Shown here: positions 1 to 64,000 of the stretch, one piece after another | How the letters are laid out: each line of letters opens with the position of its first letter | Numbering within the stretch: position 1 is the first letter of the stretch | From: Euglena gracilis | Taxonomy: Eukaryota | Direction: 5' to 3' | DNA: 64,000 bases | NCBI GenBank assembly: GCA_039621445.1 | Contig: CP154954.1 | Location: 4,516,714-4,580,713 of the forward strand | Translations under genes and position numbers: made by a program | The notes under the pieces: generated by a model | The model's database searches: none | Seen by the model: the letters and a program-made list of their open reading frames with translations, nothing else | What the model was told of the DNA's origin: nothing

Positions 1-194
1 GATTTCTCCAGAAGGAGAAACTCAACGAGTGCCTTTCATGGGGACAACAACGTTTGACCTTGGTTTGGAACGTTGACTTTTTCAGAAACATTTTCCATCG
101 TTGACAGCTGGACAAAGTTTTGGAGACCAATGGACATTTCTTTCGGCCATGCAACACAGCAGCAGCAGCAGTGGGAGGACGCGCGCGGAGCGGC

Positions 195-2580
195 CCCCTC
201 GGGGAACAGCAGCCCGTCCACCAGCATCAGGATCTGGACGGGCCCCCAGGACTCCAGCGTGTTGCGCCCAGGGCGGCGCTGGTTTCCAGAAAGGGAAGAT
301 CCCCCTGGGGTTGAGACAAGGAAGACCAGGAGCACAAAAAAAATAACGGATAAGATAACAAAGCGCCTTTAAAAACCATGAATTTCTTGGCCAAAATGAC
401 TTAAAAATCCCTTTAAAGCCTTAAGATCTTTAAAAAAAAAGTTCTCGAAATTACAGCCAAAATGAAGCCGTAAAACCTCGGCAAACCAAAAAGTAAGATG
501 GGGGGAAAATGATTTCTGGCATCACTGGAAGATTGTCAAGAATAGGGTCCTCAACTTTTTTGATTTGACCCTGTTCGATCCCGGGAAGGCTCCCTTTGAA
601 CGTCCATGAAAACACACACCTAGAAATGACTAAAAAAAAAACCTCAGAATACGCCTTAAAACATTAAAACTCTTTAAAAGTTTACGCCTTAAGGAGTACC
701 CTGGTTCTGAGTGTCAAAAATTGATTTTGGGACACAGACTCCAAAACATGCATCTGGTGCGCAAAAATATTCGGAGATGACAGACTCAAGTTAATGTTTT
801 GGACAGGGCCAGAAACGTCGACAAAAAGAATGAATGAATCCTTGATTTTGGTCCCCAGCAGGGATTATTCTCAAAGGCTCCTGGAAAAAGGTGCGGCTGG
901 ACACCCACCCTCCCCACTTGGGGATGGGGGTCCAGAGGGAGGGGTCCGGCCGGCTGGGAGCTGGGCCCGGCGGGGACCAAAAAACCCAAATTCAGTTGGG
1001 TTGGGATTTTTAACCAAAAGTTGAAAGGGAAAACCCAAGCCCGACCCAAAAGAGGGTTTTTGGGGGCAATTTACCCCCATTATTTCAAACTATTTTCAGG
1101 CCCAGCTTTGCTTTGCTCTGCTTCGCTGGCTTTGCTTTGCTTTGCTTCGCGCTTTATTTCAGTTGGGGGTGTGGACCCCCCAGGGGGGGGTCTGCAGCCT
1201 GGCTGGGAGGTGCTGGCTGGAAAAAAGTTGCTGTCTGGCTGGACCCCCGGGGGAGGGTCCCCTCCGGCTTCAGCTGGTCCCCCTGGAGACGAAGTTTCAT
1301 TTCAATATTGTCATAATTGTTTGTTGCAATTATTGTTGTTCAAGTCTGGAGACCGCCTTCATCGTGGAGACTGCGGTCCACATTGATTGACTTGCATTAC
1401 ATTTGGAATGTGCCCAGCAGCAGCATGCTCAGCAGCTGCGGGAGCAAGGCTTCGACTTGAACGCAAAGGTTGCGGGTTGGGTCCATGGCGGCACCGATGG
1501 CAGTTCCCCAGGGTGGGCCCTGACCCTGGTGTGCGCGCTGCACAGAATTGAACTTCTCGTGGTCCTTGTCGTCCTTGCTCCCGGCACGGGCCTTCCATCC
1601 CATTCCCCATGAGATCCAGGGTGGGTGCCAGAAGGGAAGAGCCTTCTTGCAAATGCTGGGCCATTTTGGGCCGTTTTTGGGGTCAAAAAACCGAAGTTTC
1701 CAAAAAAAATACTCAGAAATGAAGCAAAATCAAAAGAAAACTTCTGGAGTCCGAAATTGAAGCACTTACGATGACTATTCAATGGTATTTTGATTTCCCC
1801 GCAACGCCTGGCCCGAAATATGGCCGATTTACGGCCGAAACCAGTGGTGACTTAGCCGTTTTCGGGATAGCGGGGCACAGATTTTTTTACAGGAGAGTTG
1901 ACAAAAGTGGACATCCCGAACCCTTGGGGGGGGGGGATTCGGGATGACCACTTTCTTTCTTTCTGGAGATCAGCTTTAGGAGCAAAAAATTGCTCGGTAT
2001 TTTTTGCGATAAATAGGAAAACCACCCAAACTGATCCTCCCCCGCGTGGGGAGGTGTTCAGTGCGAACCCCCTCACCCGGCCTTAAGAAAACCTCTGGAG
2101 AGCTGCCCACTGGAGTGAAATGAAGCAGATCCGTACAACAGTCTGTGGAGAAGCCTGTGGGCGGCATACAGCGCCGGGTACGGCACGTTGTACTTCTTGC
2201 GGGCGTTCATCACGAGGGTCATCAGGTACAGGTTCATGAACCAGGACCAGGCTTGTTTTTGCCAACGTGGGGGGGGTGCTATGAGCAGGTGGGCAGTCAC
2301 CCCCCCCCCGGTCAGTTCTGGCCCTGGTGCCTGCTGACCCAGCCAATTATCCCTTGAAATGGCCATTTTGAGGCCCCGGTGCCTTCGGCAACGGGGCGTG
2401 TGCTATAGCACGACCCACCCAAAACCCGAATAGGTCGAAAATGCCCTTCCCCCCTGCCTGCCTACAGCACCCCCCCCCCCGGGGTGAGCTTCGTCAAAAA
2501 AACAAAAAAAGGAAGCCTGACCAGGAGAGCCCGATCACCAGCACCACGTACCCATACTCGTCTGGGATGACGATGGCCAT
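195..2580 (-). CDS. MAPEG-family microsomal glutathione S-transferase 3-like gene (multi-exon, 3' part probably outside window)
   Basis: Exons 2523-2580, 2161-2242, ~1526-1585 and ~195-263 splice to MAIVIPDEYGYVVLVIGLSWFMNLYLMTLVMNARKKYNVPYPALYA..GSKDDKDHEKFNSVQRAHQNTLESWGPVQILMLVDGLLFP, containing the MAPEG motifs ARKKYxVxYP and FNxxQRAHQNTLE. The exon 2/3 junction and end of exon 4 are unresolved. Confidence 0.92.
264..1525 (-). other. Nonconventional intron 3 of MAPEG gene
   Basis: CAC CAG|GGT-CAGGGC...GCCCTG-GGCGC|AAC ACG; the junction is fixed by the conserved HQNTLE motif and no sliding repeat is present. Confidence 0.85.
2243..2522 (-). other. Nonconventional (non GT-AG) intron 1 of MAPEG gene; body 2248-2519 is a diverged MITE
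   Basis: Minus strand T|GGT-CAGGCTT...AAGCCTG-GTCCT|GG; removal restores L-S-W-F-M. Flanks ACCAGGAC (2240-2247) / ACCAGGAG (2520-2527) are a 7/8 TSD. Confidence 0.85.
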
Positions 2581-3689
2581 GTTTGGTGGCGGAGGGGAAA
2601 AGCGAAGCCGCACTGTGCGGGGAGACAAGCGTGGAACAGGGCGGTGGGAAGCTGACCACAACCTCAGTCTACACGCGCGATGGGAAGCAAGCTGTCACCA
2701 GTTGGGTCAGCTCACAAATAATGCAGCAGTAGCAGCACCACCAGCAGCACTTTTTCAGATTGCTCAAGAACAAGCATTGCACCTGGGACCAAGATAAAAC
2801 CAACCACATGCCCCCTACTTGCACTGACCAGACATCTAGTACCTGATTTGATGCCAAATTGGTACCAAAGACATTTCCATGTGAACTCTGGTCCTGGGAC
2901 CCGAGAAACAGGAAATACGATGGAGGAGGACTACGAGGAAATAGACCAGTAACATGGAGTAATTGTTTTCCGCATGAGTTCCTTTGAAAAGTTTCCCCAA
3001 AATTTTCTGCAAAAGAATTGAAGTGCATTTATTGTTCAGGCTTCGCTGAGAAAGGGACTCTTGGGTCCCTCTGCCTCTTCGCATCGCGAACAAATAATTG
3101 CCAGAATATGAAGCTCTGAAAACGCAGGATCCACCACAATCAGTCCGCTTTTTTCAATTGGAGAGCTCCAAAACAGGTGGTGGTGTTTCTGGGTGTTCTC
3201 CGCGATTCCAAAAGCAGGAATTTGACAGACAGTTGACTTTGCTCCTGAGGAACACTGCGCTGGTGTAGTTTAGGTTCTTATTAAAGGCCCCGGGGGGTCC
3301 ACTAGCTTGCAAGTGCTGGCCATTAGAAAAAAGCCACTGATAGACACCCTCTTGTACAAAACCTGGCATTTTGACAAATTTTGACAAACAAACTTTGGCA
3401 CTTTGACGAACGAAAAAATTGTTGGGTGGCACACTGGGATTTCCACAACCCAAATTGGACGAGTCAATAATCTTGTAATTTGGAGTTGCTGCAGTCCAGC
3501 CCACCCCCAGGAATTGCTACTGCAAAACCTAAGCAGAAGCTTCTGCAGGATGCATACGCATTCACAAATTCAACACTCCAAAAGTCAGGTGTCGGACAGG
3601 GTCGACAATCCCTGCCCAATGCGAGGTTTGACACAGTTGTGGAATGCTACTTGCAAAGCATTCAGAAAAGCAGCGGCCGAGGGTCAGCC

Positions 3690-6600
3690 ACGCTTCAGTT
3701 GGTAGCACACGTGTGACGTGGGGATGGTCTGGGACGGCGTCATTCGGCGACGGTTTCGAACCGCAACCTGGGGCCATCGCAGAACGACAGAGAGCACTAC
3801 GGAGGCCTTCCGAGTGGGCCGCAGGCTCAGCCGTGCCGAGCTCCACATACGCTGTAGCAGCTGCGACCACAGGCAGGACTGCAAAGGACGTGATGGCCCC
3901 ACCCACAACCTGCTGGCTGGCGGCAATTCACTGGGCAAATGATTGGTGGCGCACTCCCAAAGGAAAGCAAGCCAACACATTCCATGAGATAAATGCAGCG
4001 AGGTAGGCAGAAAGAAGCCAAAAAAAAACTTTGCAGACATTTACCCGCCCTCCCCCCCGGGCAACTGTCGCGTGACAAATTGGGCAGCACGGAGGGGGGT
4101 GACAATTTCCCGGGTGACAATTTGGCCGGCACAGAGGGGGGTGACAATTGCCCGGGGGCGTCATTTATGCCGAAACGTTGTTGGGCACTTCCCAAAGCTC
4201 CACAACAAAATGGAGTCGTTCAAAAACATTAGCTTGGGAGTGAGGGGTCTGGAAAATCTGGTGGTCCCTTCAGATTCAAAACAAACACATTGCACATCCA
4301 ATCCTGAGCACATTTGCTTCAGATGGACAGACTGTCGTGCCTCATCGCAAACAGACTGGCAACACCTTTGGAAGAGGACTGGTAGCACACAAAACAACAA
4401 CAAATAAATTAACAAGATTATGGGATGTCATGTGAGCATTGTCTTTCGATGATGTGATCGCCATCAAATGAGATGACGTACAAACAGTGCATACGTGTGC
4501 CATGCCCCCATGTATGCTGGCCCTTGTCCAAGACCGACACCGCCTGTATAAGACCCCCATCCATAAAAGACTTTGAGGGAACGGGGGGTCCTTTGGGGGG
4601 GGGGGCATGGTACCCCACGCCAAAGTCCAGGAAAACTGCGGTTGACACGAGAGGGGGATGACATGCACAAGCGTTGTTGAGGAGAAGGGGAAGGCGTTTG
4701 CAGGCAACGACAGCAAAAACGAAAAAGAAGGAAGGGGAATAGCAGGTGTTTCTCGACTCGGCCACCGGAACACTTTCAGGTGCGGAGCGAAAGGCGGGCC
4801 GTTGCCGGTCTGGGTGCTTCAGATGCCACGCCGCCCTGGCGCCCCGCAGCATAGCCCTCATCCTGCTAAGGACCGCAGCAGCGGTTTTTAAACACCTGAA
4901 AGGGCAGTCAAGGCGGGGCGGGCACCACGGCTTGGGGGAGACGGCATGGGGGGAGATGCCTAATCCCGAGAGGGTCTTGGGGTCGAAACCTCTGGGCTAC
5001 TGTGGCGCAGGCGACGAGGCACCGGAAGGCGTTGGACACCGGGGCGGGCATGGCCGGGCGGGCCGTCGTGTTCGCTGGCAGCGGCTCATCCCCGAGGGGC
5101 TCCCGCCCTCCAGCCCACGTGCTAATCCCACCCCCCCCCCCCGCTTGAGAAAACCCCCAGGACGACCAACCAAAGCACGACGTATAACCCGCCCCCGATG
5201 AACAAAAACGAAGGGCGCTGGGCACGGTTTTCAGGGCGCAAAATCCCCAAACTGATTTTTGGCAAATGCCATGTGAACACCCATGAGCAAAAATGCCATT
5301 ATTGACAAAGTTTGCCAAAACTTGACAATGCAGGGTTTGGGGGCATTTTGGGGTTGGATTCTCACCAACAAATCCTTGACCACCTGTACCTCTTCAGCTG
5401 ATCTGATCCAATAAACCCCGGGGGTTTTGCAAATGGGGGGGGGGGGTTAACAGTTTTGCGAATATTCAGACACTGCATTTCGAACCATCATAATAATATG
5501 CAAATACCTTGCGGCGTTTTGGTCCAGATCGGCCAATCAGAACTGCCAATCAGAATAGGCTGTTCGACAGTGCACATTGTGAACGGCGGGCGTTGGAGGT
5601 GAAGGAGAATGCCATGAGCATTTTTACTGTTGCTTGAGTGTAGACTTCTCCTTAATGTAGTTTTGGTCTCCCTGGACCAGTTGATGGCTGAGTTGATACT
5701 GTGCTGCCAGAAACATTCCAAAAATGCTTGGATATTGTCCATTGGCCAAAGAAAACAGCCCACAAGTAACAAATTACTGGTGCAACTGCCCCTGTTTCAC
5801 AGTGCACCCAAGAGTGCCCCAACTTTCAATCCGCGAAGGAGGACAAGGTTTTTGGCCTAAATTTTGGCACACATGGTAGGGACCCCCCCACACACAGCAT
5901 CGTCGTTGTCAACAGGGTGGCAGGGGGTCGGTAGACCTCACCCAACCCACCCACACACCGACCCTTCCACAAGAATTGGGCCGGGCGGGGAGCAGATGGC
6001 CAACACCTTGCCGCCGTACGTGATGCCTGTCTGTTGCAGGGTGTGGCCGTCGGAGCACTGTCGGCCTGCGGAGAGCGGCTGTTGAGGATGGACGGGTTTG
6101 AAATGGGGCAGTGCTCGAGGGGTGGAAACGGGCGAAGCTTTATGCCCCCTGCGAAACTATTCTCCGCCGGGACTCGCTAACTGCCACCGTGGACCCATTC
6201 CTCCTCCCTTGTCCAAGGCGCAGAAATTTTCTACGGATGTGCAGTTGACAGGGGGGGTTCAATGACACGGTGAGTCAATGCCACAATGCATGAATGAGAA
6301 GCCCCTGTTGCCCCAGAAAGTGCTGTTGGCACAGAGGGTCGATGGCACGGTGTGCCTTAGACAGGGGAACCCCTCAGGGAAACTGGTAGGAGACCTGCGC
6401 CTATGAGGACAGGTCAGCAAGTTCGCAGCAGGGACAATTTCCTGGGGGGGGGGTCGGGTCTGAGGGAAAAGGTGCACATCTTTCGACCAACCAACACAAA
6501 AATCCAAAAAAAATTCAGAAGCCTGGAGACAAGGCTCAAATTTCTAAACCTCAGAAGATCATTATTGTTTTCAAAGAAGAGGAATTGCGATATCAGGTTG

Positions 6601-8802
6601 GTGGGTGCAAGGCGAGGAAACGCTTTCCAAGAGGACAGGTCAACAAGCAAAGAGGGGAAGAGCAATTTCCGGGAGGGTGGGCAGCCCTGCAAAAAAAAAT
6701 GGTGTGGAAATCAGACATCTCTCTAAGGTTTTGCGAACCCCCCGGGGGGGGGGGAGCTGCAGCCAGCCCCGATTTGGGCCCAGCCCAGCCGCAGCCCACC
6801 CCACCCCCGGGGGGGGGGGGGGGGGGTGCTGCTAGTCCTAGCTAGCCAGCCCCTTTTTGGGGGTCCAGCCCAAAATTTTTCGGCGCAAAGCGCCGAATTT
6901 TTTTGAAAAACTGTGTTCAAAAGTGGCCAAAAATGGGTTTGGGGGGTGTTTGGGCCATTTTTGGGGGGTTTCAGATGCATCATTTTTTCAAAACTGTGTT
7001 CTGCAGGACATTTTTGGGCATTTTTCTGATTTCAGTTCAGCTCGCCCCGGTTCGGGTCCAGCCGGGGTCCAGCCCCCCCCAGGGGGGGGGGGCTAGCCAG
7101 CCCAAATTTCTAGCCAGCCCAAATTCCTAGCCAGCCCAAATTTCTAGCCCTAGCCCAGCAACCCCCCGGGGTCCTTAAAGAGATGTATGGTGGAAATGGT
7201 AGAGCGCCAAGAGGGAGACACAACAGCGTCGGACCTTGCACCACCAGTCGCACATTCCAGTTGCCCTCCGGCAGGACGGTTTGCCGGAGGTGGTCCTTCA
7301 GGTCGCCAATGCTCTCGTGCCTGAGGAAGAGCAGCGGATGGATTCCGTGTATTTCTGATGTTTCTGGTGAATGTTTCTCTGAAGGTGAGGGGATCGTTTC
7401 CCAGTGTGGACCGTTTCGTGTGTGTTTCACGAGGACCTCCAAAATGGGAACAATGAGGGAGTCACCTGCCAAAGCGCACCACCACAGGGCCTTCAGATGG
7501 GCGGGTTTCCGAACGATCATGAGCAGGGTCAATGATGTGAGAACTGTGGAATAGGCTTTGTTTTGGCCAAGGTAGAATCCCACAAGGATTCAAGGTGAAG
7601 CCAGTTTTGAAGAGATTAGGCTTTGGTAGGGGGGTGGCAGAGAAGGGGGGGAAGACAAAGAGGAAAGTAGCGACCCAACAACATGGTGGCAGAGAAAAAG
7701 ATAACAGAACAGAATACTGGGGCGCGATATGATCAGGCATTTGCTTAAGGACCCGGGGGGGGGGGGGGTACTGGCTAGCCAATCGGCTAGACACTGGAAA
7801 AAATGAACTAGCTAGAACCCTCCCCCCGGGGGAGGGGGGGGTCCGGGTGTCCCCCGAACTGGAAAAAAAATTTTCCTCCGGCGCACAGCGCCGGAGGAAA
7901 AATGAGGTTTTTAATAGGTTTTTGGCTGATTTTGTTCCAAAAATTCCCCAAAATGGACAAAAACGGGCATTTTTGGCCATTTTGGGGGGTCCCAAAAAAA
8001 TTTTCCGCGCTTCGCGCCGGTCACTGGAAAAAAAATTTCCACTAGCTAGCCCTGCTAGCATACCCCCCCCCTGGGGGGGGTCTGCTAGAAATCCCACTAG
8101 CCAAATTTGGGCTAGTTGCTGTCCACCCCCCCGGGGGGGGGGGGGGGTACTGCAATCCCTTAAGCAAATGCCTGGATATGATTCCATCCCTGTCAAAAAC
8201 TGAGTCAACCTACCAAACTTTGTTTGGCCCAGCAGCTCTCCCCCCCCTGCCAGGGGTCGCTGCTAGCCCAGCCAGCCGGAAAGGCTGGACAGCCAGCCCA
8301 AATTTCCAGCACTCCAGCAATCCCCCTGGGGTCCTTAAAGAGGTGGTTGATCGGGTTCCATCAGCAGCTGACAGAACCTTGCCACCGGCACAAAATAAAA
8401 GGTATTCAAAAATGGTCACAGTCCTCAGTTGCACAGAACAGAACTGGCTACGTATTTATCACCCTGTTTGTCCAAAATGGAAACCAATTCGCATCAAAGA
8501 AATCTAGAAAGACATCACAAACAGGGGTTTTTTTAAGACCGGGAGGGGAGGGGGGGAGGGGGTCGGCACCCACTGCAAAACCTCAATGAGATGTGTGACT
8601 CGTGGAATGACAGATGCCGATGCCGTAACTGTGCTACAACGAGATGTGTTTGCCTTGGCCGCCATCCCCCACCCCGCACACAGCCGCCCTGTCCACGGGG
8701 CAGCGTCACCGCCACGAAGAAGCGAATGGGCAGACCGCTGGGCGCCGCGGAATGCAAGACCGCGGGGCCCTCGATGGAAATGGCCACTTCGCCGTTTTCC
8801 AT
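3690..8802 (-). CDS. Putative ubiquitin-like-domain protein with C-terminal hydrophobic segment (multi-exon)
   Basis: Exons ~7235-7354 and ~6006-6065 join via GT-AG intron 6066-7234 to IHPLLFLRHESIGDLKDHLRQTVLPEGNWNVRLVVQGRQCSDGHTLQQTGITYGGK, a UBL-like pattern. In-frame GT-AG intron 4896-4989. Other candidate exons 8690-8802 (MENGEVAISIEG), 7466-7545, 4990-5120, 4745-4895, 3690-3908. Ends uncertain. Confidence 0.6.
6712..7189. mobile_element. hAT-like MITE, family B
   Basis: TIR CAGACATCTCTCTAAGG / CCTTAAAGAGATGTATG; TSD GTGGAAAT 8/8; second copy inverted at 42021-42502. Confidence 0.9.
7734..8174. mobile_element. hAT-like MITE, family A (CTAG-rich)
   Basis: TIR CAGGCATTTGCTTAAGG / CCTTAAGCAAATGCCTG; TSD GATATGAT 8/8; near-identical to 14223-14669 and 16741-17183. 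Confidence 0.92.
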
Positions 8803-9795
8803 CGGAGAAGAGCATCAGCGGAGAGCCATGCCGGCTGCAGACCAAAAAAACCAATAACATAAACGGTGAAGGGAACAGCAGGCTGAAACTGGGTGAAAAG
8901 CAAAGCCATCAAGCCCCCGACTCTTTTTACAGAGATTATTTTTTGTTCACGTTCATTTCTGGAGCACCAAAGCTCATTTGTATTCAAACCAATGGTGGAT
9001 CCTGAAAACAAGATTTATCATTACCACTAACTGTCTTTGTGACGTTGTGTTGAAAAAAACAAGCTCGACCTTCTTTCTCCTCATAAGAAGGTTTGTTCAT
9101 TTTGGAGGCCTTTGGGGGATTACTTGGCAGACATTTACAAGAAGCTGTAAAACGTGGGGGAAGGGGCGCCATCTTCATTGTCCAACCCATAAAGAGTCTG
9201 AAGTATACCTATAAAGTGCCTTCATTTCCAGGAACAGATTGGATGTAATTTATTCATAACTCAGGATTGGATTTTGCGCAACCAAGTGCGAGATCAGGCC
9301 GCCTAAGTTGGTATCCTCCTGATGGGGTCAGGGTTTCAGCTGGGGCGACCGCATACCGCGTAATCCTAGGTGTTTTTTTTATTGAGAGAATTCGAATCAA
9401 ATGATACCTGATCTTAGGCCAAAATTCCGCCCAATAGGACAAATCGAACCGCACAAAGTTACCACTTTTTGACAGTCCCAAGCAGTTGCGCCGAGATCCG
9501 TCAAATGTATTCAGGATGCGGTCTTGTGCCCTACGACCGCAGGGGCAACTGTGAAAACTTTGACCACTGGGTGTCCTGACTGCGCCAGAAGACATGTTTC
9601 ACACGAAGCTTGGGCATGTCTCACATGGAACATCAACAACCTGGCAGGGGGGTGATAGGCACCCAAATGGGGGGGTCAAGCAGGAGGATGATGAGACGCC
9701 AAGGGCTCTCGACCAAACAGTCTGGGGGAGGGGTATTTTGCAGTTGTGTGTGCTGTGTTGTGTGAAACGGAAACAGGGTTCGGTATGACGCAGTG

Positions 9796-12700
9796 TCACG
9801 CGCAGGAGCGCAGGTGGGCGGCGACCTCCCCGCAGCGGGCCTCCACCTTCAGGCAGGCCAGGTCGTCGCCGCGCGTGGGCCCAACGTTGGCGATGACGAT
9901 GGGCACCTTGTTGGCGTGGGCGTGGCGGATGTACCTGGGCCATGGCAGGGGATACGCAGGAGATGGGGCCAGGGCTTTTTTAAGACCTGGGGGGAAGGGA
10001 AGGTCCCCCCACCCACCCAGGGTTCGATATAAGGAGAGGAGGGGGGGGTGGTCCGGACCCCCCCCTGGGGGCCAGGAGGGGGGGGGGTGGGGGGGGACAC
10101 CCCCCCCCACCTAAACAGTGGCGCGGTCAGGGTGACCGATTTTCGGCCCGGCGCTTCGCGCCGGGCCGAAAAATTTTGACCCCCCAAAACGACCAAAAGT
10201 GCCATTTTGGGCACTTTTTGGGCAAAAATTGGCCAAAAATGCAAAAAATTTTCGGCGCAAAGCGCCGGAGGAAAAAATTGGCCCTTTTTGGGGGGGGGGT
10301 CCCGGGTACCCCCCGAGGGTCGGTCCGGACCCCCCTTGCAGGTGGGGGGGGGGGTGGTCCGGACCCCCCCCTGCGGGCCAGGAGGGGGGGTGGGGGTTGG
10401 GGGGGACACCCCCCCACCTAAACCATGTACGCCCTCCTTATATCGAACCCTGCACCCACCCCCTGGGGGGCCGGGGGGTGGGGTCCCGGGGGACCCACTC
10501 AATTTTCCCCGAAAATGGCCAAACAATCGCGAAAAATGCTAAAAATAGCACCTTTTCAAAAAAATTTCACCGCCGAAAAGTATTATCTCCCCCCCCCCCC
10601 CCGGGCTCGGCCGGACACCCACCCTACCCCCCCCCCGTGGTCCAAGACTAAAAAAAAACCCTGGATAGGACAGATGTGAACCAGATTGACTTCAGCCCAC
10701 CAGAGAAGGTGCCAATCAAAAAAATAGTGTGTTATTTAAGAACAAAAGAAGGGGGGCCCCGACACTTTGGGCCGAGGGCATACCGAAAGATGGACGGGAC
10801 CTGCAGCGACGTGCCCAGGGCCAGGAGTAAGTCACTCTGGTCCAGCGGGGGCAGACCGCCCCCACCGGAGAGCCATCCCCCAGCGAGGCCGTTTGGGGCA
10901 AATGCCGGTCCCTTGCCAGCATCGGACAAGCAGCGACGCGCCTTTTCAGTTGGCCACACTACCACCACACGCACCCTGTGGGGGGCGGCAGAGTACCGCG
11001 TATTCTGTTCCAAAACAGACCGGCATTCTATGCATCAGAAACGCCCCACGTCAGAGGGGGAATTGATATCGGAGGCCAGCGGGCAAATTGCGGCAAACTG
11101 CGGTTATCGATTCCCCCCTGCCCTATGCCAGCAAGCTGTGGAGGAGCCAGCCTGGACTGCTCGTAGCCGCACTACAAGAGAAAGGTCATGGATTGGGCAG
11201 GGACGAAGGGACGAAATGGGGTCGGAGTTCTGAGAGAAACACCGGCTCTTGGCGACAAGACTTGGAAAGATTTGCCAGAGAACGTCCTGTCTCTTGTTGT
11301 CAAACGACTCACATTTTGCATGAATTTCAGATTCAGTATGCGAATGATGATATCAAATAAAAAATATTACGCAAAATATAATGTAAAAATATAATAAATA
11401 CAATAAATGCAGAAAATCATTTATAATAACATATGACTATTTCATTTTTATTATTATAATATAATAATATAATTATTATATTATTGATTATAATTATTAT
11501 ATCTAATTACATATTTATAAATATAATGCAATAATTATCATTATAAACAGCCAGCATTGCCACGCCTGCACAACGTGTTTGGGGATGCTCTCCCCGAACA
11601 TCACGACGTGCGGCTTCAGCACGCCGCCACACGCCGTGCAGTCAGGCACGGCGAAGAGCTGGGGGTCAGCCGCGAGGCGCCCGCACTCGAGGCCGGGGCA
11701 GTTTTGCAGCACCCTGTATGTAATGAACCCCTCCGGCGAATGCCTAACACACTGTGTATTGGACGCTCAAACCGAGGAGCTGAACGTCATCAGGTGCATA
11801 TTTATTTTCACTTCTGTAGGTTTATTTTAACATGTGTTCTCTATTCTGGAAATATTCAATGGAAGAATGTCATAATGGGGGGTTGTTCTGGGACCTCAAA
11901 CCAAAGCGCATTGTTTAGATGTGGGCTGGTATGGGCTGGGGCATCGAGGAGGGTCCGGGAGTTTAAGCCTGTCCCCCGCCCAGCCAGATGCGGGGGGAGG
12001 GGGGAAAGGCGCTTGCCCCGTGGGGCAGGGGCCTCGGCCAGACTGCTCTCAGCGTCCCCGTCGGGCCGCATTTGGGCCCAATCCCGCAGCTCATGGCCCA
12101 CCCCAGGCGTCTGCTCCAGGACCCCTGGCTGGGGCTCGGAACACCACTGGCTCGGCCCAAACCTCCCCCGCCACGTCGGGGTGTCGCCCCGGCTGCAAAA
12201 AAAAAAATACCTCCTCCAGCCACCGATGCGGAAATCAAGTGTGTTTTTAGCAAATTTTATTCCCGAAAACCCCAAAAATGCCCAAAGCTGGCGTTTTTGG
12301 CTGGGGTTAAGGGCAGACCCTCACTGCAGCCCCAGAGTGGTGGGGTGGTCCAATACAAATCCCACCGGCCGGTGTTTGGACGGGTTGCAGACCAGCCGCC
12401 CGCCTCCGGGGGCAATCCTCAAGCTAAGGCCTGGCCCACCCACCGTGGGTTGGCAGCGGCCATGCGGTGCTGCAGCTCCGTCCGCGGCGAAACAGCGCCG
12501 CACTGGGGGGGGGGGGGCGAGTACCTCTGGTCAACCCTGGCCCAGGGTCCAGCATCGCCCACCATCGTCGACAACAAAACACTTTGTTGCATGGCTGCAT
12601 TCACGCGCATGGCCATTGTGTGTACACGTTTTCCTATTCCAATAATCACCCCCCCCCGAAAGGACACGTTTTTGAAAGTTTCTTTGGGAGTTTGGCGAAA

Positions 12701-15700
12701 AAATGCACTGCCGTTTCTCCCGATCAGAGGACCGGAAGTTGCCTCCCTTGGGTAGCTGTCACCTCGGGCGTCCATGGGTTTGGTGGCAATTCGTAACAGT
12801 GGGCACCCCTTCAGGTCGACCCCCCGCCTCCTTTGCACTTCAACCCCCGCCGCAAAGCCAAATCCATCCACTTCGCCCTGGCCGAATCGGAAGCACGCGA
12901 GCTCCCGATGCCACCTTCGGTGGCCACATTCCTGCTGCATTGCTGCAACCCGTCCGGATGAATTTGTGGCAGAAAGCACCTTAACGCCCCTTTGGGGGGG
13001 GGGGGGGCGGGGGGTGCACCGGGGGGGAGGAGGGCATATGGGGCCACCCAGTTCCACGTTTAGGGAAAGTCAAAGTTGGGGTCAGGGTTCCGGCCTGACT
13101 CCCGGTAGGCTCCCATTTTTAGGAAGTTGGGAAAAGTGAGGCCGCATTTTGGACGCAGTCAGGAATTTAGGCAGAATTCGAACAATTTTTTTTGCTAAAA
13201 TTTATTTCCAAAAATTTTCTCGAACGTAGACATTTCTTCCGGCCTAACTTGGACCCTGAAGTTGACCAATTTCGGCACGCCGATCCCAACCCTGATCCTA
13301 TTCCTACAAATAGGACAACAGCCTCCCCGAATCCAGTGCAAGATATCCACTTTGGCTGCGCTTCCCAGCCGCCGGACCAAACCGTCGAGAAATGGGACCG
13401 GGTGGCCCTGTCACCCCCCCCCCTTGGAACACTCCAATGCCCCCCCTCCAGCTGCCAGGGGAGCTCCCTGCCGCATTTGTTCACCCTTGAAAATCGACCA
13501 AAAAGCTAACACGGATGATTATTTGGTAGAAATATGCCAGAACCCTAAGCTTCCTTTGGCTGGAGCGCCGAAGAAAAAAAAACAGAGCCTTTGGGAGGGG
13601 TCTTGGGGTGCCCAGGAGTTCTGGACCACTTCGGGGCGGACAGTTGTCCCCTTCCTCTGTGATGCCCACCTTATCACCCAAAGGTCACTGCCACCCCCCC
13701 CCCCCGTGGGAAGAAGATACGCACTGGAAATCGCGGCATGCCTAAATACCCCCCAAATACAAAAGCCCCCCACCCCGCTTCAAATTTGGACAGGATTTCA
13801 AAACCTTCAGGCTTTATACTGGGGGGGAAATCAAACTTTTTGGGGTGGCCTGTGACCTTCGGCGACCTTCAATTTATGGCCCGATTAAGTGGGTGCAGCC
13901 AAGGGAGGGGATGCAGCAACTTGGAATGTGGCTGCCGACGGTGGCATCGGGCAATTGGACACCGACGGAGGTCGCGTGCTTCCGATTCGGCCAGGGCGCA
14001 GTGGATGGATTTGGCGTTGGGGCGGGGGGTGAAGTGCAAAGGGTGGCGGAAGGGTTGACCTGAAGGGGTGCCCTCTCGTGTCAATCCAGTCGCATTTGCC
14101 TTGGGGCACGAATTGCCATCAAACCCATGGACACTGCCCTGTTTCATGTCGTTGCTCGACCCAACCAGATCTGAGAGGCCCCCCACAGGGCTTAAGCGTA
14201 CCTCTGGGGGATGTATGGGAAGCAGGCTTTTGCTTAAGGACCCCCCCGGGGGGGGGGGGTACTGGCTAGCCAATCGGCTGGACACTGGAAAAAGTGGACT
14301 AGCTAGACCCCCCCTCCCCCCCGGGGGGGGGGGGGGGTCCGGGGGTCCCCCGGACTGGAAAAAAAATTTTCCTCCGGCGCTGCGCGCTGGAGGAAAAATG
14401 AGGTTTTTAACAGGTTTTTGGCTGATTTTGTTCCAAAAATTCCCAAAAATGGCCAAAAACGGGCATTTTTGGCCATTTTTGGGGGTCCCAAAAAAATTTT
14501 CGGCGCTTCGCGCCGGTCACTGGAAAAAAAATTTCCACTAGCTAGCCCTGCTAGCAGACCCCCCCGGGGGGGTGGGGGTCTGCTAGAAATCCCACTAGCC
14601 AAATTTGGACTAGCTGCAGCCCAGCCCCCCCCCCCCGGGGGGTACTGCAATCCCTTAAGCAAAAGCCTGGTGGGAAGCCTTGGGGGGGTAGCCCCCCCCA
14701 CATCGAAACTGATATGGGTCCGGAATTTTTTTGGTTTTGTGGACAGGCAAAGGGCCAGATACAAGGCCAAAATTGTTGGACATCCCTGATTTTTCTTTGA
14801 AATGTTTTTTTTAAAAAAAATTTGAACACTTCTGACTTGGAAAACACAAAAACATCAAAAGGTAGGCAATGTGCTCAAAAGTGAAGCAAAACGTGTTTTT
14901 TTTTTGCTCATTTTCCGGTGGCAGCACTGGAAAAAAGTTCACGCTATTTTTGGAACCTGCCGAGGAGGGGGGCCCGGACACCCCCTCCAACACATGGGGA
15001 TCCAGATCCCCCCTATCACTTTACCACCCCCCTAGTTGCACTATGGCTGTGTCTCTGTTCATGGCCGGCGCTAACTTCGCTTCTGGCCCAGTTTGCTGTA
15101 TGGCCAGGTACCCCTTACACCCCCACCTCACCGCCCGCCCGGGGGGGGGGGTCGCCCCCCATACCCAATACTGACAGCCTTCATATCCCTGGGTCCAGCT
15201 CAGAGGCTGGAAAATATGGGCTGGCTGGAAAAGCCACCCCCCCCCCCGGGGGGGATGGGTTCCTACAGCTTAAAGGTCCTGCTAAGACGTCCTGGCCCCC
15301 CATCACAGCGGTGAGGGATGGGGCAAGGGACCTGGAGGCAGACTACGGAGCGGGCGTTGCCGTGCAGCTCCGTGACGGCCCGGCTGCCCGCCGCCGCGTG
15401 CAGCCCGTCCACGTTCTGCGTGAGAATGGCGCCACCGCTGCCGCGCCACGGCGGCCGGCGGGAGAGTGAGCTGGTCCGTGTGTCCGTTCCGGGGCTGGCA
15501 GCCATGGTTTGCTCACCCCCCCCCAGGGAAGTGGTCACCGAACAGGTTCGTTCGCTTCTGCTTCAGGTGCAACGGCCGTCGAAAAGCACCACACAAAAAA
15601 AAAATAGCAAGAACACAACCAAAAAAAAACTAAAAGAATTTCATGTGCAGTTCTGGATCTGGGAAAAATCAAACCGCTAGCTTAAAATGCACGGCGCAAA

Positions 15701-17976
15701 CCTTCACTGGGAACTTCCCATGGCGGCGGGGGGAGGGAGCTACCTATCTGCCCCCCCCCCTGCCTCCCGGTCCATGAGGTTGTCCCCTGGCAAGAACCAG
15801 CGAGTGCAAACCGGGTGGCAAATCTGTGGAGCTTTCCAAAGTGGCCAAGCTGCCATGTTGGGCCGACAGTGTCTTCTGGGCTGTGTGATCGTTTTGTGGG
15901 GGTGAGAATTTCACAGGACGGGGGGTGGGACTGGATGGCCACAATTCTGTCATCCAGCGGCAGCGTTGGGTGTGGTGGACCCATCCGCGTGCCTCCAACT
16001 CAGCCAGGGCGAAGTGTATGGCGTTTGGCTGTGGGAGGGGGGGTGGAGGGGGAGAGCCGGCTCACATCCGAGGACCACAAAGCACTTGCTATTGTCATCC
16101 CGTGTCTCGTCATTGTCATCAAAGAGTTGTCATCCCCTGTCCTGCAAGCAGCCATCCCAGCCAACCGAGCACTGCCAGCCCGACCTTGCTCGGCGGTTCC
16201 AACCCTCCAAGTATGTTGCAAAAGGAGGCCAAAAAAAAGCTGGGAACTATATTTTCAAGAAAGGAAACAGGGGGGAGACAAACCTTTGCCTGGGCAAACC
16301 GGTCCCAGCCGAGGTATGCCCTCGCCCAATATCGCTGCCGCTTCTCGGGCGACTTCACAAACTCCTGGTACGTCGTGGGCTTGTGGCCTGAGAGACAGCA
16401 GCGCCACTGTCCTCCGAAGAAGACTTTTCCAGACAGGAGACAACTCCATGGAAAGGATGGTACTTTCAGTCATGTGGCAACCCTCTCTTTTTAGCATCGG
16501 GGCCCGGAAGCAAAATCAATCGGGCTTTTTCGACGGATGACAGCTTTGAATTTCATTGACATGAACGTTGACAAATCAGACGAAAGAATCGTACACAAAA
16601 TAATCAAATAAAAAATCATGCACACATAAATAATGATGAAAAAGAACAATAGGCTGATAGGCACAATTTGCTGAAAGTGTCAGGAAACACTTACCAACCT
16701 GAATGGGAAATGTAAGGTTTAAAATTGTAAGGGTGGTGGCCAGGCTGTTGCTTAAGGCCCCCCCGGGGGGGGGGGGTACTGGCTAGCCAATCGGCTAGAC
16801 ACTGGAAAAAGTGGACTAGCTAGACCCCCCCTCCCCCCCCGGGGGGGGGGGGGTCCGGGGGTCCCCCGGACTGGAAAAAAAACGAGGTTTTTAACAGGTT
16901 TTTGGCTGATTTTGTTCCAAAGATTCCCAAAAATGGCCAAAAACGGGCATTTTTGGCCATTTTTGGGGGTCCCAAAAAAATTTTTGGCGCTTCGCGCCGG
17001 TCACTGGAAAAAAATTTTCCACTAGCTAGCCCTGCTACCAGACCCCCCCCCCGGGGGGGGGTCTGCTACACCCCCCCCCGGGGGGGGGGGCCTGCTAGAA
17101 AACCCACTAGCCAAATTTGGACTAGCTGCAGTCCAGCCCCCCCCCCCCGGGGGGGGTACTGCAATCCCTTAAGCAAAAGCCTGGTGGTGGCAACTGGATC
17201 GCAAGCTTCTTCTGGGGACCCAAACAACCCCCTCCGGGACACTGTCATGTCTCAGAAACTAAACCCCCCCAAAAATAAGACCGGGGGTCCATTTCATGGG
17301 TTGGTTGCTGGAAAGCCCGAGGGGGGGTCTTATTCATGGGGGGGGTCCATTTTATGGATTTTTGCTGGAAAAATTTTCGACCCCCCAAATGTCCAAAAAT
17401 GACACCCCAAAATACCACTTTTCAAAAAATTCGGCGCTTCGCGCCAGACAAATAGGGTAAAATATGCTGAATTGTGTGAAAACAGTCCCAAAATAGCAGA
17501 TTTTCCCCCCCCAAAATGTACCATTTTTCAAAAATCTGGCGCTTCGCGCCGGCAGGGGGGGTCTTATTCATGGGGGGGGTCCATTTCATGGATTTTTGCT
17601 TGGACCGGCCAGGGGGGGTCTTATTTTTTGGGGGGGTCCATTTTATGGGGGGGGTCTTATTTTGGGGGGGGGGGTTTATCAGGTATAAGGTCCCTGGTAC
17701 TCACCAACGTGCCAGGTGACAGTTTCCGGGGGGGGTACTTATTGATGAAGGGCCACACGTAAACCACTCAGGGAGGGAGACGCTGCAGGGGCTCGGCAGT
17801 CCAACCACACCTTGGGACAGGCTGCCAGACGGGGAGCGATAGTCAGGGATGCCGGACTCCGTGCTGCAGCCCGCCCCCGTCACGACCAGCAGGCGGCGGA
17901 CTTGCCCGAGGAGGGCTGTCAGCGCACGCACGGCCTCGGGGGCCAGCGGCGGGGCGGCCGGCGCGAAGCCGGGCAT
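9796..17976 (-). CDS. SIRT4: NAD-dependent sirtuin, class II (SIRT4-like), ~9-10 exons
   Basis: Exons 17811-17976+, 16284-16387, 15972-16028, 15332-15427, 12437-12502, ~12048-12098, ~11563-11676, (10927-10941?), 10784-~10845, 9796-9934 give [40 protein letters not shown], CxxC, RPDGD, [17 protein letters not shown], GTSLQV and NVGPTRGD. Five introns are clean GT-AG (16388-17810, 16029-16283, 12503-15331, 9935-10783 verified in frame; two junctions unresolved). Start may be further upstream. Confidence 0.95.
9970..10663. mobile_element. hAT-like MITE, family C, carrying a nested element
   Basis: Ends CAGGGCTTTTTTAAGAC / [29 protein letters not shown] / GATAGGAC 6/8. Confidence 0.8.
10018..10452. 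mobile_element. hAT-like MITE, family F, nested in 9970-10663
   Basis: Perfect 19-bp TIR CAGGGTTCGATATAAGGAG; TSD CACCCACC 8/8; diverged copy at 18781-19152. Confidence 0.9.
12099..12436 (-). other. Nonconventional intron 5 of SIRT4; body 12104-12433 is a diverged family-A MITE
   Basis: Perfect 8-bp direct repeat GCCCACCC (12096-12103 / 12434-12441) around CAGGC...GCCTG; splicing gives [22 protein letters not shown]. Confidence 0.85.
12771..14131. repeat. Inverted repeat pair (12771-~12945 and ~13910-14131) containing decayed copies of SIRT4 exon 3
   Basis: TCCATGGGTTTGGTGGCAATTCGT mirrors ACGAATTGCCATCAAACCCATGGA; both arms contain CCATCCACTxCGCCCTGGCCGAATCGGAAGCACGCG. Confidence 0.85.
14223..14669. 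mobile_element. hAT-like MITE, family A
   Basis: TIR CAGGCTTTTGCTTAAGG; TSD ATGGGAAG / GTGGGAAG 7/8. Confidence 0.92.
15428..15971 (-). other. Nonconventional intron 3 of SIRT4
   Basis: CAC CAC|ACC-CAACGCTGCCGC...GCGGCAGCGGTG-GCGCC|ATT CTC; 11/12-bp terminal stem; splicing gives WVHHILTQNVD. Confidence 0.8.
16741..17183. mobile_element. hAT-like MITE, family A
   Basis: TIR CAGGCTGTTGCTTAAGG / CCTTAAGCAAAAGCCTG; TSD GTGGTGGC 8/8. Confidence 0.92.
17260..17678. mobile_element. MITE with TAAACCCCCCC-type TIR and internal sub-repeats
   Basis: TAAACCCCCCCAAAAATAAGACC / GGTCTTATTTTGGGGGGGGGGGTTTA; repeated GGGGGGTCTTATTCATGGGGGGGTCCATTT; similar architecture at 45249-45635. Confidence 0.65.
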
Positions 17977-18060
17977 GTGTGGCGGCCTGGGGCCCCGGGA
18001 GGGCTGGGCCGACCCACAGTTTTGTGCGGGGGTTGGCCGGTACCCGGGGGACGCTGACAG

Positions 18061-18227
18061 TACCCCCCCCCCCCCGGGAAACTGTCGCCTGACAGGTCGG
18101 CCAGTACCGGGGACCCTGACAACTTCCCATACTGACCGGTCGGCGGGTACCGGGGACCCTGACAGTTTCCCGGGCGGGACCCTGACAGGTTCTCGGGCAT
18201 GACAGTTTCCCGGGGGGGGGGGGGGTA
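18061..18227. mobile_element. TA-flanked MITE (poly-C/poly-G TIR)
   Basis: TA-(C)n-GGGAAACTGTC ... GACAGTTTCCC-(G)n-TA; partial ends also near 17718, 40045, 40810, 43957, 60310. Confidence 0.7.
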
Positions 18228-18780
18228 GGTATCCCAGGCAAGACACCGGCGGGTTTTTGGGCATATGGGATATGGCAGTTTCTGAGGGAGAACTGGCGAC
18301 CCTGGTGCAGGCAATCGTTTGAGCTTTCCGCTGGGGAGGGAGGACGAGGTTCCCACTTTCCATGTTGAAAAAAAAAAGGACAAGTCGCTTTCCAAAAGCC
18401 AGTCAGGCACTCTCCTCATCCCCCCCGGGAGGAGGGTCACTGTCGAAAACGACGAACATGCAAACAAAGGAAGACAAAAAGGCCCGAAAAAAAAGTTCCG
18501 CACTTCCCACCGGGACCATTTTGGGGGGAAATGCAACCCAACCTCAAACCCTCAACTTCGCTTCACCCAGGGAGAGGTGAGCAGCGAAAAAAAAAACCCA
18601 TTCACCCCCCCCAGAACCTTGAAAGCCAAAGTTTTAGCAACTATCTGCTCTGGTACTATTTGAGACTAGAGATATGCACCACTTGGAAAATGTGTCAGAA
18701 AAACCTGTGCCCAGCCGATTCCCTTACCCATGACTCTGGCTGCTTGGGGCTCATACACTGGAATAAGAAGTGTACCTCCC

Positions 18781-19152
18781 CAAGGCTTCGATAAAAGGGC
18801 AGGTGGGGGGTCCAGACCCCCTCCGGTCCAGGAGGGGGGTACACCCCCCACCAAAACAGTGACGCGGTCCGGGTGACTGATTTTCAGCACGTGCGTTGCT
18901 CCGGGCCTAAATTTTTGATCCCCCAAAACAGCCAAAAGTGCCATTTCGGGCACTTTTGGGGCAAAAATATTGTCAAAAATACAAAAAAAAATTCGGCGCA
19001 AAGGCCTTTTGGGGGGGTCCGGGTACCCCCCCCCCCTGGGTTGGTCCACACTTGGCAGGTGGGGGGTCCGGACCCCCCTCCGGTCCAGGAGGGGACGGGT
19101 GAGGGTGACACCCCCACCTAAACCCCGTGTGCCGTCCTTATATTGAACCCTG
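18781..19152. mobile_element. Diverged family-F MITE
   Basis: Colinear similarity to 10018-10452; right end CCTTATATTGAACCCTG. Confidence 0.7.
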
Positions 19153-19525
19153 CCCCCCCCCCCTTATCTAAGCACTGGAAAACATGGGTAAGCACAAAAT
19201 ATATTTACCAAACTATGGGTAAGAACCAGGGGGTGGTGCTCAGACAAGAGGGAAATTTTCGACTGCGAAAAAAGTCCGACGCTTCGCGCCGAAAAGGAAA
19301 AATTTCCCTTTATTCGGAGGTCCACTGTTGCACTCATAGGAATTTGGATGCAAAAATCAACAAAATCTCATCATAGCAGGCTTCAGAAATTTCTAAAATT
19401 TTCCAAGTTTTCAAGAGATTTCTCTAAAAACACACACAAAATAAGCCTCCCCGAGAAGACCTTTAAAGAGACGGGTAAGAACCAGGAGGTGGTGCTCAGA
19501 CAAGGGTTCTTAGACAGGAGGGGGA
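19153..19525. mobile_element. Dispersed repeat homologous to ~60931-61600 (host of nested MITEs)
   Basis: Shared blocks GTGCTCAGACAAG, GCGCTTCGCGCCGAA, CCACTGTTG, AGGCTTCAGAA, GATAAG/AATAAG..CTCCCC..GAAGA; 32-bp internal direct repeat at 19217 and 19473. Confidence 0.65.
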
Positions 19526-21436
19526 CACACACACACATCACACACACACACACACCAGGGCGGTCCTTACCCGCCCCCCCCCTTGTCGTACGACCGGGTT
19601 CCTGCAACCTGTGACCGGGGGGGGGGGGGGGGGGGCGGGGTCGTAACACCCCCATAATTGCAACCTGCGACCGGGGGGGTGGTCGTAAATGAGGCGGCGG
19701 TCGTAGGTCGGTGGTGTTAAATTTTTCGCAACCTGCAACCTGTGACCGGGGGGGGGGGGTCATAACACCCCCATGACCTGCAACCTGTGAGGTAAGTTGC
19801 ATGACTTTTAAAACACCCAGGGGGTCACACGTGGGCGTCTCCACTCTCTGGGATTCTGTTCCATTATCCATCCACATAAAACAGTAAAAAAAAAAAATAA
19901 ATTAATTAATTAAATGCGAAACTTGAGGCAAAGGACTGCGGGAGAGCTGTTCTGGGGACAATGCAAGCAGCCCAGAAACAGACAGGCAGGCCCACTGTCC
20001 CAAGGTCCGGGCAGCGGCGGAGTGTGTTCGTCTCGAGCCGTGTCGACATGGACAGGAGGGGTCAGTCAACAGCCACACAGAACAGCCGTCTCTGCCAAGG
20101 GCCACGGATCCAGGGAGTGGAAGGAACCACATCCACCCACCCACCCCCTGGGGCCCAGAAGACCCACTCAATTTTCCGGGAAAATGGCCAAAAAGTTAGG
20201 AAAATGCTAAAAATAATGCCTTTTCAAAAATTTTTGGCGCCATCGGTGCTTTCCGAAAAGTATATCCCTCCCCTGTGGGGACCCCCCAGGGGGGAGGCTC
20301 GGCCACGCACCCACCCCACCCCCCTCTCCCCCCGGGGGTCCAAGACTAAAAAGAAAAACCCCTGTCCTCCACAGACACCACCACGGTGATGTGAGGTGGT
20401 CTGCGGTGCCACAGCCGGGGTTGGAGAGTGCCGCCCATGCGTGTTGAGGGCTCTGCTTTCGCCCGTGGCATTTCTGGTTCAGACCAGAGTTGTTGTTTTT
20501 TTTTTGAAACCTCTGCTTGCCATCCCTTGCCGACCTGGACCCTGGGGTATGAATGCAAATGTTATTTGTCAGAAATTTCCATGTTTTTATAAAAATTAAT
20601 ATCTGACATTACATATTATTAATATTATATATAATATAAAAATTTCCATCCATATGTTTCTGGAGACAGAATTCTGGCCACAAAACGAGTTGCGGGTGCA
20701 ATTTTTGAAACGTGCAATTTGCTATTTCCCGTCCATTCCTTCCATTGTTTAATCCAATCATGATTTGAGGGTAGGAAAGTGTTTTTCCAGTCGTTGCGGC
20801 GTTTTTTTTCGCCGACGTTGCCGATACAATCACCCTGCCCATAGCTTTTTGGCCCAAGAAGCCAAAAAAGAAAAACGTTTGGTTCACTTTGGGTAAATGT
20901 TGTGCCCCTTTCGCTCAGCCAAATATCGGTTGCTGTGTTGGGCGAACTGTCCACATACCGGTGGGAAACTGCCTTTTCCGACTCTCCTCATCCCAAAAAG
21001 TCCCCACAATCCCCCCTGAAACCCACAGAATATCTAACCCCGAGGCTTTGGGAGGCCTAAACAGCTGAGATCTGTCATCTTTGAACTGACATCCCTGGAG
21101 GTATTGCCTTGCACCATTCCGTCTTGGCAAAATGCATGCATTTGTGAAAAATTCTTGAGGGTATTTTTATTTTGAAGTTTATTTTTCGCAGAACGCAAAT
21201 AAAAAAAAAACGGGGGAACAGCTTTCAAAGGAATTGAAAAATCCTGACGGGGTCGCAGATTTTGTTTGTCTGGATTCACCTGGCCGACGGAGGCGAGAAG
21301 GAAGGTGTCGTATGCAGGTCACGAGCTGGCAGTGAAAGAAATTTTATTTGTGCCAAACGTGGCAAGCGAGGCAGACCCTCAATAGGACCATGTTTTTGTG
21401 CGGGCGGCAGGCAGACATGCTGGCAGTGGAACACGG

Positions 21437-23264
21437 TCAGCGGGGCAGGACAGGCTCGCCGACGAGTGCAAACGGGGGCCGGCCGCGCTGGTTCCGGAGG
21501 CGGGGCGGCGGCGCCTCCTCCAGCCACGTGCGTTTGGACCGCCACGTCATGTACGCCTCGGCCACAGTCCGCGCGTAGGCGCGATAGTGTGCTTTGTGTG
21601 CAATACGGGGTGGGGTGCGTATGTGTGGGGTGTCGGTATATATACCGTACAGAGCATGGAGGATGGAGCGACACATGGTGGTCCTGTCAACGCTGGTTGT
21701 GGTGGCAGTGACTCTGTCAAGGCGGACATTTTGGGCAATAAACGGCAAAAATAGTGTAAAATTGCCTGAAATCGAGGCTTTGGGCTGGGCATGACCCACA
21801 AATTTGGAGGTATGAAAAATAATGCCACATTCTTTTACGTATACATATTACATATTGCATACGTGTGCGTTTGTTTGTGCATTCGCGCATGTATGTTTGT
21901 GTTTGTGCGTGTGCACAGGGGTGTGTGTGTGTGTGCGTGCGTGCGTGCGTGTGCACGCCCTCATGCATGTGTGCCTGCGCACTCATGTCAAGTTACACTC
22001 AAGTCTGTGGGGGGGGGTGCGCGCGTGCATGCGCGGGTGTTTGTGTTGGTGGATGGGTGGGTGGGAGAGGGTGCAGGCATGTGGGTGTGAGTATACTAAA
22101 TAAAAAAAAATAGGTCTAACCACAATAGGTGCGTCGAAGCCCTGTTGATTGTGGATTAAGTGTCACCAACCTGCACCTTTCAGCCCCGTCTCACAGCAGA
22201 ATGCATATCGGCACTTCAGACACAGAGGGACAGACACAGACTGGGTGAACGTCGAGTCCGCCACCCGGCGCGCGAACTCGAGGTCGGCGGGCTGGAGCAC
22301 CGTCCGCAGGGGGAGGGGGCCCGGCCGGCCGAGGTGCCGGAGGTACTCATACCGCGCTCGGATGACGGACCGGAACGGCAGCCCCAAATAGGCCGGGAAG
22401 CCGTTGATGGCAGAGACAAGGTCAGAGGGCCTCGGGTGCCAAGTTCGGCAATTCAGTCATCAGATGTAGCAAGAAACGTGCTGTGTCCATCGGGGGGAGG
22501 GGGTTGCTACTGTCAATGGCGCATGTCAATTGCTAATGTCAATTGCAAGGATTTCATTTTGGAAATCTGTTCTCAAAAGACCAGCCCAAAGTTTTGGTTG
22601 TTTCCAAGTTCAATCATTCTCATCTGCCATTCAATTGAAGATGAGCATGCACCAGTCCTTTTGAAATACCAGAAGAAGAACAATCCTTTTGAGCCCCTTC
22701 CACCCTTTTCATACAAATACAACAACTAACAGCAAAAAGAGTATACGTATGTATGTACATATATTATAATGCCCGGCTCTTAGACAGATTGAGATCAGGG
22801 TTTGGCAAATCTCGAAGTTTTTTTGGGCCTCATATTTCAATGAAAGAATGCAAAAATAGCAAAATTTCAAAAAAAATCCTCAAAATCGCAAAGATCCTCA
22901 AAATTGCGGAACGCTTTAATTCTTCCCTGGAATGCGCATCGCGGTTGTGTTTTGTGGGGAGGTCTTTTTGGGAGGAGTCCGTTCAATCCTTGAACAATTC
23001 AAATGTTCAACCCTTTTTACAGTCCCCATTTTTTTTGTTCAACCAGTTTTGGCAGTTTATCGTTTTTTTCTTCGCTAAAAGGGCCACGTTTTGTCGGCAT
23101 GCTCGTTTGTGCTGAGGGGCAGGTCTGATGGAGACCAAAAGTCCATTCTGATTATTATAATTATTATCATCAGCAGCAGCAGCAGCAGCATTTATTATTA
23201 TTATTATTATTATTATTATCATCATTATCATCATCATTATCATTCATTATTATCATTATTATCA

Positions 23265-23303
<39 letters not shown>

Positions 23304-26290
23304 CGCAGGTTGCCACTTTGATGCCACCTTCCATAAGCAGTCAAGTAACTGCACTTCAAAAAAACCACATGTTTGGTGAAGGCTCCAAATACAAATTATG
23401 TGTGCAGAAATACGACTTATATGACTACACAAAAAAATATGCCACTCCCTGCTTGGAATCTTCCTTTGGGAGTGAACTGCCCCATTTAATTGCGCGGTGC
23501 CCAAACTGGTGTGCGGTTGCCCAAATAAGTATCACACCCATGAGGGTCCGAAACGTCGGTCCAATAATGTGCACACCCCGTGCACTTAACCCCCCCTTGC
23601 CTATCGACCGGGTTCCTACAACCCCCGACCAAGGGGGTGGGCATAGGCACCCCCTTACCTGCAACCCTCGACTGGGGGTGGTCGTTGTCCAGGGGTGGTC
23701 AGTGGGCAAAGGGGGGGGGGTAAATGGGATGGGGTACAGTTGGGAAGGGAAGAAAAAACAGAAACAACTTTGATTTTGGGGAAGTGTGGGAAATACTGCA
23801 ACCAATAAACAATGCCAAACTTTGGGTCGCATGCGTGGGGAAAAATGACAGGGGACGTGCATGGGCTTTGCGTGGCAGTCTCCTGCGGGGAGGATTCCTT
23901 TGCACAGGAGGCCTCTGACTGGGGGCCCCGATTTTCTTTGTTGAACGCAGGCCGCCGCTTCTTTTCTCCAAACCCCATTTGTTTGTCAGCAAACCGGAGG
24001 CAACGCTGCTCAGCCGCCCTCAAACATCTCATGTCGTGCAATGGTTTCATGTGTTGCAACCATCATTTGAGAATACGTTGCTTTCCCTGTGTGCAACATA
24101 TGTGTCACGCAACACACAAATGTCCAACGCGCCAACACACACAGCTGCAAAATGCCACTCATAAACCCGCCCCTCATGATAGAAGCATGGGCAGTGTCAA
24201 AATAAAAGCACCCCCCCCCGCCACCGAAGGCAACGGCCCACTCAAGCACACCCGCATTTTGACAGTAATTCTGAAAGGAAATCAACAAAAATCAGACAGG
24301 TGGTCTTGGAGGCGGAGGTCCGCTAAGAGCGCACCCGCGCTTCAATTGAGGGGGAACATGCAGCACCCTCGCCCCCCTGACCCCCTGACCACAGGCACCA
24401 AACCTTTCGGCAGGGCAGAACGGGAAGGCCTGGTGGGGTGGGGACAAATTTCTTTAACAAATCCGCCTGGCGCCGAAGGCGCCGTGAAAAATTTGGGGGG
24501 GTCAGAAATTGGTGCTCCCGGGAATACGGGGGGTGGGGGGGTCGACCCCCCCTCCACCCACCACCCTGGGCTGGGTGTTTGGCCAATTCCCGTTCTGCGC
24601 TGGCACTCGGAGGGGCCCACACCCAGGCAGGCAGATGGGGATGGCGGGGGGCCCGGGCAGGTACCGCACCCGCCGCAGCACGCCCTCCTCCCAGTCCTCC
24701 ACCACCACCTGCGGCGACGCGGCGAGCACCGCCGGCGCGGCCAGGCCGAGCTCCGTCAGGCGCCGGGCGACGGCCGCCACGTAGTAGCTGGGCCGCAGCA
24801 GCGCCGTTGACCGGGGGGCCCCAGGCAGATACGGCCGACCCCCCAAATCAACTTTTTGGGACCCGGGGGAGGGGGGGGGTCCAGACCCACTCACCCACCC
24901 ACTGGGGGGAGGAGGGAGGAGGGGGGACCACTTTTGGTGGCCGATTTTCGGGTCCAATACGATTCGGTTTGATTCTCAAATAAACAAAGGAACCTAACAA
25001 TAATAACAACAGCTGCTGCAAGCACAACAATAACAACATCAACAACAACAACAAAAATTATAATTATAAAATAATAATACTAATAATAATAAGATAATAA
25101 TTATTCTAATAATAAGAATAATAATCTAATCTAATAATAAAGAATAATATAAAATTTTGCCATTTTGAGGGGAAGCGTGCTTTTTGACTTTTCCAAGATG
25201 GATGTTGAACGGGGGGTGAACGATGGCGGGATGTGTGCATGGAGACACCGCTGGAGTTGCGTTGAGGACCGCCACGTCCACCCCCAGGTCGGTCAGGTAC
25301 TTGAGGCGCTGCTGCAGCGTCGGCAGCTCGATGTTCAGGATGTTGGGTACCTCGTTGAGGGCGTCGCCCACCCGGATTCCATTGGATTGCAGGAGAGTGT
25401 CTGCAGGGCACAAGACGAGGTCGGCCAATGTCAAAAGCAAAGGAAATATCAGTGTCTTTTCCTATTAACTTTAAAAGAAACAAAAAATGCCAAATGGTTG
25501 CCTATTGTCGGGGCAAAGAGGGGGTGTGAAGATGGTTTGGTCGGCGCCAATATGTGCGAATTTTCTGGGGACAGAAAGTCAAAATCAATAAAACCTCGGG
25601 TCGACAGCCAAATCGCAAAGTGGAACGCTTTCTTCCTATTATTGTTGCCGATTCTAAAAATCAATCAAACAAACAAAAACCCCCATCATTTAACGCGCCT
25701 GGAGGGAAATAACGTTCCTTTTCGAGTTATGATCCCAGATTATTCGCCCGCCCAAAAAATAGTCGAGGCATCAAAACTTCCTCAAAAGGCAGGGTGAGGA
25801 CGAGGCCTTGTTTGTAAAATATCCGCCACGCGACACAAACCAAGGAGTCCCAATGCAAGGCCCGGCACCGTTACCCAACGCCCTCCGTTGGTCGGTCCGC
25901 AGCACCTCCAGCAGGCGCCGTACCTCCCCCGCTTCTTTTTCTAACAGCCGCGTGATGGCTAACAGAGCGCGGTGGACCATTCCCATGGTCTCCCTAACCA
26001 CCTCTTCCCCTCCCCCCCCACTTGGAAGTCGTCGCCGAACAGGTTTTCGGGGATCACATTGTCGGCGGGGGGAACACATATTTGTGCGCACACGTTCATT
26101 TCTGTGTGTGCATACGTTGACAGGTGTATCTAAACACGTACTCTGCGCCCATACAGTTGGCGAGTACAGAGGGGGAGGCAAACCTGCTGAATAAAAAAAA
26201 ATATATATATATATATATATAGAGATATATATATATATATATATAGAGATATATATATATATATATATATAATAGATATATATATATATA

Positions 26291-26334
<44 letters not shown>

Positions 26335-26348
26335 TATATATATATATA

Positions 26349-26392
<44 letters not shown>

Positions 26393-29300
26393 TAAAGCCA
26401 GGTTGGTGAGTACAGGCACAGAGGCCAACTTTCGGGCAGGACTGGCAGGATATTAGATGACAGGGAGGGGGGTGAGTTGGGACCCCATTCCTCCCCCCTT
26501 TTATCGGCCATTTCGGTCCATTTTTTGATCGTTTTGGCCAAGCATTATCAGCTTTTGTCCATTTATTGCCGCATCGTCAAAATCAATATCTAGCATCAAT
26601 TTTAATTCATTTTGGGCTGTTTAAAAAACCATTTTAGGGGGCCATTGGCCTTTTTCAACGCCATTTTGACATTTTCACCCATTTTATGGTGGTCATCCCA
26701 ACAGACTACTAAAAAAAAAGCTTCTCTCAAATATGCAAATGCAAAAAAAGAGAAAATTGATCACACAATTATTCCCAAAAGTATTGAACCACCTTTTTCG
26801 TGCTTTGAAGCCCTCCTCCCCCATCAGCGAGTTTAATTTTTTTGCAGCCGCACAAAGGGCGGATGAATGGCAACAAATTTTTGCCATTCAGGGGTGTAAA
26901 AATGGGTTAAGTATGGGATCAAATGGGTTGGAAAAGGGCTCGCCAGCTCAAATTTTGGGCGCAAAATCCATTTTTCATAATTGGCCATTTTGGGAAATCT
27001 CTTCGGTTTCGATTTTTGAGTTCCGGGTTCATTTGAACCCCATGGGGCCAGCACCAGCTGGAAGACCTTTTTGGGGGGCGAGGGGGGGCGCAGCCAGCAG
27101 CATTTTCAGACACAGAGACAGCCCAGAGCTTCCAGCCTCTGGGCTGCCCCACGCCCTGCCCCCTTCAAACCCGAGCGGGGATCCGGAACCTCCCTGGTAA
27201 CAAAAAAGAATTTTCACCACACTTTTCACTGGACAAATTTCGGAGAAAAATTTTGTATGTTTTGGGCCCATTCTTTGAAATAAAAAAAATGCATGGGAAC
27301 GTGACTTTTTGAATAAAATCTTCCAGCACAAAGCGCCAGGAAATCTTTTTGGTATACGAAGTGCAGGCAATGCCAAAAAAAATTTGGAATGCTCACCATG
27401 GAGGCTGGGAACCAGTTTTGGGAAACAAAACCAACCGCCGGTGGATACGGCTCAACGACTTAGAGTGGGGACCTGGAGGGGGGGGTTTGGACCCCTCAGA
27501 CCTGTACAAAACCCTCAAAATAATATAAAAATAATAACCCTGAGGACAAGAGTGGAACATTTTTCAATTTTCAAAAATTCCATAAAAGTTCAGTCAGGGA
27601 CCCTGACTGATATTTCAAAAGCAGCACAAAAGTTAGCCAGCAATCCTTGGGCATATTCTAGCCGAAAAGGGCCAACTACGCACCAACCTGCCCCCCCCCC
27701 CTCCCCAGAGAGTCAGCTGGTACAAGCCTCGTTGTCAACCGAAGAAGGCCGAGTAGTGGACCTTACAACGTGACAAGTCAGCTGTTGCGGGCCCCAGGAG
27801 ACAACTTATCATCATGATCGGTGAGAACCTCACGGGGGGGGGGGGGGGAGGATGCAAATTGGCGAGTACCAGTCCAAAGGCCAACTTCTGGGGGTACGAT
27901 GCGCACGCAGTTATACCTATCATCGCAATTTCCATTTGCATCCCCACGGCTGTTTCGCCCACCCTCAGGCTGGGGGTTCCGGCAGGCCATGGCCATCACC
28001 CCGGCCTCGTCGAGGAGGGAGGCAAGAGGAGCGAGGTCCTCCGCGGGCTGGAAGGCGAGGGGCAGGTGGACCCCCACGGCGGGTGGACTGGGCTGGGACT
28101 GGTTAGGCATAAGTCACGCCTCAGTTGCACGCTTGGGCTTTCCGTTTGTGCCATTTATGACCCAACCGGATGTTTTTTAGGAGGTAATTTTTTTTAGGAA
28201 TCTCACATTTGAATCTGTTTGAATCTCGGAAACTTTCGGGAAATGCCTCCACAAGGGCCGATTGTTGGGGGGTCCCTCCCAGGGGGATGGGTGTTGTGGT
28301 CATGCTTGTGCTTACCGACCGGGGGGGGGGGGGGGGGGCTATAGGGTGCCTGCCCCAAGCAGGCACACCCCCCGGGGGTGGGGAAGGGGTCCGGGGGGAT
28401 ACCCAGAAAATTTTCATTGAAAATGGCCTTTTCCGGGCCCGCGGCACCTTTGCCGAAGGTGCCGGGGTTAGAGGGGGGTGCCTGCTAGGGGCAGGCACCC
28501 CCAAAACCCTACGCCCCCCAGGGGGGGGGGGTCGGATCAGGTGCTATGGGGTGCCTGCCCCTAGCACCCGCCCCCATGGGGTAGGGACCCGACTAAGCAC
28601 AAGCCTGGTTGTGGTGTCCCCCCAGGGTCTTAAAAGGAAGCCTGGTTAATGACCTAATTGACCAAAATCCTCCAAAAGAGGGCCGAAAAGCAGCAACCAG
28701 CGTCGCTTAGTGACTCCCCAAGGCAAGGGGAGTCCGTTTCAAGGGCTGAATATTTTGGGCTGGCTGGAGAGAGAGGGCTGCCTGCTGAACAACCCCACCA
28801 CAGGAGCTGCACAGATGGGCCATTATGAGCAAAAATGTGTCCGAAAGGGATGCGCAGCTCAAATTTTTTTTAGAAAATCGATTTTTTTGTACGATTGGCA
28901 GTTTTGGGGCATTTTTACAACTTCGATTTTTTTTGACACCCTGTCATCTGCCATCTGTCACACAGTCAGAGGACCCGAAAACAAAATATCCGTTACCATC
29001 CAGACGTCCTTCGGGCTGCTCAACAGATGGAAAAACGCTCCCCGGATTGGGCGTCTGGCACTGTGAAAAGACCCTTGGCTGGCTGGATCCCCCTACCCGG
29101 AGAATAGAGCCCCCTCAGGCCGCAGCGCCGACTTGGTGGCAACAGAAAACCACCCCATTTACCAGGAAAGTTTAGGAAAGCTTCAAAACAACTGATTCCT
29201 ACCAGAGAATTTCAGGCCATCGTCCACTGGTCTCTGGGTGCCCCGGTGGTTAGCGCGACGGACAGCCCACCTGCCTGCCCAAGATGCCACAACCCCACAG

Positions 29301-32300
29301 ATGTCAGAGGTCACCACCTTGTCTGTTACCACAAAAACAACATTGTCCGGCGGCACAATGCGGTGCGTTGAGCAGAAACCGACGCCTAACTATCTAGGGT
29401 GTAAAACCAAGTGTCGCTCAGCCCCAAGGGAGTGGCTGAAGCTGCCTCGGCCTGGCCCACGGCGGCCCACGGCACGTCCACGAAATAGGACTCCAGCAGT
29501 TCCCTGGCCAGGGCTCTGTCCTCCCCCAACGGAAACATGTGCTGGTTTGACCACCCCTGACCGGATGCAATGAGGAGCCGGGCATTGACAATGGCGGTGA
29601 AACGTTGAACGGAGCGATGCACAAATGCAAGTACAAGTGCAAGTGCGTTTTCAGAAAAACTAACGAAAACACCAAAAAAATGTTACACCAAAAGAAAACG
29701 TGGTGCAAACGTGCAAAAATGAAATGTTGGTTTGCCCAGGTGCATGCACTTGTTTTTCATTATTGAACCACGCTAGTGTGAAATCGTCCAAAAATGAACA
29801 TATGCAACTTCCAGCTGAACAAGTATGAGTACGAGTACGATTTCAAGCAAGCCCCAACGAAAACGACCCTGTCACAATCCTGAAACCCAAACGCAACGGT
29901 TGGTGGGGGGGGACATGTTACACACCGCACACACAACAATTCTGCGGCTGAACCCGAAGGGTTCGCACAGGCTATCGAATGCTTGGTGATTGTGGAATGC
30001 AAAAAAACAAACCTTCGGTGTTAATACTTCCTGCCTGGATGGCGTCCCAATCTGTCGGGGAGGTGCCCCACCAAAGCTGTAAACAAAAGGTGCATGGGTG
30101 GTCGACTTCCCACCCAGAAGGTGGGGGTGGGTCGACCCCCCCCCGGTCCCAGCACAGCAAGGAAAAATCCCTTCGACACCCAAGGTGCCAAAGGAAATCT
30201 TTGACCGAGAAATTGGCGCACCTGGAAAACACAGAAGCCCTGGATGGGAGGGGTTGACCCCCCAACCAGGCTGTTTTTTACCAACCCCAGGGGGGGGGGG
30301 GTCCGGAGTGCCTGTGAGTGCCTGCCCAGGCAGGCACTACCCCCCCCCCGGATTTCGGCCTGTGCCCAGGCACATTCCTTTGAAAATAGGCCATTTTTGG
30401 CTCCCCAGTGCCTTCGGCGCTGGGGTTGTGCTAGGGCACTTTTGGCCGTGTGCCTTACCCCCCCCCGGGGGTCGGATTTGGAGTGCCTTGGGGTTCCTGC
30501 CCAGGCAGGCACCCCCCCCCCCCGGGGTGGGGTCGGCACCCGACAAAAAAAATAGCCTGCCCGCAACCACACCAACCATAGGCACCAAACATGGGGTTTT
30601 GGAGATTTTTTTGCAGCCCTGACCCCACACACCAAGGCAACGAGGGGGGCGTTGCTGTACCGGGGAGGGGGGGATCTGACTGGAAACAATTGCCGACGGG
30701 AAAAACTCTGTCGGGAAGAATATTGGATAAATCCTTAAAGTGCCGGGAAAGATTCTGGACAGAAAAACCTCGTGAACCCATTTTTCAGGAAAACACAAGA
30801 GAATTAACACCAAATCACAAGGTTTCTGCAAATCCAAACTTCAAAAAATTAATAAAATACTAACCTCCAAATCACAAAACAATGCAAAAATACATCCTTT
30901 CATTTTGAAGGCAGGAGGGGGAAATGCGCACAAAATGCTGGACAGCCCTCGAAAAAAATGCGCAAAAATGCGAAAAAAAAATGCAAAAAAAAATGCGCTG
31001 AGTTGTGACATTCCTAAGGGGAAAAAGGACTTCGAAAAATTTCCAACGATAAGCCCAAAATTAAACCAAAATCACCAAAAAGAGCTGAAACGAAGGCATT
31101 TTGGCCAAAAAAAAAATGCACGAGCAAGGCGTCACTCTCCGTTCACCATAACCAACAATGTCAGCCATGGTGCCCCATGCTTGTGACCAGGGGAGTAGCA
31201 TTCCCCCGCATTTCATCTTGCTCCATCTGCTCAGCTTCTTGGCAGCAAGCTTTTGTCCAAGAATAAAATTTCCATTGAAAAAAGCTTGGATGATCAGCCC
31301 TTGAACTTGAAGCCATTTTGTGAAAAAAATCTGAGGGAAGAATGGATAATTTGATTATTGACGGAAAGAGGGATGGATGACAACATAGAACTGTTCAGAA
31401 GGACGGTGTTCAAGAACACCAATGTCAAGTTTGTTTTTGACATATGGACAATGTGGGTAACATGGACAATGTGGACAAAACGCCTCCAAAAAGTGTAAAA
31501 AAAAGTGTGAAAATGGAAAAAATGCGCAAAAATATGCGCAAAATGCGCAAAAATGCGCATTTTTGAAAAATTGACAAAAATACGCAAAAAAAATGCGCAA
31601 AAATGCGCACCGTATTCCCCCCCCCCTTTTGAAGGATCACCACATTCTGAAAACACAAAACAAGTGACCTGGAACGTAAATACTCCAAAAATCAAATCGG
31701 TGCGAAGCGCCGAAGACGATTTTTGGGCGTTCACTTTGAGGACTTTGGATGTTCTTAAATTTTCCGGGAAAAATCCTTGGATGGATCCTTAAAAATGGCA
31801 GGAGAAACCGTGGAAAAAATTTCGTCCAGAATTTTTCCCACGACAAATTTTCCTGTTCAAATTCCCCCCCAGTATGGGGGAGAAACACAAACACGGACCC
31901 TCGAAAAACGCGACACAAAAAAATCAAAAAGCGCAAGAAACATTTTGCCAAAATTGAAAAGAAAAACGCAAAAAAAATTGCAAAAAAAGCGCGTTTGCGT
32001 TCCGCCCCTCCCCTCTCCCAGGTGGCTTCTGCGCGGCGACCGGGCAGCTCCACAGCCAGCCCTGCGCTGGGTGGCCCGCAGGGCGTCGATGCTACAAGTC
32101 CGAAGCTGCGGGCACGCCAATAGCCGCGGGCTGGGGTTTTCTTAAGCACTCCAAGGGGCCCCCGAGGCCGGCTGGAGAAAAAAAAAGGGAGCCGGCTGGA
32201 CCTCCCCAGGGGGTCGGGGGGGGGGGGGTAATCGGGAACCCCCCAAAAAGGTCAAAATTTCCTTCCGGCGCTTTGCGCCGAAATTTTTTCCATTTTGCAC

Positions 32301-35300
32301 AATTCTTTTGCCAAAAAATGCCCAAAATGGCACTTTTGGTCGTTTCGGAGGGTCAAAGATTCTCGACCCGGCGCCTTGAGCCGGGCCGAAAATCGGTCAC
32401 CCGGACCTTGTTTCGGTTGGGGCGCTGGTTGGCAGCCGTGCCACACCGGCACCTCTCAGCCCCAACCAGGAGTTTTTTTTAAAGACCGGGGGGGGGGGGG
32501 GGGGGCCCCCACCCACCCCTGGGGGGGTCCCGGGGAACCCACCCAAAAATCGCGAAAAATACCAAAAATAGCACTTTTTTCAAAAAATTTCGGTGCCTTC
32601 GGCGCGCGCCGAAAAGTACATCCCACTTCCCCTGGGGTGATCCCCCTGGGGTGGGGGGGGGGGGGCTGGTCCGGCCCCACCAACCCTTCCCCCCCCCCCG
32701 GGGGTCCACGACTAAAAAAAAAAAAACCCCTGGCTTGGAAATTAAGAAAACCGCCGGCTGCGGGGTGGACACCTCCAGCAGGTCAAAGTGCCGCAGCACC
32801 GCCTCGTCCAGCACCATCCCTGTGGGGGGCCCACCAGAATTCGCACCCGACGGCAGTCGTACAAGCTCAGTGGGAGTTGAGGCCAAAGGCAGGGGCGGGG
32901 TGGGGGGGGTTCGTGGGGGGACAGCGCAGACCTCTGTTTAGTGTGTATCAATGATACACATCGATACACAAATTTTTTGGCCGATACACACCGATACACA
33001 AATTTTTTTTGCCAATACACACTAAACAGAGGTCTGGAACAGCGGCATGCCCATGGCAACCGATTTTCAGCCCGGCGTGTAGCAGGAGAATATTGACCTT
33101 TTGCGGGAATATGGCCCGGATTTGGTCTAAATTCGGCCTAACTCTGGTCTGAAACAGGGCCCAAACTCGTCCTATAATTCCATATAGGCAACCCCCACAT
33201 ACATCTGGCCATGACTTCAACCCGGTCCCTAAAAATTCTCCAAATTTCCCGAAAAGATTGGGAACCGGATTCGCATTATATGTCCCTACCGATTGGCCAA
33301 AAATGCGACCCCAAATCAAACAAAAGCCCCCTGAGCACTGGCAGCCGGCTGCTAACATTTTGGAAAGTTGGGCTTCAGGGTTGCTAATATTTTGGGGTTG
33401 CCTGTGTTCGGAGAGTCTCTTCTTTCTGCCGTGTCAGTTAAATTCATTGCAACCAGTCAGGGGAGGGGAATCAGGGGTCAGGGGTCTTTACATTTGGATG
33501 CTGGTGGAGAATCGGCCAAAGAGCTGGGGGGAGTCAGCTGTGATTTTGATTGATTTTGATTTGATTTTGATTGTGATCCTGTGTTTTTGGCCGAGGCCGA
33601 AAGATGTGTACCATTTCTGAAAGTAACGCCAAAAGACACAGGGTCGCCGCCATTCGGGGACAAACAAATGAGCATTTGGAGTGTTGCCTCCCTGGGCAGT
33701 GTTGCGCCATCTGAGCCATGCTGTGCAGTGCACATGAGATTGAGGAGGGGCGGTGACACAGCACACACCCGTCAGGTCGGTAGGCGGTGGGAAGAGCAAG
33801 GCCATCCGAATGCGCCTCGCTTCCTCCTTCCGGTCCAGGGCTGCGTCCCCTTCCGCTGCGAGGGGGTGGCTGTGCTGGTTCGGGTTCAGAAAAGGGCACG
33901 TTTCCCATCGCCAAGCTCCGATGGCCATGGAGTCCCTCTGTCAAAATGTCCTTCCCTGTGCCTCCAATACCAAATCCGAGGCTTAGAGCGAATCTAGCAC
34001 CCCCCTTTGGTGTACCTGGGCACCCTTAAAAAGAAGGGGGGGGTACCTGGGATGAGGCCAGGTTGGCAAGGTCAGGCCCAGATTTTAGGGGGTGTCTTCT
34101 CCCTGAGCAAAAAAACAATACACATTCCCACCAAACTTTTCAAGAAGTGAAACCAAATGTATTTGGGTGGTGGTTTTCAGGCAACCGTTCGCCAAAAAAA
34201 AAGCAAAAGGTACAGGTTGGCCACGTTGGGGGCGCAGAGCAGGCCTCTTACCTCTTACGTGCCTTCAATGGGGTGCCAGGCACACCTCCCAGGGGTGGGG
34301 GGGGTCGGCTTTCGTGCTTGCCAAACCAAATTTCCCTAGAAAATGGTAATTTTCAAGCCCCACGGGGGGTGTGACATAGCACCACCCACCCAAACAGGGT
34401 TTTTTAAGACTGGGGGGAGGGGGGAGGGGGTCGGCACCCACCCACCCACCCACCCACCTCCCCCCCCCAGGGGAGGGGGTCCCGGGGGACCCACCCACCT
34501 TTGCCCGAAAATGGCCAAAAATGCTAAAAATAGAATTTTTTAAATTTTTCGGTGCCTTTGGCGCCAAAAAAAGATATACCCACCAGCCCCTACCCCCACC
34601 CCCCCCAGGGGGGAGGGGGGTCCAAGGGACCCACCCGCCCTCTCCCCCTCCCCTCCGGGGGAGGGGGTCCAAGACTAAAAAAAAACCCTGCACCCAAAAC
34701 ATCACCCTGGGGGTCGGAAGTGACCTACCCCCCTGCCTTGGGGGGGGGTGAGCTTCCTTAAAAAGAAGCCCGGCACGGAGGAACGAAGTGCACAAGTTGC
34801 AGGTCACAGGCACATGGAACCTTGAAGCCCAGCAACCCCAGCGTGGCAGTGGCCATCCCCCACTGCGCACGTTGTCAGGGTCAGGGCGTTTGTAAACGAC
34901 CCCCCCCCCGGGGGGGCTCAGAGGCTGGAAAGTTTGGGCTGGCTGGAAAAAGGCTGCTGGCTGACTCCCCCCCCCCCGGGGGTCCCGAGCTGGAGCTGGG
35001 CCCGACTTGGGGTCGAACCAGGAACCAAAAAATCAAAAATTTAAAAACTGCCAACTGTGCAAAAAAAAAATCGATTTTTTACCCAAATTTTTCCTGGCCA
35101 GCCCAAATCTGACTCATTTTCCCCCATTTTTGACCCATTTTTGCCCATTTTTGTACCTCCAAATGCGAAAAATTGAAAAAGTTTCCGTCCAGCAGTCCTT
35201 CAGGCGGCTGGAAATAAATCAATCTCATTGAGGGGGGGGAAGGGGGTCCAGGCTGGAAAAAGGCTGCTGGCTGGCAGGCCCCCCCGGTGGGTGGGGTCAA

Positions 35301-36945
35301 AATTTCTCAAGCTACACCCTGGTCCACGGCCCGTGAGACGGAGGACAGCCGCCAGGGGCAGCAGCAGCAGCAGCAGCAGCACGGACAGGACACTGACCGG
35401 CTGGCAGCCACAGTGCACTGGTGGGGGGGTTGGTGCCGAACGATGGCAACGTTCGGTGGCCCTGTGGCCCCGTTTGACCCTGGGATGCGGTGGCCATCGG
35501 TATAGACTCGGTGAGATGTGGTGGCAAAACCAACTGATTTGGGCCTATAAAAAAAACAGCCGGAAAATGACCAAAGTCACCCGAAATGATTTTTTGTTAC
35601 GGTTTTGTTATCGATGGGCACTTTCGCGGGTGGTTTTCTCCCAATCAGTCATTTAAGGTTGCGGACTGGCCAAACCTCCGAAAAGGTGTCCTGCGGCCGG
35701 GGGGGGGGATACAAATAGGGGGGGTTGTTGGACATGGGGGGGTCTGGTCCAACCACCAAAGGGGAGGGCCCTGCAGGTTGAAAGAGAGACATGGCCGCAA
35801 GGCACCGTGGGACGCCAGGCACCCCACAGACTGGTGGTGGCAGCAGCTGCGGCAGGATGTGGCGGCGCCTGTGCTCCACGGGCCGTTGGCGCAGCTGGTC
35901 CCTGCTGTGCCACCGCCTGGTCCCTGCCGTGCCCCCCCCCCCCCCGAATGGCAAACTGGTTCCAGAAACGTCCGCATCACAAGCAACGAAGAACCTGGGG
36001 CGTGCGCTTTGATAATAAATCCGTAAATAAATAAATAAAAATAAAAGAGGACAAATAAAAAAATGCGGGAAAAATGCAATGTATGCAAAATAAAAAGTTT
36101 GCGGTAGCAGCGGTAGCACACGCCAAAGCCCCAGCCGGCTCGCCCCCCAACCGCCGGCCATGCAACAGCTCGCGGCAGCTGCGTGTGAGGAAGGGTGGCC
36201 GGCTGGTGCCGGGCCCAGAACGACGCGGATGGCGGTCGGGGCAAGGTCGGGCCAGCTGAGACACTTTGGGGATATTGGGGACAGGCAGTGGCGGAGGGCG
36301 TGGAAGGCGAGACTGGAGCGGGTTGAGGGTTTCACGCACACAGGTTCCTGATATTGGTAAAGAAGGAAGAAGGAGAAGGACGACCCTGAAGGATGTTGAC
36401 AAATGCGCGTGCAGATGTGCGTACAGTTTGGAACGCTGGGGAGGAAATCTCCCCCAAAACCATCAAACTATCACAAATCAACGGCTTGTTTCGACAGCTT
36501 GAAACCCAAGTCCAAAAAAATCCCCGATCCAGGACCTAAAGGCCCAAACCCATCAAAAACACCTAGACAGAGTAAACGAACAAACAAAAAATCTTTATGG
36601 GAAGATTCTGCACCTTTTTATTCATGGAAAGGTGATCAAAACAGCTAATTTTTAAAGCACACCCAGAGGAAGAGGTGTCCATCTTGTCCCCCCCCCCCCA
36701 CTTGGCCCCAGCAAAGTAGGCCCCAACAGGCTGGGCGAAGCGGAGGTTTGATTTGCAGGCCCCACTGCAAATCCCCAAGCAATGGGCCAACATTGTTGAG
36801 CATGGGCAGCAGACAGCCCCATCGCCAGGAACGTGAGCACTAGCACCGGGATGAGCCACCTCCGGGGCACGGCCCCTAGCGGCCCACCACCGGCCCCGCG
36901 GATACGGTCGGGGTGTCCGGGCCACAACCCGGGGCTGGGAGACAT
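21437..36945 (-). CDS. mTERF-repeat protein with Euglena-type plastid-targeting presequence (many exons, model incomplete)
   Basis: mTERF-like motifs [26 protein letters not shown] (25249-25400), [21 protein letters not shown] (~24660-24800), [24 protein letters not shown] (22247-22405); last exon 21437-21595; GT-AG introns 25401-25874 and 35401-35805 are in frame. Linking the 5' exons (36945 to 34876) to the mTERF exons passes through unresolved exons at ~27975-33870. Confidence 0.7.
23150..23302. repeat. Compound (ATT/ATC/CAG)n microsatellite
   Basis: Direct reading. Confidence 0.95.
26201..26386. repeat. (TA)n microsatellite
   Basis: Direct reading. Confidence 0.97.
28301..28607. mobile_element. 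hAT-like MITE, family E
   Basis: Ends CATGCTTGTGCTTA / TAAGCACAAGCCTG; TSD GTTGTGGT 8/8; sister copy 39566-39855. Confidence 0.9.
30267..30559. mobile_element. hAT-like MITE (E-related)
   Basis: CAGGCTGTTTTT / AAAAATAGCCTG; TSD CCCCCAAC / CCCGCAAC 7/8. Confidence 0.82.
32467..32732. mobile_element. Family-C MITE (no recognisable TSD)
   Basis: Colinear with 34395-34690 and 61125-61388; flanks do not match. Confidence 0.7.
32927..33036. mobile_element. 110-bp micro-MITE
   Basis: Perfect 22-bp TIR CAGACCTCTGTTTAGTGTGTAT; TSD GGACAGCG / GAACAGCG 7/8; interior of GATACACA repeats. Confidence 0.9.
34395..34690. mobile_element. hAT-like MITE, family C
   Basis: CAGGGTTTTTT / AAAAAACCCTG; TSD CACCCAAA 8/8. 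Confidence 0.9.
34877..35324 (-). other. Nonconventional intron in mTERF gene with MITE-like body 34882-35321
   Basis: CGT G|GAC-CAGGG...CCCTG-ACCCT|GA CAA; splicing gives [18 protein letters not shown]; interior carries the GGCTGGAAAAAGG..GCTGGCTG motifs seen in the free element 58166-58575. Confidence 0.7.
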
Positions 36946-39565
36946 CGGGGGCGGGACGGCTGCGGACCACGGGGGGCACGCAAATAAACACAGCGAGGTG
37001 AACCCCCAACAAATAAACAAAAAAATAAACAAATAAGTAAACAAATGAAGAAAGCGAGGAAAGCAGCCCACGAATGTCAGCAACCCCTGGCTGGACGATG
37101 GGAAGGAATTCTCATGAAAAGGACCGAAACCCGGCAGAAATCGGCGGATTACAAATGTCAGCAACCTGGAGTCAATGTTCGAAACCAAATAAAAGCAAGT
37201 TGTGGTTGCTTATATTTGGAGGACTGAGGAAGTCGCGTTGTGCTGTGCAACGGTCGGGCTGATTGTTGGGGGGGGGGGTCAATTGGGTGGTCAAATCGGC
37301 TCCTGAAAATAAATTCAATTTTTTCCCAATTTGAATGTTTTCAAAAGATTTTCGGCACGTCGATGCAAAACTTCGAGGAGAACAAGGGTCCTTGGTCGAA
37401 CCCACCCCACCGGGTACGGCACGATTTTTTGTACGAATTTGTCACGTTTTGATGAACCCATGAACGTTGGATAAACAAGCATCAGGAATTCCACGTTCTG
37501 GTGATGCCACTGCACTGCTTGTTTAAACCTTCGCAGATCCACAGCGCGCACGGTGTGGCATCCCATGGTGTGTTTTTCAGGTGCATTCTGCACAACACAG
37601 CTTACAACTGTTGGTGCTGTTCCTACAAAGGGTGCTTTGCGCCGAAAAAATTTTCGGTCCACGAACTTTATTTCAGCCGAACCCCCCCCCCCCGGGGTCC
37701 ACAGTCCAGCTGGGAGGTGTTGGCTGGGGAAAAAAGTGCTGGCTGGCTGGACCCCGGGGGGGGGGGGGGGGGTAGGATCCCCTTCGGTTTGAGATAACCC
37801 CTGGTCATGCAGCCGGAGAGACTTGAGAGCAAATGCAAACAAAAAACGTTGGAAGCGAGAATGGCAGCAAGAATGGAGGACGGGCGGTTCGGCTGCACAG
37901 CGCTTGCAAGCTCTGTACAAGTCTGCAGGTCTGGCACATATATACATTTGATGGAAATGAGGTGTTGGTTTGGTGAAGGTGAGCGAACGTTCCCTGTGAT
38001 GGATTTTGGGCCTAAGATGGGCATAAACAAGACCAGGCGTGAAGTATACGGAAAGCCAAATACCATTAGACAGGGCGTTCGGGGTTTATTCAAGGTTGCC
38101 CACCACACAAATTTTGCCCAAAATTTGGTGTGTTTCTGGCAAATTGCCCACGAACACCTGGGTGTCCTGGTTGGCCAGCCAGCCAGTGAGCACGGAATGT
38201 TCAAAGCCCCCCCTCCCCCCTGCGGTCCAAGGAAACGTCCACCACTGGCTTGTGGCACAAGAGGAAGGGCGATTGGGGCCTCGCGGGTGCTGCGTGGGGC
38301 ACCAGGCAGTGAGGGTGGGGCGGTGCCTGACCCATGGGGGGGGGGAGGGGAAGGAAATCATGGGGCTGGTTAACCTTGGGCTGGCTAACCCCCCAGGGTG
38401 GGGTACCCCAATTGAAACTGGGACAAGCTTGTGCCAAGTAAACCTTGGAATATGAAAATGTTAAAACAAAAAAACTACAAAAACCAGCAATTACTGCCTG
38501 AAAATGACTTCTCTGCCCCCCCCCAAAAAAACACGAGCTGGGGGTCCATTTTCAGTCCATTTTCAAGCGATCTTGGCCCGTGGCTCCCACCAAGGTAAGG
38601 AGTCTGCTACCATCCAGCTGCCCTTCTGGCGGCTGGACAGGAATCAAATTCCGTTGACAGGAGGGAGGTTGGGGGTCCAGGGCTGGAGAAAGGCAGCAAC
38701 CTCCCGGGGAGGATCCCCTCCTGCTCACGCGACGCCCTGATTGGGGAGCACAGAGCGGCAGCAGGTGGGTCACCCAAAGGGCAGGTCAACTCACAGCAGG
38801 CAAGGATGGCACCGTGATCAACTGTCCTGCAAACACTGGGCAGCGAATACGGTTGGTGGTTGCATGACGAGAGAATGAACCGTTGTCTGTTGATGTGTAG
38901 TGCTAAAAAAAACAACAACAACCCACCTTGTGCCAATTGGAGGGTCGGAAACCGTCACCGCCTTGTTGCCAGCCAGGAGGGATGCTGCAGCCATCAGGGG
39001 CCGAACTGGGGTGGGAGACAACACCTGCCCAACAACCCGCAGTATTTTTTTGTCTGTTTGTGTGTGTGATAGCCACAATGTCGAAATCAACAATTTCCAA
39101 AAAAAATCGCTTTAGCCACCAGGTTTTTTTTTTTTGCAGGTCTGCCTCTTAATGAATTAATGAAGAAGGCTGGCAACGCAATTTTTTCCGACTCCCGGGG
39201 GGAGGGGTCGCTTGAACTCACCCCAAACCAGCTCTGCTCCTCGGGGGGGGGGGGCATTGGCCGCTGGATCCAAAGGAAAATTGACAACAAACTGAAAAAA
39301 ACGCCAAAGAAATTTCCCAATGTCTTTATACACAAACCCCCCCAAATACAAAACCCCCAAATAGAAAACCACCCTGGAGTGGAGGCTTTAAACCCCTCCA
39401 GTGCTGGGACAGCGGTACGAGACGGGAAAGTCTCCGAAAACCTGCGATTTTACAACAATTTTAGGCCATGAAGTTGAGAGCTTGGGTCCAAAAAAAAATG
39501 GTCACCAGATAACATTTTGCTTAAAAATGAAGAATTTTGGGCAAAATGAGGGGAATTGAGGGGAC

Positions 39566-39855
39566 CATGCTTGTGCTTACCAACCGGGGGGGGGGGTGCT
39601 ATAGGGTGCCTGCCCCAACCAGGCACCCCCCCCCGGGGGATAGGGGTCCGGGGGGGACCCAGAAAAAATTCATTGAAATGGCCTTTTCTGGGCCCCCGGT
39701 GCCTTTGGCGCCGGGGTCGGAGGGGGGTGCCTGCTAGGGGCAGGCACCCCCCAAAACCCTACCCCCCCCCCCGGGGGGGTCGGATCAGGTGCTATGGGGT
39801 GCCTGCCCCTAGCACCCCCCCGCGTGGGGTAGGCACCCGACTAAGCACAAGCCTG
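39566..39855. mobile_element. hAT-like MITE, family E
   Basis: Ends CATGCTTGTGCTTA / TAAGCACAAGCCTG; TSD GAGGGGAC 8/8. Confidence 0.9.
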
Positions 39856-42020
39856 GAGGGGACCACATTTTAGAATTTTTGACCACAAAATGTGAAAAAA
39901 ATCGCCTTTTCGTATTTTTGGGTCAGTGGGGGGTTGAAAAATGCATCTGACCCAGACTCACCCGGAAACCGTCACCAAAGCCCTGTACTTGCTGACCAGT
40001 CACTATAGGGACCTCCGACCTCTGTGCTCGCTGACTTGTCAGGTGACAGTTTCCCGGGGGGGGGGGGGGGGGTAATCAGCCTTTTCACAAATCACTCTCA
40101 GGGCCACCCTCAAACAATCACTCCCCAAATATATCCCCCAGTTTTGTATTTGGACAGGATTTCAAGCCTCAGGGCAAGTCTTCCGATGCTGGACCCCACC
40201 CTACCCCCGGCGGGTCCAGACAGCCAGCACTTCTTTCCAGCCAGCAGCTCCCAACCAGCAGGCTGGGGCCACCCTCAAGCGGCAATAACGGTTTCCAGCC
40301 CGAAAAAAAAAATTTCGCGCAAAACGCCGGAAACTTTGTTTAAAAGGGGTCAAAAAAATAGCCAAAAATAGCCTTTTCTGGTAGTTTTTTTGGGGGGGGC
40401 TTTCACCTCAAATTTTGGGCTGAAAAAAGCCAAGCCAGCTGGATCTGAAGGCTTTCTTTGCCTGTTGTCGGGTGCCGGGTGCAGCCTGGCATCTAGTCGG
40501 ACCCACCCCCCCCGGACCCTCCACCCCCAGAGGGGCCCATCCAACACCTTTTTCCAGCTTCTGGGCTGGCCCCCGGGATCCTCAAAAAAGTCCCTGCCTC
40601 AGGGAGGTGTGGTTTTATTTTGGGGAGGGGGGTTGGATTGGGCGGGAAAATCGAATTTCCATGACCAAACATTTTTTTCCAAAAAAATGCATTTTCAGTG
40701 AGAAAGATCGTTGAGATAAATCTGTCAGGTGACAGGTCAGCGAGTACAGAGGTAGGTGACAGGTCTCCATGGTGACATGGTGACAGGTCAGTGAGTACAG
40801 GGCTCAGGTGACAGTTTCCAGGGGGGGGGGGAGGTATGTGCAGGTTACTGAATGTCAAAAACCTGGCACCCGGGAGAAGGTTCACTGTAACCCCAGGTGG
40901 GGTGAAGCTTCGGTCACCCACCCCTTGGGGTCACCCACCAATCGCCATGCATCACGCTGCATCGCGATTGGTGGGGGTGAGTTGGGCCGAAAGCAAACCC
41001 TCTCAAGAGCGTTTCACCACCTGCCCACCACGGTGAAAACTCAACTCTGGATATCAGTGCGTCCTATGCAGCAAAAATGTGCAATAGGCCAACACCCGTG
41101 GCTTCGGCCGAAAACTGAGCTCTTGTGTGCAGAATTTCAGGCTAGAGTGGCCATCATGGGTGGACTGGAGAGGATGGGAATGGCTTATTAGAGAGAGAGG
41201 CGGACGGGGGCGTCAACACCAAATGATGAGCTCGGGCGACTCAGCGCTGACGGCAGACCAGCTGCCAGATGACAGGAGATGACTGAAAGACAGGAGGGGG
41301 GGGGGTTGGAAAACTTGGATGGCCCTGTCGGGCATGGCAACAAACACAGTCTGGCTTCCCACGGTTCAGATACAGCCGATGCGCGCAGCCAAAGTTCGGC
41401 ACAACAATGCTCAAATGGACGTGCAGCAGCCACCTACAAAAAGGAAATTTTATTGAATGGCAGCGAAGGACACCTACATCAAGTAGCACAAAATGGCTCC
41501 TTAAAGAGCCTTGTCTGCGGGGGTGGAGTTTCTGAGACCGCCCGATTTCTTTCACTCTTCAGATGCTTAAAGAAAAGCCTTGAAGCATTGAAAACATGGC
41601 ACTTTAATCCCCCCCAACATACATCCTCCCCAATTTTTTCACATTTGTGCATTCTTTGTGCATGCGTTTTTTTGCAACGTGACATTTTCCTCAAATTCCC
41701 ATTTGACTTTTTTAAAAAGTGCGTCATTTTTGCATTTTTGGTATTTTTTGCACTTCCAGGATTCTTGCTCCTTTTCTCCCAGATATTGCACATTTCTGTG
41801 AATTTTAAAAGGGGGTTATGTCTCCCAATATTTGTGGATATTGGCAGCCTCCCTTTCCATAACCAGAGGGAATGCACCAGCCTGGCTGAGAAAAAAAAAA
41901 TGCGCAAAAAAGAGCGCATTTTCACTCTCAAAAAAATCTAGCAAAAAATGCACAAAAAATCGATAAGCATTCCCCCCCATGCCATAATCCACACTGGCGC
42001 ACACCACCTCTTTTCCAAAC

Positions 42021-42502
42021 CATACATCTCTTTAAGGACCCCCGGGGGGGGGGGGGTTGCTGGGCTAGGGCTAGAAATTTGGGCTGGCTAGAAATTTGGG
42101 CTGGCTAGCCCGCCCCCCCCCGGGGGGGGGGGGGGGGGGCTGGACCCCGGTTTGACCCGAGCCGGGGCGAGCTGGACTGAAATCGGAAAAATGCCCAAAA
42201 ATGACCTGCAAAACACAGTTTTGAAAAAATGACGCATCTGAAACCCCCCAAAAATGCCCCAAACGGCCCCCAAACCCCATTTTTGGCCACTTTTGAACAC
42301 AGTTTTTCAAAAAATTTCGGCGCTTTGCGCCGAAAAATTTTGGGCTGGACCCCCAAAAAGGGGCTGGCTAGCTAGGGCTAGCAGCACCCCCCCCCCCCCG
42401 GGGGAGGGGGCTGCTGCGGCTGGGCTGGGCCCAAACCGGGGGTGGCTGGCACCGCCCCCCCCCGGGGGGGGGGGGGGTCGCAAAACCTTAGAGAGATGTA
42501 TG
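42021..42502. mobile_element. hAT-like MITE, family B (opposite orientation to 6712-7189)
   Basis: CATACATCTCTTTAAGG / CCTTAGAGAGATGTATG; TSD TTCCAAAC / TCCCAAAC 7/8. Confidence 0.9.
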
Positions 42503-42855
42503 TCCCAAACCCTCATCTGATGCATCCCTATTTGTCTTCTGTCTGCAAATGTCCACTCGAATTCTTATCTGTGCCAGTCTGAATTATGGCGATCATCCGC
42601 ACAAACACAAATGCATCCTTGCGCCTCCACCCCCAAAAATCCACAAAGACATCCGGTGAAGGGGCAACCCCCTTGGGTTCCCGGGCCTGGCAACAGCCTG
42701 GTCGCCACTGGTGCGCACAAAGCAGCCGGCCCCTCTGTCGGGGGTCTGCAGGAGCACCCCGCCTTCCACGGGCACCGGTGTGACGGCCGTGAGGAGGGGG
42801 CCAGCCGCAGCGTCCACCAGAGAACGGATGGGGCTGACATTTGAGATTTGGGAGC

Positions 42856-43300
42856 CACACACACGCGCACGCACACCCCCAACATACACACACACACACA
42901 CACGCACACACACACACAAAACAAAACCACACACACACACGCACACACACACACACACACTCACCCCACTCACACACACCACACACACCACACACACACA
43001 CACACAACACACACACACACTCCACACACACAACACACACAACACACACACAACACACAACACACACGCACAACACGTACACAACACACAACGCACAACA
43101 CACACACAACACACAACACACACACACAAAACACGCACAACACGTACACAACACACAACACACACACACACACACACCGTACACAAAACACACACACACC
43201 CACACAACACACACCCAACACACACACAACACGCACACACAACACACAACACGCACACAAGACAAACAACACACAACGCACACACACACACACACACACA

Positions 43301-43333
<33 letters not shown>
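42856..43333. repeat. Degenerate (CA)n tract followed by (GA)n
   Basis: Direct reading. Confidence 0.97.
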
Positions 43334-43337
<4 letters not shown>

Positions 43338-44449
43338 TATTATGTAGATTATATATATATATTATTTCAAACTAAAAAGTGACTCTCTTAAATTGGAAAG
43401 TCTTCCCACATATCAAAAATCTGCTTGCGGGTGGGGGCTGACCCTTTGCGATCGGGATGGCAGCGTTGCCCTCAGGGGTCATGGTTTGACAGTCTTGCAC
43501 ACCTACAGCCATTGACCTAAATGGAGAATCAGTTGTGAATCACAGAATCGTACCCCTGGGACAAAAGGTTCGGGAAACTTTGGCCGACAGGACGTCGCAA
43601 GTCAGGCGCAAACGTCGAAACCAAAAGTGGAATTGTTTGGCCGTTGGAAGGGAAGACTCCTGTCCATCGTGATGCGGAACGTCGGCGTCGGAAGGGTCCT
43701 CTTCCTTTGGGACTTGTTTGCGGGCACTCTCTTATCCAGACCCAAGAATGATTTTTTTTCTTGGACATTCTTCTGGTCATCAAATATAATTCTGGACATC
43801 AAATATGCGACCCAAAAGCAGACTGCCATCTCCCCCAGCCAAGAGCAATGTGCGGCTGTATTTTCTGCGGCAACCCCCTACTCGACTGTTGGGCAATATG
43901 GCTGCGTCAAATGAGCCGAGGGAGGTTGATTCATTGGTTCCTTCACTCATAGCTATACTCCCCCCCCCGGAAAACTGTCACCTGACAGGTCGAGGGTGTA
44001 CGGGAAAACCTGAGGGGGGTCCACCCCCACAACACCAACCATGGCACTTGGGGACATTGATTCTGCGGAAGAGGCTGAAGAGGAAAATTCTGACTGAAAA
44101 AGGGGTCGGACCTCTGGATATGACTTGTCAACTGTCACGTTTTTTTGGGTCAGCACCAGCCTGGTTGCAGTCTTCCCAGGGTGGGGCTGTGCTGGAAACC
44201 TGGAAGCCCTGTGGGTGGTGGGCCGGGGGTCGACCCCTCTCCCCATCTAATCCTTCCAGGGGGGCCCCTGAAAAGCAAATCGCATCCAGCAGCCCCTCAG
44301 CTTGACCACCGCGAAACCACAGCATGGCAAACTTGTCAGGGTAATGAAAAGCCATCGGCGGGCAAAAAAAAACCAAAATATTCGAAAAAAATAATTAATT
44401 AACATAAAAAATATTGCGTACAAAAAAATGGAAAAAAAAGTAGTTCCCA

Positions 44450-47400
44450 GAGGCAGCCCGGCCGGTCCACCCGCTGCCGCACCTTGGAGAACAGGCGGGC
44501 CGTGAAACCGGCCGGCCTCCGCGGCTCGGCCGGGGCGGGGTCCGGCAGCAGCCGGGCGGCGCCCCGGCCGGTCCCGGGGCTCTGTGGCAGGCCTGCGATG
44601 ATGGGCCGGTGGGGCCAGGCTTCTGTCTAAGTCCCGTGTGGGGAGGGGGGAGGGGGTTTTTTTTAAGACCCCGGGGGGGTCCCGGGGAACCCACTCACTT
44701 CACGGCCCGAAGGCGCCAAAGTTTTGTTGAAAACGGTGCTATTTTTAGCACTTTTTCATGAAAGAGTGCTAAAAATAGCACCTTTTTCAAAAAAAATTGG
44801 CACCTTCGGGCGGGACCAACACACCCTACCCCCCCCCCCAGGGTCCAAGACTAAAACCACCCACCCACCCAGCCAGCCTGGTCCGGGGCAGGACCACCAG
44901 GGAGACCCACCCGCCCAAAAGGGGGGTCTTCCGAGGTACAAAGAAGCCTGGGTGTGGGGGGGTGCGGACGGCGCGGGGGTCACTGCCTGGGTGGAGGTCG
45001 CGGACCAAACCCACCCAGTGGATCATGCAGAGTGTTTGGAGAACGCCAAGGGGCACACTTGAGGGACACCTCCCACGTCCACCACCGAACCCCGGTTTGA
45101 GCTGGAAAGCAAGGACGTGATTTGGCACTCTACTCCATCGTCCACAGCAAGAGCAACAGAGTATACAACTTTGGAAAAATTCGGATTCTCACGAAGCCTT
45201 CCTAATGAACCCTACTGAGTACAGATGACGGTCACGTTCAGATAACAATAAACCCCCCAAATATAACCCCCCCAAATATAAAACCCCCCTGAGGACCTTG
45301 AAATCTCGCCCAAATATAAAAATCCCCCTCCGGCGCGCAGCGCCGGAAGGAAAAAAATTCGAAAAAATCTCTCCTGAAATTGTGATTTATGTCAGATTTG
45401 GGAACAATTTTTCACCAAAAGCATGTGAAGGTTGCTCCTTCGCCCGAAAAGTGAAATGTTTGGACCCCCGGTGGGTGTATTAGTGATTTTGGACCGAAAA
45501 AGTGACTACTGGATCCCGCCGGGAAGTTGAATTTTCCGACCGAATATAAACCCCCCAAATAGAAAACCCCCCTGGGGATCTTGAAATTTCCGCCCGAATG
45601 TAAAACCGGGGGGTTATATTTGGGGGGGGGGGTTACTTTCCTCCGCGGCAAATTCTTCCACCATCAGGAGAAAAACGTATTGCACAAAATCAGTTGGTAG
45701 GGGTGAAAATCAAACATTTGGTGCCAGTAAATTGGCACCTCGGACCATTTTGGGGGGGGGTCAAACATTTTTTTCCCACACACGAGGGAAACGTGTGAAC
45801 GGGACACAAATCTGCCATAAACTGTGACAAGGTCAGACAAATGAGCAGTGAATTAATAAACTGGCACGAATGGAACTGATGCGGCTCCTTCTTCACCCAG
45901 ACCAAATAGCGTCCGGGTGGCCCACACTCCAGACTCCAGAGCTTCCTGCGAGAGCCGCAGCCGGCTGGGCAGCGCGGCCGACGCGGCTGCGCTGGGGCCG
46001 GCGGGAAATGGGTGGGCGGGAGACCGCCGTCGGTGCAGGGAGGGCGAGAGGAGGGCAGGGGACTGAGGCCAGAACCTGCCTTTGGCAAAGAGTTCTTCCA
46101 TACCAGGGATGGGGAATGTAGATAGACAGACAGAAATCACAGACTGCAAACGCACATGATGTGAGGTTTGCATGCACGGGTGTATGTGCTTGCGGATGCA
46201 TGTGCACATATTTGGATATACGTGTCAGAACCTGAGGTGTGCTGGCACTTCAATGTGGCGTATGCATACCAAATGAAAACTCAGTGACAAATACACAGAC
46301 AATAATTCCCCCGATGCCCAAAACTACGACGAGAGAACACTTGCATTTGTAAATTAAATTGACCTTTGCAATACGACGGACTCAAAAACGTTCCGTGGGG
46401 GAATGCTGCATGATTATTCAGAAGCAGCTTGGCAGGTTTGAACTGAAAGGAAGGGAGAAATGCTGTCATCGACGCAAGGCAAAGGTCCTGGGCGAGAGTC
46501 CGTGTGCGAGAGCCTCGAAAGGGTGTCGCAGTTGTCCAGACGGGGAGTTTGAGCTGGGGATTCGGTTGGGGTCTGGGACTTCAGTTGTGACACCCGCCTC
46601 TCCACCATAGATCCACTTGGGGGCCCCTGGGGGCACTTTTTCCCGACCCAAACCCACCCACTTTTTGGAAACCCCACCCACCCCCAACCCCCCCCCCCCC
46701 CGGGTCAACCACCCACCCACCCACCCACCCAAAACCTGGCCAAAATCGGCCGAAAACGCTGAATTTTGCTAGTTTTATGATATCCGCATGTTTTTCACAC
46801 CCGTAGACACTAATCCGGCCGGCACACTCGAATAACTATCCCAGAGAACGTAATGGGAACCCCCGATGGGTTCCAGTTTCAGGGCCATATGACCCTTTCC
46901 CTTGGGTCCGAGTGGGCAGGCCTTTGGGTACCCACATTTGGGGTCCCAGAGGACCCATCCAGATTCTTTCAAATTTTGCTAGTTTTATGAAAATTACGCC
47001 GCTGCGTTCAAACAGGTGTTAAATGAATCTATGCCCTCCACTGCCTCTGTGGAAACTTTAGGGACGGGGCTGAACTCGCATCTCTTGAGGTGCGATGAGC
47101 ACCTCGGACACGAAGAAGGAATAAAGTGACGATCCTGTGCGCTGGGTTTGAAAACAAAAACCTCTGAAGGAACGGGAAATGGTTTGAAAATCATCTGACG
47201 CATATCAGCCAGCGGCACGTAACATCCTGTGGGGAAGTCCACAAACATGAGCATAAAATCAAAAAATACAAAGCCTTGGGGAACTGGGTTTTGCAACACC
47301 TTCATTGGGTGGCAGTTAGACATCTGCCTTTGGAGGCTCACCCCCAAACGGACCAAACAAAAACATGCGACCAGTTGCATGTGCATCATGTATGAGAGTT

Positions 47401-48710
47401 CAAGCGGCCCACGCGCAACCGACCAGCTCCTGCATTGTGACGTTGGCGGGAACATACGCATTGCTCACCGAGCCCGGTTGGGGCCGCCAGTCAACAATCT
47501 CGGGAAGGTCGGTCACTTTGGGCCTCCCCAGGCTGAATTCAACCAACCCCTGGTGGGTCTGAGAGTGCCGTGGAGTGCCTGGTCGTGGGCAGAGTTTCAA
47601 CCAAAAAGAGCCATTGCTGAAATTCCGGCGCCTTCGGAGAGCGCCCGGGGGCTTTTGCCAGAGTGTCCCACCCACCACTCAACAGCCACCGCCTCAAGTA
47701 AGCCCCCCCCCCCCTGGTGGGTTAGCCACTCCCTAAACTTCAGCCTGTCGATGTGGTCACCACTGCCACCCGGGGGAACGACCCCCCCCCAAAGGGCTCA
47801 CCCAGGGAGAGACTTCAAGAAATGGAGGTTGTTGCCATTGCATAGAGAGAGCCACAGGCTGAGCAACAGGACGGTTGGGAGTGAAAATGAACTGCGGCCG
47901 GGCAGCTGGCGGATTCGTCTGCTGGGGTTCGGCCAAGACTTGCACACTGCAGGCTGAGAGGAGTCCAGCCATGAAAGTGCGGCATGAAAGCGTATTGAAA
48001 TGGAATCATGAGGAGATCCATGTAAGTACCTCTGCGCCGGCAAGCACGCCAATATTGACTGGCCAAATGTCCACAGTGGCAGGGATACAGTGATACTATT
48101 TGCACACCATCATTTGGCGCCGTTTAAAACTCAAGGCTTTTTGGCACGGTGTACCTTGACCCCTCACCGTCAACTATTCAATCCAAATTGCGGCGTTCAG
48201 CGGGCCACTTTGGGGGGAAAGCCCCGGCCAAATCGATGCAGCCGCCATTGCCGAAGCGCTTGGCGGTACTCAGTGTGCCTCTCCCGGTACAGTGCCCGAA
48301 CAGTTCCCTCTTTCAACTCGGCTGCAGGACACCGCTGGGGGGAGGGGGGAGTCTCCAAAAGTGGTGATGGTTTGGTAAGAGCGAAACTCAAAAACTCAAA
48401 CTCTGGAATTGAAACTCAAAATTATTCCATTTATTTATTTGTCCCTTTTATTTTGTCCTTTGGCACAACCCAGTCAACCAGCTCAACCAGAGACAAAATA
48501 AACTATTAATATCATATCATTTATATGTACACGTATAGTATGAATATATTTATGTTCATTTTATTTATATATTTATTTGAACTAATAATATCATATATAT
48601 ACATATATACATACATACATGTATATATCGCAATAATATGGTGGCGTTCCCAATGTGCCCATTCCCCCCTTTCGTGTGTGCGTGCGTGTGTGCGTGCGTG
48701 CGTGCGTGTG

Positions 48711-48781
<71 letters not shown>

Positions 48782-48782
48782 A

Positions 48783-48834
<52 letters not shown>

Positions 48835-51800
48835 TGTGTGTGTGTGTGTGTGTATACATACGTGTGTGTGTATATATATACACACACATACATGTATATA
48901 TACATATATATGTATATTGCAACAAGATGGTGGTGTTTCCAATCCAGCAGTTGCCTGGCCGTCGGGGACAATGGAAGGACGCAGCTAGGTTGCTTCTTCC
49001 GAACAACAGCCCCAAAAACATGCGCAAGGATGGGGGACAAAGCGACACAAAAGAATTAAAAAAGGCAAAAAAGAAATGCTACTGGGACACTCAATTGGAC
49101 GTATATTGGGACAGGAATATACAAACATATATGCACGCATATATAAGGGGTTTTGAAACACAATTCTCGACAGTTCTCATTTTTTTCCAGTTTTTTTTGG
49201 GATATTTTTGGAAGGGGTTTCAAATTTTGGAGAAGGGGCTTTTAAGGGGTTTATGCCCCAGCTTTCTCGGATTTTCAACAAATGTCCGTGACTTTTTGGT
49301 GGCGTACCAATTCAAAAAAAAATGTTATTTGTTAATCAAAACAGAAAAAAATGCGAAGATCTTCCACAAGGAAAAACAAAGGTGAAAAGGAGATTCTTAT
49401 GTCCAAATCATTTCATTTGCAAGAACTTGAAAAAATCCAGAGGGAAAACAACAAAAGACCAAAACAGGCAAAAAAAATGCAAAAAAAATGTGTCCATGCC
49501 GCATCTGTGTATTGCCGCATTCACAGTGTGAAAAAAATGCTCACCTCTGAGAGGCCGAAAGAAGCTTTTTTTTCCTCATAAAAGCACAACCTCGTTCCCA
49601 TTAAGGTGTGCCTTTGTCAACGCATGGTTATCCAAAGAAAGCCAATGTACACAGTGCACAGGGCTGCTAAAAAAAAAGCATGCAGCCCAGACGAAACGCC
49701 ATACGACGCCGCTGGCTCGTCTTGACAGGGGACAGCCCCGCCTCTCGAATCTGAGCTTCGCGGATCCGCCAGCTGTCCAACACGGCGGCGATGCGATGAT
49801 TCTTCGCCCTCAGGTACGAGTTTGCCGGCAACGTCCTGCTCCCTTCATTGGCACAAGCGGGCAGCATTCAGCCCAACCCGTCGGTATTGTGTCCACGTTG
49901 CATCAATTCCTCAGGGGAGTTGGGATGAATGACTCCGTATATGAAATTTGGGGATCCCGAAACCACGGCTGAAAGCTCACAATCCTTTGCCGAATCTGGG
50001 GACTTGGTGCCCCCCTGCCCAGAGTCGGCAGCATATTCGTGAAGGAGCTCCATCAGAAGAGATGTGGTGCAGGTGCTGTGCATCAGTGGCAGGCCGACTC
50101 CTGGGGGAAAAAAAACCAAAAAGAGTGAGTTGGGGGTGAGAATTGTTTCAGCAGTCAAAAAACTCAAATTGCAAAAAATTGCTTGTGCCCATGCAGTCAC
50201 GATATGCTTTCGTCAACTGGCATCGCTGAAGCAGTCTATGTTTGTTCATCTTTTCATTGTGAACGCTCCTTTCTGTCGTCCTCCCATTGCGCTTTGATTC
50301 CTTTCAATGTGAACTTTCAGGCAGTTGGCACTTTGGAGAGGGGTAGGCATTCATTGTTTGTTGTGTTTCTTTTCGGAGGGGGGTCGGAATAAATGGAGGG
50401 GAAGTTCAACTGCCATCTTCTGCCGAAAATGAGGGTGCTACGCCGCTGACGAGCCATCACATTGCACAATGACCCCCTAAAGAAGAAGGAAAAGAAGGGA
50501 AGTTGCTGTTTGAGGCGCCAAACCCTCACAAATTTGATTCCCTCCAGAAAAAAAAGGCACCAGAGCGTGCATCACCAGGGCCAATAACATGAATGATGCA
50601 CAAGATACGCTGCTCTTCTTTTACAACAACGCATGCAACAACACATTATCGCTTTTCTTTTGAAAAATGCTCGTGGTGGCCAGGAAAAATATCCTATGCT
50701 GGTGCTGGTGGGCACGGTTTTGAATGTTGAGAGGTTGCCAACTGTTTTTGTCAGTTTGGGAGATTTAATTCAAGATGATTGGCTGGCAGCTTCCCCATTG
50801 GCAAGCAAATTTATCCAAGCGTTGGCAGCATTTCACCCACCAGGGAATTCTTCTGGAAGTTTTTGTTCCAGCCCCTATCCTAAAATTAGGCAACCAGGAT
50901 TTTTCTTAAGGACCCGGGGGTGCCCGCCCTAGAGGACCTTAGTGGGGGGGTCCAGGACCTCTTTCCCAACCAGCAGACACCAGCCAGGCTGTAGAACCCA
51001 CCCGCGGGTTCGGGCCCGATGAAGCTGGCCTGTGTCAAAAAAATTTCACCACTGTCAAATTTTCACGGTCAAATTTTCACGGCTTTTAGCGCAAGGCGGT
51101 GAAGATCTTGACGGCAAAAAAAAATTGGATTTTTGACAGGTTTGACGAATTTAACCAAATACTGAAATTTGGGGTTCGTTTGAGTTTGGGGTTCTTGCAG
51201 ATCGATAAATGGTCACTTAAAGTGCTTATCTGTTTCACCAAAAGATCAAAACATGGTGGCAACACATTTTTGGGAGTCAAAATGTGTGCCTTCACATTTG
51301 CATTAAGAAAAAGAGTAAAAACTGTAGACATAGAGTGTTATTGGTTACAAAAAGCAGCTGCCAGTTGGTATTTTTGGCTACTTGTTCCCTTCATTCTACT
51401 TGCAGTTTAAAGAGGTTGCTTGAATTTGCATTTTGGACAGGTCCCATTCCGCAATTCAGCAAATTGAACAGGTGAGGGATTCAGCTAACAGCATGTGGCG
51501 AATTAGTTATAGGCCGCAGGAGTATCAGCACACATCGAACCTTGGGCAGCAACCCCCTGCTCCCCTCTCGCCCCACGATTTGTGGCACTTACCACCAAAT
51601 TAGCCGTAAGCCACTGCGCAAATGGCGCTGAGTACTTCACTTCTGGTTCTGTGGCTTATGGATCCATGCCCTGCCATTCATAAAACCTCCATTCACACGG
51701 CCGACGGCACGGCGGGAGGAGGGCGTCGGACACGTGCTTCCGCAGCACCGCGAGGGCTCGGCAGTACCGCCGGGCCCGCTTGGCCAGCGCGAAGCGCCTA

Positions 51801-54800
51801 TGGTCATCCAGAATCCCACACCAGGTCACGCCCAGTCACGCCCAGTCACGCCCCAGTCACGCCACAGTCACGCCCCAGTCACGCCCCAGTCACTCCCCAG
51901 TCACGCCCCAGTCACGCCCCAGTCACGCCCCAGTCACACCACAAATCAGTTCATAGGTGCTTGGCCAGCACGAAGGTGCGGCTCCCAGCTGCCAGGAGGA
52001 GGGCCTCCGCCACGATGTCCACCGCAGCGTTGAGCCGGGGCCCGTACGGCGGCCCGGCAGGCGGCCGCCCACCCCTGATGGGCCCATGGGGTGTTGTGGG
52101 GTCCCCCCGGTCAAAGGAAAGACCCCCCCCAAAGAATAATGCCGGCACCTCCACCGGGAAAAAAAACAGCGCCCCCCCCCCCCCTCCGGGGTGATCAGGC
52201 GGGGTTGGAGTGACCCGTGTGAAACGTCAACGTGGGCCAACCAAAATTAAGAAAACGCCTTTTTTTGCTTAAAATGAAAGAAAAAATGGCGGAAAGCGGC
52301 CGTCCAATGAGACTGCCGGAGTCCACTGGAAGCGAGCGGCAATCTGGCCGGGGGGTCTCGGAGCCGGTGCGCGGCGGTGAACTGGGCGTACGTCGCAAGG
52401 AAGGCCACCCGCGGGGGGGCCCGGTGTCCTTCTTCGCCGAAGAGGGCAGCTTGGCAGAGGGGCGGAGAAGCTCTGGGGTGCAGCTTCTCTCCTTTATGAA
52501 AGGCATACCATGTGCAGAAAAAAACTTGTCTGAAGTGACATGGGGACGGTGTTGACCATGGTGGGTCAACAGGAACGATAAATGCTGGCCTCAGACTTAG
52601 TTTAATGGCACTCAAGACAACACACAAATAGAAAAAATAGATAAATAGGTGAACCAAAAATAATGTGAAATATTGTACACAGAATATGATGCAAGAACGT
52701 TGATATTTGCATAAAATAATCCAGCCAATCTCGTGATTGCGATTCTTGGGAAAACTGAAATAAAGATTCAGCCAGGGAATTCCTTGAGGGAGTCCCGAGG
52801 GCTGGCTGGAAAAAGGTGCTGGCTAGAACTCCTCCCCCCCCCCAGAATAGGTGGGGGTCGCTGAGCTCTTATCCCTTTATGGGTAAGAGCGAAGCTTACC
52901 ACCGTCGAAATCCCCCCCTCGACCCCCCCCCCCCCCCCCCCCCCCGGGTCGGGGCCACCAGGAGAACCGACGGATTATCACCATGATCCCGGCCCGGTTC
53001 CCGGAATTTTTTTTCAGTCGCGAGCGACTGGATTCCTAGTTTCCGAATCACCTGGGTTTGACCCCCAACTCCCCGCCAGGCCCGAGTTATTCACGCGCGA
53101 AGGGGTCCAAACTCGGTAGGATTTACCCGCCCCCCCTGGATGAGCCCCCCCCCCCTTTGGACTCTGCCATTTCGGCCAAAAAATGTCCATTTTCAAAATA
53201 TCTCCAAAATGAAGCCAAATCAAAGGAAATATCCGGAGACCTAATTTGAAGCCCTTGGAACGCCCCATCCACCGGTATTTTGATTTCCCCCCAACTCCTC
53301 GCCTAGCCCGAGATACGGCCATTTTCGGCGCAGCTGGCCGTTTTGTACACTTTTCCCTCTGTTCGACTTAGCCGTTTTCGGGGGGTGGGGGTCAAAAAAT
53401 CGATGTTTTCAAAATTTCTCGAAAATGATGCAAAATCAAAGGAAATGTCCGGAGACCTAAATTGAAGCCCTTGGGACGCTCTATCTACTGGGATTTTGGT
53501 TTTCCCGCAACTCCCCGCCCAGCCCGAGATACGGGCGTTTTTTTGGCCAATTTGGGCCATTTCAGGCCATTTTGTACACTTTTCCCTCTATTCGACTTAG
53601 CCGTTTTCGGCCAAAAAAGTCAAAAAAAATCGAGAAAAATTTTTTTGCCCGAAACGATGTTTTTTGGCCTCCCGGACCCGGAAAAACTGTTTTCGAGCCG
53701 AAAACGAGCGTTTTTCGACCCGCCGGCACCCCGTTTTGGGCCGCCGACCCATTGACTGTGGGTCAAAACCGGGTCAAATAAGTCGAAAAAAATCGAAAAA
53801 AATTTTTTGCCCGAAACGATGTTTTTTGGCCTCCCGGACCCGGAAAAACTGTTTTCGAGCCAAAAACGAGCGTTTTTCGACCCGCCGGCGCCCCGTTTTG
53901 GGCCGCCGACCCATTGACTTTGGGTCAAAACCGGGTCAAAAAAGTCGAAAAAAATCGAAAAAAAATTTTTTGCCCGAAACGATGTTTTTTGGCCCGGAAA
54001 AACTGTTTTCGAGCCGAAAACGAGAGTTTTCGACCCGCCGGCGCCCCGTTTTGGCCGCCGACCCATTGACTGTGGGTCAAAACCGGGTCAAATAAGTCGA
54101 AAAAAATCGAGAAAAAATTTTTTGCCCGAAACGATGTTTTTTGGCCTCCCGGACCCGGAAAAACTGTTTTCGAGCCGAAAACGAGCGTTTTTCGACCCGC
54201 CGGCGCCCCGTTTTGGGCCGCCGACCCATTGACTTTGGGTCAAAACCGGGTCAAAAAAGTCGAAAAAAATCGAAAAAAAATTTTTTGCCCGAAACGATGT
54301 TTTTTGGCCTCCCGGACCCGGAAAAACTGTTTTCGAGCCAAAAACGAGCGTTTTTCGACCCGCCAGCGCCCCGTTTTGGGCCGCCGACCCATTGACTGTG
54401 GGTCAAAACCGGGTCAAAAAAGTCGAAAAAAATCGAAAAAAAATTTTTTGCCCGAAACGATGTTTTTTGGCCCGGAAAAACTGTTTTCGAGCCGAAAACG
54501 AGAGTTTTTCGACCCGCCGGCGCCCCGTTTTGGCCGCCGACCCATTGACTGTGGGTCAAAACCGGGTCAAATAAGTCGAAAAAAATCGAAAAAAAATTTT
54601 TTGCCCGAAACGATGTTTTTTGGCCTCCCGGACCCGGAAAAACTGTTTTCGAGCCAAAAACGAGCGTTTTTCGACCCGCCGGCGCCCCGTTTTGGGCCGC
54701 CGACCCATTGACTTTGGGTCAAAACCGGGTCAAAAAAGTCGAAAAAAATCGAAAAAATATTTTTTTGCCCGAAACGCTGTTTTTTGGCCTCCCGGACCCG

Positions 54801-55738
54801 GAAAAACTGTTTTCGAGCCGAAAACGAGCGTTTTTCGACCCGCCCGCGCCCCGTTTTGGGCCGCCGACCCATTGACTTCGGGTCAAAACCGGGTCAAAAA
54901 AGTCGAAAAAAATCGAAAAAAAAATTTTTGCCCGAAACGATGTTTTTTGGCCTCCCGGACCCGGAAAAACTGTTTTCGAGCCGAAAACGAGCGTTTTTCG
55001 ACCCGCCGGCGCCCCGTTTTGGGCCGCCGACCCATTGACTGTGGGTCAAAACCGGGTCAAATAAGTCGAAAAAAATCGAGAAAAATTTTTTTGCCCGAAA
55101 CGATGTTTTTTGGCCTCCCGGACCCGGAAAAACTGTTTTCGAGCCGAAAACGAGCGTTTTTCGACCCGCCGGCGCCCCGTTTTGGGCCGCCGACCCATTG
55201 ACTGTGGGTCAAAACCGGGTCAAATAAGTCGAAAAAAATCGAGAAAAAATTTTTTGCCCGAAACGACGTTTTTTGGCCTCCCGGACCCAGAAAAACTGTT
55301 TTCGAGCCGAAAACGAGCGTTTTTCGACCCGCCGGCGCCCCGTTTTGGGCCGCCGACCCATTGACTGTGGGTCAAAACCGGGTCGAAAAAAGTCGAAAGA
55401 CCTCCATGGGGTGTGCCGGTATGTATGGAGGGGTCAATGAAGGGGTGGGTGCGCGCTTCAAGAGCTCAGCACTATTCAAAACCTGGTCCACGGGGGTCCT
55501 GGCTGCTGGGCTGGTCCCAGTTGCCACCCAAAAACAGCTGTATCCAGCTGCGTTGGATTTTTCTAGCCGAATCAGCCAAAAAATTCAATCCTAATGAAAC
55601 ATATTGGTAAGTGTTTGAACAGCTTCTTTAAATAAAACACATTTGTTTCTGATGTCGGATTAATATGCATTCATTCATATGGATTCATTCATTTGTAGTT
55701 GGTGCTGTGGTATGTGTGACTCTTTCAGCCACTGCAGG

Positions 55739-55792
<54 letters not shown>

Positions 55793-57245
55793 TGGTATAC
55801 TTGGTATATATATATATATATATATATGGGTATACACGTTTGGCAATTTTGCTGTGTGTTTGTGTGTGTGTGTGTGGCTGTTTGCAAAAAAAAAAGATGC
55901 GAATTGGTCCTTCGGCAGCACGAATTCGCCTACAAACTCTTCAACGCTTTCCCAGCAACCTTTGCAGGAATCCATTTCCGATTTGGCTGACATCGCCGCC
56001 ACGAAAGCGCCGGCGGCGCGCGAACAGATGCCTGCCCGCCCGTTGCCGTCCCGGCCCCTGCCGGGCAGCACAGAGCGACGCCCACTGCGGCGAGGCGGCG
56101 GGACGGCCTCGGGGCATGGCCTGCTGCCGCTCATCGACCCCGGGGGGGCATGGCCTGTGGGGCAGGACGCGCACACCGGTAGCCGGCCCGCCTGGCGGAC
56201 AACTTTGCCCAACCCATGGCCATGGGTTGGGCTGTCGGCTGCTACGGGACGGCCTGGTTGGTGGTCGCCCCATTTTCCATCTTCCATCTTCCATACCTGT
56301 ATATACATATGTATGTGTATATATACATATATATATATATATGTATGTATATATGTATGTATATATATGTATATGTATATGTATGTATGTATGTATGTAT
56401 ATGTGTGTATACATATATACACACATATATGTATATAGATAGATATACATATATATGTGTGTGTGTATACGTATATCTCTCTCTCCCATCTTTCAGAGCA
56501 CTGTGCAAGGTAAAAAGCGGCACCCAACAAATGACGGGAATAAAGACCTCCCCTCCCACTCGTAGGGTTGCTGAGGCGCCGGTTCGATCCAGTCTCTGGG
56601 GTGACAGGTCAAAGTTTGGCAAAAGCAGCAGCGGAGTGATAATGCAGCACCAGAGTTGCCCGAGAGCTTGTTATTGACTGGAGCAGCAGAGAAGTGGGGG
56701 AAGCGCACCATTGGGCAAACAGAAACTCAAGACACGAAAGCAGAGAACAAAATGAACAAAACACAATCGTTTTTGAATGCAGGAAAACCGTGGGGAGGGG
56801 AAGACCGCTGATTTTTTGGAGGAAAACCGCCACACCACCCAGCGCAAAAGAACAGCTGATCCGGAAGGGTGCTGACGGAGCGAAGAGCCTTCACCGGTGA
56901 CCCCTGCGTTTTCCTCCCGGCCTGCCAATTCCCTCGCGTGACACGTTTCCAGGGGCCGTGTTATGTCACTTCTGCGGGGTGCTGGAACATTGGAAACCAA
57001 CTCCACGGACAAGGGAGTGGCGTCCAAGGGGGGAAGAAGTGGGGTATTCACAGCACGCCACTGAAAATTGCAGCACAAGTCCGGGGAGATACATGAAAGA
57101 GTCAGGCCATGAGTGGCCGACGAGCCCCCATCTGAGGGAGCTTTAAAACACCAGCCGAGTGCACATCACAGCTGCACCGTCTGGGACGCCATGCCGACGC
57201 CCACCGTCTCAGCACTCGGCAGCACTCGGGCAGCTCGGCATACAT
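44450..57245 (-). CDS. Possible fifth multi-exon gene of unknown function
   Basis: GC-rich exon-like islands with open minus-strand frames at ~57170-57245, 55910-56130, 52280-52500, 51955-52070, 51700-51810, 49690-49860, 48225-48322, 45890-46050, 44450-44610 (e.g. [23 protein letters not shown]). No domain recognised and junctions not resolved. Confidence 0.35.
45249..45635. mobile_element. MITE with AACCCCCCAAATATAACCCCC TIR
   Basis: Left AACCCCCCAAATATAACCCCC mirrors right GGGGGTTATATTTGGGGGGGGGGGTT. Confidence 0.6.
48673..48915. repeat. (CGTG)n / (TG)n / (TA)n compound microsatellite
   Basis: Direct reading. Confidence 0.97.
51822..51940. repeat. Minisatellite (CCCAGTCACGC)n, 10-11-bp unit, ~11 copies
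   Basis: Direct reading. Confidence 0.95.
53165..53610. repeat. Two ~230-bp diverged direct repeats preceding the satellite; homologous to ~1675-1870
   Basis: Shared AAATCAAAGGAAAT.TCCGGAGACC.AA.TTGAAGC, TTTTGATTTCCCC, GCCCGAGATA, GACTTAGCCGTTTTCGG. Confidence 0.75.
53610..55397. repeat. Tandem satellite, ~163-bp unit, 11 copies
   Basis: CCCATTGACT anchor at 53748, 53910, 54062, 54225, 54388, 54541, 54704, 54868, 55031, 55194, 55357. Confidence 0.97.
55742..55827. repeat. (TA)n microsatellite
   Basis: Direct reading. Confidence 0.95.
56298..56475. repeat. (TA/TG/TATG)n low-complexity tract
   Basis: Direct reading. Confidence 0.95.
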
Positions 57246-57519
57246 GACACAAAAAAATTCGAAAAAAAACATTTGATTCAAGCACACACACGTGCACATC
57301 TTTAATTCTTTTTACCCTTGACCAAAGAGTCAAACCCCACTGTCAGACAAACCCAGAAAATGTCAGCAACAAACCCTTGATGTTTTTTGAATGGTCAACC
57401 AGAAAATCCGACTGGACTGATCGTCAGGGAGCCAACTGCTCTCGGGCTCCGACCCCAAAGGGAGTTGGGGGTGGGGGTGTAGAATATATGCATATGCCTG
57501 TGTGTGTGTGTGTACAGAT

Positions 57520-57945
57520 ACACACACACACACACATACATACATACATACATACATACATACATACATACATACATACATACATACATACATACATACA
57601 TACATACATACATACATACATACATACATACATACATACATACATACATACATACATACATACATACATACATACATACATACATACATACATACATACA
57701 TACATACATACATACATACATACATACATACATACATACATACATACATACATACATACATACATACATGCATGCATGCATGCATGCATGCATGCATGCA
57801 TGCATGCATGCATGCATGCATGCATGCATGCATACATACATACATACATACATACATACATACATACATACATACATACATACATACATACATACATACA
57901 TACATACATACATACATACATACATACATACATACATACATACAT
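57520..57945. repeat. (CATA)n-(CATG)n-(CATA)n tetranucleotide array
   Basis: Direct reading. Confidence 0.97.
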
Positions 57946-58165
57946 TGCATATATAAACCAACCCACCCATGGCTGCGAAAAAAAGACAAAGGGCGGGCGA
58001 AGGGAATGGCGTTGGAGCAAAGTGTCATGGCGCCCTTCTGGATGCAGTGCACGGGGAGAGGGAGATCAAAAGCAATGGCATTGCCTGGCCAGCTCTCCTC
58101 CAGTCCAGGCTTTGAGACGGAGCATCGACCATACATCTGTGCTCTACAGTGTCAGCTGACATGCT

Positions 58166-58575
58166 CAGGGGTGTTCTTAAGGACCCTGGGAGGGGGGGGC
58201 GGGGTCCCGCAGGCCGGCTGGAAAAAAGGTCCTGGCTGGACCCCCCTGGGGGGTGGGTGCTCCAGGGAGGTTCGAGCCCGAATGGCAGCTGGACCCGACA
58301 GCTGCCAAAATGCCCCCAAAAAAGTCCAAATCCAGGAGGGTTGGGATTTTTCAGCCAAATTTAGGTTGCAAAATCCCAAAAACCACCCAAAAAGGCCATT
58401 TTTGCCCATTTTTAGCCGCTGTTTCCAAAAACTTGGTCCAGGCCAAACGTTATTTCAACGAACCCCTGGGGGGGGGGGGTCAGCCCAGCTTGGAGGTGCT
58501 TGCTAGAAAAAAAAGGTGCTGGCTGTCTGGACCCCCCCAGGGGGTAGGGTCCCCTCCGGCTCAAGAAAACCCCTG
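58166..58575. mobile_element. hAT-like MITE
   Basis: CAGGGGTGTTCTT / AAGAAAACCCCTG; TSD GACATGCT / GCCATGCT 7/8. Confidence 0.85.
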
Positions 58576-61124
58576 GCCATGCTGGAGTCAGAGGTTCTTA
58601 AGCACTGGGGGAGGGGGGAAGAGGCACCCACCCGCCTCAGGGGTGCCCTGGGGGACCTCGGGGGGCCCCCAGGGGGACTGGACCCACTTTGGGGGCCACT
58701 TTTGGTCCGGTTCTGGGTCCAAAGAAAAACCCCCTGAGTGGGGTCTGCCCCATCGCGGTCAGTAATATGATCAAGCAAAAGGGTTAAATGGTTTTAAAGA
58801 CTGAAGCCTTGACCTGGAAAATCTGTGCAAAAACGGGTCCGCAAGCGTTACTCGAATGGTGGCGAGTGGTATGACTGTTAAAATAGATGTTTTATGTGGT
58901 ATGATTTTCAAGAAAGAACACCCACAAACACCACCGTGCATCCCTGTTTCGCGGACCGTCTTCTATGTGCTCCCTTTCACAAACGGAGCATATTTGTTTC
59001 GCTATAAAATCCAACACAAATGGTTTGTGTTGAAACTTGGGGGAGGGCTTAGAGTACAGAGCACACCTACCCCCCCCCTCTAGAAGCTGTCACCAAGCAA
59101 ATCAATGAGTGCACACATAGGGTGAAAATTTTCTGGGACACCCAGGGGTGGACTTTCCAACATGACAATTAGCGCAGTACCACAAATAATGTGTTGGTGA
59201 AATCATGAGTGCAACGCTACACAATCAAAAAATTTCAGCGTCCATCCGAAACATCCATCCATCCATTCATCCCATCAACCAACCAACGACTTTTGTGAGT
59301 ATCCGTGAACATGTGCAGGTGAAAATGCAGGTTGCGTTCAAACCAAGTCAATCCTGTCTGCCCTGGAATATAACGCGCCTTGCGGTAATGAAGGAGAGTC
59401 GGAAAGGGGCAGCACCTGACGTGAAGGCCTGCCACTGACAGCAGCAGTCACGCGCGACGCGGCAGGAGGATAGACCCCTGGACGAATGGATTGTGGGCGA
59501 CGATCGCATGGACCCCAGGGGGAGGCGGTAAGCGCCGCATGAGTCCGGTGTTGCCACGCCGAGAAAGTCCCTGGTTTGGCACAAATATACCCCATTTGGG
59601 GAGAGAAAGAGCACCCTTACCACCAACTTTCAGAGACAGTTTCCTTCATTGTCTTTTTTTCCGCTACGTTTTCAAAGGATAATTCCCAGGCAGCAGGCTG
59701 GGGAAGAAGGTCTGGAAACGAGACCTACGACTCGACCCATCCTCCCAGCACCACCACAGGTGCTGGTCATAGTACGGTGTGCCAAGTGCCAGAGACTTCA
59801 TGTAATTGGAAATGCAATGCAAAAAAAACAATAAATGCACCAAGGTAATTCCTCAAGGAAACTTCAACAATAGTATCGATAATATCATTATAAGTCAGGG
59901 AGGGGAACAAAACATGGACCCTCGGAAAACGGGACGCAAAAAAAACATAAAATAAACACAAAATAAACGCCAAAAATGCAAGTAGCATGTAAATTCCTGC
60001 AGAAGCTCCCCCCGGGATGTACATTTTCTGGTCGAGAGGAAGAATTATCACCCCCTTTTGGGGAAAAAATTCATTCTGCAACATTAAAAATTGTGCAACA
60101 TGAGTCATATTTGAGACAATGTTTCGCATTTTTAACAAAAAAAATAATTAAAATTAACACAACAAATATCAGCAAAAAAAATGCAAATTTTGCAAAAAAA
60201 ATGCAAATTGAGCAAAAAACTTTGAGCAAATTTCAAATTTTTGATTAAGTTTTGATGTATATTATTGCAAGACAGTTTTCTGGGTGGACTCTGACAGGGT
60301 CTCGGGGATAACAGTTTCCTGGGGGAGGGGGGTACTCTGGTGTGGAATCCGGCAGAATTAGTTGAAAAAGTTGCTGCCAAAATATGCAACAAATGCAAAA
60401 TATCCCAAATCTTGTTTTGCAAAAACTGCAAATCATCAGGGTTTTTCGGACGACGGAAAAAAAATGGTCCAATTTGTGAAACTTTCATTTTCCACCCTGA
60501 ATGGCTTTCACCTGAACAATCATTTTACAAAAAAACTGATATTGCCACAAATATCATCAAAATTTTGAAGTCAGGAGTCTAATTTGCGACGTGATCAGTA
60601 TCTTTGGGTCTTCCATTTCACCCATGAAATGTATGTGCATTGTAGCAAATCCTACCTCCACTCACATCAGGTCACAGGTGAAAGTGGTGTGCAGCGAAAC
60701 AAAGCAAAAAGCGTCGTACAAGGCGACTTCCATAACATACACGCAATGCAGTGCTCAAACCGGGAAGTGCTTTGCCTTTTGAGACAAATAAGAACACATT
60801 GAAAATGCCAGTGATTGACGGGTTGAACCCAGGCGAAAGTGCATGCCAGTGTCTCGAGTTGGAGAATGACGGCATAGCGTTTGTTGTGGTGCATGCAATC
60901 AAGGAAAGACGTGGTGTCCAACTGGCCTTGTACCTCCCCCCCTTGTCTAATAACCGTAAGAACCGGGGGGGTGCGTAAACTGCCGAATGTGCGTAAGGGC
61001 CAGGGGTTGTGCTGAGACAAGCGGGAAAATATTGACTGCAAAAAAAAAATCCGGCGCTTCGCGCCGAACAGGAAAAATACACCTCATTTTGGAGGCCCAC
61101 TGTTGAATTTACCGGCATTTGGAT

Positions 61125-61388
61125 CAGGGGTTTTTCTAAGGCGGGGGGGGGGGGGGGGCCCCCCCCACCCACCCACCCCCGGGGGGGGGGGGTCCGGGGG
61201 ACCCACAAAAAAATGGCCGAAAAATCGCGAAACGTACTAAAAATAGCATTTTTTCGGCGCCTTCGGCGCCGAAAAGTATATCCCACCTCCCTCCAGGGGG
61301 ACCCCCCCCGGGGGGGGGGGCTCAGCAGGACCAACCCACCCTACCCCCCCCTCCCCTCCCGGGGGTCCACGACTAAAAAAAAACCCTG
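61125..61388. mobile_element. Family-C MITE nested in another repeat
   Basis: TSD ATTTGGAT / ACTTGGAT 7/8; the empty site is visible in the paralogous repeat at 19342-19349. Confidence 0.9.
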
Positions 61389-64000
61389 ACTTGGATGCAA
61401 AAAAAAAATCAATCATATCAATCATCAACCATCAACCATATCTCACCAAATCAGGCTTCAGAAGTTTCTAAAATTTCGAAATTTTCCAGAAATTTATCTC
61501 ATGGACGCACAAGATAAGTCTCCCCAAGAAGATGACCTTTTAAAAGATGGTTCAGAACTGGGGGGTGGTGCTTAGACGAGGGTGAAACTTACACAAGGAG
61601 AGGTGAGGCATTTCAGAAAAGAAATGAATGAATAAAAAAAATGAATAAAGCAAGTTGTATTTCCTCCTTTTGGACAACGCCAAAATTTTGGGGCATGGTT
61701 TCAGGATTAGTCTCAAATTGTTCCAGTAACATAACATAACATCCCATGGTGATGGAAAGCCATTGGAAAGTTCCCAAACACCCATGCTGGGTTTTATGCA
61801 CCCTGTATGCTGCGGTGCTTTCAAAAGAAATGTTGATTTGTACATTTGCACACACCAACAAAGGAAAAATCCTTGAGTGCAAGTTGTGCCACCTAAATGC
61901 CTTCGAAGTTTCGAAACAAATTTTGTGAATGTAAGATATTTTGTTGATCAATTTTGCTCGAATTTCGGTCAGGCATGGCATATTACTTAGGAGGCACAAC
62001 AAACACAAGGTACTTTGTAAGGGTGAGTGCCAGTGTTTCAAATTCCTCTTCCAAATTGCTGTTCCATAAATGCTTGTGAAATTGTGCAAGTGGTGGGTGT
62101 GCGCAAATGGGCAAATGGTCTGCTTGCGCATCTGTGCAAACCGACCATTTTTCCAACTCTTCGCACACGTGCCGTTTAGAGGATGCGGCATCTCTGCAGT
62201 CCTTAAGTACAAATACAACTACCAGTACCCTCCGTCCTCCGACCGGGGGGGGGGGTGATCATTGGACATAGAGTTATGACCAAAAAGGTGTCCTCCGACC
62301 GGTCACTGGATAGAGTCAAAAAAAGTCGGCAGGTATCCACCAACCAAAAAAGAAATTTTTCCTTCCCACGCTTTGCACCAAAAAAAATGGGGCAATTCTG
62401 ACAAATTTTGCCAAAAAAAACTGGCAAAAATGACATTTTTGGCCAATTTTTCAACGATTTTGGACACAAATTTTTTTCGTCCTGGCACTTCGCACCTGGA
62501 CAAAAATTTTGCCAACCCTCCGAAAAGGTTCCGACCACGAGGGGGAGGTCGTTGGACATAGAGGGGTTGTTGGACATGGGGGGTAAAATAACTTCTTGGC
62601 ATCAGCAGTTGAACCTATGAAAAGAAAATTATTTCTAACCTCTGAAACACCAAAAATTCACTGCACTTCGAGGTTTTATCCTTAAAAAATGAGTTTAATG
62701 CAGGGGGAAATGTGCGAGCATTCTTTCAAAAATTATGCTGGATTATGCAGGAGTATGCTAATTATGCGGAGTAAAAGTGAACAGAATTGCTGTTGTTCGC
62801 ATTGATGTAAAATCGCAAACCTACAACTTTATCCTGAAATGCCAAAAAAAAACCCAAATTTGGCCCAGAAAAGCCCAAAAATGGCCTCATTGTTCCAATA
62901 AAATTAACCTAAATCGACCCAAAATGGCCCCAAAATGAACCGAAAACAACCCAAATTGGTCTCAAACGGGACTATGAGGAATTATGAAAAATGGGACATT
63001 GGACTGGAGATGGCTCTATCCCTGCTTTACACCTAAAGTTGTCTCAGGCTTTACACCTGAAAAGCTTGTTTGTGGGTGGCAAAAAAAGTGTGATTTTGAT
63101 GATTTTTTTTATAAATTGGGTGTCCTTTTTTGCATGTTTTTTTGAGTAATTTTAACATTTTAGTGATTTTGTGTTTTTTTTTGTGTCAGGTTTTAAGCAT
63201 TTTCCAAGGCCAGGCTTGCGCAGTTGCACCCCCCCCCGTACCTGGTTTTTACAACTGAGCAAATGTAATTTTTTGGGGTAATTGCAATTATTTTTGAGTG
63301 TAAAAATGCAGCCATTTTGGCCCCTATCATGCATCCATTTCTGATAAGCAAAAAATCACGTCAGGGTATGGTCCCAGTGAGGATGCATTTGCACAATCGC
63401 GCAAACAAAAACAAAAAAAGTTGCTTGTACAATTGCGCAAAGGGGTGTAAATTAAAGCAAAAATGGGGGTGAATCTCGAATAAAGCACAAAAATTAGTTT
63501 CAGAATTGGCGTGATTGCGAAAAAAAACTTCTAAAATGCTTCAGTGTGAAATAGACCGCCTGAGAATGAAACAGAGAATGCAACAGAAACATCGGGGAAA
63601 ACACAAAAATTGACGAAATTGTGAGGCAAAAGGGCATTCACTGTGAAAGCAGTCAAAATCTACAAAAAAAAGGTGCCTGGAGGGCCTGATGAAGCGTTTG
63701 GTCAGTTTTTGAGTCAGTCTTTGAGTCAGATATTGACCTTGAAAAATATGCAAAAAAATTATGCAGGATTATGGGGTCAAATTTTTTGGCCCCTGTATAA
63801 TGCTCAACTATAATCCTGCGGAGAGAAAAAATGCAGAAAATGATCCAAAAATGACACAAAATGTTCTCTGAAACAGAAAGCAACAGCTTAAAATGCCTTT
63901 CTGGGACTTTTATTTTCAGATTTTCCAAACAAAACATATTATGCAGTCCACATTTACCCCCCCCACACGATTTAGCAATTTAGTGCCCTTCACCCCTAGT

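Follow-up and report, generated by a model that had tools for sequence, protein, structure and literature searches.

Nonconventional introns and MITEs with 8-bp target-site duplications in a 64,000-nt stretch of Euglena gracilis DNA: a probable transposon origin for several introns

Introduction

Nonconventional introns of euglenids have been described repeatedly (Milanowski et al. 2014, 2016; Nomura et al. 2025). They lack GT-AG borders, positions +4 to +6 pair with positions -8 to -6, mostly as CAG/CTG, and the spacers outside the pairing are 3 and 5 nt. A purine starts the downstream exon, conventional introns occur in the same gene and direct repeats make many of the introns slidable. The introns reported here share all of these features and are members of that class, with no difference in kind. 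Published work (PMC12501133) describes removal as non-spliceosomal and at the pre-mRNA level: the route recognises the helix of the intron ends and places its cuts 3 nt before the 5' arm and 5 (rarely 6) nt past the 3' arm, spacers that knock-ins have set at 3 nt and at 5-6 nt. A newly gained intron in gapC was flanked by an 8-nt direct repeat (PMC4770533, 2016). A MITE origin was in print in 2014 and TSD-like repeats in 2024.

Introners, found in Micromonas, Aureococcus, dinoflagellates and others, are DNA transposons that have TIRs, generate TSDs and act as introns once inserted; the intron includes one copy of the TSD, giving scarless removal, and many of the introns are homologous (PMC11282704). 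In these respects they resemble the introns described here. Their removal is spliceosomal, at GT/AG sites that they bring along or co-opt, and their TSDs are 3-5 nt long, whereas the present introns lack spliceosomal signals, are cut at distances measured from an RNA helix of the TIRs and have a TSD of 8 nt. Ciliate IES are transposon-derived insertions in coding DNA, tolerated through precise removal of the element plus one copy of the target duplication. That removal takes place in DNA, in the somatic nucleus, by a domesticated transposase, whereas euglenids are reported to remove their introns from RNA. hAT MITEs have 8-bp TSDs, imperfect TIRs of 12-18 bp starting CA(G), no coding capacity, several multi-copy families and a palindromic target in which positions 2 and 7 are T and A. 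The elements described here agree on each point, but no autonomous partner was seen beside them and their Y/R preference at positions 3/6 lies outside the pattern quoted in PMC10368747.

With prints from 2014, 2016 and 2024, the general idea is less new than a sequence-only reading of this DNA had supposed. The explicit link between 3 + 5 and the TSD length, with homologous free copies, was not found in the literature searched. The present locus adds free, non-intronic copies of the intron element families with exact 8-bp TSDs, and a spacer sum equal to the TSD length.

Results

Genes and introns

The window, the whole stretch of 64,000 nt that was analysed, is Euglena-type nuclear DNA. Introns were defined using two transcript-derived proteins and reading-frame logic, and junctions were taken from proteins rather than RNA reads. 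The sirtuin gene was mapped with P0001 (eukprot EG_transcript_17989, Pfam PF02146) and the mTERF gene with P0002 (eukprot EG_transcript_8533, Pfam PF02536). P0002 was 80-100% identical to the locus per exon and may therefore come from an allele or paralogue, not necessarily the same locus. Twenty-six introns were defined, 20 nonconventional and six conventional. The sirtuin gene has five GT/GC-AG and four nonconventional introns and a micro-exon of 15 nt. The mTERF gene has one GT-AG and 14 nonconventional introns, one of the 14 also readable as GC-AG, and a micro-exon of 21 nt. The MAPEG/MGST3-like gene has a start codon, and its frames are open across the removal of MAPEG-Ia and MAPEG-Ic. 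The exon-2 frame gave a Pfam MAPEG match below the cut-off (E 0.053), and a search for a transcript-derived protein of this gene found none.

Table 1. Features of the window. Strand, length and TSD match are given where available; n/m spacers are listed 5' then 3'.
Feature	Position	Strand	Length	Details
MAPEG/MGST3-like gene, 5' part	1-2580	minus		truncated by window start
MAPEG-Ic, nonconventional intron	264-1525	minus	1262 nt	3/5 fit; one possible junction; TSD gone (1/8)
additional MAPEG/MGST3-like intron	between ~1610 and ~2165	minus		bounds approximate
MAPEG-Ia, nonconventional intron	2243-2522	minus	280 nt	element 2248-2519 + 8 nt; TSD CTCCTGGT / GTCCTGGT, 7/8; slidable over 8 positions
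free MITE F1	6712-7189	.	478 bp	TSD GTGGAAAT 8/8
free MITE F2	7734-8174	.	441 bp	TSD GATATGAT 8/8
sirtuin gene	9799-17976	minus		10 exons, 9 introns
free MITE F3	9970-10663	.	694 bp	TSD 6/8
free MITE F4	10018-10452			TSD CACCCACC 8/8; nested in F3
SIR-I8, nonconventional intron	10847-11157	minus	311 nt	CAG...CTG at 3/5; TSD 2/8
SIR-I6, nonconventional intron	11669-12039	minus	371 nt	helix at 3/4; spacer sum 7 (not 8)
SIR-I5, nonconventional intron in coding exon	12099-12436	minus	338 nt	element 12104-12433 + 8 nt; TSD GGGTGGGC on both sides, 8/8
F2-family copy	14223-14669			TSD 7/8; in sirtuin GT-AG intron 4
SIR-I3, nonconventional intron	15428-15971	minus	544 nt	helix CAACGCTGCCGC / GCGGCAGCGGTG at 3/5 (or 4/4); TSD 3/8
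F2-family copy	16741-17183			TSD GTGGTGGC 8/8; in sirtuin intron 1
mTERF gene	21440-36945	minus		16 exons, 15 introns
mTERF nonconventional introns	21560-22246, 22418-23920, 23943-24658, 25979-27994	minus		3/5 helix of at least 5 bp
further mTERF nonconventional introns	28078-29463, 33858-34842, 35403-35813	minus		3/5 helix of at least 5 bp
mTERF nonconventional introns	~24808-25253, ~25384-25895, ~36238-36800	minus		no helix at sum 8
free MITE F7	28301-28607	.	307 bp	TSD GTTGTGGT 8/8; in nonconventional MTERF-I9
MTERF-I8, nonconventional intron	29504-32067	minus	2564 nt	exact 3/5 with CAGGGCT / AGCCCTG; also readable as GC-AG; contains F8
free MITE F8	30267-30559	.	293 bp	TSD 7/8; in MTERF-I8
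MTERF-I7, nonconventional intron	32126-32759	minus	634 nt	six slide positions; TSD CCCGCAGC / CCCGCGGC 7/8 in the option listed
free MITE F9	32927-33036	.	110 bp	TSD 7/8; in GT-AG intron MTERF-I6
free MITE F10	34395-34690	.	296 bp	TSD CACCCAAA 8/8; in MTERF-I5
MTERF-I4, nonconventional intron	34877-35324	minus	448 nt	element 34882-35321 + 8 nt; 3/5 fit; TSD 4/8
MTERF-I2, nonconventional intron	35903-36125	minus	223 nt	12-bp helix; spacer sum 8
weaker candidate MITEs	38615-38987 and 44616-44950	.		TSD 6/8 each
relative of F7	39566-39855			TSD GAGGGGAC 8/8
inverted relative of F1	42021-42502			TSD 7/8
free MITE F15	46606-47033	.	428 bp	CAT ends; TSD 7/8
free MITE F16	58166-58575	.	410 bp	TSD 7/8
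relative of F10	61125-61388			TSD 7/8

Free MITEs

The MITEs of the window are short (110-700 bp), non-coding, inverted-repeat elements, with copies between genes, within introns and within coding exons. Seventeen were non-exonic, with ends CA(G/T)...(C/A)TG and 8-bp TSDs that matched at 8/8 in seven, 7/8 in seven and 6/8 in three. The sequence-only reading had counted 14 (seven, six and one at these levels). Over the flanks of the 17 copies 123/136 positions matched at a length of 8, and 29-43% at lengths of 3-7 and 9-13. The duplication is exactly 8 bp. All 34 element ends start with CA and seven of them read CAT.

A scan of the whole window for inverted repeats, requiring complementarity at 11/14 bases or more and a spacing of 60-3000 nt and leaving out simple repeats, gave 4559 pairs. 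Flanks matching at 7/8 or 8/8 were found for 12/325 pairs with a CA start and TG end and for 4/4234 pairs of the remaining 15 end types; all four of the latter sit in G, C or A runs. Three additional perfect-TSD elements with one CAT end came from scans other than the pair scan. The 8-bp duplication signal was confined to CA...TG ends.

In family alignments identity began and stopped at the element ends, and the flanks were unlike between copies. For the F2 family the limits were exactly the CAGGC...GCCTG ends. F3 and the F4 copy nested in it both lie within the last GT-AG intron of the sirtuin gene.

Helix and spacers of the introns

With its arms beginning 3 nt in from the 5' junction and 5 nt in from the 3' junction, a terminal helix of 5 bp or more could form in 14 of the 20 nonconventional introns and in none of the six conventional ones; among mis-paired ends it was available in 60/380. 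The grid of helix offsets was maximal at this position. Spacers summed to 8 in 14, arguably 16, of the 20 nonconventional introns, leaving four to six that misfit. No helix at a spacer sum of 8 was found in MTERF-I1, I11 or I12. The apparent split in MTERF-I2 is 5/3, provided that the residue of the paralogue is right. The published code also tolerates a 6-nt 3' spacer, with which splicing of a fresh insertion would leave a scar.

Five introns (MAPEG-Ia, MAPEG-Ic, SIR-I5, SIR-I3 and MTERF-I4) had been singled out earlier as having the 3/5 offsets, and all five do. They lie in minus-strand genes. On that strand the helix is preceded by 3 nt and followed by 5 nt; in plus-strand coordinates the order is 5 nt, helix, 3 nt. 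That their removal restores the protein held for SIR-I5 and SIR-I3, which are absent from P0001, and for MTERF-I4, which is absent from P0002. For the two MAPEG introns it is suggested by the reading frame, a protein motif pointed out earlier and the weak Pfam match.

Junction duplications and relatives of the intron bodies

A clear duplication of 7-8/8 in the predicted register was found in 3/20 nonconventional introns, MAPEG-Ia, SIR-I5 and MTERF-I7. In all three the repeat directly adjoins the element, whose ends or body match those of free MITE families. Mis-paired junction controls reached 7/8 in 1/182 comparisons and 8/8 in none. The remaining 17 were at background (mean ~2.8/8), so a MITE origin is extrapolated for them; introns without a duplication would be expected if they are old. 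Of the five introns singled out earlier, two, MAPEG-Ia and SIR-I5, thus carry a clear duplication and the other three do not; MTERF-I7, a third young case, lies beyond the original five.

SIR-I5 is missing from P0001 with 0 mismatches across the junction, which has 11 slide positions. Its fold is closed by the terminal helix, and by alignment and BLAST it is a diverged member of the F2 family. The body of MAPEG-Ia aligns colinearly with free copies, one at 30376-30439 and one at 39656-39716, the latter with 79% identity over 62 nt (E 2e-7). MTERF-I7 is similar to 61125-61395, 34461-34685 and 10125-10314. Its TSD adjoins decayed ends of the ...GGTTTTCTTAAG type, the end type of F16, the inner helix is 11 bp and copies of other families are nested inside. 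The second end pair is a G-A mismatch, a combination absent from those tested in print. An internal 93 nt of MAPEG-Ic was 81% identical to F16 (E 1e-17), and the body of MTERF-I4 matched a truncated copy at 26792-27157 with 65% identity across 376 nt (E 2e-15). SIR-I3 had no clear relative in the window by BLAST, with just one 33-nt match. Element families were seen both free and as introns; 2/6 intron bodies tested lacked a clear relative within the window.

Discussion

The observation of MITE/TSD introns was confirmed. At its core the earlier proposal equates a nonconventional intron with an inverted-repeat element with CAG...CTG ends and a single 8-bp duplication, divided 3 + 5. It is supported by element families that occur both as free copies flanked by 8-bp TSDs and as introns of coding exons, by the duplication that survives in three introns, by the spacer sum of 8, by the spacers known from knock-ins and by the agreement of target and exon-side consensus. 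Several of the non-GT-AG introns are probably copies of small cut-and-paste transposons plus one 8-bp duplication, removed scarlessly. Since 3 + 5 is the length of the duplication, a new copy with CAG...CTG ends that landed in an exon would be removed along with exactly one of the two 8-bp repeats, and the mRNA would be restored letter for letter. Insertions of this kind would thus be neutral at once and form nonconventional introns in one step. Later the 3 and 5 nt on the intron side would drift, as would the body of the intron, more elements would nest and the duplication would fade.

The MITEs may have been filtered by the splicing route rather than having caused its form. Helix-measuring splicing would then be older than and independent of MITEs; only transposons with CAG...CTG ends and 8-bp duplications would be harmless in exons, hence accumulate there, and 3 + 5 = 8 would reflect selection on the transposon or its survival and not the cause of the asymmetry of the code. 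An old route is suggested by the related noncanonical introns with paired ends that PMC12621601 reports from diplonemids. The 5/17 free copies with CAT ends, which miss the published motif and have no counterpart among the introns of the window, and the introns that misfit a sum of 8 also speak for this alternative. This alternative still accepts introns as MITE plus TSD and differs only in which side adapted, and agreement between exon side and target consensus is expected under both. It is considered unlikely. The reverse order, in which excised intron RNA or intron DNA was re-inserted and free copies descend from introns, draws on a report of circular excised introns cited in PMC11282704. 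Homology of intron and free copies would suit it but is by itself directionless. The mobile unit stops exactly at CA...TG without the 3 + 5 spacer bases of an excised intron, each copy has its own duplication of a palindromic 8-bp target, as is typical where a DNA transposase makes staggered cuts, and elements are nested in elements with intact TSDs; descent from introns is accordingly very improbable. Double-strand-break repair with filler DNA was offered for the 8-nt repeat at the gapC intron (PMC4770533), and the direct repeats of young introns could be its by-products. Repair predicts neither a length fixed at 8 nt over 17 free copies of several families, nor inserted DNA consisting of multi-copy families with inverted-repeat ends, nor a target-site consensus. 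These points count against filler, which is hardly credible here.

Under the favoured reading of introns as transposon copies plus one duplication, the superfamily is a separate matter. The MITE target consensus is approximately G-T-Y-N-N-R-A-C and roughly palindromic; symmetrised, positions 1-3 are G in 18/34, T in 17/34 and Y in 27/34 (each p ~1e-3 or less). Positions 2 (T) and 7 (A) of this consensus fit the hAT pattern quoted as nTnnnnAn in PMC10368747. The label hAT-like given to the elements earlier agrees with this consensus, the TSD length and the CA(G) ends. No transposase was found in the window, where the 10 longest ORFs outside mapped exons had no Pfam match, so we infer from those features that the transposase belongs to the hAT superfamily. 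Another superfamily making 8-bp duplications (Merlin, P or other) is possible but doubtful, and the intron link would stand under it. The ends that read CAT could speak for such an origin. P-element ends read CAT. Euglena gracilis itself has two documented families of Merlin, DNA transposons with 8-bp TSDs in the same host (PMC8101967). Merlin TIRs start with GG in every family described there, whereas the present ends all start with CA, and the target pattern is that of hAT.

With the 3/5 split, the downstream exon opens with the bases at TSD positions 6-8. The MITE target consensus then predicts the published purine-A-C start of downstream exons: in 55 introns these three bases were a purine in 55/55, A in 43/55 and C in 30/55 (PMC4770533). 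The exon-side consensus, pyrimidine|purine at both junctions and purine-A-C at the start of the downstream exon, would thus be largely a footprint of target preference. The published intron-end motif is present in 12/17 free copies. Read in one orientation, all 12 have the required purine next to it, and read in the other, 8/12 do.

Free elements and their duplication

Mobile elements with CA...TG ends and 8-bp duplications were found in the window, and the same families occur inside coding exons. A self-comparison of the window showed several repeat families of 300-500 bp. Family copies start with CAGGC... or CATGC... and finish with ...GCCTG, and the 8 flanking bases are the same on both sides. 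An unbiased inverted-repeat scan, in a filtered version used after broader scans were overrun by G/C runs and TA repeats, gave 4559 pairs. Flanks identical at 7-8 of 8 positions were present in 12/325 CA...TG pairs compared to 4/4234 pairs with any other ends; all four of the latter sit in homopolymer runs. Three further copies, each with one CAT end, were added to the scan result to give 17 non-exonic elements.

The two copies of the target site duplication (TSD) were identical at 8/8 positions in seven of these elements, at 7/8 in seven and at 6/8 in three. Duplication lengths of 3-13 were scored. At a length of 8, 123 of 136 positions matched, compared to 29-43% at other lengths, which fixes the duplication at 8 bp exactly. 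At most one mismatch was present at length 8 in 14 of the 17 copies and in no copy at any other length from 6 to 13. The sequence-only reading had described 14 free copies with 8-bp TSDs, and this was borne out with the larger set. All 34 element ends start with CA, the third base being G in 27 and T in seven, and the arms are complementary at 11-14 of 14 positions.

When three family members were aligned, identity extended exactly from one element end to the other, with unrelated flanks. The MITE at 10018-10452 (TSD 8/8) is nested in the MITE at 9970-10663 (TSD 6/8). Each has its own duplication, which gives their relative order of insertion. Exact family ends, unrelated flanks, nesting and separate TSDs are marks of cut-and-paste DNA transposition. 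Eight of the 17 free elements lie inside introns of the sirtuin and mTERF genes. A truncated relative at 26792-27157 keeps one end only and gives no TSD.

Nearly every MITE family, in most of its copies, carries C-runs adjoining G-runs, 7-18 nt long and tens of bases from each end (e.g., 7757-7770, 14245-14260 and 28328-28345). These runs were the source of most false matches in the repeat scans. A metagenome scan with the end pattern of one family (family A) gave at least 120 stretches with one match each. These were read as chance matches and no further copies were obtained. Among the matches listed, a partner end within three mismatches was present in 2 of 120 stretches, neither with matching flanks. 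The whole window had no match in Rfam.

Genes and transcript-derived proteins

The window has a composition of ~52% G+C and encodes the three genes listed in the table. Window exons were matched by EG_transcript_17989 and EG_transcript_8533, two eukprot proteins predicted from a public transcriptome. The EG_transcript prefix is that of the Euglena gracilis transcriptome. Protein P0001 had no mismatches to the sirtuin junction windows at all but one, which had three substitutions. These three substitutions are the only differences between the sirtuin exons and P0001, and they lie within 15 residues of the nonconventional intron 15428-15971 (15972-16028 and 15332-15427, minus strand). Protein P0002 was 80-100% identical per exon to the mTERF locus which makes it an allele or paralogue, so that the mTERF gene model was built on a diverged relative. 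The Pfam MAPEG match, which was below the cut-off, was obtained with one of three exon frames tested, and no transcript-derived protein was found for this gene with an exon-2 query. That the introns are absent from mRNA is implied at the protein level for sirtuin and indirectly, via the allele or paralogue, for mTERF, whereas the MAPEG introns are candidates. Both micro-exons were needed to reproduce the transcript-derived protein, and each has a conventional or nonconventional intron on each side.

Positions of genes, introns and other repeats within the window, with the matches of intron bodies to other sequence in it
Feature	Position	Strand	Description
MAPEG/MGST3-like gene	1-2580	minus	Putative; sub-threshold Pfam MAPEG match (E 0.053)
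Sirtuin gene	17976 to 9799	minus	10 exons; P0001, 288 aa, Pfam PF02146
mTERF gene	36945 to 21440	minus	16 exons; P0002, 490 aa, PF02536
Micro-exon (sirtuin)	11157-11171	minus	15 nt
Micro-exon (mTERF)	23921-23941	minus	21 nt
Intron	264-1525	minus	93 nt common with 58166-58575, E 1e-17
Intron	2243-2522	minus	Colinear block with 39566-39855 (E 2e-7), another with 30267-30559
Intron	11669-12039		No BLAST match in window
Intron	12099-12436	minus	Two colinear blocks (E 2e-7, 8e-7) in common with 14223-14669 and its family; ends resemble those of the family
Intron	15428-15971	minus	33-nt BLAST match in window only
Intron	32126-32759	minus	Ends of the type seen in 58166-58575, decayed; relatives of 61125-61388 and 10018-10452 lie within it
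Intron	34877-35324	minus	65% identity over 376 nt to truncated copy 26792-27157, E 2e-15
Tandem array	53612-55398		163-bp unit, 11.1 copies, 94% matches; no Rfam match
Single unit related to array	53174-53610
Single unit related to array	1679-1835
Microsatellite	26201-26394		(AT)97
Microsatellite	42856-43302		(CA)239, imperfect
Microsatellite	48673-48852		(CGTG)45
Microsatellite	57522-57945		(ACAT)106

Introns and their end helices

To define the introns, all combinations of donor and acceptor that yield the protein were listed. There were 24 introns in the sirtuin and mTERF genes and two claimed introns in the MAPEG gene, 26 in all. Six were conventional: they permit GT-AG or GC-AG borders and lack an end helix. 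The remaining 20 were nonconventional, and 19 of them had no GT/GC-AG option at any junction compatible with the mRNA. The exception was mTERF intron 8 (29504-32067), which was counted as nonconventional and also permits a GC-AG reading.

The best end helix over all slide positions (alternative junctions giving the same mRNA) was scored for every pair of offsets from the 5' and 3' junctions between 0 and 9, with a threshold of at least 5 bp. In euglenid nonconventional introns positions +4 to +6 pair with -8 to -6, mostly as CAG/CTG, which corresponds to offsets (3,5). The count peaked at these offsets, where 14 of the 20 nonconventional introns had such a helix, and slide neighbours with the same offset total of 8 were also raised. 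The corresponding controls were 0/6 for conventional introns and 60/380 for mis-paired 5' and 3' ends of different introns. The five introns that had been named from the sequence alone as fitting the 3/5 offsets all did so when read on the minus strand. Together with the MITE families this confirms that observation. In most nonconventional introns the spacer sum was 8.

Six of the 20 nonconventional introns were without a (3,5) helix of at least 5 bp. Intron 35903-36125 (minus strand) has an end helix of 12 bp, and its spacers add up to 8 but are split 5/3 at the only junction that reproduces the protein of the relative. A 3/5 cut would alter one residue here, which indicates either an allele difference or a real exception. 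In intron 32126-32759 the inner helix is 11 bp long and the outer pairs attain a sum of 8 via two mismatches. The spacer sum was 7 in intron 11669-12039, and three nonconventional introns had no helix at a sum of 8. The whole-intron fold of 12099-12436 was not predicted to be more stable than shuffled sequences (z -0.36), and in this model the terminal helix is the sole informative part.

Elements and duplications in the introns

The bodies of six introns were compared with the window by BLAST; for five of them the element coordinates were 2-3 nt out, which makes no difference to this comparison. The sequence-only reading had linked the intron bodies to the MITE families. Clear relatives in the window were seen for four of the six bodies, the others being 15428-15971 and 11669-12039 (table).

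The duplication was sought at the borders by comparing the last five exon and first three intron bases with the last five intron and first three exon bases. The identities out of 8 in the 14 introns with a (3,5) helix were 3, 8, 2, 5, 4, 2, 3, 4, 5, 1, 2, 2, 7 and 1. The mis-paired control of 182 comparisons had a mean of 2.76, with one value of 7/8 and none of 8/8. Duplications survive in 12099-12436 (8/8), 2243-2522 (7/8) and 32126-32759 (7/8), the last being read from the printed sequence outside the scripted set of 14. The duplicated 8-mers directly adjoin the element ends in all three (N = 3). Identity at the borders of the other nonconventional introns, including 15428-15971 (3/8), was at background level. 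A transcript-derived protein implies removal of the element plus 8 nt. Overall these results support the interpretation that a nonconventional intron is an element plus one TSD, split 3+5.

One nonconventional intron does not fit a simple picture of single insertion. At 28078-29463 there are three copies of one 8-mer, the first at the end of the exon, the second immediately within the intron and the third where the next exon begins, giving five slide positions.

Target consensus and border statistics

The 17 duplications were symmetrised to 34 half-sites and p values were calculated against window composition. G at position 1 was present in 18/34, T at position 2 in 17/34 and a pyrimidine at position 3 in 27/34, each with p ~1e-3 or less. 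This gives an approximate MITE target of G-T-Y-N-N-R-A-C. Of the 34 half-sites, 17 had T at position 2 or A at position 7, compared to 24% expected (p 1e-3). In the free MITE targets position 6 was a purine in 16/17, position 7 was A in 9/17 and position 8 was C in 9/17.

With a 3/5 split both junctions fall between target positions 5 and 6, and the downstream exon begins with positions 6-8. For 55 published introns a purine was reported at intron +1 in 51/55, and the downstream exon had a purine as first base in 55/55, A as second in 43/55 and C as third in 30/55, with no explanation given (PMC4770533). The 15 window introns at the 3/5 position all had a purine at intron +1 and at exon +1, and eight had C at exon +3. 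We infer that the MITE target consensus explains the published consensus on the exon side of the border. A pyrimidine preceded the two junctions in 13/15 and 10/15 introns compared to 9/17 free targets. This preference is stronger in introns than in free targets, so splicing or selection must add to the target preference.

Assignment of the elements

Elements of the hAT superfamily have ends of the CAG/TAG type. The window elements share with hAT MITEs an 8-bp TSD, short TIRs, CA-type ends and the nTnnnnAn preference. The target pattern given for the hAT element Hermes is nTnnnnAn, with T second and A seventh (PMC10368747), and an 8-bp TSD with TIRs of 10-25 bp are given as hallmarks of hAT (PMC3942097). 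The Merlin elements of E. gracilis also have an 8-bp TSD, with TIRs that start with GG (PMC8101967), whereas none of the 34 window ends starts with GG, which argues against Merlin. The 10 longest ORFs outside mapped exons, hand-chosen among window ORFs of 130 aa or more, matched no Pfam family. On the balance of these features the transposase of the window MITEs was probably of the hAT type. Spliceosomal introners, in which the element plus TSD supplies GT/GC-AG borders, do not match the three introns with surviving duplications, none of which has a GT-AG option among its slide positions.

Relation to published work and proposed mechanism

Since the 1990s it has been an open question where euglenid nonconventional introns come from and why their borders are asymmetric. 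It is established elsewhere that the helix sets the cuts, at distances of 3 and 5-6 nt, and that these introns are removed as circles after spliceosomal splicing. An origin from MITEs was proposed in 2014 in a paper noting that no euglenid transposons were known at that time (PMC3935182). The same group described, in 2016, a direct repeat of 8 nt at an intron that had arisen within a single strain, and interpreted it as left behind by break repair (PMC4770533). A 2024 review mentions repeats resembling TSDs, considers a MITE origin likely and cites literature on non-spliceosomal removal as circular RNA (PMC11282704). A 2025 genome-scale and knock-in study of E. agilis gives 71.8% nonconventional introns, 84% of introns slidable via direct repeats and a splicing code of N3-CDG...CH'G-N5-6|R, and its Discussion still calls the origin unclear (PMC12501133). 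The literature searched, supplements and the 2021 J Mol Biol circular-intron paper aside, held no statement that 3+5 equals the TSD length, no hAT MITEs or hAT assignment in Euglena, and no free copies homologous to introns. The window is a well-documented local instance of the published MITE-origin hypothesis, to which two links are added that make it sharply testable: the spacers of 3 and 5 nt add up to the TSD length, and the consensus of the target coincides with that of the borders.

Insertion of a MITE into an exon would create an intron in one step, the duplication at its borders would decay with age, and the exon-side consensus of nonconventional introns would be a footprint of the target. 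In a joint reading, which is plausible and in our judgement falls slightly short of probable, the whole odd 'code' of these introns is the shadow of one transposon superfamily. The 3/5 asymmetry would then exist because its sum equals the 8-bp duplication, the pyrimidine|purine at both junctions would be one target dinucleotide seen twice, and the purine-A-C of the downstream exon would be the preference of the transposase. Any CAG...CTG MITE that lands in an exon would be an intron as soon as it was first transcribed.

If this is true, intron gain is a one-step, ongoing and testable process, and the removal machinery is a dedicated RNA-level eraser of a transposon family, from which it might conceivably be derived. 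The rule of host RNA processing and the cutting geometry of the transposase would fit exactly, and either may have adapted to the other. It would also help to explain a genome with 70% nonconventional introns. The window supplies checkable objects in families that are both free and intronic, three young introns and a target consensus that predicts border statistics. With them the MITE hypothesis makes quantitative predictions, namely identity that peaks at a register of 8 nt, spacers that add up to the TSD length, a transposase that matches and knock-ins that leave no scar.

Other repeats

The window also contains a tandem array, with two single units related to it elsewhere, and four long microsatellites (table).

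Follow-up and report, generated by a model that had tools for sequence, protein, structure and literature searches.

A MITE-like insertion in an MGST3 gene of Euglena gracilis as a probable nonconventional intron

Nonconventional introns of euglenids, those of tubA among them, are lost from the mRNA and set free as circular RNA. They are said to have been described also by Milanowski et al. in 2014 and 2016, and introner elements reportedly by Huff et al. in 2016. The euglenid introns follow a code, 5'-N3CDG-/-CH'GN5-6 ahead of an exonic R, with two complementary motifs that are mostly CAG and CTG (Nomura et al., PNAS 2025, PMC12501133), which was defined by knock-ins in E. gracilis and found sufficient in synthetic introns, according to the part of that paper on which all comparisons with the code made here draw. 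The same part puts nonconventional introns at 71.8% of the introns of Euglena agilis and states that their 'origins remain unclear' (PMC12501133). The proposal of a MITE origin dates back to 2013, at which point euglenids had no known transposons (PMC3935182), and a search for a published demonstration of Euglena nonconventional introns in MITE families with 8-bp duplications returned, within the searchable literature, only statements of this hypothesis.

The locus considered here lies in a 64-kb window of Euglena gracilis DNA (the window being the whole stretch analysed), in which a first-pass annotation had taken the first intron of a MAPEG gene (2240-2527) to be a relative of a MITE family, family E, with a target-site duplication matching at 7 of 8 positions. 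That description holds for the element and its flanks. A MITE-like element of 272 bp (2248..2519), with ends CAGGCTT.../...AAGCCTG, lies within a minus-strand MGST3 gene between two 8-bp copies of the target, ACCAGGAC (2240..2247) and ACCAGGAG (2520..2527) on the plus strand, or GTCCTGGT and CTCCTGGT, respectively, on the gene strand, and these agree at 7/8 positions. The sole mismatch involves a base that is exonic in the 2520-2527 copy (CTC, Leu) and intronic in the 2240-2247 copy. The reading favored here, with a probability of roughly 0.8, is that a MITE with CAG...CTG inverted ends entered the MGST3 gene and is most likely removed as a euglenid nonconventional intron.

The element is built as MITEs are. 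It is short and carries no transposase, it combines terminal inverted repeats (13 nt, 85% complementary) with a duplication of fixed length, and related copies occur at unrelated loci (39566, 28301, 30267 and, in degenerate form, about 34307-34772). A subterminal G-run/C-run repeat extends over 21 nt (86%), and in the minimum-energy RNA fold of the candidate, at -134.3 kcal/mol (z -2.77, with 0/200 shuffles as good), the termini are paired. A Pfam scan of 343 ORFs of at least 80 aa in the window, with 31 simple-repeat ORFs left out, detected no transposase domain; apart from the SIR2 exons, the Pfam scans made for a transposase or further genes yielded a single weak match, to Hema_esterase and below threshold, and no Rfam family reached its gathering score anywhere in the window.

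Kinship to other elements was measured by local alignment against dinucleotide shuffles, both raw and after run masking, in which each homopolymer longer than 3 was collapsed to 3. The closest relative in the window is a plus-strand family-E copy of 290 bp (39566..39855; duplication GAGGGGAC, 8/8), which shares with the candidate, in identical order, the three motif blocks named in the first-pass annotation. The two score 44 raw (shuffle mean 12.6, s.d. 1.8, maximum 21; z 17.9, reached by 0/300 shuffles) and 36 after run collapse (10.2 +/- 1.5; z 16.7, 0/300 shuffles). An intermediate relative, also on the plus strand (30267..30559; 293 bp, CAGGCTG...TAGCCTG, duplication CCCCCAAC/CCCGCAAC, 7/8), gives z 11.1 raw and 19.5 collapsed, again with 0/300 shuffles; further alignment statistics place the candidate at z 20 against 39566 and z 13.7 against 30267. 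The match to the second family-E copy (28301..28607, plus strand; 307 bp, with 91% identity to 39566 and an 8/8 duplication, GTTGTGGT) is weaker, with z 7.5 raw. By BLAST within the window the candidate is joined to 39562-39716 at 68.5% over 162 nt (E 4.5e-14).

It could be argued that this resemblance reflects chance or composition, that is, runs of G and C together with a short terminus in common, and that the flank match is a coincidence. The elements are indeed rich in G/C runs, and on collapse the match to 28301 drops to z 3.5, a score reached by 5/300 shuffles, but the scores against 39566 and 30267 survive the same treatment, and reverse complements and the elements at 7734, 14223, 16741 and 12104 stay near the shuffle level after run collapse. 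Similarity limited to G/C runs, which the first-pass annotation had named as the finding that would count against it, is thus not what is seen, because the score against 39566-39855 persists after collapse. The flanks speak in the same direction. When the window was scanned for ends of the form CA[GT]G[CA]...[GT]C[CA]TG lying 80-1500 bp apart and the flanks were compared over 8 bp, 8 pairs had flanks matching at 7/8 positions or better, 5 of them perfectly, as against 1-3 pairs (0-1 perfect) in five shifted-flank controls, and by our own calculation a match of this quality is expected by chance at about 4e-4 per pair. Chance is therefore an explanation with almost nothing left to it.

The kinship is nevertheless looser than the family label had implied. 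The candidate is a relative of the 28301/39566 elements but not a member of their family, its identity to family E being 76% over 142 ungapped columns, mainly in the 5' 150 of its 272 nt and hence over about half its length, as compared with 91% between the two E copies. In TE classification practice, two copies count as one family when about 80% of their length aligns at about 80% identity. The candidate's wider group takes in 30267-30559 and the degenerate copy at about 34307-34772.

The interrupted gene, which is read from the minus strand, is a MAPEG gene of the MGST3 type. Its exon-2 piece has a weak match to Pfam MAPEG (PF01124), below the cut-off (E 0.031, 14.8 bits), and a word search of protein collections with this piece found no protein; an exhaustive protein search recovered a homologue, P0002 (E 5.9e-4, 66% identical). 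The other match of that search, P0001, was rejected as a repeat artefact. The P0002 family comprises 93 proteins, all with PF01124, and nearly every member with a source name is called glutathione S-transferase 3, microsomal or mitochondrial. Both P0002 and P0123 are colinear with four minus-strand exons: exon 1 (2523..2580, ATG at 2580-2578), encoding MAIVIPDEYGYVVLVIGLS and the start of a W; exon 2 (2161..2242; tblastn with P0002, E 6e-9), encoding (...W)FMNLYLMTLVMNARKKYNVPYPALYA...; exon 3 (1526..1579), encoding ...SKDDKDHEKFNSVQRAHQ and uncertain at its 5' end; and exon 4 (196..263), encoding NTLESWGPVQILMLVDGLLFP..., beyond which the gene runs past the window start. The 3' end of exon 2 is uncertain because intron 2 admits dozens of conventional and nonconventional boundary pairs in frame.

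A gene seen in this way might be a dead or unexpressed MGST3 paralogue disrupted by the MITE, which would be either retained or removed through a cryptic GT-AG pair to give a frameshifted product. The ambiguous boundaries of intron 2 and the truncation of the gene by the window edge leave room for such a reading, as does the failure of the protein searches and of the 93-member family, which holds no EG_transcript MGST3, to supply an identical transcript-derived protein. It is an unlikely reading all the same. The integrity of the gene is visible for four exons before it continues off the window edge, and all four are open and keep the most conserved motifs of the family (ARKKYNVPYP, QRAHQNTLE), although the element has diverged by about 24% from its nearest relative, which suggests that selection on the gene persisted once the element was in place. 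Moreover, the published code suffices to remove even synthetic sequences (PMC12501133).

Precise removal as a nonconventional intron, the favored reading, makes a specific demand on the coding sequence. Excision of the element together with either copy of the duplication, 280 nt in all, joins the exons as ...GLSW/FMN... (here and below a slash marks a junction), gapless against 15/15 homologues, and the gapless alignment demands the loss of exactly 280 nt; the homologues, contiguous across this junction, constitute an empty site at the protein level only. Because of the direct repeat the boundary can be slid, every register giving the same mRNA. In the register of the published code, intron 1 occupies 2243..2522 on the minus strand (GGT-CAG...CTG-GTCCT, then exon base G2242). 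Three nucleotides separate the exon from CAG (...TCCT/GGT CAG GCTT..., 2522-2517), CTG is followed by a 5-nt spacer (...AAGC CTG GTCCT/, 2250-2243), the downstream exon opens with a purine, and the termini pair through the 13-nt arms. The spacers are drawn from the duplication itself, GGT (2522-2520) being the last three gene-strand bases of the 2520-2527 copy and GTCCT (2247-2243) the first five of the 2240-2247 copy. The predicted exon 1-exon 2 junction is ...GGGCTCTCCTGGTTCATGAAC..., and the junction sequence expected in RNA from exact removal is ...CTCTCCTGGTTCATG.... Any such insertion meets most of the code automatically, so that the fit speaks for spliceability and not for past selection; the downstream purine is the only condition that the insertion does not itself supply.

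Conventional boundaries do not achieve the same result. No GT/GC-AG pair at intron 1 yields the correct mRNA: GT(2521)-AG(2252), the pair that a dead paralogue might use, removes 270 nt and shifts the frame, and the sole in-frame GC-AG pair (2516..2252), which lies inside the element, leaves CAG + CCTG + 8 = 15 nt and thereby adds five residues (SAWSW) found in 0/15 homologues. The single AG nearby in the candidate is preceded by GGCAAAAACAAG. Among the nine registers (0-8) that remove 280 nt, and so the element with one duplication copy, none has GH...AG boundaries. As had been claimed, the element makes up intron 1 of the coding sequence, but as a predicted nonconventional intron rather than a GT-AG one.

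These observations bear on whether intron 1 could be a spliceosomal introner of the Aureococcus/Polarella kind, with a splice site supplied by the element or the duplication, the GC(2516)-AG(2252) pair included. The 8-nt duplication and insertion in either orientation recall Polarella classes 3, 6, 8 and 10, in the part of that account used here (bioRxiv 10.1101/2020.10.14.339549), and the GC...AG pair is in frame, but its five-residue insertion is missing from all homologues and every 280-nt register lacks GH...AG. A search for the dinoflagellate spliced-leader motif gave 0 matches. Since the host is Euglena gracilis, intron 1 is better taken as a euglenid nonconventional intron, and an introner is quite improbable. 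Two variants were considered and rejected: a Polarella-type reading with AGGH in the duplication, for which AGGA exists on the plus strand but the gene lies on the minus strand, and an Amoebophrya-type intron, which is alike in principle, but with direct repeats of 3-5 nt there and a compact genome.

The MGST3 gene contains a second, independent intron that fits the code. Intron 3 (264..1525, minus strand, 1262 nt) has the form GGT-CAGGGC...GCCCTG-GGCGC, then exon base A263, and cannot be slid; its junction, RAHQ/NTLE, is fixed by homology, with 15/15 homologues contiguous there. By our own estimate, the chance of a fit to the code at one fixed junction such as this is about 1e-4.

A transcript-based control comes from the neighboring sirtuin gene, where 6/9 exon matches of the protein P0003 (EG_transcript_17989) agree with the window at 100%; the prefix of this identifier recurs in 10 papers on Euglena gracilis. 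Sirtuin intron 5 (12099..12436, minus strand, 338 nt; GGC-CAG...CTG-GGGTG/G) consists of a MITE of 330 bp (12104-12433; duplication GCCCACCC, 8/8) plus 8 bp, and this MITE is distantly related to the 7734/14223/16741 family. Eleven registers reproduce P0003 exactly, each by removal of 338 nt; none is GT-AG, none has an AG, and one fits the nonconventional code. The proposal that a second, different family has also become an intron is thereby borne out, the element being exactly sirtuin intron 5 and missing from the protein derived from the transcript. That 12104 acts as an intron emerged only by comparison with P0003. On the other seven elements, an empty-site ORF test found no homology-supported reading frame.

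The remaining sirtuin introns are mixed in kind. Introns 1, 2, 4 and 8 are conventional, and intron 6 has no GT-AG in any register; the fit of intron 3 to P0003 needs four residue mismatches, and for intron 7 there is no boundary solution, five residues (CGYEQ) being left over. Each of the four resolved conventional introns closes with a C-rich tract followed by CAG, as is likewise described for conventional introns of E. gracilis in the part of the source consulted (PMC11170887). AG(2252) of the MGST3 element lacks the C-rich tract of these nearby introns, which argues against its cryptic use in a dead paralogue, as does the removal of an element of the same geometry from the sirtuin gene. 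Likewise, exact removal of sirtuin intron 5 with no AG in 11 registers speaks against a spliceosomal introner.

The favored sequence of events would be as follows. A nonautonomous DNA transposon would have inserted in the region of MGST3 coding for the first transmembrane helix, duplicating 8 bp of the target. In the RNA the inverted ends would pair and draw the exon ends together, and cutting would be carried out by nonconventional, probably non-spliceosomal machinery, both steps being modeled on the published knock-ins. The upstream cut would fall 3 nt before CAG and the downstream cut 5 nt after CTG, ahead of a purine, and as 3 + 5 = 8, they would take the element and exactly one copy of the duplication, restoring the frame that preceded the insertion. 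On this reading MGST3 intron 1 would itself be spliced. The idea in the first-pass annotation that end geometry, rather than one family, is what matters is right, with the correction that the identity of CAG and CTG matters too. Both family-E copies have CAT at the 5' end where the code has CAG, and they fail it in both orientations. The geometry rule had, moreover, already been defined experimentally, just as the MITE origin had already been hypothesized.

The MGST3 locus lends concrete support to the old idea that nonconventional introns began as transposons. Within 64 kb, each of two repeat families includes one diverged copy that serves as an exact nonconventional intron, verified in one case by a transcript and in the other by homology, and younger copies of both families lie outside exons with intact 8-bp duplications. 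The coexistence of intron copies with younger, non-exonic copies is the pattern that the MITE-origin hypothesis predicts. A transposon origin would also explain the 3- and 5-nt spacers of the code. We consider the odds about even that these spacers are the imprint of an 8-bp duplication made by one CAG...CTG transposon superfamily, whose insertions are born as introns. If so, an insertion into an exon, in either orientation, would be exactly removable provided that base six of the duplication is a purine, and most code-bearing nonconventional introns would descend from elements with CAG...CTG ends. Intron birth from such elements may still be running, the window containing copies that are 92-97% identical and have perfect duplications. 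In a bolder extension, the removal machinery may recognize the terminal hairpin that the transposase also recognizes, and have co-evolved with the transposase. The question of origin thus becomes testable as a genome-wide count, and it prompts a search for an autonomous element with CAGGCTT ends.

Among DNA transposons, hAT and Merlin share with the Euglena element a target duplication of 8 bp. The termini of hAT elements have the consensus YARNG, and CAG starts are common among them. The end CAGGC agrees with YARNG at only 4/5 bases and the duplication length fits; the window contains no autonomous copy. For Merlin there is a report from E. gracilis, with inverted repeats that start GG and duplications of 8-9 bp, in the part of the source used (PMC8101967); the duplication length of the element fits, but its termini begin CA. 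The introners of Aureococcus, Micromonas, Polarella and Symbiodinium (Roy et al., bioRxiv 2020, as far as the portion of that account used here extends) are likewise nonautonomous, with inverted ends and a target duplication; they too become introns upon insertion in either orientation, and removal of the element with one copy of the duplication restores the frame. They differ in their spliceosomal GT/GC/GA-AG boundaries, taken from the element or the duplication, whereas the MGST3 element has no such pair and would obey a rule of structure and distance. The introner elements of Amoebophrya (Farhat et al. 2021, PMC7789003) share non-GT-AG ends, a hairpin joining the exons and direct repeats at the junctions; there, however, the direct repeats are 3-5 nt long and, in the part of that paper used, family-specific ends were not found, whereas the Euglena elements fall into clear families, conserve CAG/CTG and have a duplication fixed at 8 bp. 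The closest counterpart is the euglenid nonconventional intron, which MGST3 intron 1 resembles in its CAG at +4..+6 and CTG at -8..-6, its 3-nt and 5-nt spacers, its downstream purine, its pairing ends and its slidable direct repeats, and which coexists with GT-AG introns in one gene, here the sirtuin gene. Against the published anatomy, in the part of the account drawn on, no difference is apparent. What the locus adds is that MGST3 intron 1 belongs to a dispersed repeat family, the other copies of which are non-intronic and flanked by 8-bp duplications.

Within the minus-strand MGST3 (MAPEG) gene lies a 272-bp MITE-like element (2248-2519), which starts CAGGCTTGTTTTTGCCAAC, ends GGAAGCCTG and is flanked by ACCAGGAC and ACCAGGAG, a 7/8 match that upholds the 8-bp duplication proposed in the first-pass annotation. 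Its terminal inverted arms (13 nt) are 85% complementary, its 21-nt subterminal inverted repeat is based on one run of G and one of C, and the ends pair in its predicted RNA fold (-134.3 kcal/mol, z -2.77). Pfam scans of window ORFs revealed no transposase. Merlin was rejected as the superfamily, Merlin termini being GG (PMC8101967) and those of the element not; hAT, the other superfamily considered, is a candidate.

The MGST3 reading frame opens with an ATG at 2580 (MAIVIPDEYGYVVLVIGLSW) and resumes beyond the element with FMNLYLMTLVMNARKKYNVPYPALYA. The exon-2 piece gave a MAPEG match below the Pfam threshold (E 0.031), and an exhaustive protein search returned P0002, an MGST3 homologue (66% identity, E 5.9e-4), together with one repeat artefact. 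PF01124 is present in all 93 proteins of the P0002 family (E <= 1e-5), and nearly all of the source-named members are microsomal or mitochondrial glutathione S-transferase 3. Colinear alignment of P0002 and a further homologue, P0123, places exons at about 2580-2523, 2242-2161, 1579-1526 and 263-196 of the minus strand, the gene extending past the window start. Because the four exons are intact and family motifs are kept, while the element has diverged by ~24% from its nearest relative, a case can be made that this copy is a live gene. Upstream of its start codon (2581-2625, minus strand), a C-rich stretch with CAG at its end (cttgtctccccgcacag) may be an acceptor of the type described for Euglena spliced-leader trans-splicing.

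Removal of 280 nt, the element plus one flank copy, yields GLSWFMN, which is gapless against 15/15 homologues, an empty site at the protein level. Conventional boundaries give other products: GT(2521)...AG(2252) takes out 270 nt and shifts the frame, and the sole in-frame GH...AG pair, GC(2516)...AG(2252), leaves 15 nt (SAWSW), an insertion that occurs in none of the 15 homologues. As read from the sequence, none of the nine registers (slidable boundary positions giving the same mRNA) that remove 280 nt has a GT/GC/GA...AG boundary. Register, frame and homologue evidence thus rule out a Polarella-type spliceosomal introner.

Euglenid nonconventional introns are described as carrying CAG at +4..+6 and CTG at -8..-6, with pairing ends and with junction repeats resembling target duplications (PMC11282704). 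From E. gracilis knock-ins, Nomura et al. derived the requirement 5'-N3CDG-/-CH'GN5-6 followed across the boundary by a purine (R), wherein the 3-nt spacer is strict and the 3' spacer is 5 nt long but may be 6; mutation of CAG or CTG abolishes nonconventional splicing, and wholly synthetic introns with these features are spliced (PMC12501133). The gene strand of the element reads ...TCCT/GGT-CAG GCTT...AAGC CTG-GTCCT/GGTTCATG (slashes mark boundaries), that is, N3, CAG, CTG, N5 and a purine, and in this register the predicted MGST3 intron 1 spans 2522..2243 of the minus strand. The 3 + 5 spacer bases sum to the 8 bp of the duplication, which is why the sequence present before insertion is recovered on removal. 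A second MGST3 intron, intron 3 (264-1525, minus strand; 1262 nt, non-slidable and nonconventional), provides, at the level of sequence, an independent check on the code: its junction RAHQ/NTLE, set by homology and contiguous in 15/15 homologues, gives GGT-CAGGGC...GCCCTG-GGCGC/A, an exact fit. The flanks of this intron are no longer alike (ACCAGGGT vs GGCGCAAC), and it contains pieces resembling repeats at 58472-58561, 37694-37765 and 40198-40258. For intron 2, boundary solving gave no single solution.

A neighbouring gene allows removal to be read from a transcript. The sirtuin-4-like SIR2 gene (17976 to 9799, minus strand) has at least nine exon blocks matched to P0003, a 288-aa transcript-derived protein that bears the source name EG_transcript_17989, the prefix of which also appears in papers on Euglena gracilis; 6 of 9 exon matches are 100% identical, and the other blocks differ by few residues, e.g. 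in the GRVHH and LHTAAG stretches. When intron boundaries were solved by requiring the P0003 sequence, introns 1, 2, 4 and 8 proved to be conventional GT-AG introns, each ending in a C-rich tract and CAG. Intron 5 is exactly element 12104-12433 plus 8 bp: 338 nt are removed in all 11 registers that reproduce P0003, none of which is GT-AG and one of which reads GGC-CAG...CTG-GGGTG/G, in accord with the code. By this solution, an element of the same geometry and of the other family, with a perfect GCCCACCC duplication, is excised precisely from an authentic transcript in the absence of spliceosomal signals. None of the registers recovered for introns 3 and 6 is GT-AG either. The sequence of intron 6 (11668-12038, minus strand; 371 nt, three possible registers) reads GCC-GAG...CTC-GCGGCT/G, with GAG...CTC where the code expects CAG...CTG; these motifs still pair, but they depart from the CDG/CH'G signature as published. 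Boundary solving against P0003 placed neither intron 7 nor five of the residues (CGYEQ).

A scan of the whole window for CA[GT]G[CA]...[GT]C[CA]TG ends that are separated by 80-1500 bp and bordered by 8-bp flanks in agreement at >=7/8 yielded eight elements, five with perfect flanks, vs 1-3 elements and 0-1 perfect flanks in each of five shifted-flank controls. By similarity they form two groups. The first comprises 7734-8174, 14223-14669 and 16741-17183 (441-447 bp; duplications 8/8, 7/8 and 8/8, respectively), which are 92-97% identical and look, from their sequences, like a recently active family, and a distant relative, 12104-12433 (z 15-24). Two of the three copies lie inside conventional sirtuin introns 1 and 4. 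The second comprises the two family-E copies, 28301-28607 and 39566-39855 (91% identical), 30267-30559 (77%) and the MGST3 element, which matches the group at 76% over 142 ungapped columns, chiefly in its 5' 150 nt.

The first-pass annotation had called the MGST3 element a relative of family E, and the three motif blocks it named do recur in 39566-39855 in unchanged order. Local alignment to that copy scores 44, against 12.6 +/- 1.8 for dinucleotide shuffles of the element, and 36 against 10.2 +/- 1.5 once homopolymer runs >3 are collapsed (0/300 shuffles as high in either case); G/C runs are therefore not the explanation of the similarity. The element is about as close to 30267-30559 (z 11.1 raw, 19.5 collapsed) and more weakly similar to 28301-28607 (z 7.5 and 3.5). 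It is thus related to family E but falls outside that family. A degenerate relative lies at about 34307-34772, with ends close to CGGCTTT.../...AAGCCCG; it is apparently interrupted by a nested 'TTTTTTAAGAC...'-type element, and about 18 short stretches of the window match this type. Other repeats include a tandem array at 53567-55475 (about 11 copies of a roughly 163-bp unit, 61-97% identical to a reference copy) and long microsatellite tracts at 26167-26460, 48625-48900, 57409-57860 and 42852-43314 ((TA)n, (CGTG)n, (CATA/CATG)n and CA-rich runs). A weak, sub-threshold Hema_esterase match at 4164-4427, minus strand (E 4.7e-4, 20.4 bits vs a Pfam cut-off of 25), is probably spurious.

With the MGST3 element and 12104-12433, two different families have supplied introns, as had been proposed. 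The accompanying idea, that what matters is the ends of an element and not its internal sequence, is also right, and was already established experimentally (PMC12501133). The whole code is present in 9 of 16 orientations of the eight elements, both gene-strand cases among them. The fit follows almost automatically from element structure, the purine being the sole extra condition; the MGST3 element can therefore be spliced, and selection is not implied. One refinement comes from family E, whose copies begin CAT (28301-28303, 39566-39568) rather than CAG, end CTG, have perfect duplications and fail the code in either orientation, which suggests that transposition may tolerate a change that splicing would not. 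No Pfam-detectable coding sequence surrounds either copy.

In the pathway that we propose for MGST3, the ends of the element would pair in the RNA, cuts would fall 3 nt upstream of CAG and 5 nt downstream of CTG, and the intron would be removed from the transcript, possibly as a circle. A circular product has been reported for tubA introns (as cited in PMC11282704 and PMC12501133).

The intron type is already known. Its origin from MITEs has been discussed since 2013 (PMC3935182) and was restated, as unproven, in 2024 and 2025 (PMC12501133, PMC11282704). Our literature search, which covered a limited set of main texts outside subscription journals, found no published demonstration that Euglena nonconventional introns belong to dispersed families with 8-bp duplications. 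The MGST3 element together with sirtuin intron 5 provides a clean example of the pattern that the MITE-origin hypothesis predicts.

What the first reader, a model, noticed from the sequence alone, without database searches (positions are those of the whole stretch)
12096..12441. SIRT4 intron 5 is itself a decayed family-A MITE with a perfect TSD
Perfect GCCCACCC duplication. Ends CAGGCGTCTGCTCCAGGA / TCCTCAAGCTAAGGCCTG resemble family-A CAGGCTTTTGCTTAAGGA / TCCCTTAAGCAAAAGCCTG. The interior (ATTTTATTCCCGAAAACCCCAAAAATGCCCAAAGCTGGCGTTTTTGGC) is colinear with ATTTTGTTCCAAAAATTCCCAAAAATGGCCAAAAACGGGCATTTTTGGC of 14223-14669. It interrupts coding sequence, so the gene works only if it is spliced. 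This is the clearest single case linking element and intron.
Basis: partly seen in the sequence, partly recalled or inferred. Interest (0 to 1): 0.85.

Follow-up and report, generated by a model that had tools for sequence, protein, structure and literature searches.

The report
Transposon copy serving as Euglena intron
The fifth intron of a Euglena sirtuin gene is an old copy of a small jumping-gene family plus one copy of the 8-letter duplication it made on landing, a concrete example for the long-suspected transposon origin of Euglena's odd introns that lack the usual GT-AG ends.

Summary
At 12096-12441 a 330-bp element (12104-12433) is flanked by a perfect 8-bp repeat, GCCCACCC. Its ends and interior are colinear with three intact "family A" MITE copies in the window. 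A family-A profile scores it at E 2e-11 and 5e-8; 0 of 500 shuffles come near.

The element lies in a SIRT4-like sirtuin gene on the minus strand, with 10 exons and 9 introns. A Euglena transcript-derived protein (P0001, 285 of 288 residues identical to the window's model) reads ...[12 protein letters not shown]... That is exactly the element plus one repeat copy (338 nt) removed. None of the 11 compatible junctions is GT-AG.

In one register the intron reads GGC-CAG...CTG-GGGTG|G. This matches the published nonconventional splicing code, N3-CDG...CHG-N5-6|R (PMC12501133). The 3+5 spacer bases equal the family's 8-bp target-site duplication, so such an insertion is removable without a scar.

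The MITE origin of these introns was proposed in 2013 and was still called unclear in 2025. My five paper searches found no intron traced to a named repeat family.

Caveats: this is a single locus. No transposase was found, so assignment to the hAT superfamily is unproven.

The parts
9796..17976 (-). SIRT4-like sirtuin gene: 10 exons, 9 introns, 867-nt coding sequence including the stop
   Evidence: Exact matches of P0001 to the window. The spliced model gives 288 aa with no internal stop, 285 of 288 identical to P0001. Best solved relative 5oj7_A, E 2.4e-75.
12437..12502 (-). Exon 5 (...[22 protein letters not shown]...), with boundaries in the splicing-code register
   Evidence: The upstream intron 4 (15331..12503) is GT-AG.
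12099..12436 (-). Intron 5, 338 nt, written in the register that fits the nonconventional splicing code: 5'-GGC CAG ... CTG GGGTG-3' followed by an exon starting with G. Ten other registers (12441..12104 to 12431..12094) give the same protein.
   Evidence: The code is taken from PMC12501133 (abstract, sections 8 and 11).
12434..12441 (.). Target-site duplication copy GCCCACCC, upstream in gene orientation; part of the codons for W-V-G
12104..12433 (+). 330-bp diverged family-A MITE copy, in the same orientation as the three intact copies; it makes up the body of the intron
   Evidence: nhmmer E 2.3e-11 and 4.7e-8. 0 of 500 shuffles reach 8 bits against 37.3 for the real element. Colinear four-way alignment at 65-67% identity.
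12096..12103 (.). Second target-site duplication copy GCCCACCC, downstream in gene orientation
12416..12433 (-). Terminal inverted repeat arm at the 5' end of the intron RNA (CAGGCCTTAGCTTGAGGA); carries the CAG motif at intron positions +4 to +6
   Evidence: 3 mismatches to the family-A end.
12104..12121 (-). [quoted passage not shown]
   Evidence: The duplex of the two 28-nt intron ends is -31.2 kcal/mol; 1 of 500 shuffles does as well.
12040..12098 (-). Exon 6 (...[20 protein letters not shown])
7734..8174 (+). Intact family-A copy, 441 bp, TSD GATATGAT (8 of 8), outside the sirtuin coding region
14223..14669 (+). Intact family-A copy, 447 bp, TSD ATGGGAAG/GTGGGAAG (7 of 8), a passenger inside conventional intron 4
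16741..17183 (+). Intact family-A copy, 443 bp, TSD GTGGTGGC (8 of 8), a passenger inside conventional intron 1

Best explanation
A non-autonomous DNA transposon of the family-A lineage inserted into what was then one continuous exon of a Euglena SIRT4-like gene. The lineage has CAGGC...GCCTG ends, roughly 18-bp inverted repeats and an 8-bp target-site duplication, and so looks hAT-like. The insertion duplicated GCCCACCC.

The element brings its own CAG...CTG termini, which can pair. The duplicated 8 bases supply the 3-nt and 5-nt spacers that Euglena's nonconventional splicing machinery requires. That machinery therefore cuts out the element plus exactly 8 nt and restores the original reading frame without a scar.

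The insertion has since persisted as intron 5. Its interior has drifted, while the terminal CAGGC/GCCTG bases and the flanking exons stayed intact.

Shown here: the anatomy, the homology, the TSD length, the fit to the code, and the junction in a transcript-derived protein. Inferred: transposition as the event, immediate spliceability, the age of the insertion, and the superfamily.
For: 1. The perfect 8-bp repeat abuts the element's termini exactly. Intact family copies show the same TSD length (8 of 8, 8 of 8, 7 of 8). So do other CAG-ended elements in the window:
- 10018-10452, 8 of 8
- 34395-34690, 8 of 8
- 6712-7189, 8 of 8
- 42021-42502, 7 of 8
- 58166-58575, 7 of 8

2. Homology to family A is significant, colinear and reaches both ends.

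3. P0001 reads [12 protein letters not shown], which is the element plus one repeat copy removed. Of 11 compatible junctions, none is GT-AG, GC-AG or AT-AC. With all nine introns removed, the window gene gives an open 288-aa frame that is 285 of 288 identical to P0001.

4. Read-through of the intron gives QALA and then a stop after residue 164 (sequence). The product would lack the second Cys pair, so the intron must be removed.

5. In register 12436..12099 the intron is GGC-CAG...CTG-GGGTG|G. This is the genetically defined code 5'-N3CDG-/-CH'GN5-6|R (PMC12501133: abstract, sections 8 and 11). The spacers add to 3+5 = 8, the TSD length.

6. The intron ends pair at -31.2 kcal/mol; 1 of 500 shuffles does as well.

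7. Decay is uneven. The element's arms match each other 13 of 18, against 16-17 of 18 in intact copies, and its interior is 65-67% identical to the family. The exons remain intact. This argues that the gene has been under selection with the element in place.

8. An independent precedent: a recently gained nonconventional intron in E. agilis gapC has 8-nt direct repeats at its junctions (PMC4770533, passages).
Against: - Splicing evidence is at protein level only. P0001 differs from the window model at residues 106, 110 and 120, so it may derive from another allele, paralogue or strain. In principle that source could lack the insertion.
- The minimum-free-energy fold of the whole intron does not pair the two ends with each other, and its energy is unremarkable (z 0.64; 70 of 100 shuffles fold at least as well).
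- No compensatory changes are seen in the arms.
- No transposase was found among the 144 long ORFs scanned, so the superfamily is unproven.
- The three other nonconventional introns of this gene show no such link. Introns 6 and 8 have no repeat relatives in the window. Intron 8 shows no TSD trace by my reading. Intron 3 was not tested for either.
Confidence: 0.8

Rival explanations
1. The window's gene copy is an insertion-disrupted allele or paralogue that is not spliced. On this view the transcript behind P0001 comes from an "empty-site" copy that never received the element, so the junction in P0001 reflects absence of the element rather than splicing.
For: P0001 differs from the window model at 3 of 288 residues, so it need not come from this exact copy. 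No read-level evidence was obtained.
Against: The element is old: its arms match 13 of 18 and it is 65-67% identical to the family with several deletions. Yet all ten exons are intact and the nine-intron model gives an open frame. A dead allele of that age should carry frame-breaking changes. The element also satisfies every element of the experimentally defined splicing code (PMC12501133).
Confidence: 0.08
2. The intron arose by double-strand-break repair that captured a piece of MITE DNA as filler. On this view the 8-nt repeat is a repair fingerprint and no transposase was involved.
For: This mechanism was proposed for the E. agilis gapC intron that has 8-nt repeats (PMC4770533, passages).
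Against: The repeat abuts the exact inverted-repeat termini of a full, colinear element. Independent copies in non-coding DNA carry repeats of the same 8-bp length at the same termini. That pattern is the signature of transposition, not of random filler capture.
Confidence: 0.05
3. The element belongs to a separate, older sister family that shares the end motif and core with family A. On this view it is not a decayed copy of family A itself.
For: Identity to family A is 65-67%, against 90-96% among the intact copies. The window holds several related families that share the ...TAAGGA subterminal motif and the CCAAAAATGGCC core.
Against: Its best hits in the window are the three family-A copies, not the other families. 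Its ends match the family-A end at 14 and 15 of 18. This rival changes only the label, not the mechanism.
Confidence: 0.25
4. The resemblance is due to chance or low complexity (G/C and A runs), and the 8-bp repeat is one of the short junction repeats common at Euglena introns.
For: Short direct repeats flank 84% of E. agilis introns (PMC12501133, passage). The region is rich in homopolymer runs.
Against: 0 of 500 dinucleotide shuffles exceed 7.9 bits, against 37.3 for the real element. The two hits are colinear and reach the termini. An exact 8-mer at two fixed positions is expected about once in 65,000 trials.
Confidence: 0.02

Closest known systems
Euglenid nonconventional introns and their splicing code, 5'-N3CDG-/-CH'GN5-6|R (Nomura et al. 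2025, PMC12501133; Milanowski et al. 2014, PMC3935182)
   Same: The borders are not GT-AG. CAG stands at +4 to +6 and CTG at -8 to -6. The spacers are 3 nt and 5 nt. The downstream exon starts with a purine. The ends can pair. Direct repeats make the junction "slidable". The intron coexists with conventional introns in one gene.
   Different: This intron can be traced to a named multi-copy repeat family that has its own target-site duplications. The papers I read propose such an origin only from the inverted ends, and still call the origin unclear (PMC12501133 discussion passage; PMC11282704 passages).
E. agilis gapC intron 4 (strain ACOI 323), a recently gained nonconventional intron (PMC4770533, passages)
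   Same: [quoted passage not shown]
   Different: The authors read the repeats as a double-strand-break repair fingerprint, and the passages I read report no source repeat family. Here the 8 bp matches the duplication length of a family with free copies.
Introners: MITE-derived spliceosomal introns in Micromonas, Aureococcus, dinoflagellates and Fritillaria (review PMC11282704, passages; Huff et al. 2016 seen only in a reference list)
   Same: A non-autonomous DNA transposon lands in an exon and is removed from the RNA. The target-site duplication takes part in defining the splice boundaries.
   Different: As I recall the field, most introners are removed by the spliceosome, usually at GT-AG sites partly built from the element and the duplication; the review also lists noncanonical cases such as Fritillaria. 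Here the borders are noncanonical and follow the separate Euglena code, whose machinery is unknown.
hAT-superfamily MITEs, and the maize Ds element processed as an intron (Giroux et al. 1994, title seen only in the reference list of PMC3935182; hAT features recalled from memory)
   Same: The target-site duplication is 8 bp. The inverted repeats are short and begin with CAG. The element is non-autonomous and a few hundred bp long.
   Different: No transposase was found in the window. The fifth terminal base is C, where the recalled hAT consensus has G. Other superfamilies also make 8-bp duplications (recalled: P, Merlin, Zisupton).

Membership tests
Euglenid nonconventional intron | Lacks GT/GC-AG (and AT-AC) borders in every register compatible with the mRNA | tested here: met
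   Of 11 protein-compatible junctions, none is GT-AG, GC-AG or AT-AC.
Euglenid nonconventional intron | CDG three nt after the 5' junction, and the complementary CH'G followed by 5-6 nt before the 3' junction (PMC12501133) | tested here: met
   Register 12436..12099 reads GGC-CAG...CTG-GGGTG.
Euglenid nonconventional intron | Purine as the first base of the downstream exon | tested here: met
   The exon starts with G (ggccat).
Euglenid nonconventional intron | Intron ends can base-pair and so bring the junctions together | tested here: met
   The end-to-end duplex is -31.2 kcal/mol; 1 of 500 shuffles does as well. However, the whole-intron minimum-free-energy fold does not choose this pairing, and its energy is unremarkable.
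Euglenid nonconventional intron | Actually removed from the mature mRNA | tested here: inconclusive
   The junction is present in the transcript-derived protein P0001. That transcript is 285 of 288 identical to the window's model, not identical.
Euglenid nonconventional intron | Excised as a full-length circular RNA, after the conventional introns (known to me from review passages in PMC11282704 and from PMC6221363) | not testable with these tools
   Needs RNase R treatment and RT-PCR, or read data.
Family-A MITE of this window | Significant, colinear sequence similarity over the length of the element | tested here: met
   E 2.3e-11 and 4.7e-8 in colinear order. 0 of 500 shuffles come near the real score. 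Four-way alignment.
Family-A MITE of this window | Terminal inverted repeat CAGGCTTTTGCTTAAGGA | tested here: met
   The arms match the family end at 14 of 18 and 15 of 18. The first five bases, CAGGC, are intact on both arms.
Family-A MITE of this window | 8-bp target-site duplication | tested here: met
   GCCCACCC, 8 of 8. The intact copies show 8 of 8, 8 of 8 and 7 of 8.
Family-A MITE of this window | Length 441-447 bp and about 90% or more identity among members | tested here: not met
   The element is 330 bp and 65-67% identical to the intact copies. It is therefore a diverged relative or an older subfamily, not a young member.
hAT superfamily | 8-bp target-site duplication | tested here: met
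hAT superfamily | An autonomous partner encoding a hAT transposase (with the hAT dimerisation domain) | tested here: inconclusive
   0 Pfam families in 144 of the 159 ORFs of 128 aa or more. One 64-kb window cannot show absence, and no whole genome was held.
Spliceosomal introner | GT-AG (or GC-AG) splice sites used by the spliceosome | tested here: not met

The most novel reading that the evidence does not exclude
The nonconventional splicing system of Euglena may in effect be an RNA-level precise-excision system for one superfamily of CAG...CTG-ended transposons that make 8-bp target duplications. On this reading its fixed geometry, 3 nt before CAG plus 5 nt after CTG, equals the 8-bp duplication. 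Every exonic insertion is then erased from the mRNA without a scar from the first day. Most nonconventional introns (about 72% of introns in E. agilis) would be decayed copies of such elements. A testable prediction follows: in young nonconventional introns the 3 intronic bases before CAG repeat the first 3 bases of the downstream exon, and the 5 intronic bases after CTG repeat the last 5 bases of the upstream exon.
Probability: 0.4. Interest if true: 0.85.

Novelty: new variant of a known kind. Interest (0 to 1): 0.7.

Why it matters
Euglenids carry a second class of introns that in E. agilis outnumbers the conventional class. Their removal machinery and their origin are both unknown.

The MITE-origin idea dates from 2013 (PMC3935182). 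A 2024 review (PMC11282704) and a 2025 genetic study (PMC12501133) still describe it as a suggestion, and the 2025 study calls the origins unclear. My five paper searches found no report of such an intron traced to a specific repeat family.

This locus supplies that link. The numerical match between the splicing code's 3+5 spacers and the family's 8-bp target duplication would explain why the code has that geometry, and why new introns of this kind can be gained without harm.

It also makes the question directly testable. The genomic test is to compare each intron's spacer bases with the adjoining exon bases, and to cluster introns against a repeat library. The bench test is to knock an intact family-A copy plus an 8-bp duplication into the existing reporter-gene assay.

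Tried and rejected
- **Whole genome:** none is held for this window. Family copy number, an autonomous partner and genome-wide statistics could therefore not be examined.
- **Sequencing runs:** no RNA holder was listed for the gene.
- **Read laying:** I have no read-level evidence on splicing, allele state or circular products.
- **Earlier findings:** three look-ups returned nothing.
- **Whole-intron RNA fold:** the energy is not better than shuffles (z 0.64), and the best fold does not pair the two ends with each other. I rely only on the end-to-end duplex test.
- **Other nonconventional introns of the gene:** introns 6 and 8 hit only themselves in the window. Their end pairing is weak (82 of 500 and 33 of 500 shuffles do as well). 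By my reading, intron 8 fits the CAG/CTG register, but its spacers match the adjoining exon bases at only about 2 of 8. I found no clean code register for introns 3 and 6. These introns neither support nor contradict the general model.
- **Transposase search:** Pfam found 0 families in 144 long ORFs. I had dropped 15 ORFs within 9695-14854 to fit the size limit.
- **Orthologues:** the protein search returned no other euglenid sirtuin among the best 120 hits. After P0001, the named hits among the best 120 carry bacterial or generic sirtuin names, at 51-57% identity; many rows carry no name. Presence or absence of the intron in relatives could not be checked.
- **Conventional splicing:** rejected, because no compatible junction is GT-AG.
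- **Insertion into a pre-existing intron:** rejected, because the duplicated bases are coding (codons for W-V-G) and element plus duplication account for the whole intron.
Full report
**1. The observation**

- GCCCACCC stands at 12096-12103 and again at 12434-12441.
- Between the two copies lies a 330-bp element, 12104-12433.
- The element begins CAGGCGTCTGCTCCAGGA and ends TCCTCAAGCTAAGGCCTG.

The consensus end CAGGCTTTTGCTTAAGGA occurs 8 times in the window at 3 mismatches or fewer, against 0.04 expected. These hits include three complete elements: 7734-8174, 14223-14669 and 16741-17183. They also include the right arm of the element in question. Each intact copy is flanked by an 8-bp repeat: GATATGAT (8 of 8), GTGGTGGC (8 of 8) and ATGGGAAG/GTGGGAAG (7 of 8).

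**2. Is the similarity real?**

A profile built from the three intact copies hits the element twice and in colinear order:
- 12175-12302, E 2.3e-11, profile positions 113-250
- 12331-12433, E 4.7e-8, profile positions 337-447

The real element scores 37.3 bits against that profile. The best of 500 dinucleotide shuffles scores 7.9 bits. With the element itself as the query, the best non-self hits in the window are the three family-A copies (E 1.7e-17, 1.3e-13, 2.7e-8).

A four-way alignment is colinear from end to end. Identity is 65-67% in aligned columns, with several deletions, while the intact copies are 90-96% alike. The element is therefore a diverged relative of family A. It is either an old, decayed copy or a member of an older subfamily.

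**3. The gene**

An exon-sized piece on the minus strand retrieved one long protein. This is P0001, 288 aa, which its source labels eukprot:EG_transcript_17989. I read "EG" as Euglena gracilis; that reading is my inference from recalled naming.

P0001 is a class-II, SIRT4-like sirtuin. Its best solved relative is 5oj7_A, at E 2.4e-75 and aligned over residues 5-284. That 5oj7 is a Sirt4 structure is recalled, not shown by the tool.

Exact matches place ten exons on the minus strand between 17976 and 9796. Removing nine introns gives an open 288-aa frame that is 285 of 288 identical to P0001. The differences lie at residues 106, 110 and 120, in exons 3 and 4.

The introns fall into three groups:

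| Introns | Type |
|---|---|
| 1, 2, 4, 9 | GT-AG |
| 7 | GC-AG |
| 3, 5, 6, 8 | no canonical register |

Two intact family-A copies lie inside conventional introns 1 and 4 as passengers.

**4. Intron 5**

Exon 5 ends ...AAANPRWVG and exon 6 begins (VG)HELRDW... P0001 reads ...[12 protein letters not shown]... The mRNA therefore lacks exactly 338 nt, which is the 330-bp element plus one copy of the 8-bp repeat.

Eleven junction pairs reproduce the protein. They arise from the 8-bp repeat plus a chance 2-nt extension. None of them is GT-AG, GC-AG or AT-AC.

If the intron were read through, translation would add QALA and then stop. The product would be cut before the second zinc-binding Cys pair. 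Intronless bacterial homologues read straight through this point, which lies in a variable loop between invariant W162 and D169.

**5. Fit to the known splicing code**

Nomura et al. (PMC12501133; I read the abstract, sections 8 and 11, and passages) defined the code by knock-in genetics. A nonconventional intron needs:
- 5'-N3-CDG ... CH'G-N5-6, followed by a purine at the start of the exon;
- a strict 3-nt spacer on the 5' side;
- a preferred 5-nt spacer on the 3' side.

In register 12436..12099 the intron reads GGC-CAG...CTG-GGGTG|G, so every element of the code is met. The two 28-nt ends form a duplex of -31.2 kcal/mol, and 1 of 500 shuffles does as well.

The fold of the whole intron is not exceptional, and its best structure does not pair the two ends with each other.

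**6. The point I think is new**

The 3+5 spacer bases add up to 8, the length of the family's target-site duplication. An element that ends in CAG...CTG and duplicates 8 bp on insertion is therefore, by construction, a substrate whose removal restores the pre-insertion mRNA exactly.

Other CAG-ended elements in the window show the same 8-bp repeats:
- 10018-10452 and 34395-34690, both 8 of 8
- 6712-7189, 8 of 8
- 42021-42502, 7 of 8
- 58166-58575, 7 of 8

Window-wide, perfect 8-bp repeats around CAG...CTG number 17 against 1.1 expected. Seven of these come from one satellite and one is low-complexity.

In the passages I read, Milanowski et al. 2016 (PMC4770533) report eight-nucleotide direct repeats at a recently gained nonconventional intron of E. 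agilis gapC, and attribute them to break repair. The present data suggest those repeats are a transposon's target duplication.

**7. Is this copy really spliced?**

The direct evidence is at protein level and comes from a near-identical, not identical, transcript.

Two indirect arguments favour splicing. First, the intron fits the code fully. Second, decay is uneven: the element's arms match each other only 13 of 18, against 16-17 of 18 in intact copies, and its interior has drifted to about 66% identity, yet all ten exons remain intact. I put the "dead allele, transcript from an empty site" rival at about 8%.

**8. Limits**

- This is one locus.
- Introns 6 and 8 of the same gene have no repeat relatives in the window.
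- Intron 8 fits the CAG/CTG register but shows no duplication trace. Old introns are expected to lose such a trace, so this is neutral.
- No transposase was found among 144 of the 159 long ORFs.
- No whole genome is held for this window, so hAT membership rests on duplication length and the CAG terminus only. The hAT features themselves are recalled from memory.

**9. Literature**

The MITE hypothesis was stated in 2013/14 (PMC3935182, passages). It was repeated in 2016 and 2018 (PMC4770533 and PMC6221363, passages) and in a 2024 review (PMC11282704, passages). The 2025 paper still says the origins "remain unclear" (PMC12501133, discussion passage). PMC11170887 (passages) also gives it only as a hypothesis.

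My five searches found no paper that traces a nonconventional intron to a specific repeat family, or that relates the 3+5 spacers to an 8-bp duplication. Subscription papers, such as the 2021 paper on circular intron RNA that the review cites, are outside the library, and I did not open any supplements.

**10. Verdict**

The kind of thing is known: transposon-derived introns, and nonconventional introns with a hypothesised MITE origin. A documented case, together with the 8 = 3+5 match, is a new variant and a useful lever on an open question.

Noticed in passing
window 10018-10452: A second MITE family: 435 bp, perfect 18-bp inverted ends CAGGGTTCGATATAAGGA, perfect 8-bp duplication CACCCACC. 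It lies inside conventional intron 9 of the sirtuin gene. Its interior shares the family-A core (profile hit at 10146-10353).
   Followed up: partly
window 6712-7189 and 42021-42502: A third related family with ends CA(G/T)ACATCTCT(C/T)TAAGG and 8-bp duplications (GTGGAAAT 8 of 8; TTCCAAAC/TCCCAAAC 7 of 8). The family-A profile hits both at E 1e-28 to 1e-31. One terminus is CAT rather than CAG.
   Followed up: partly
window 12770-12905 and 13923-14132: Long inverted repeats inside conventional intron 4: 76 nt at 93%, 29 nt at 90%, 25 nt at 96% and 25 nt at 92%. They bracket about 1 kb and suggest a foldback or long-inverted-repeat element next to the family-A copy.
   Followed up: no
window 53612-55398: A satellite of 163-bp units, 11.1 copies, 94% matches.
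   Followed up: no
window 11157-11171: Exon 8 of the sirtuin gene is a 15-nt micro-exon (CGYEQ), lying between GC-AG intron 7 and nonconventional intron 8.
   Followed up: partly
window 15332-16028 (exons 3-4): The window's gene differs from the transcript-derived protein at residues 106 (W against R), 110 (I or T against M) and 120 (A against T). This points to allelic, paralogue or strain variation.
   Followed up: partly
Target-site duplications at 12096, 10010, 34387, 16733 and 14215: Several duplications contain CCAC or CCCAC on one strand: GCCCACCC, CACCCACC, CACCCAAA, and the reverse complements of GTGGTGGC and GTGGGAAG. This could be a target preference or simply base composition.
   Followed up: no
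P0001 against P0002-P0120: After the Euglena transcript itself, the closest proteins in the large database are at 51-57% identity. Those that carry names are bacterial (for example Thermoanaerobaculia or Acidobacteria) or generic sirtuin names. No other euglenid sequence appeared among the best 120.
   Followed up: no
window 32927-33036: A 110-bp element with perfect 18-nt inverted ends CAGACCTCTGTTTAGTGT and a 7-of-8 flanking repeat (GGACAGCG/GAACAGCG). It is small enough to be a minimal intron-like MITE. I did not establish whether it lies in a gene.
   Followed up: no
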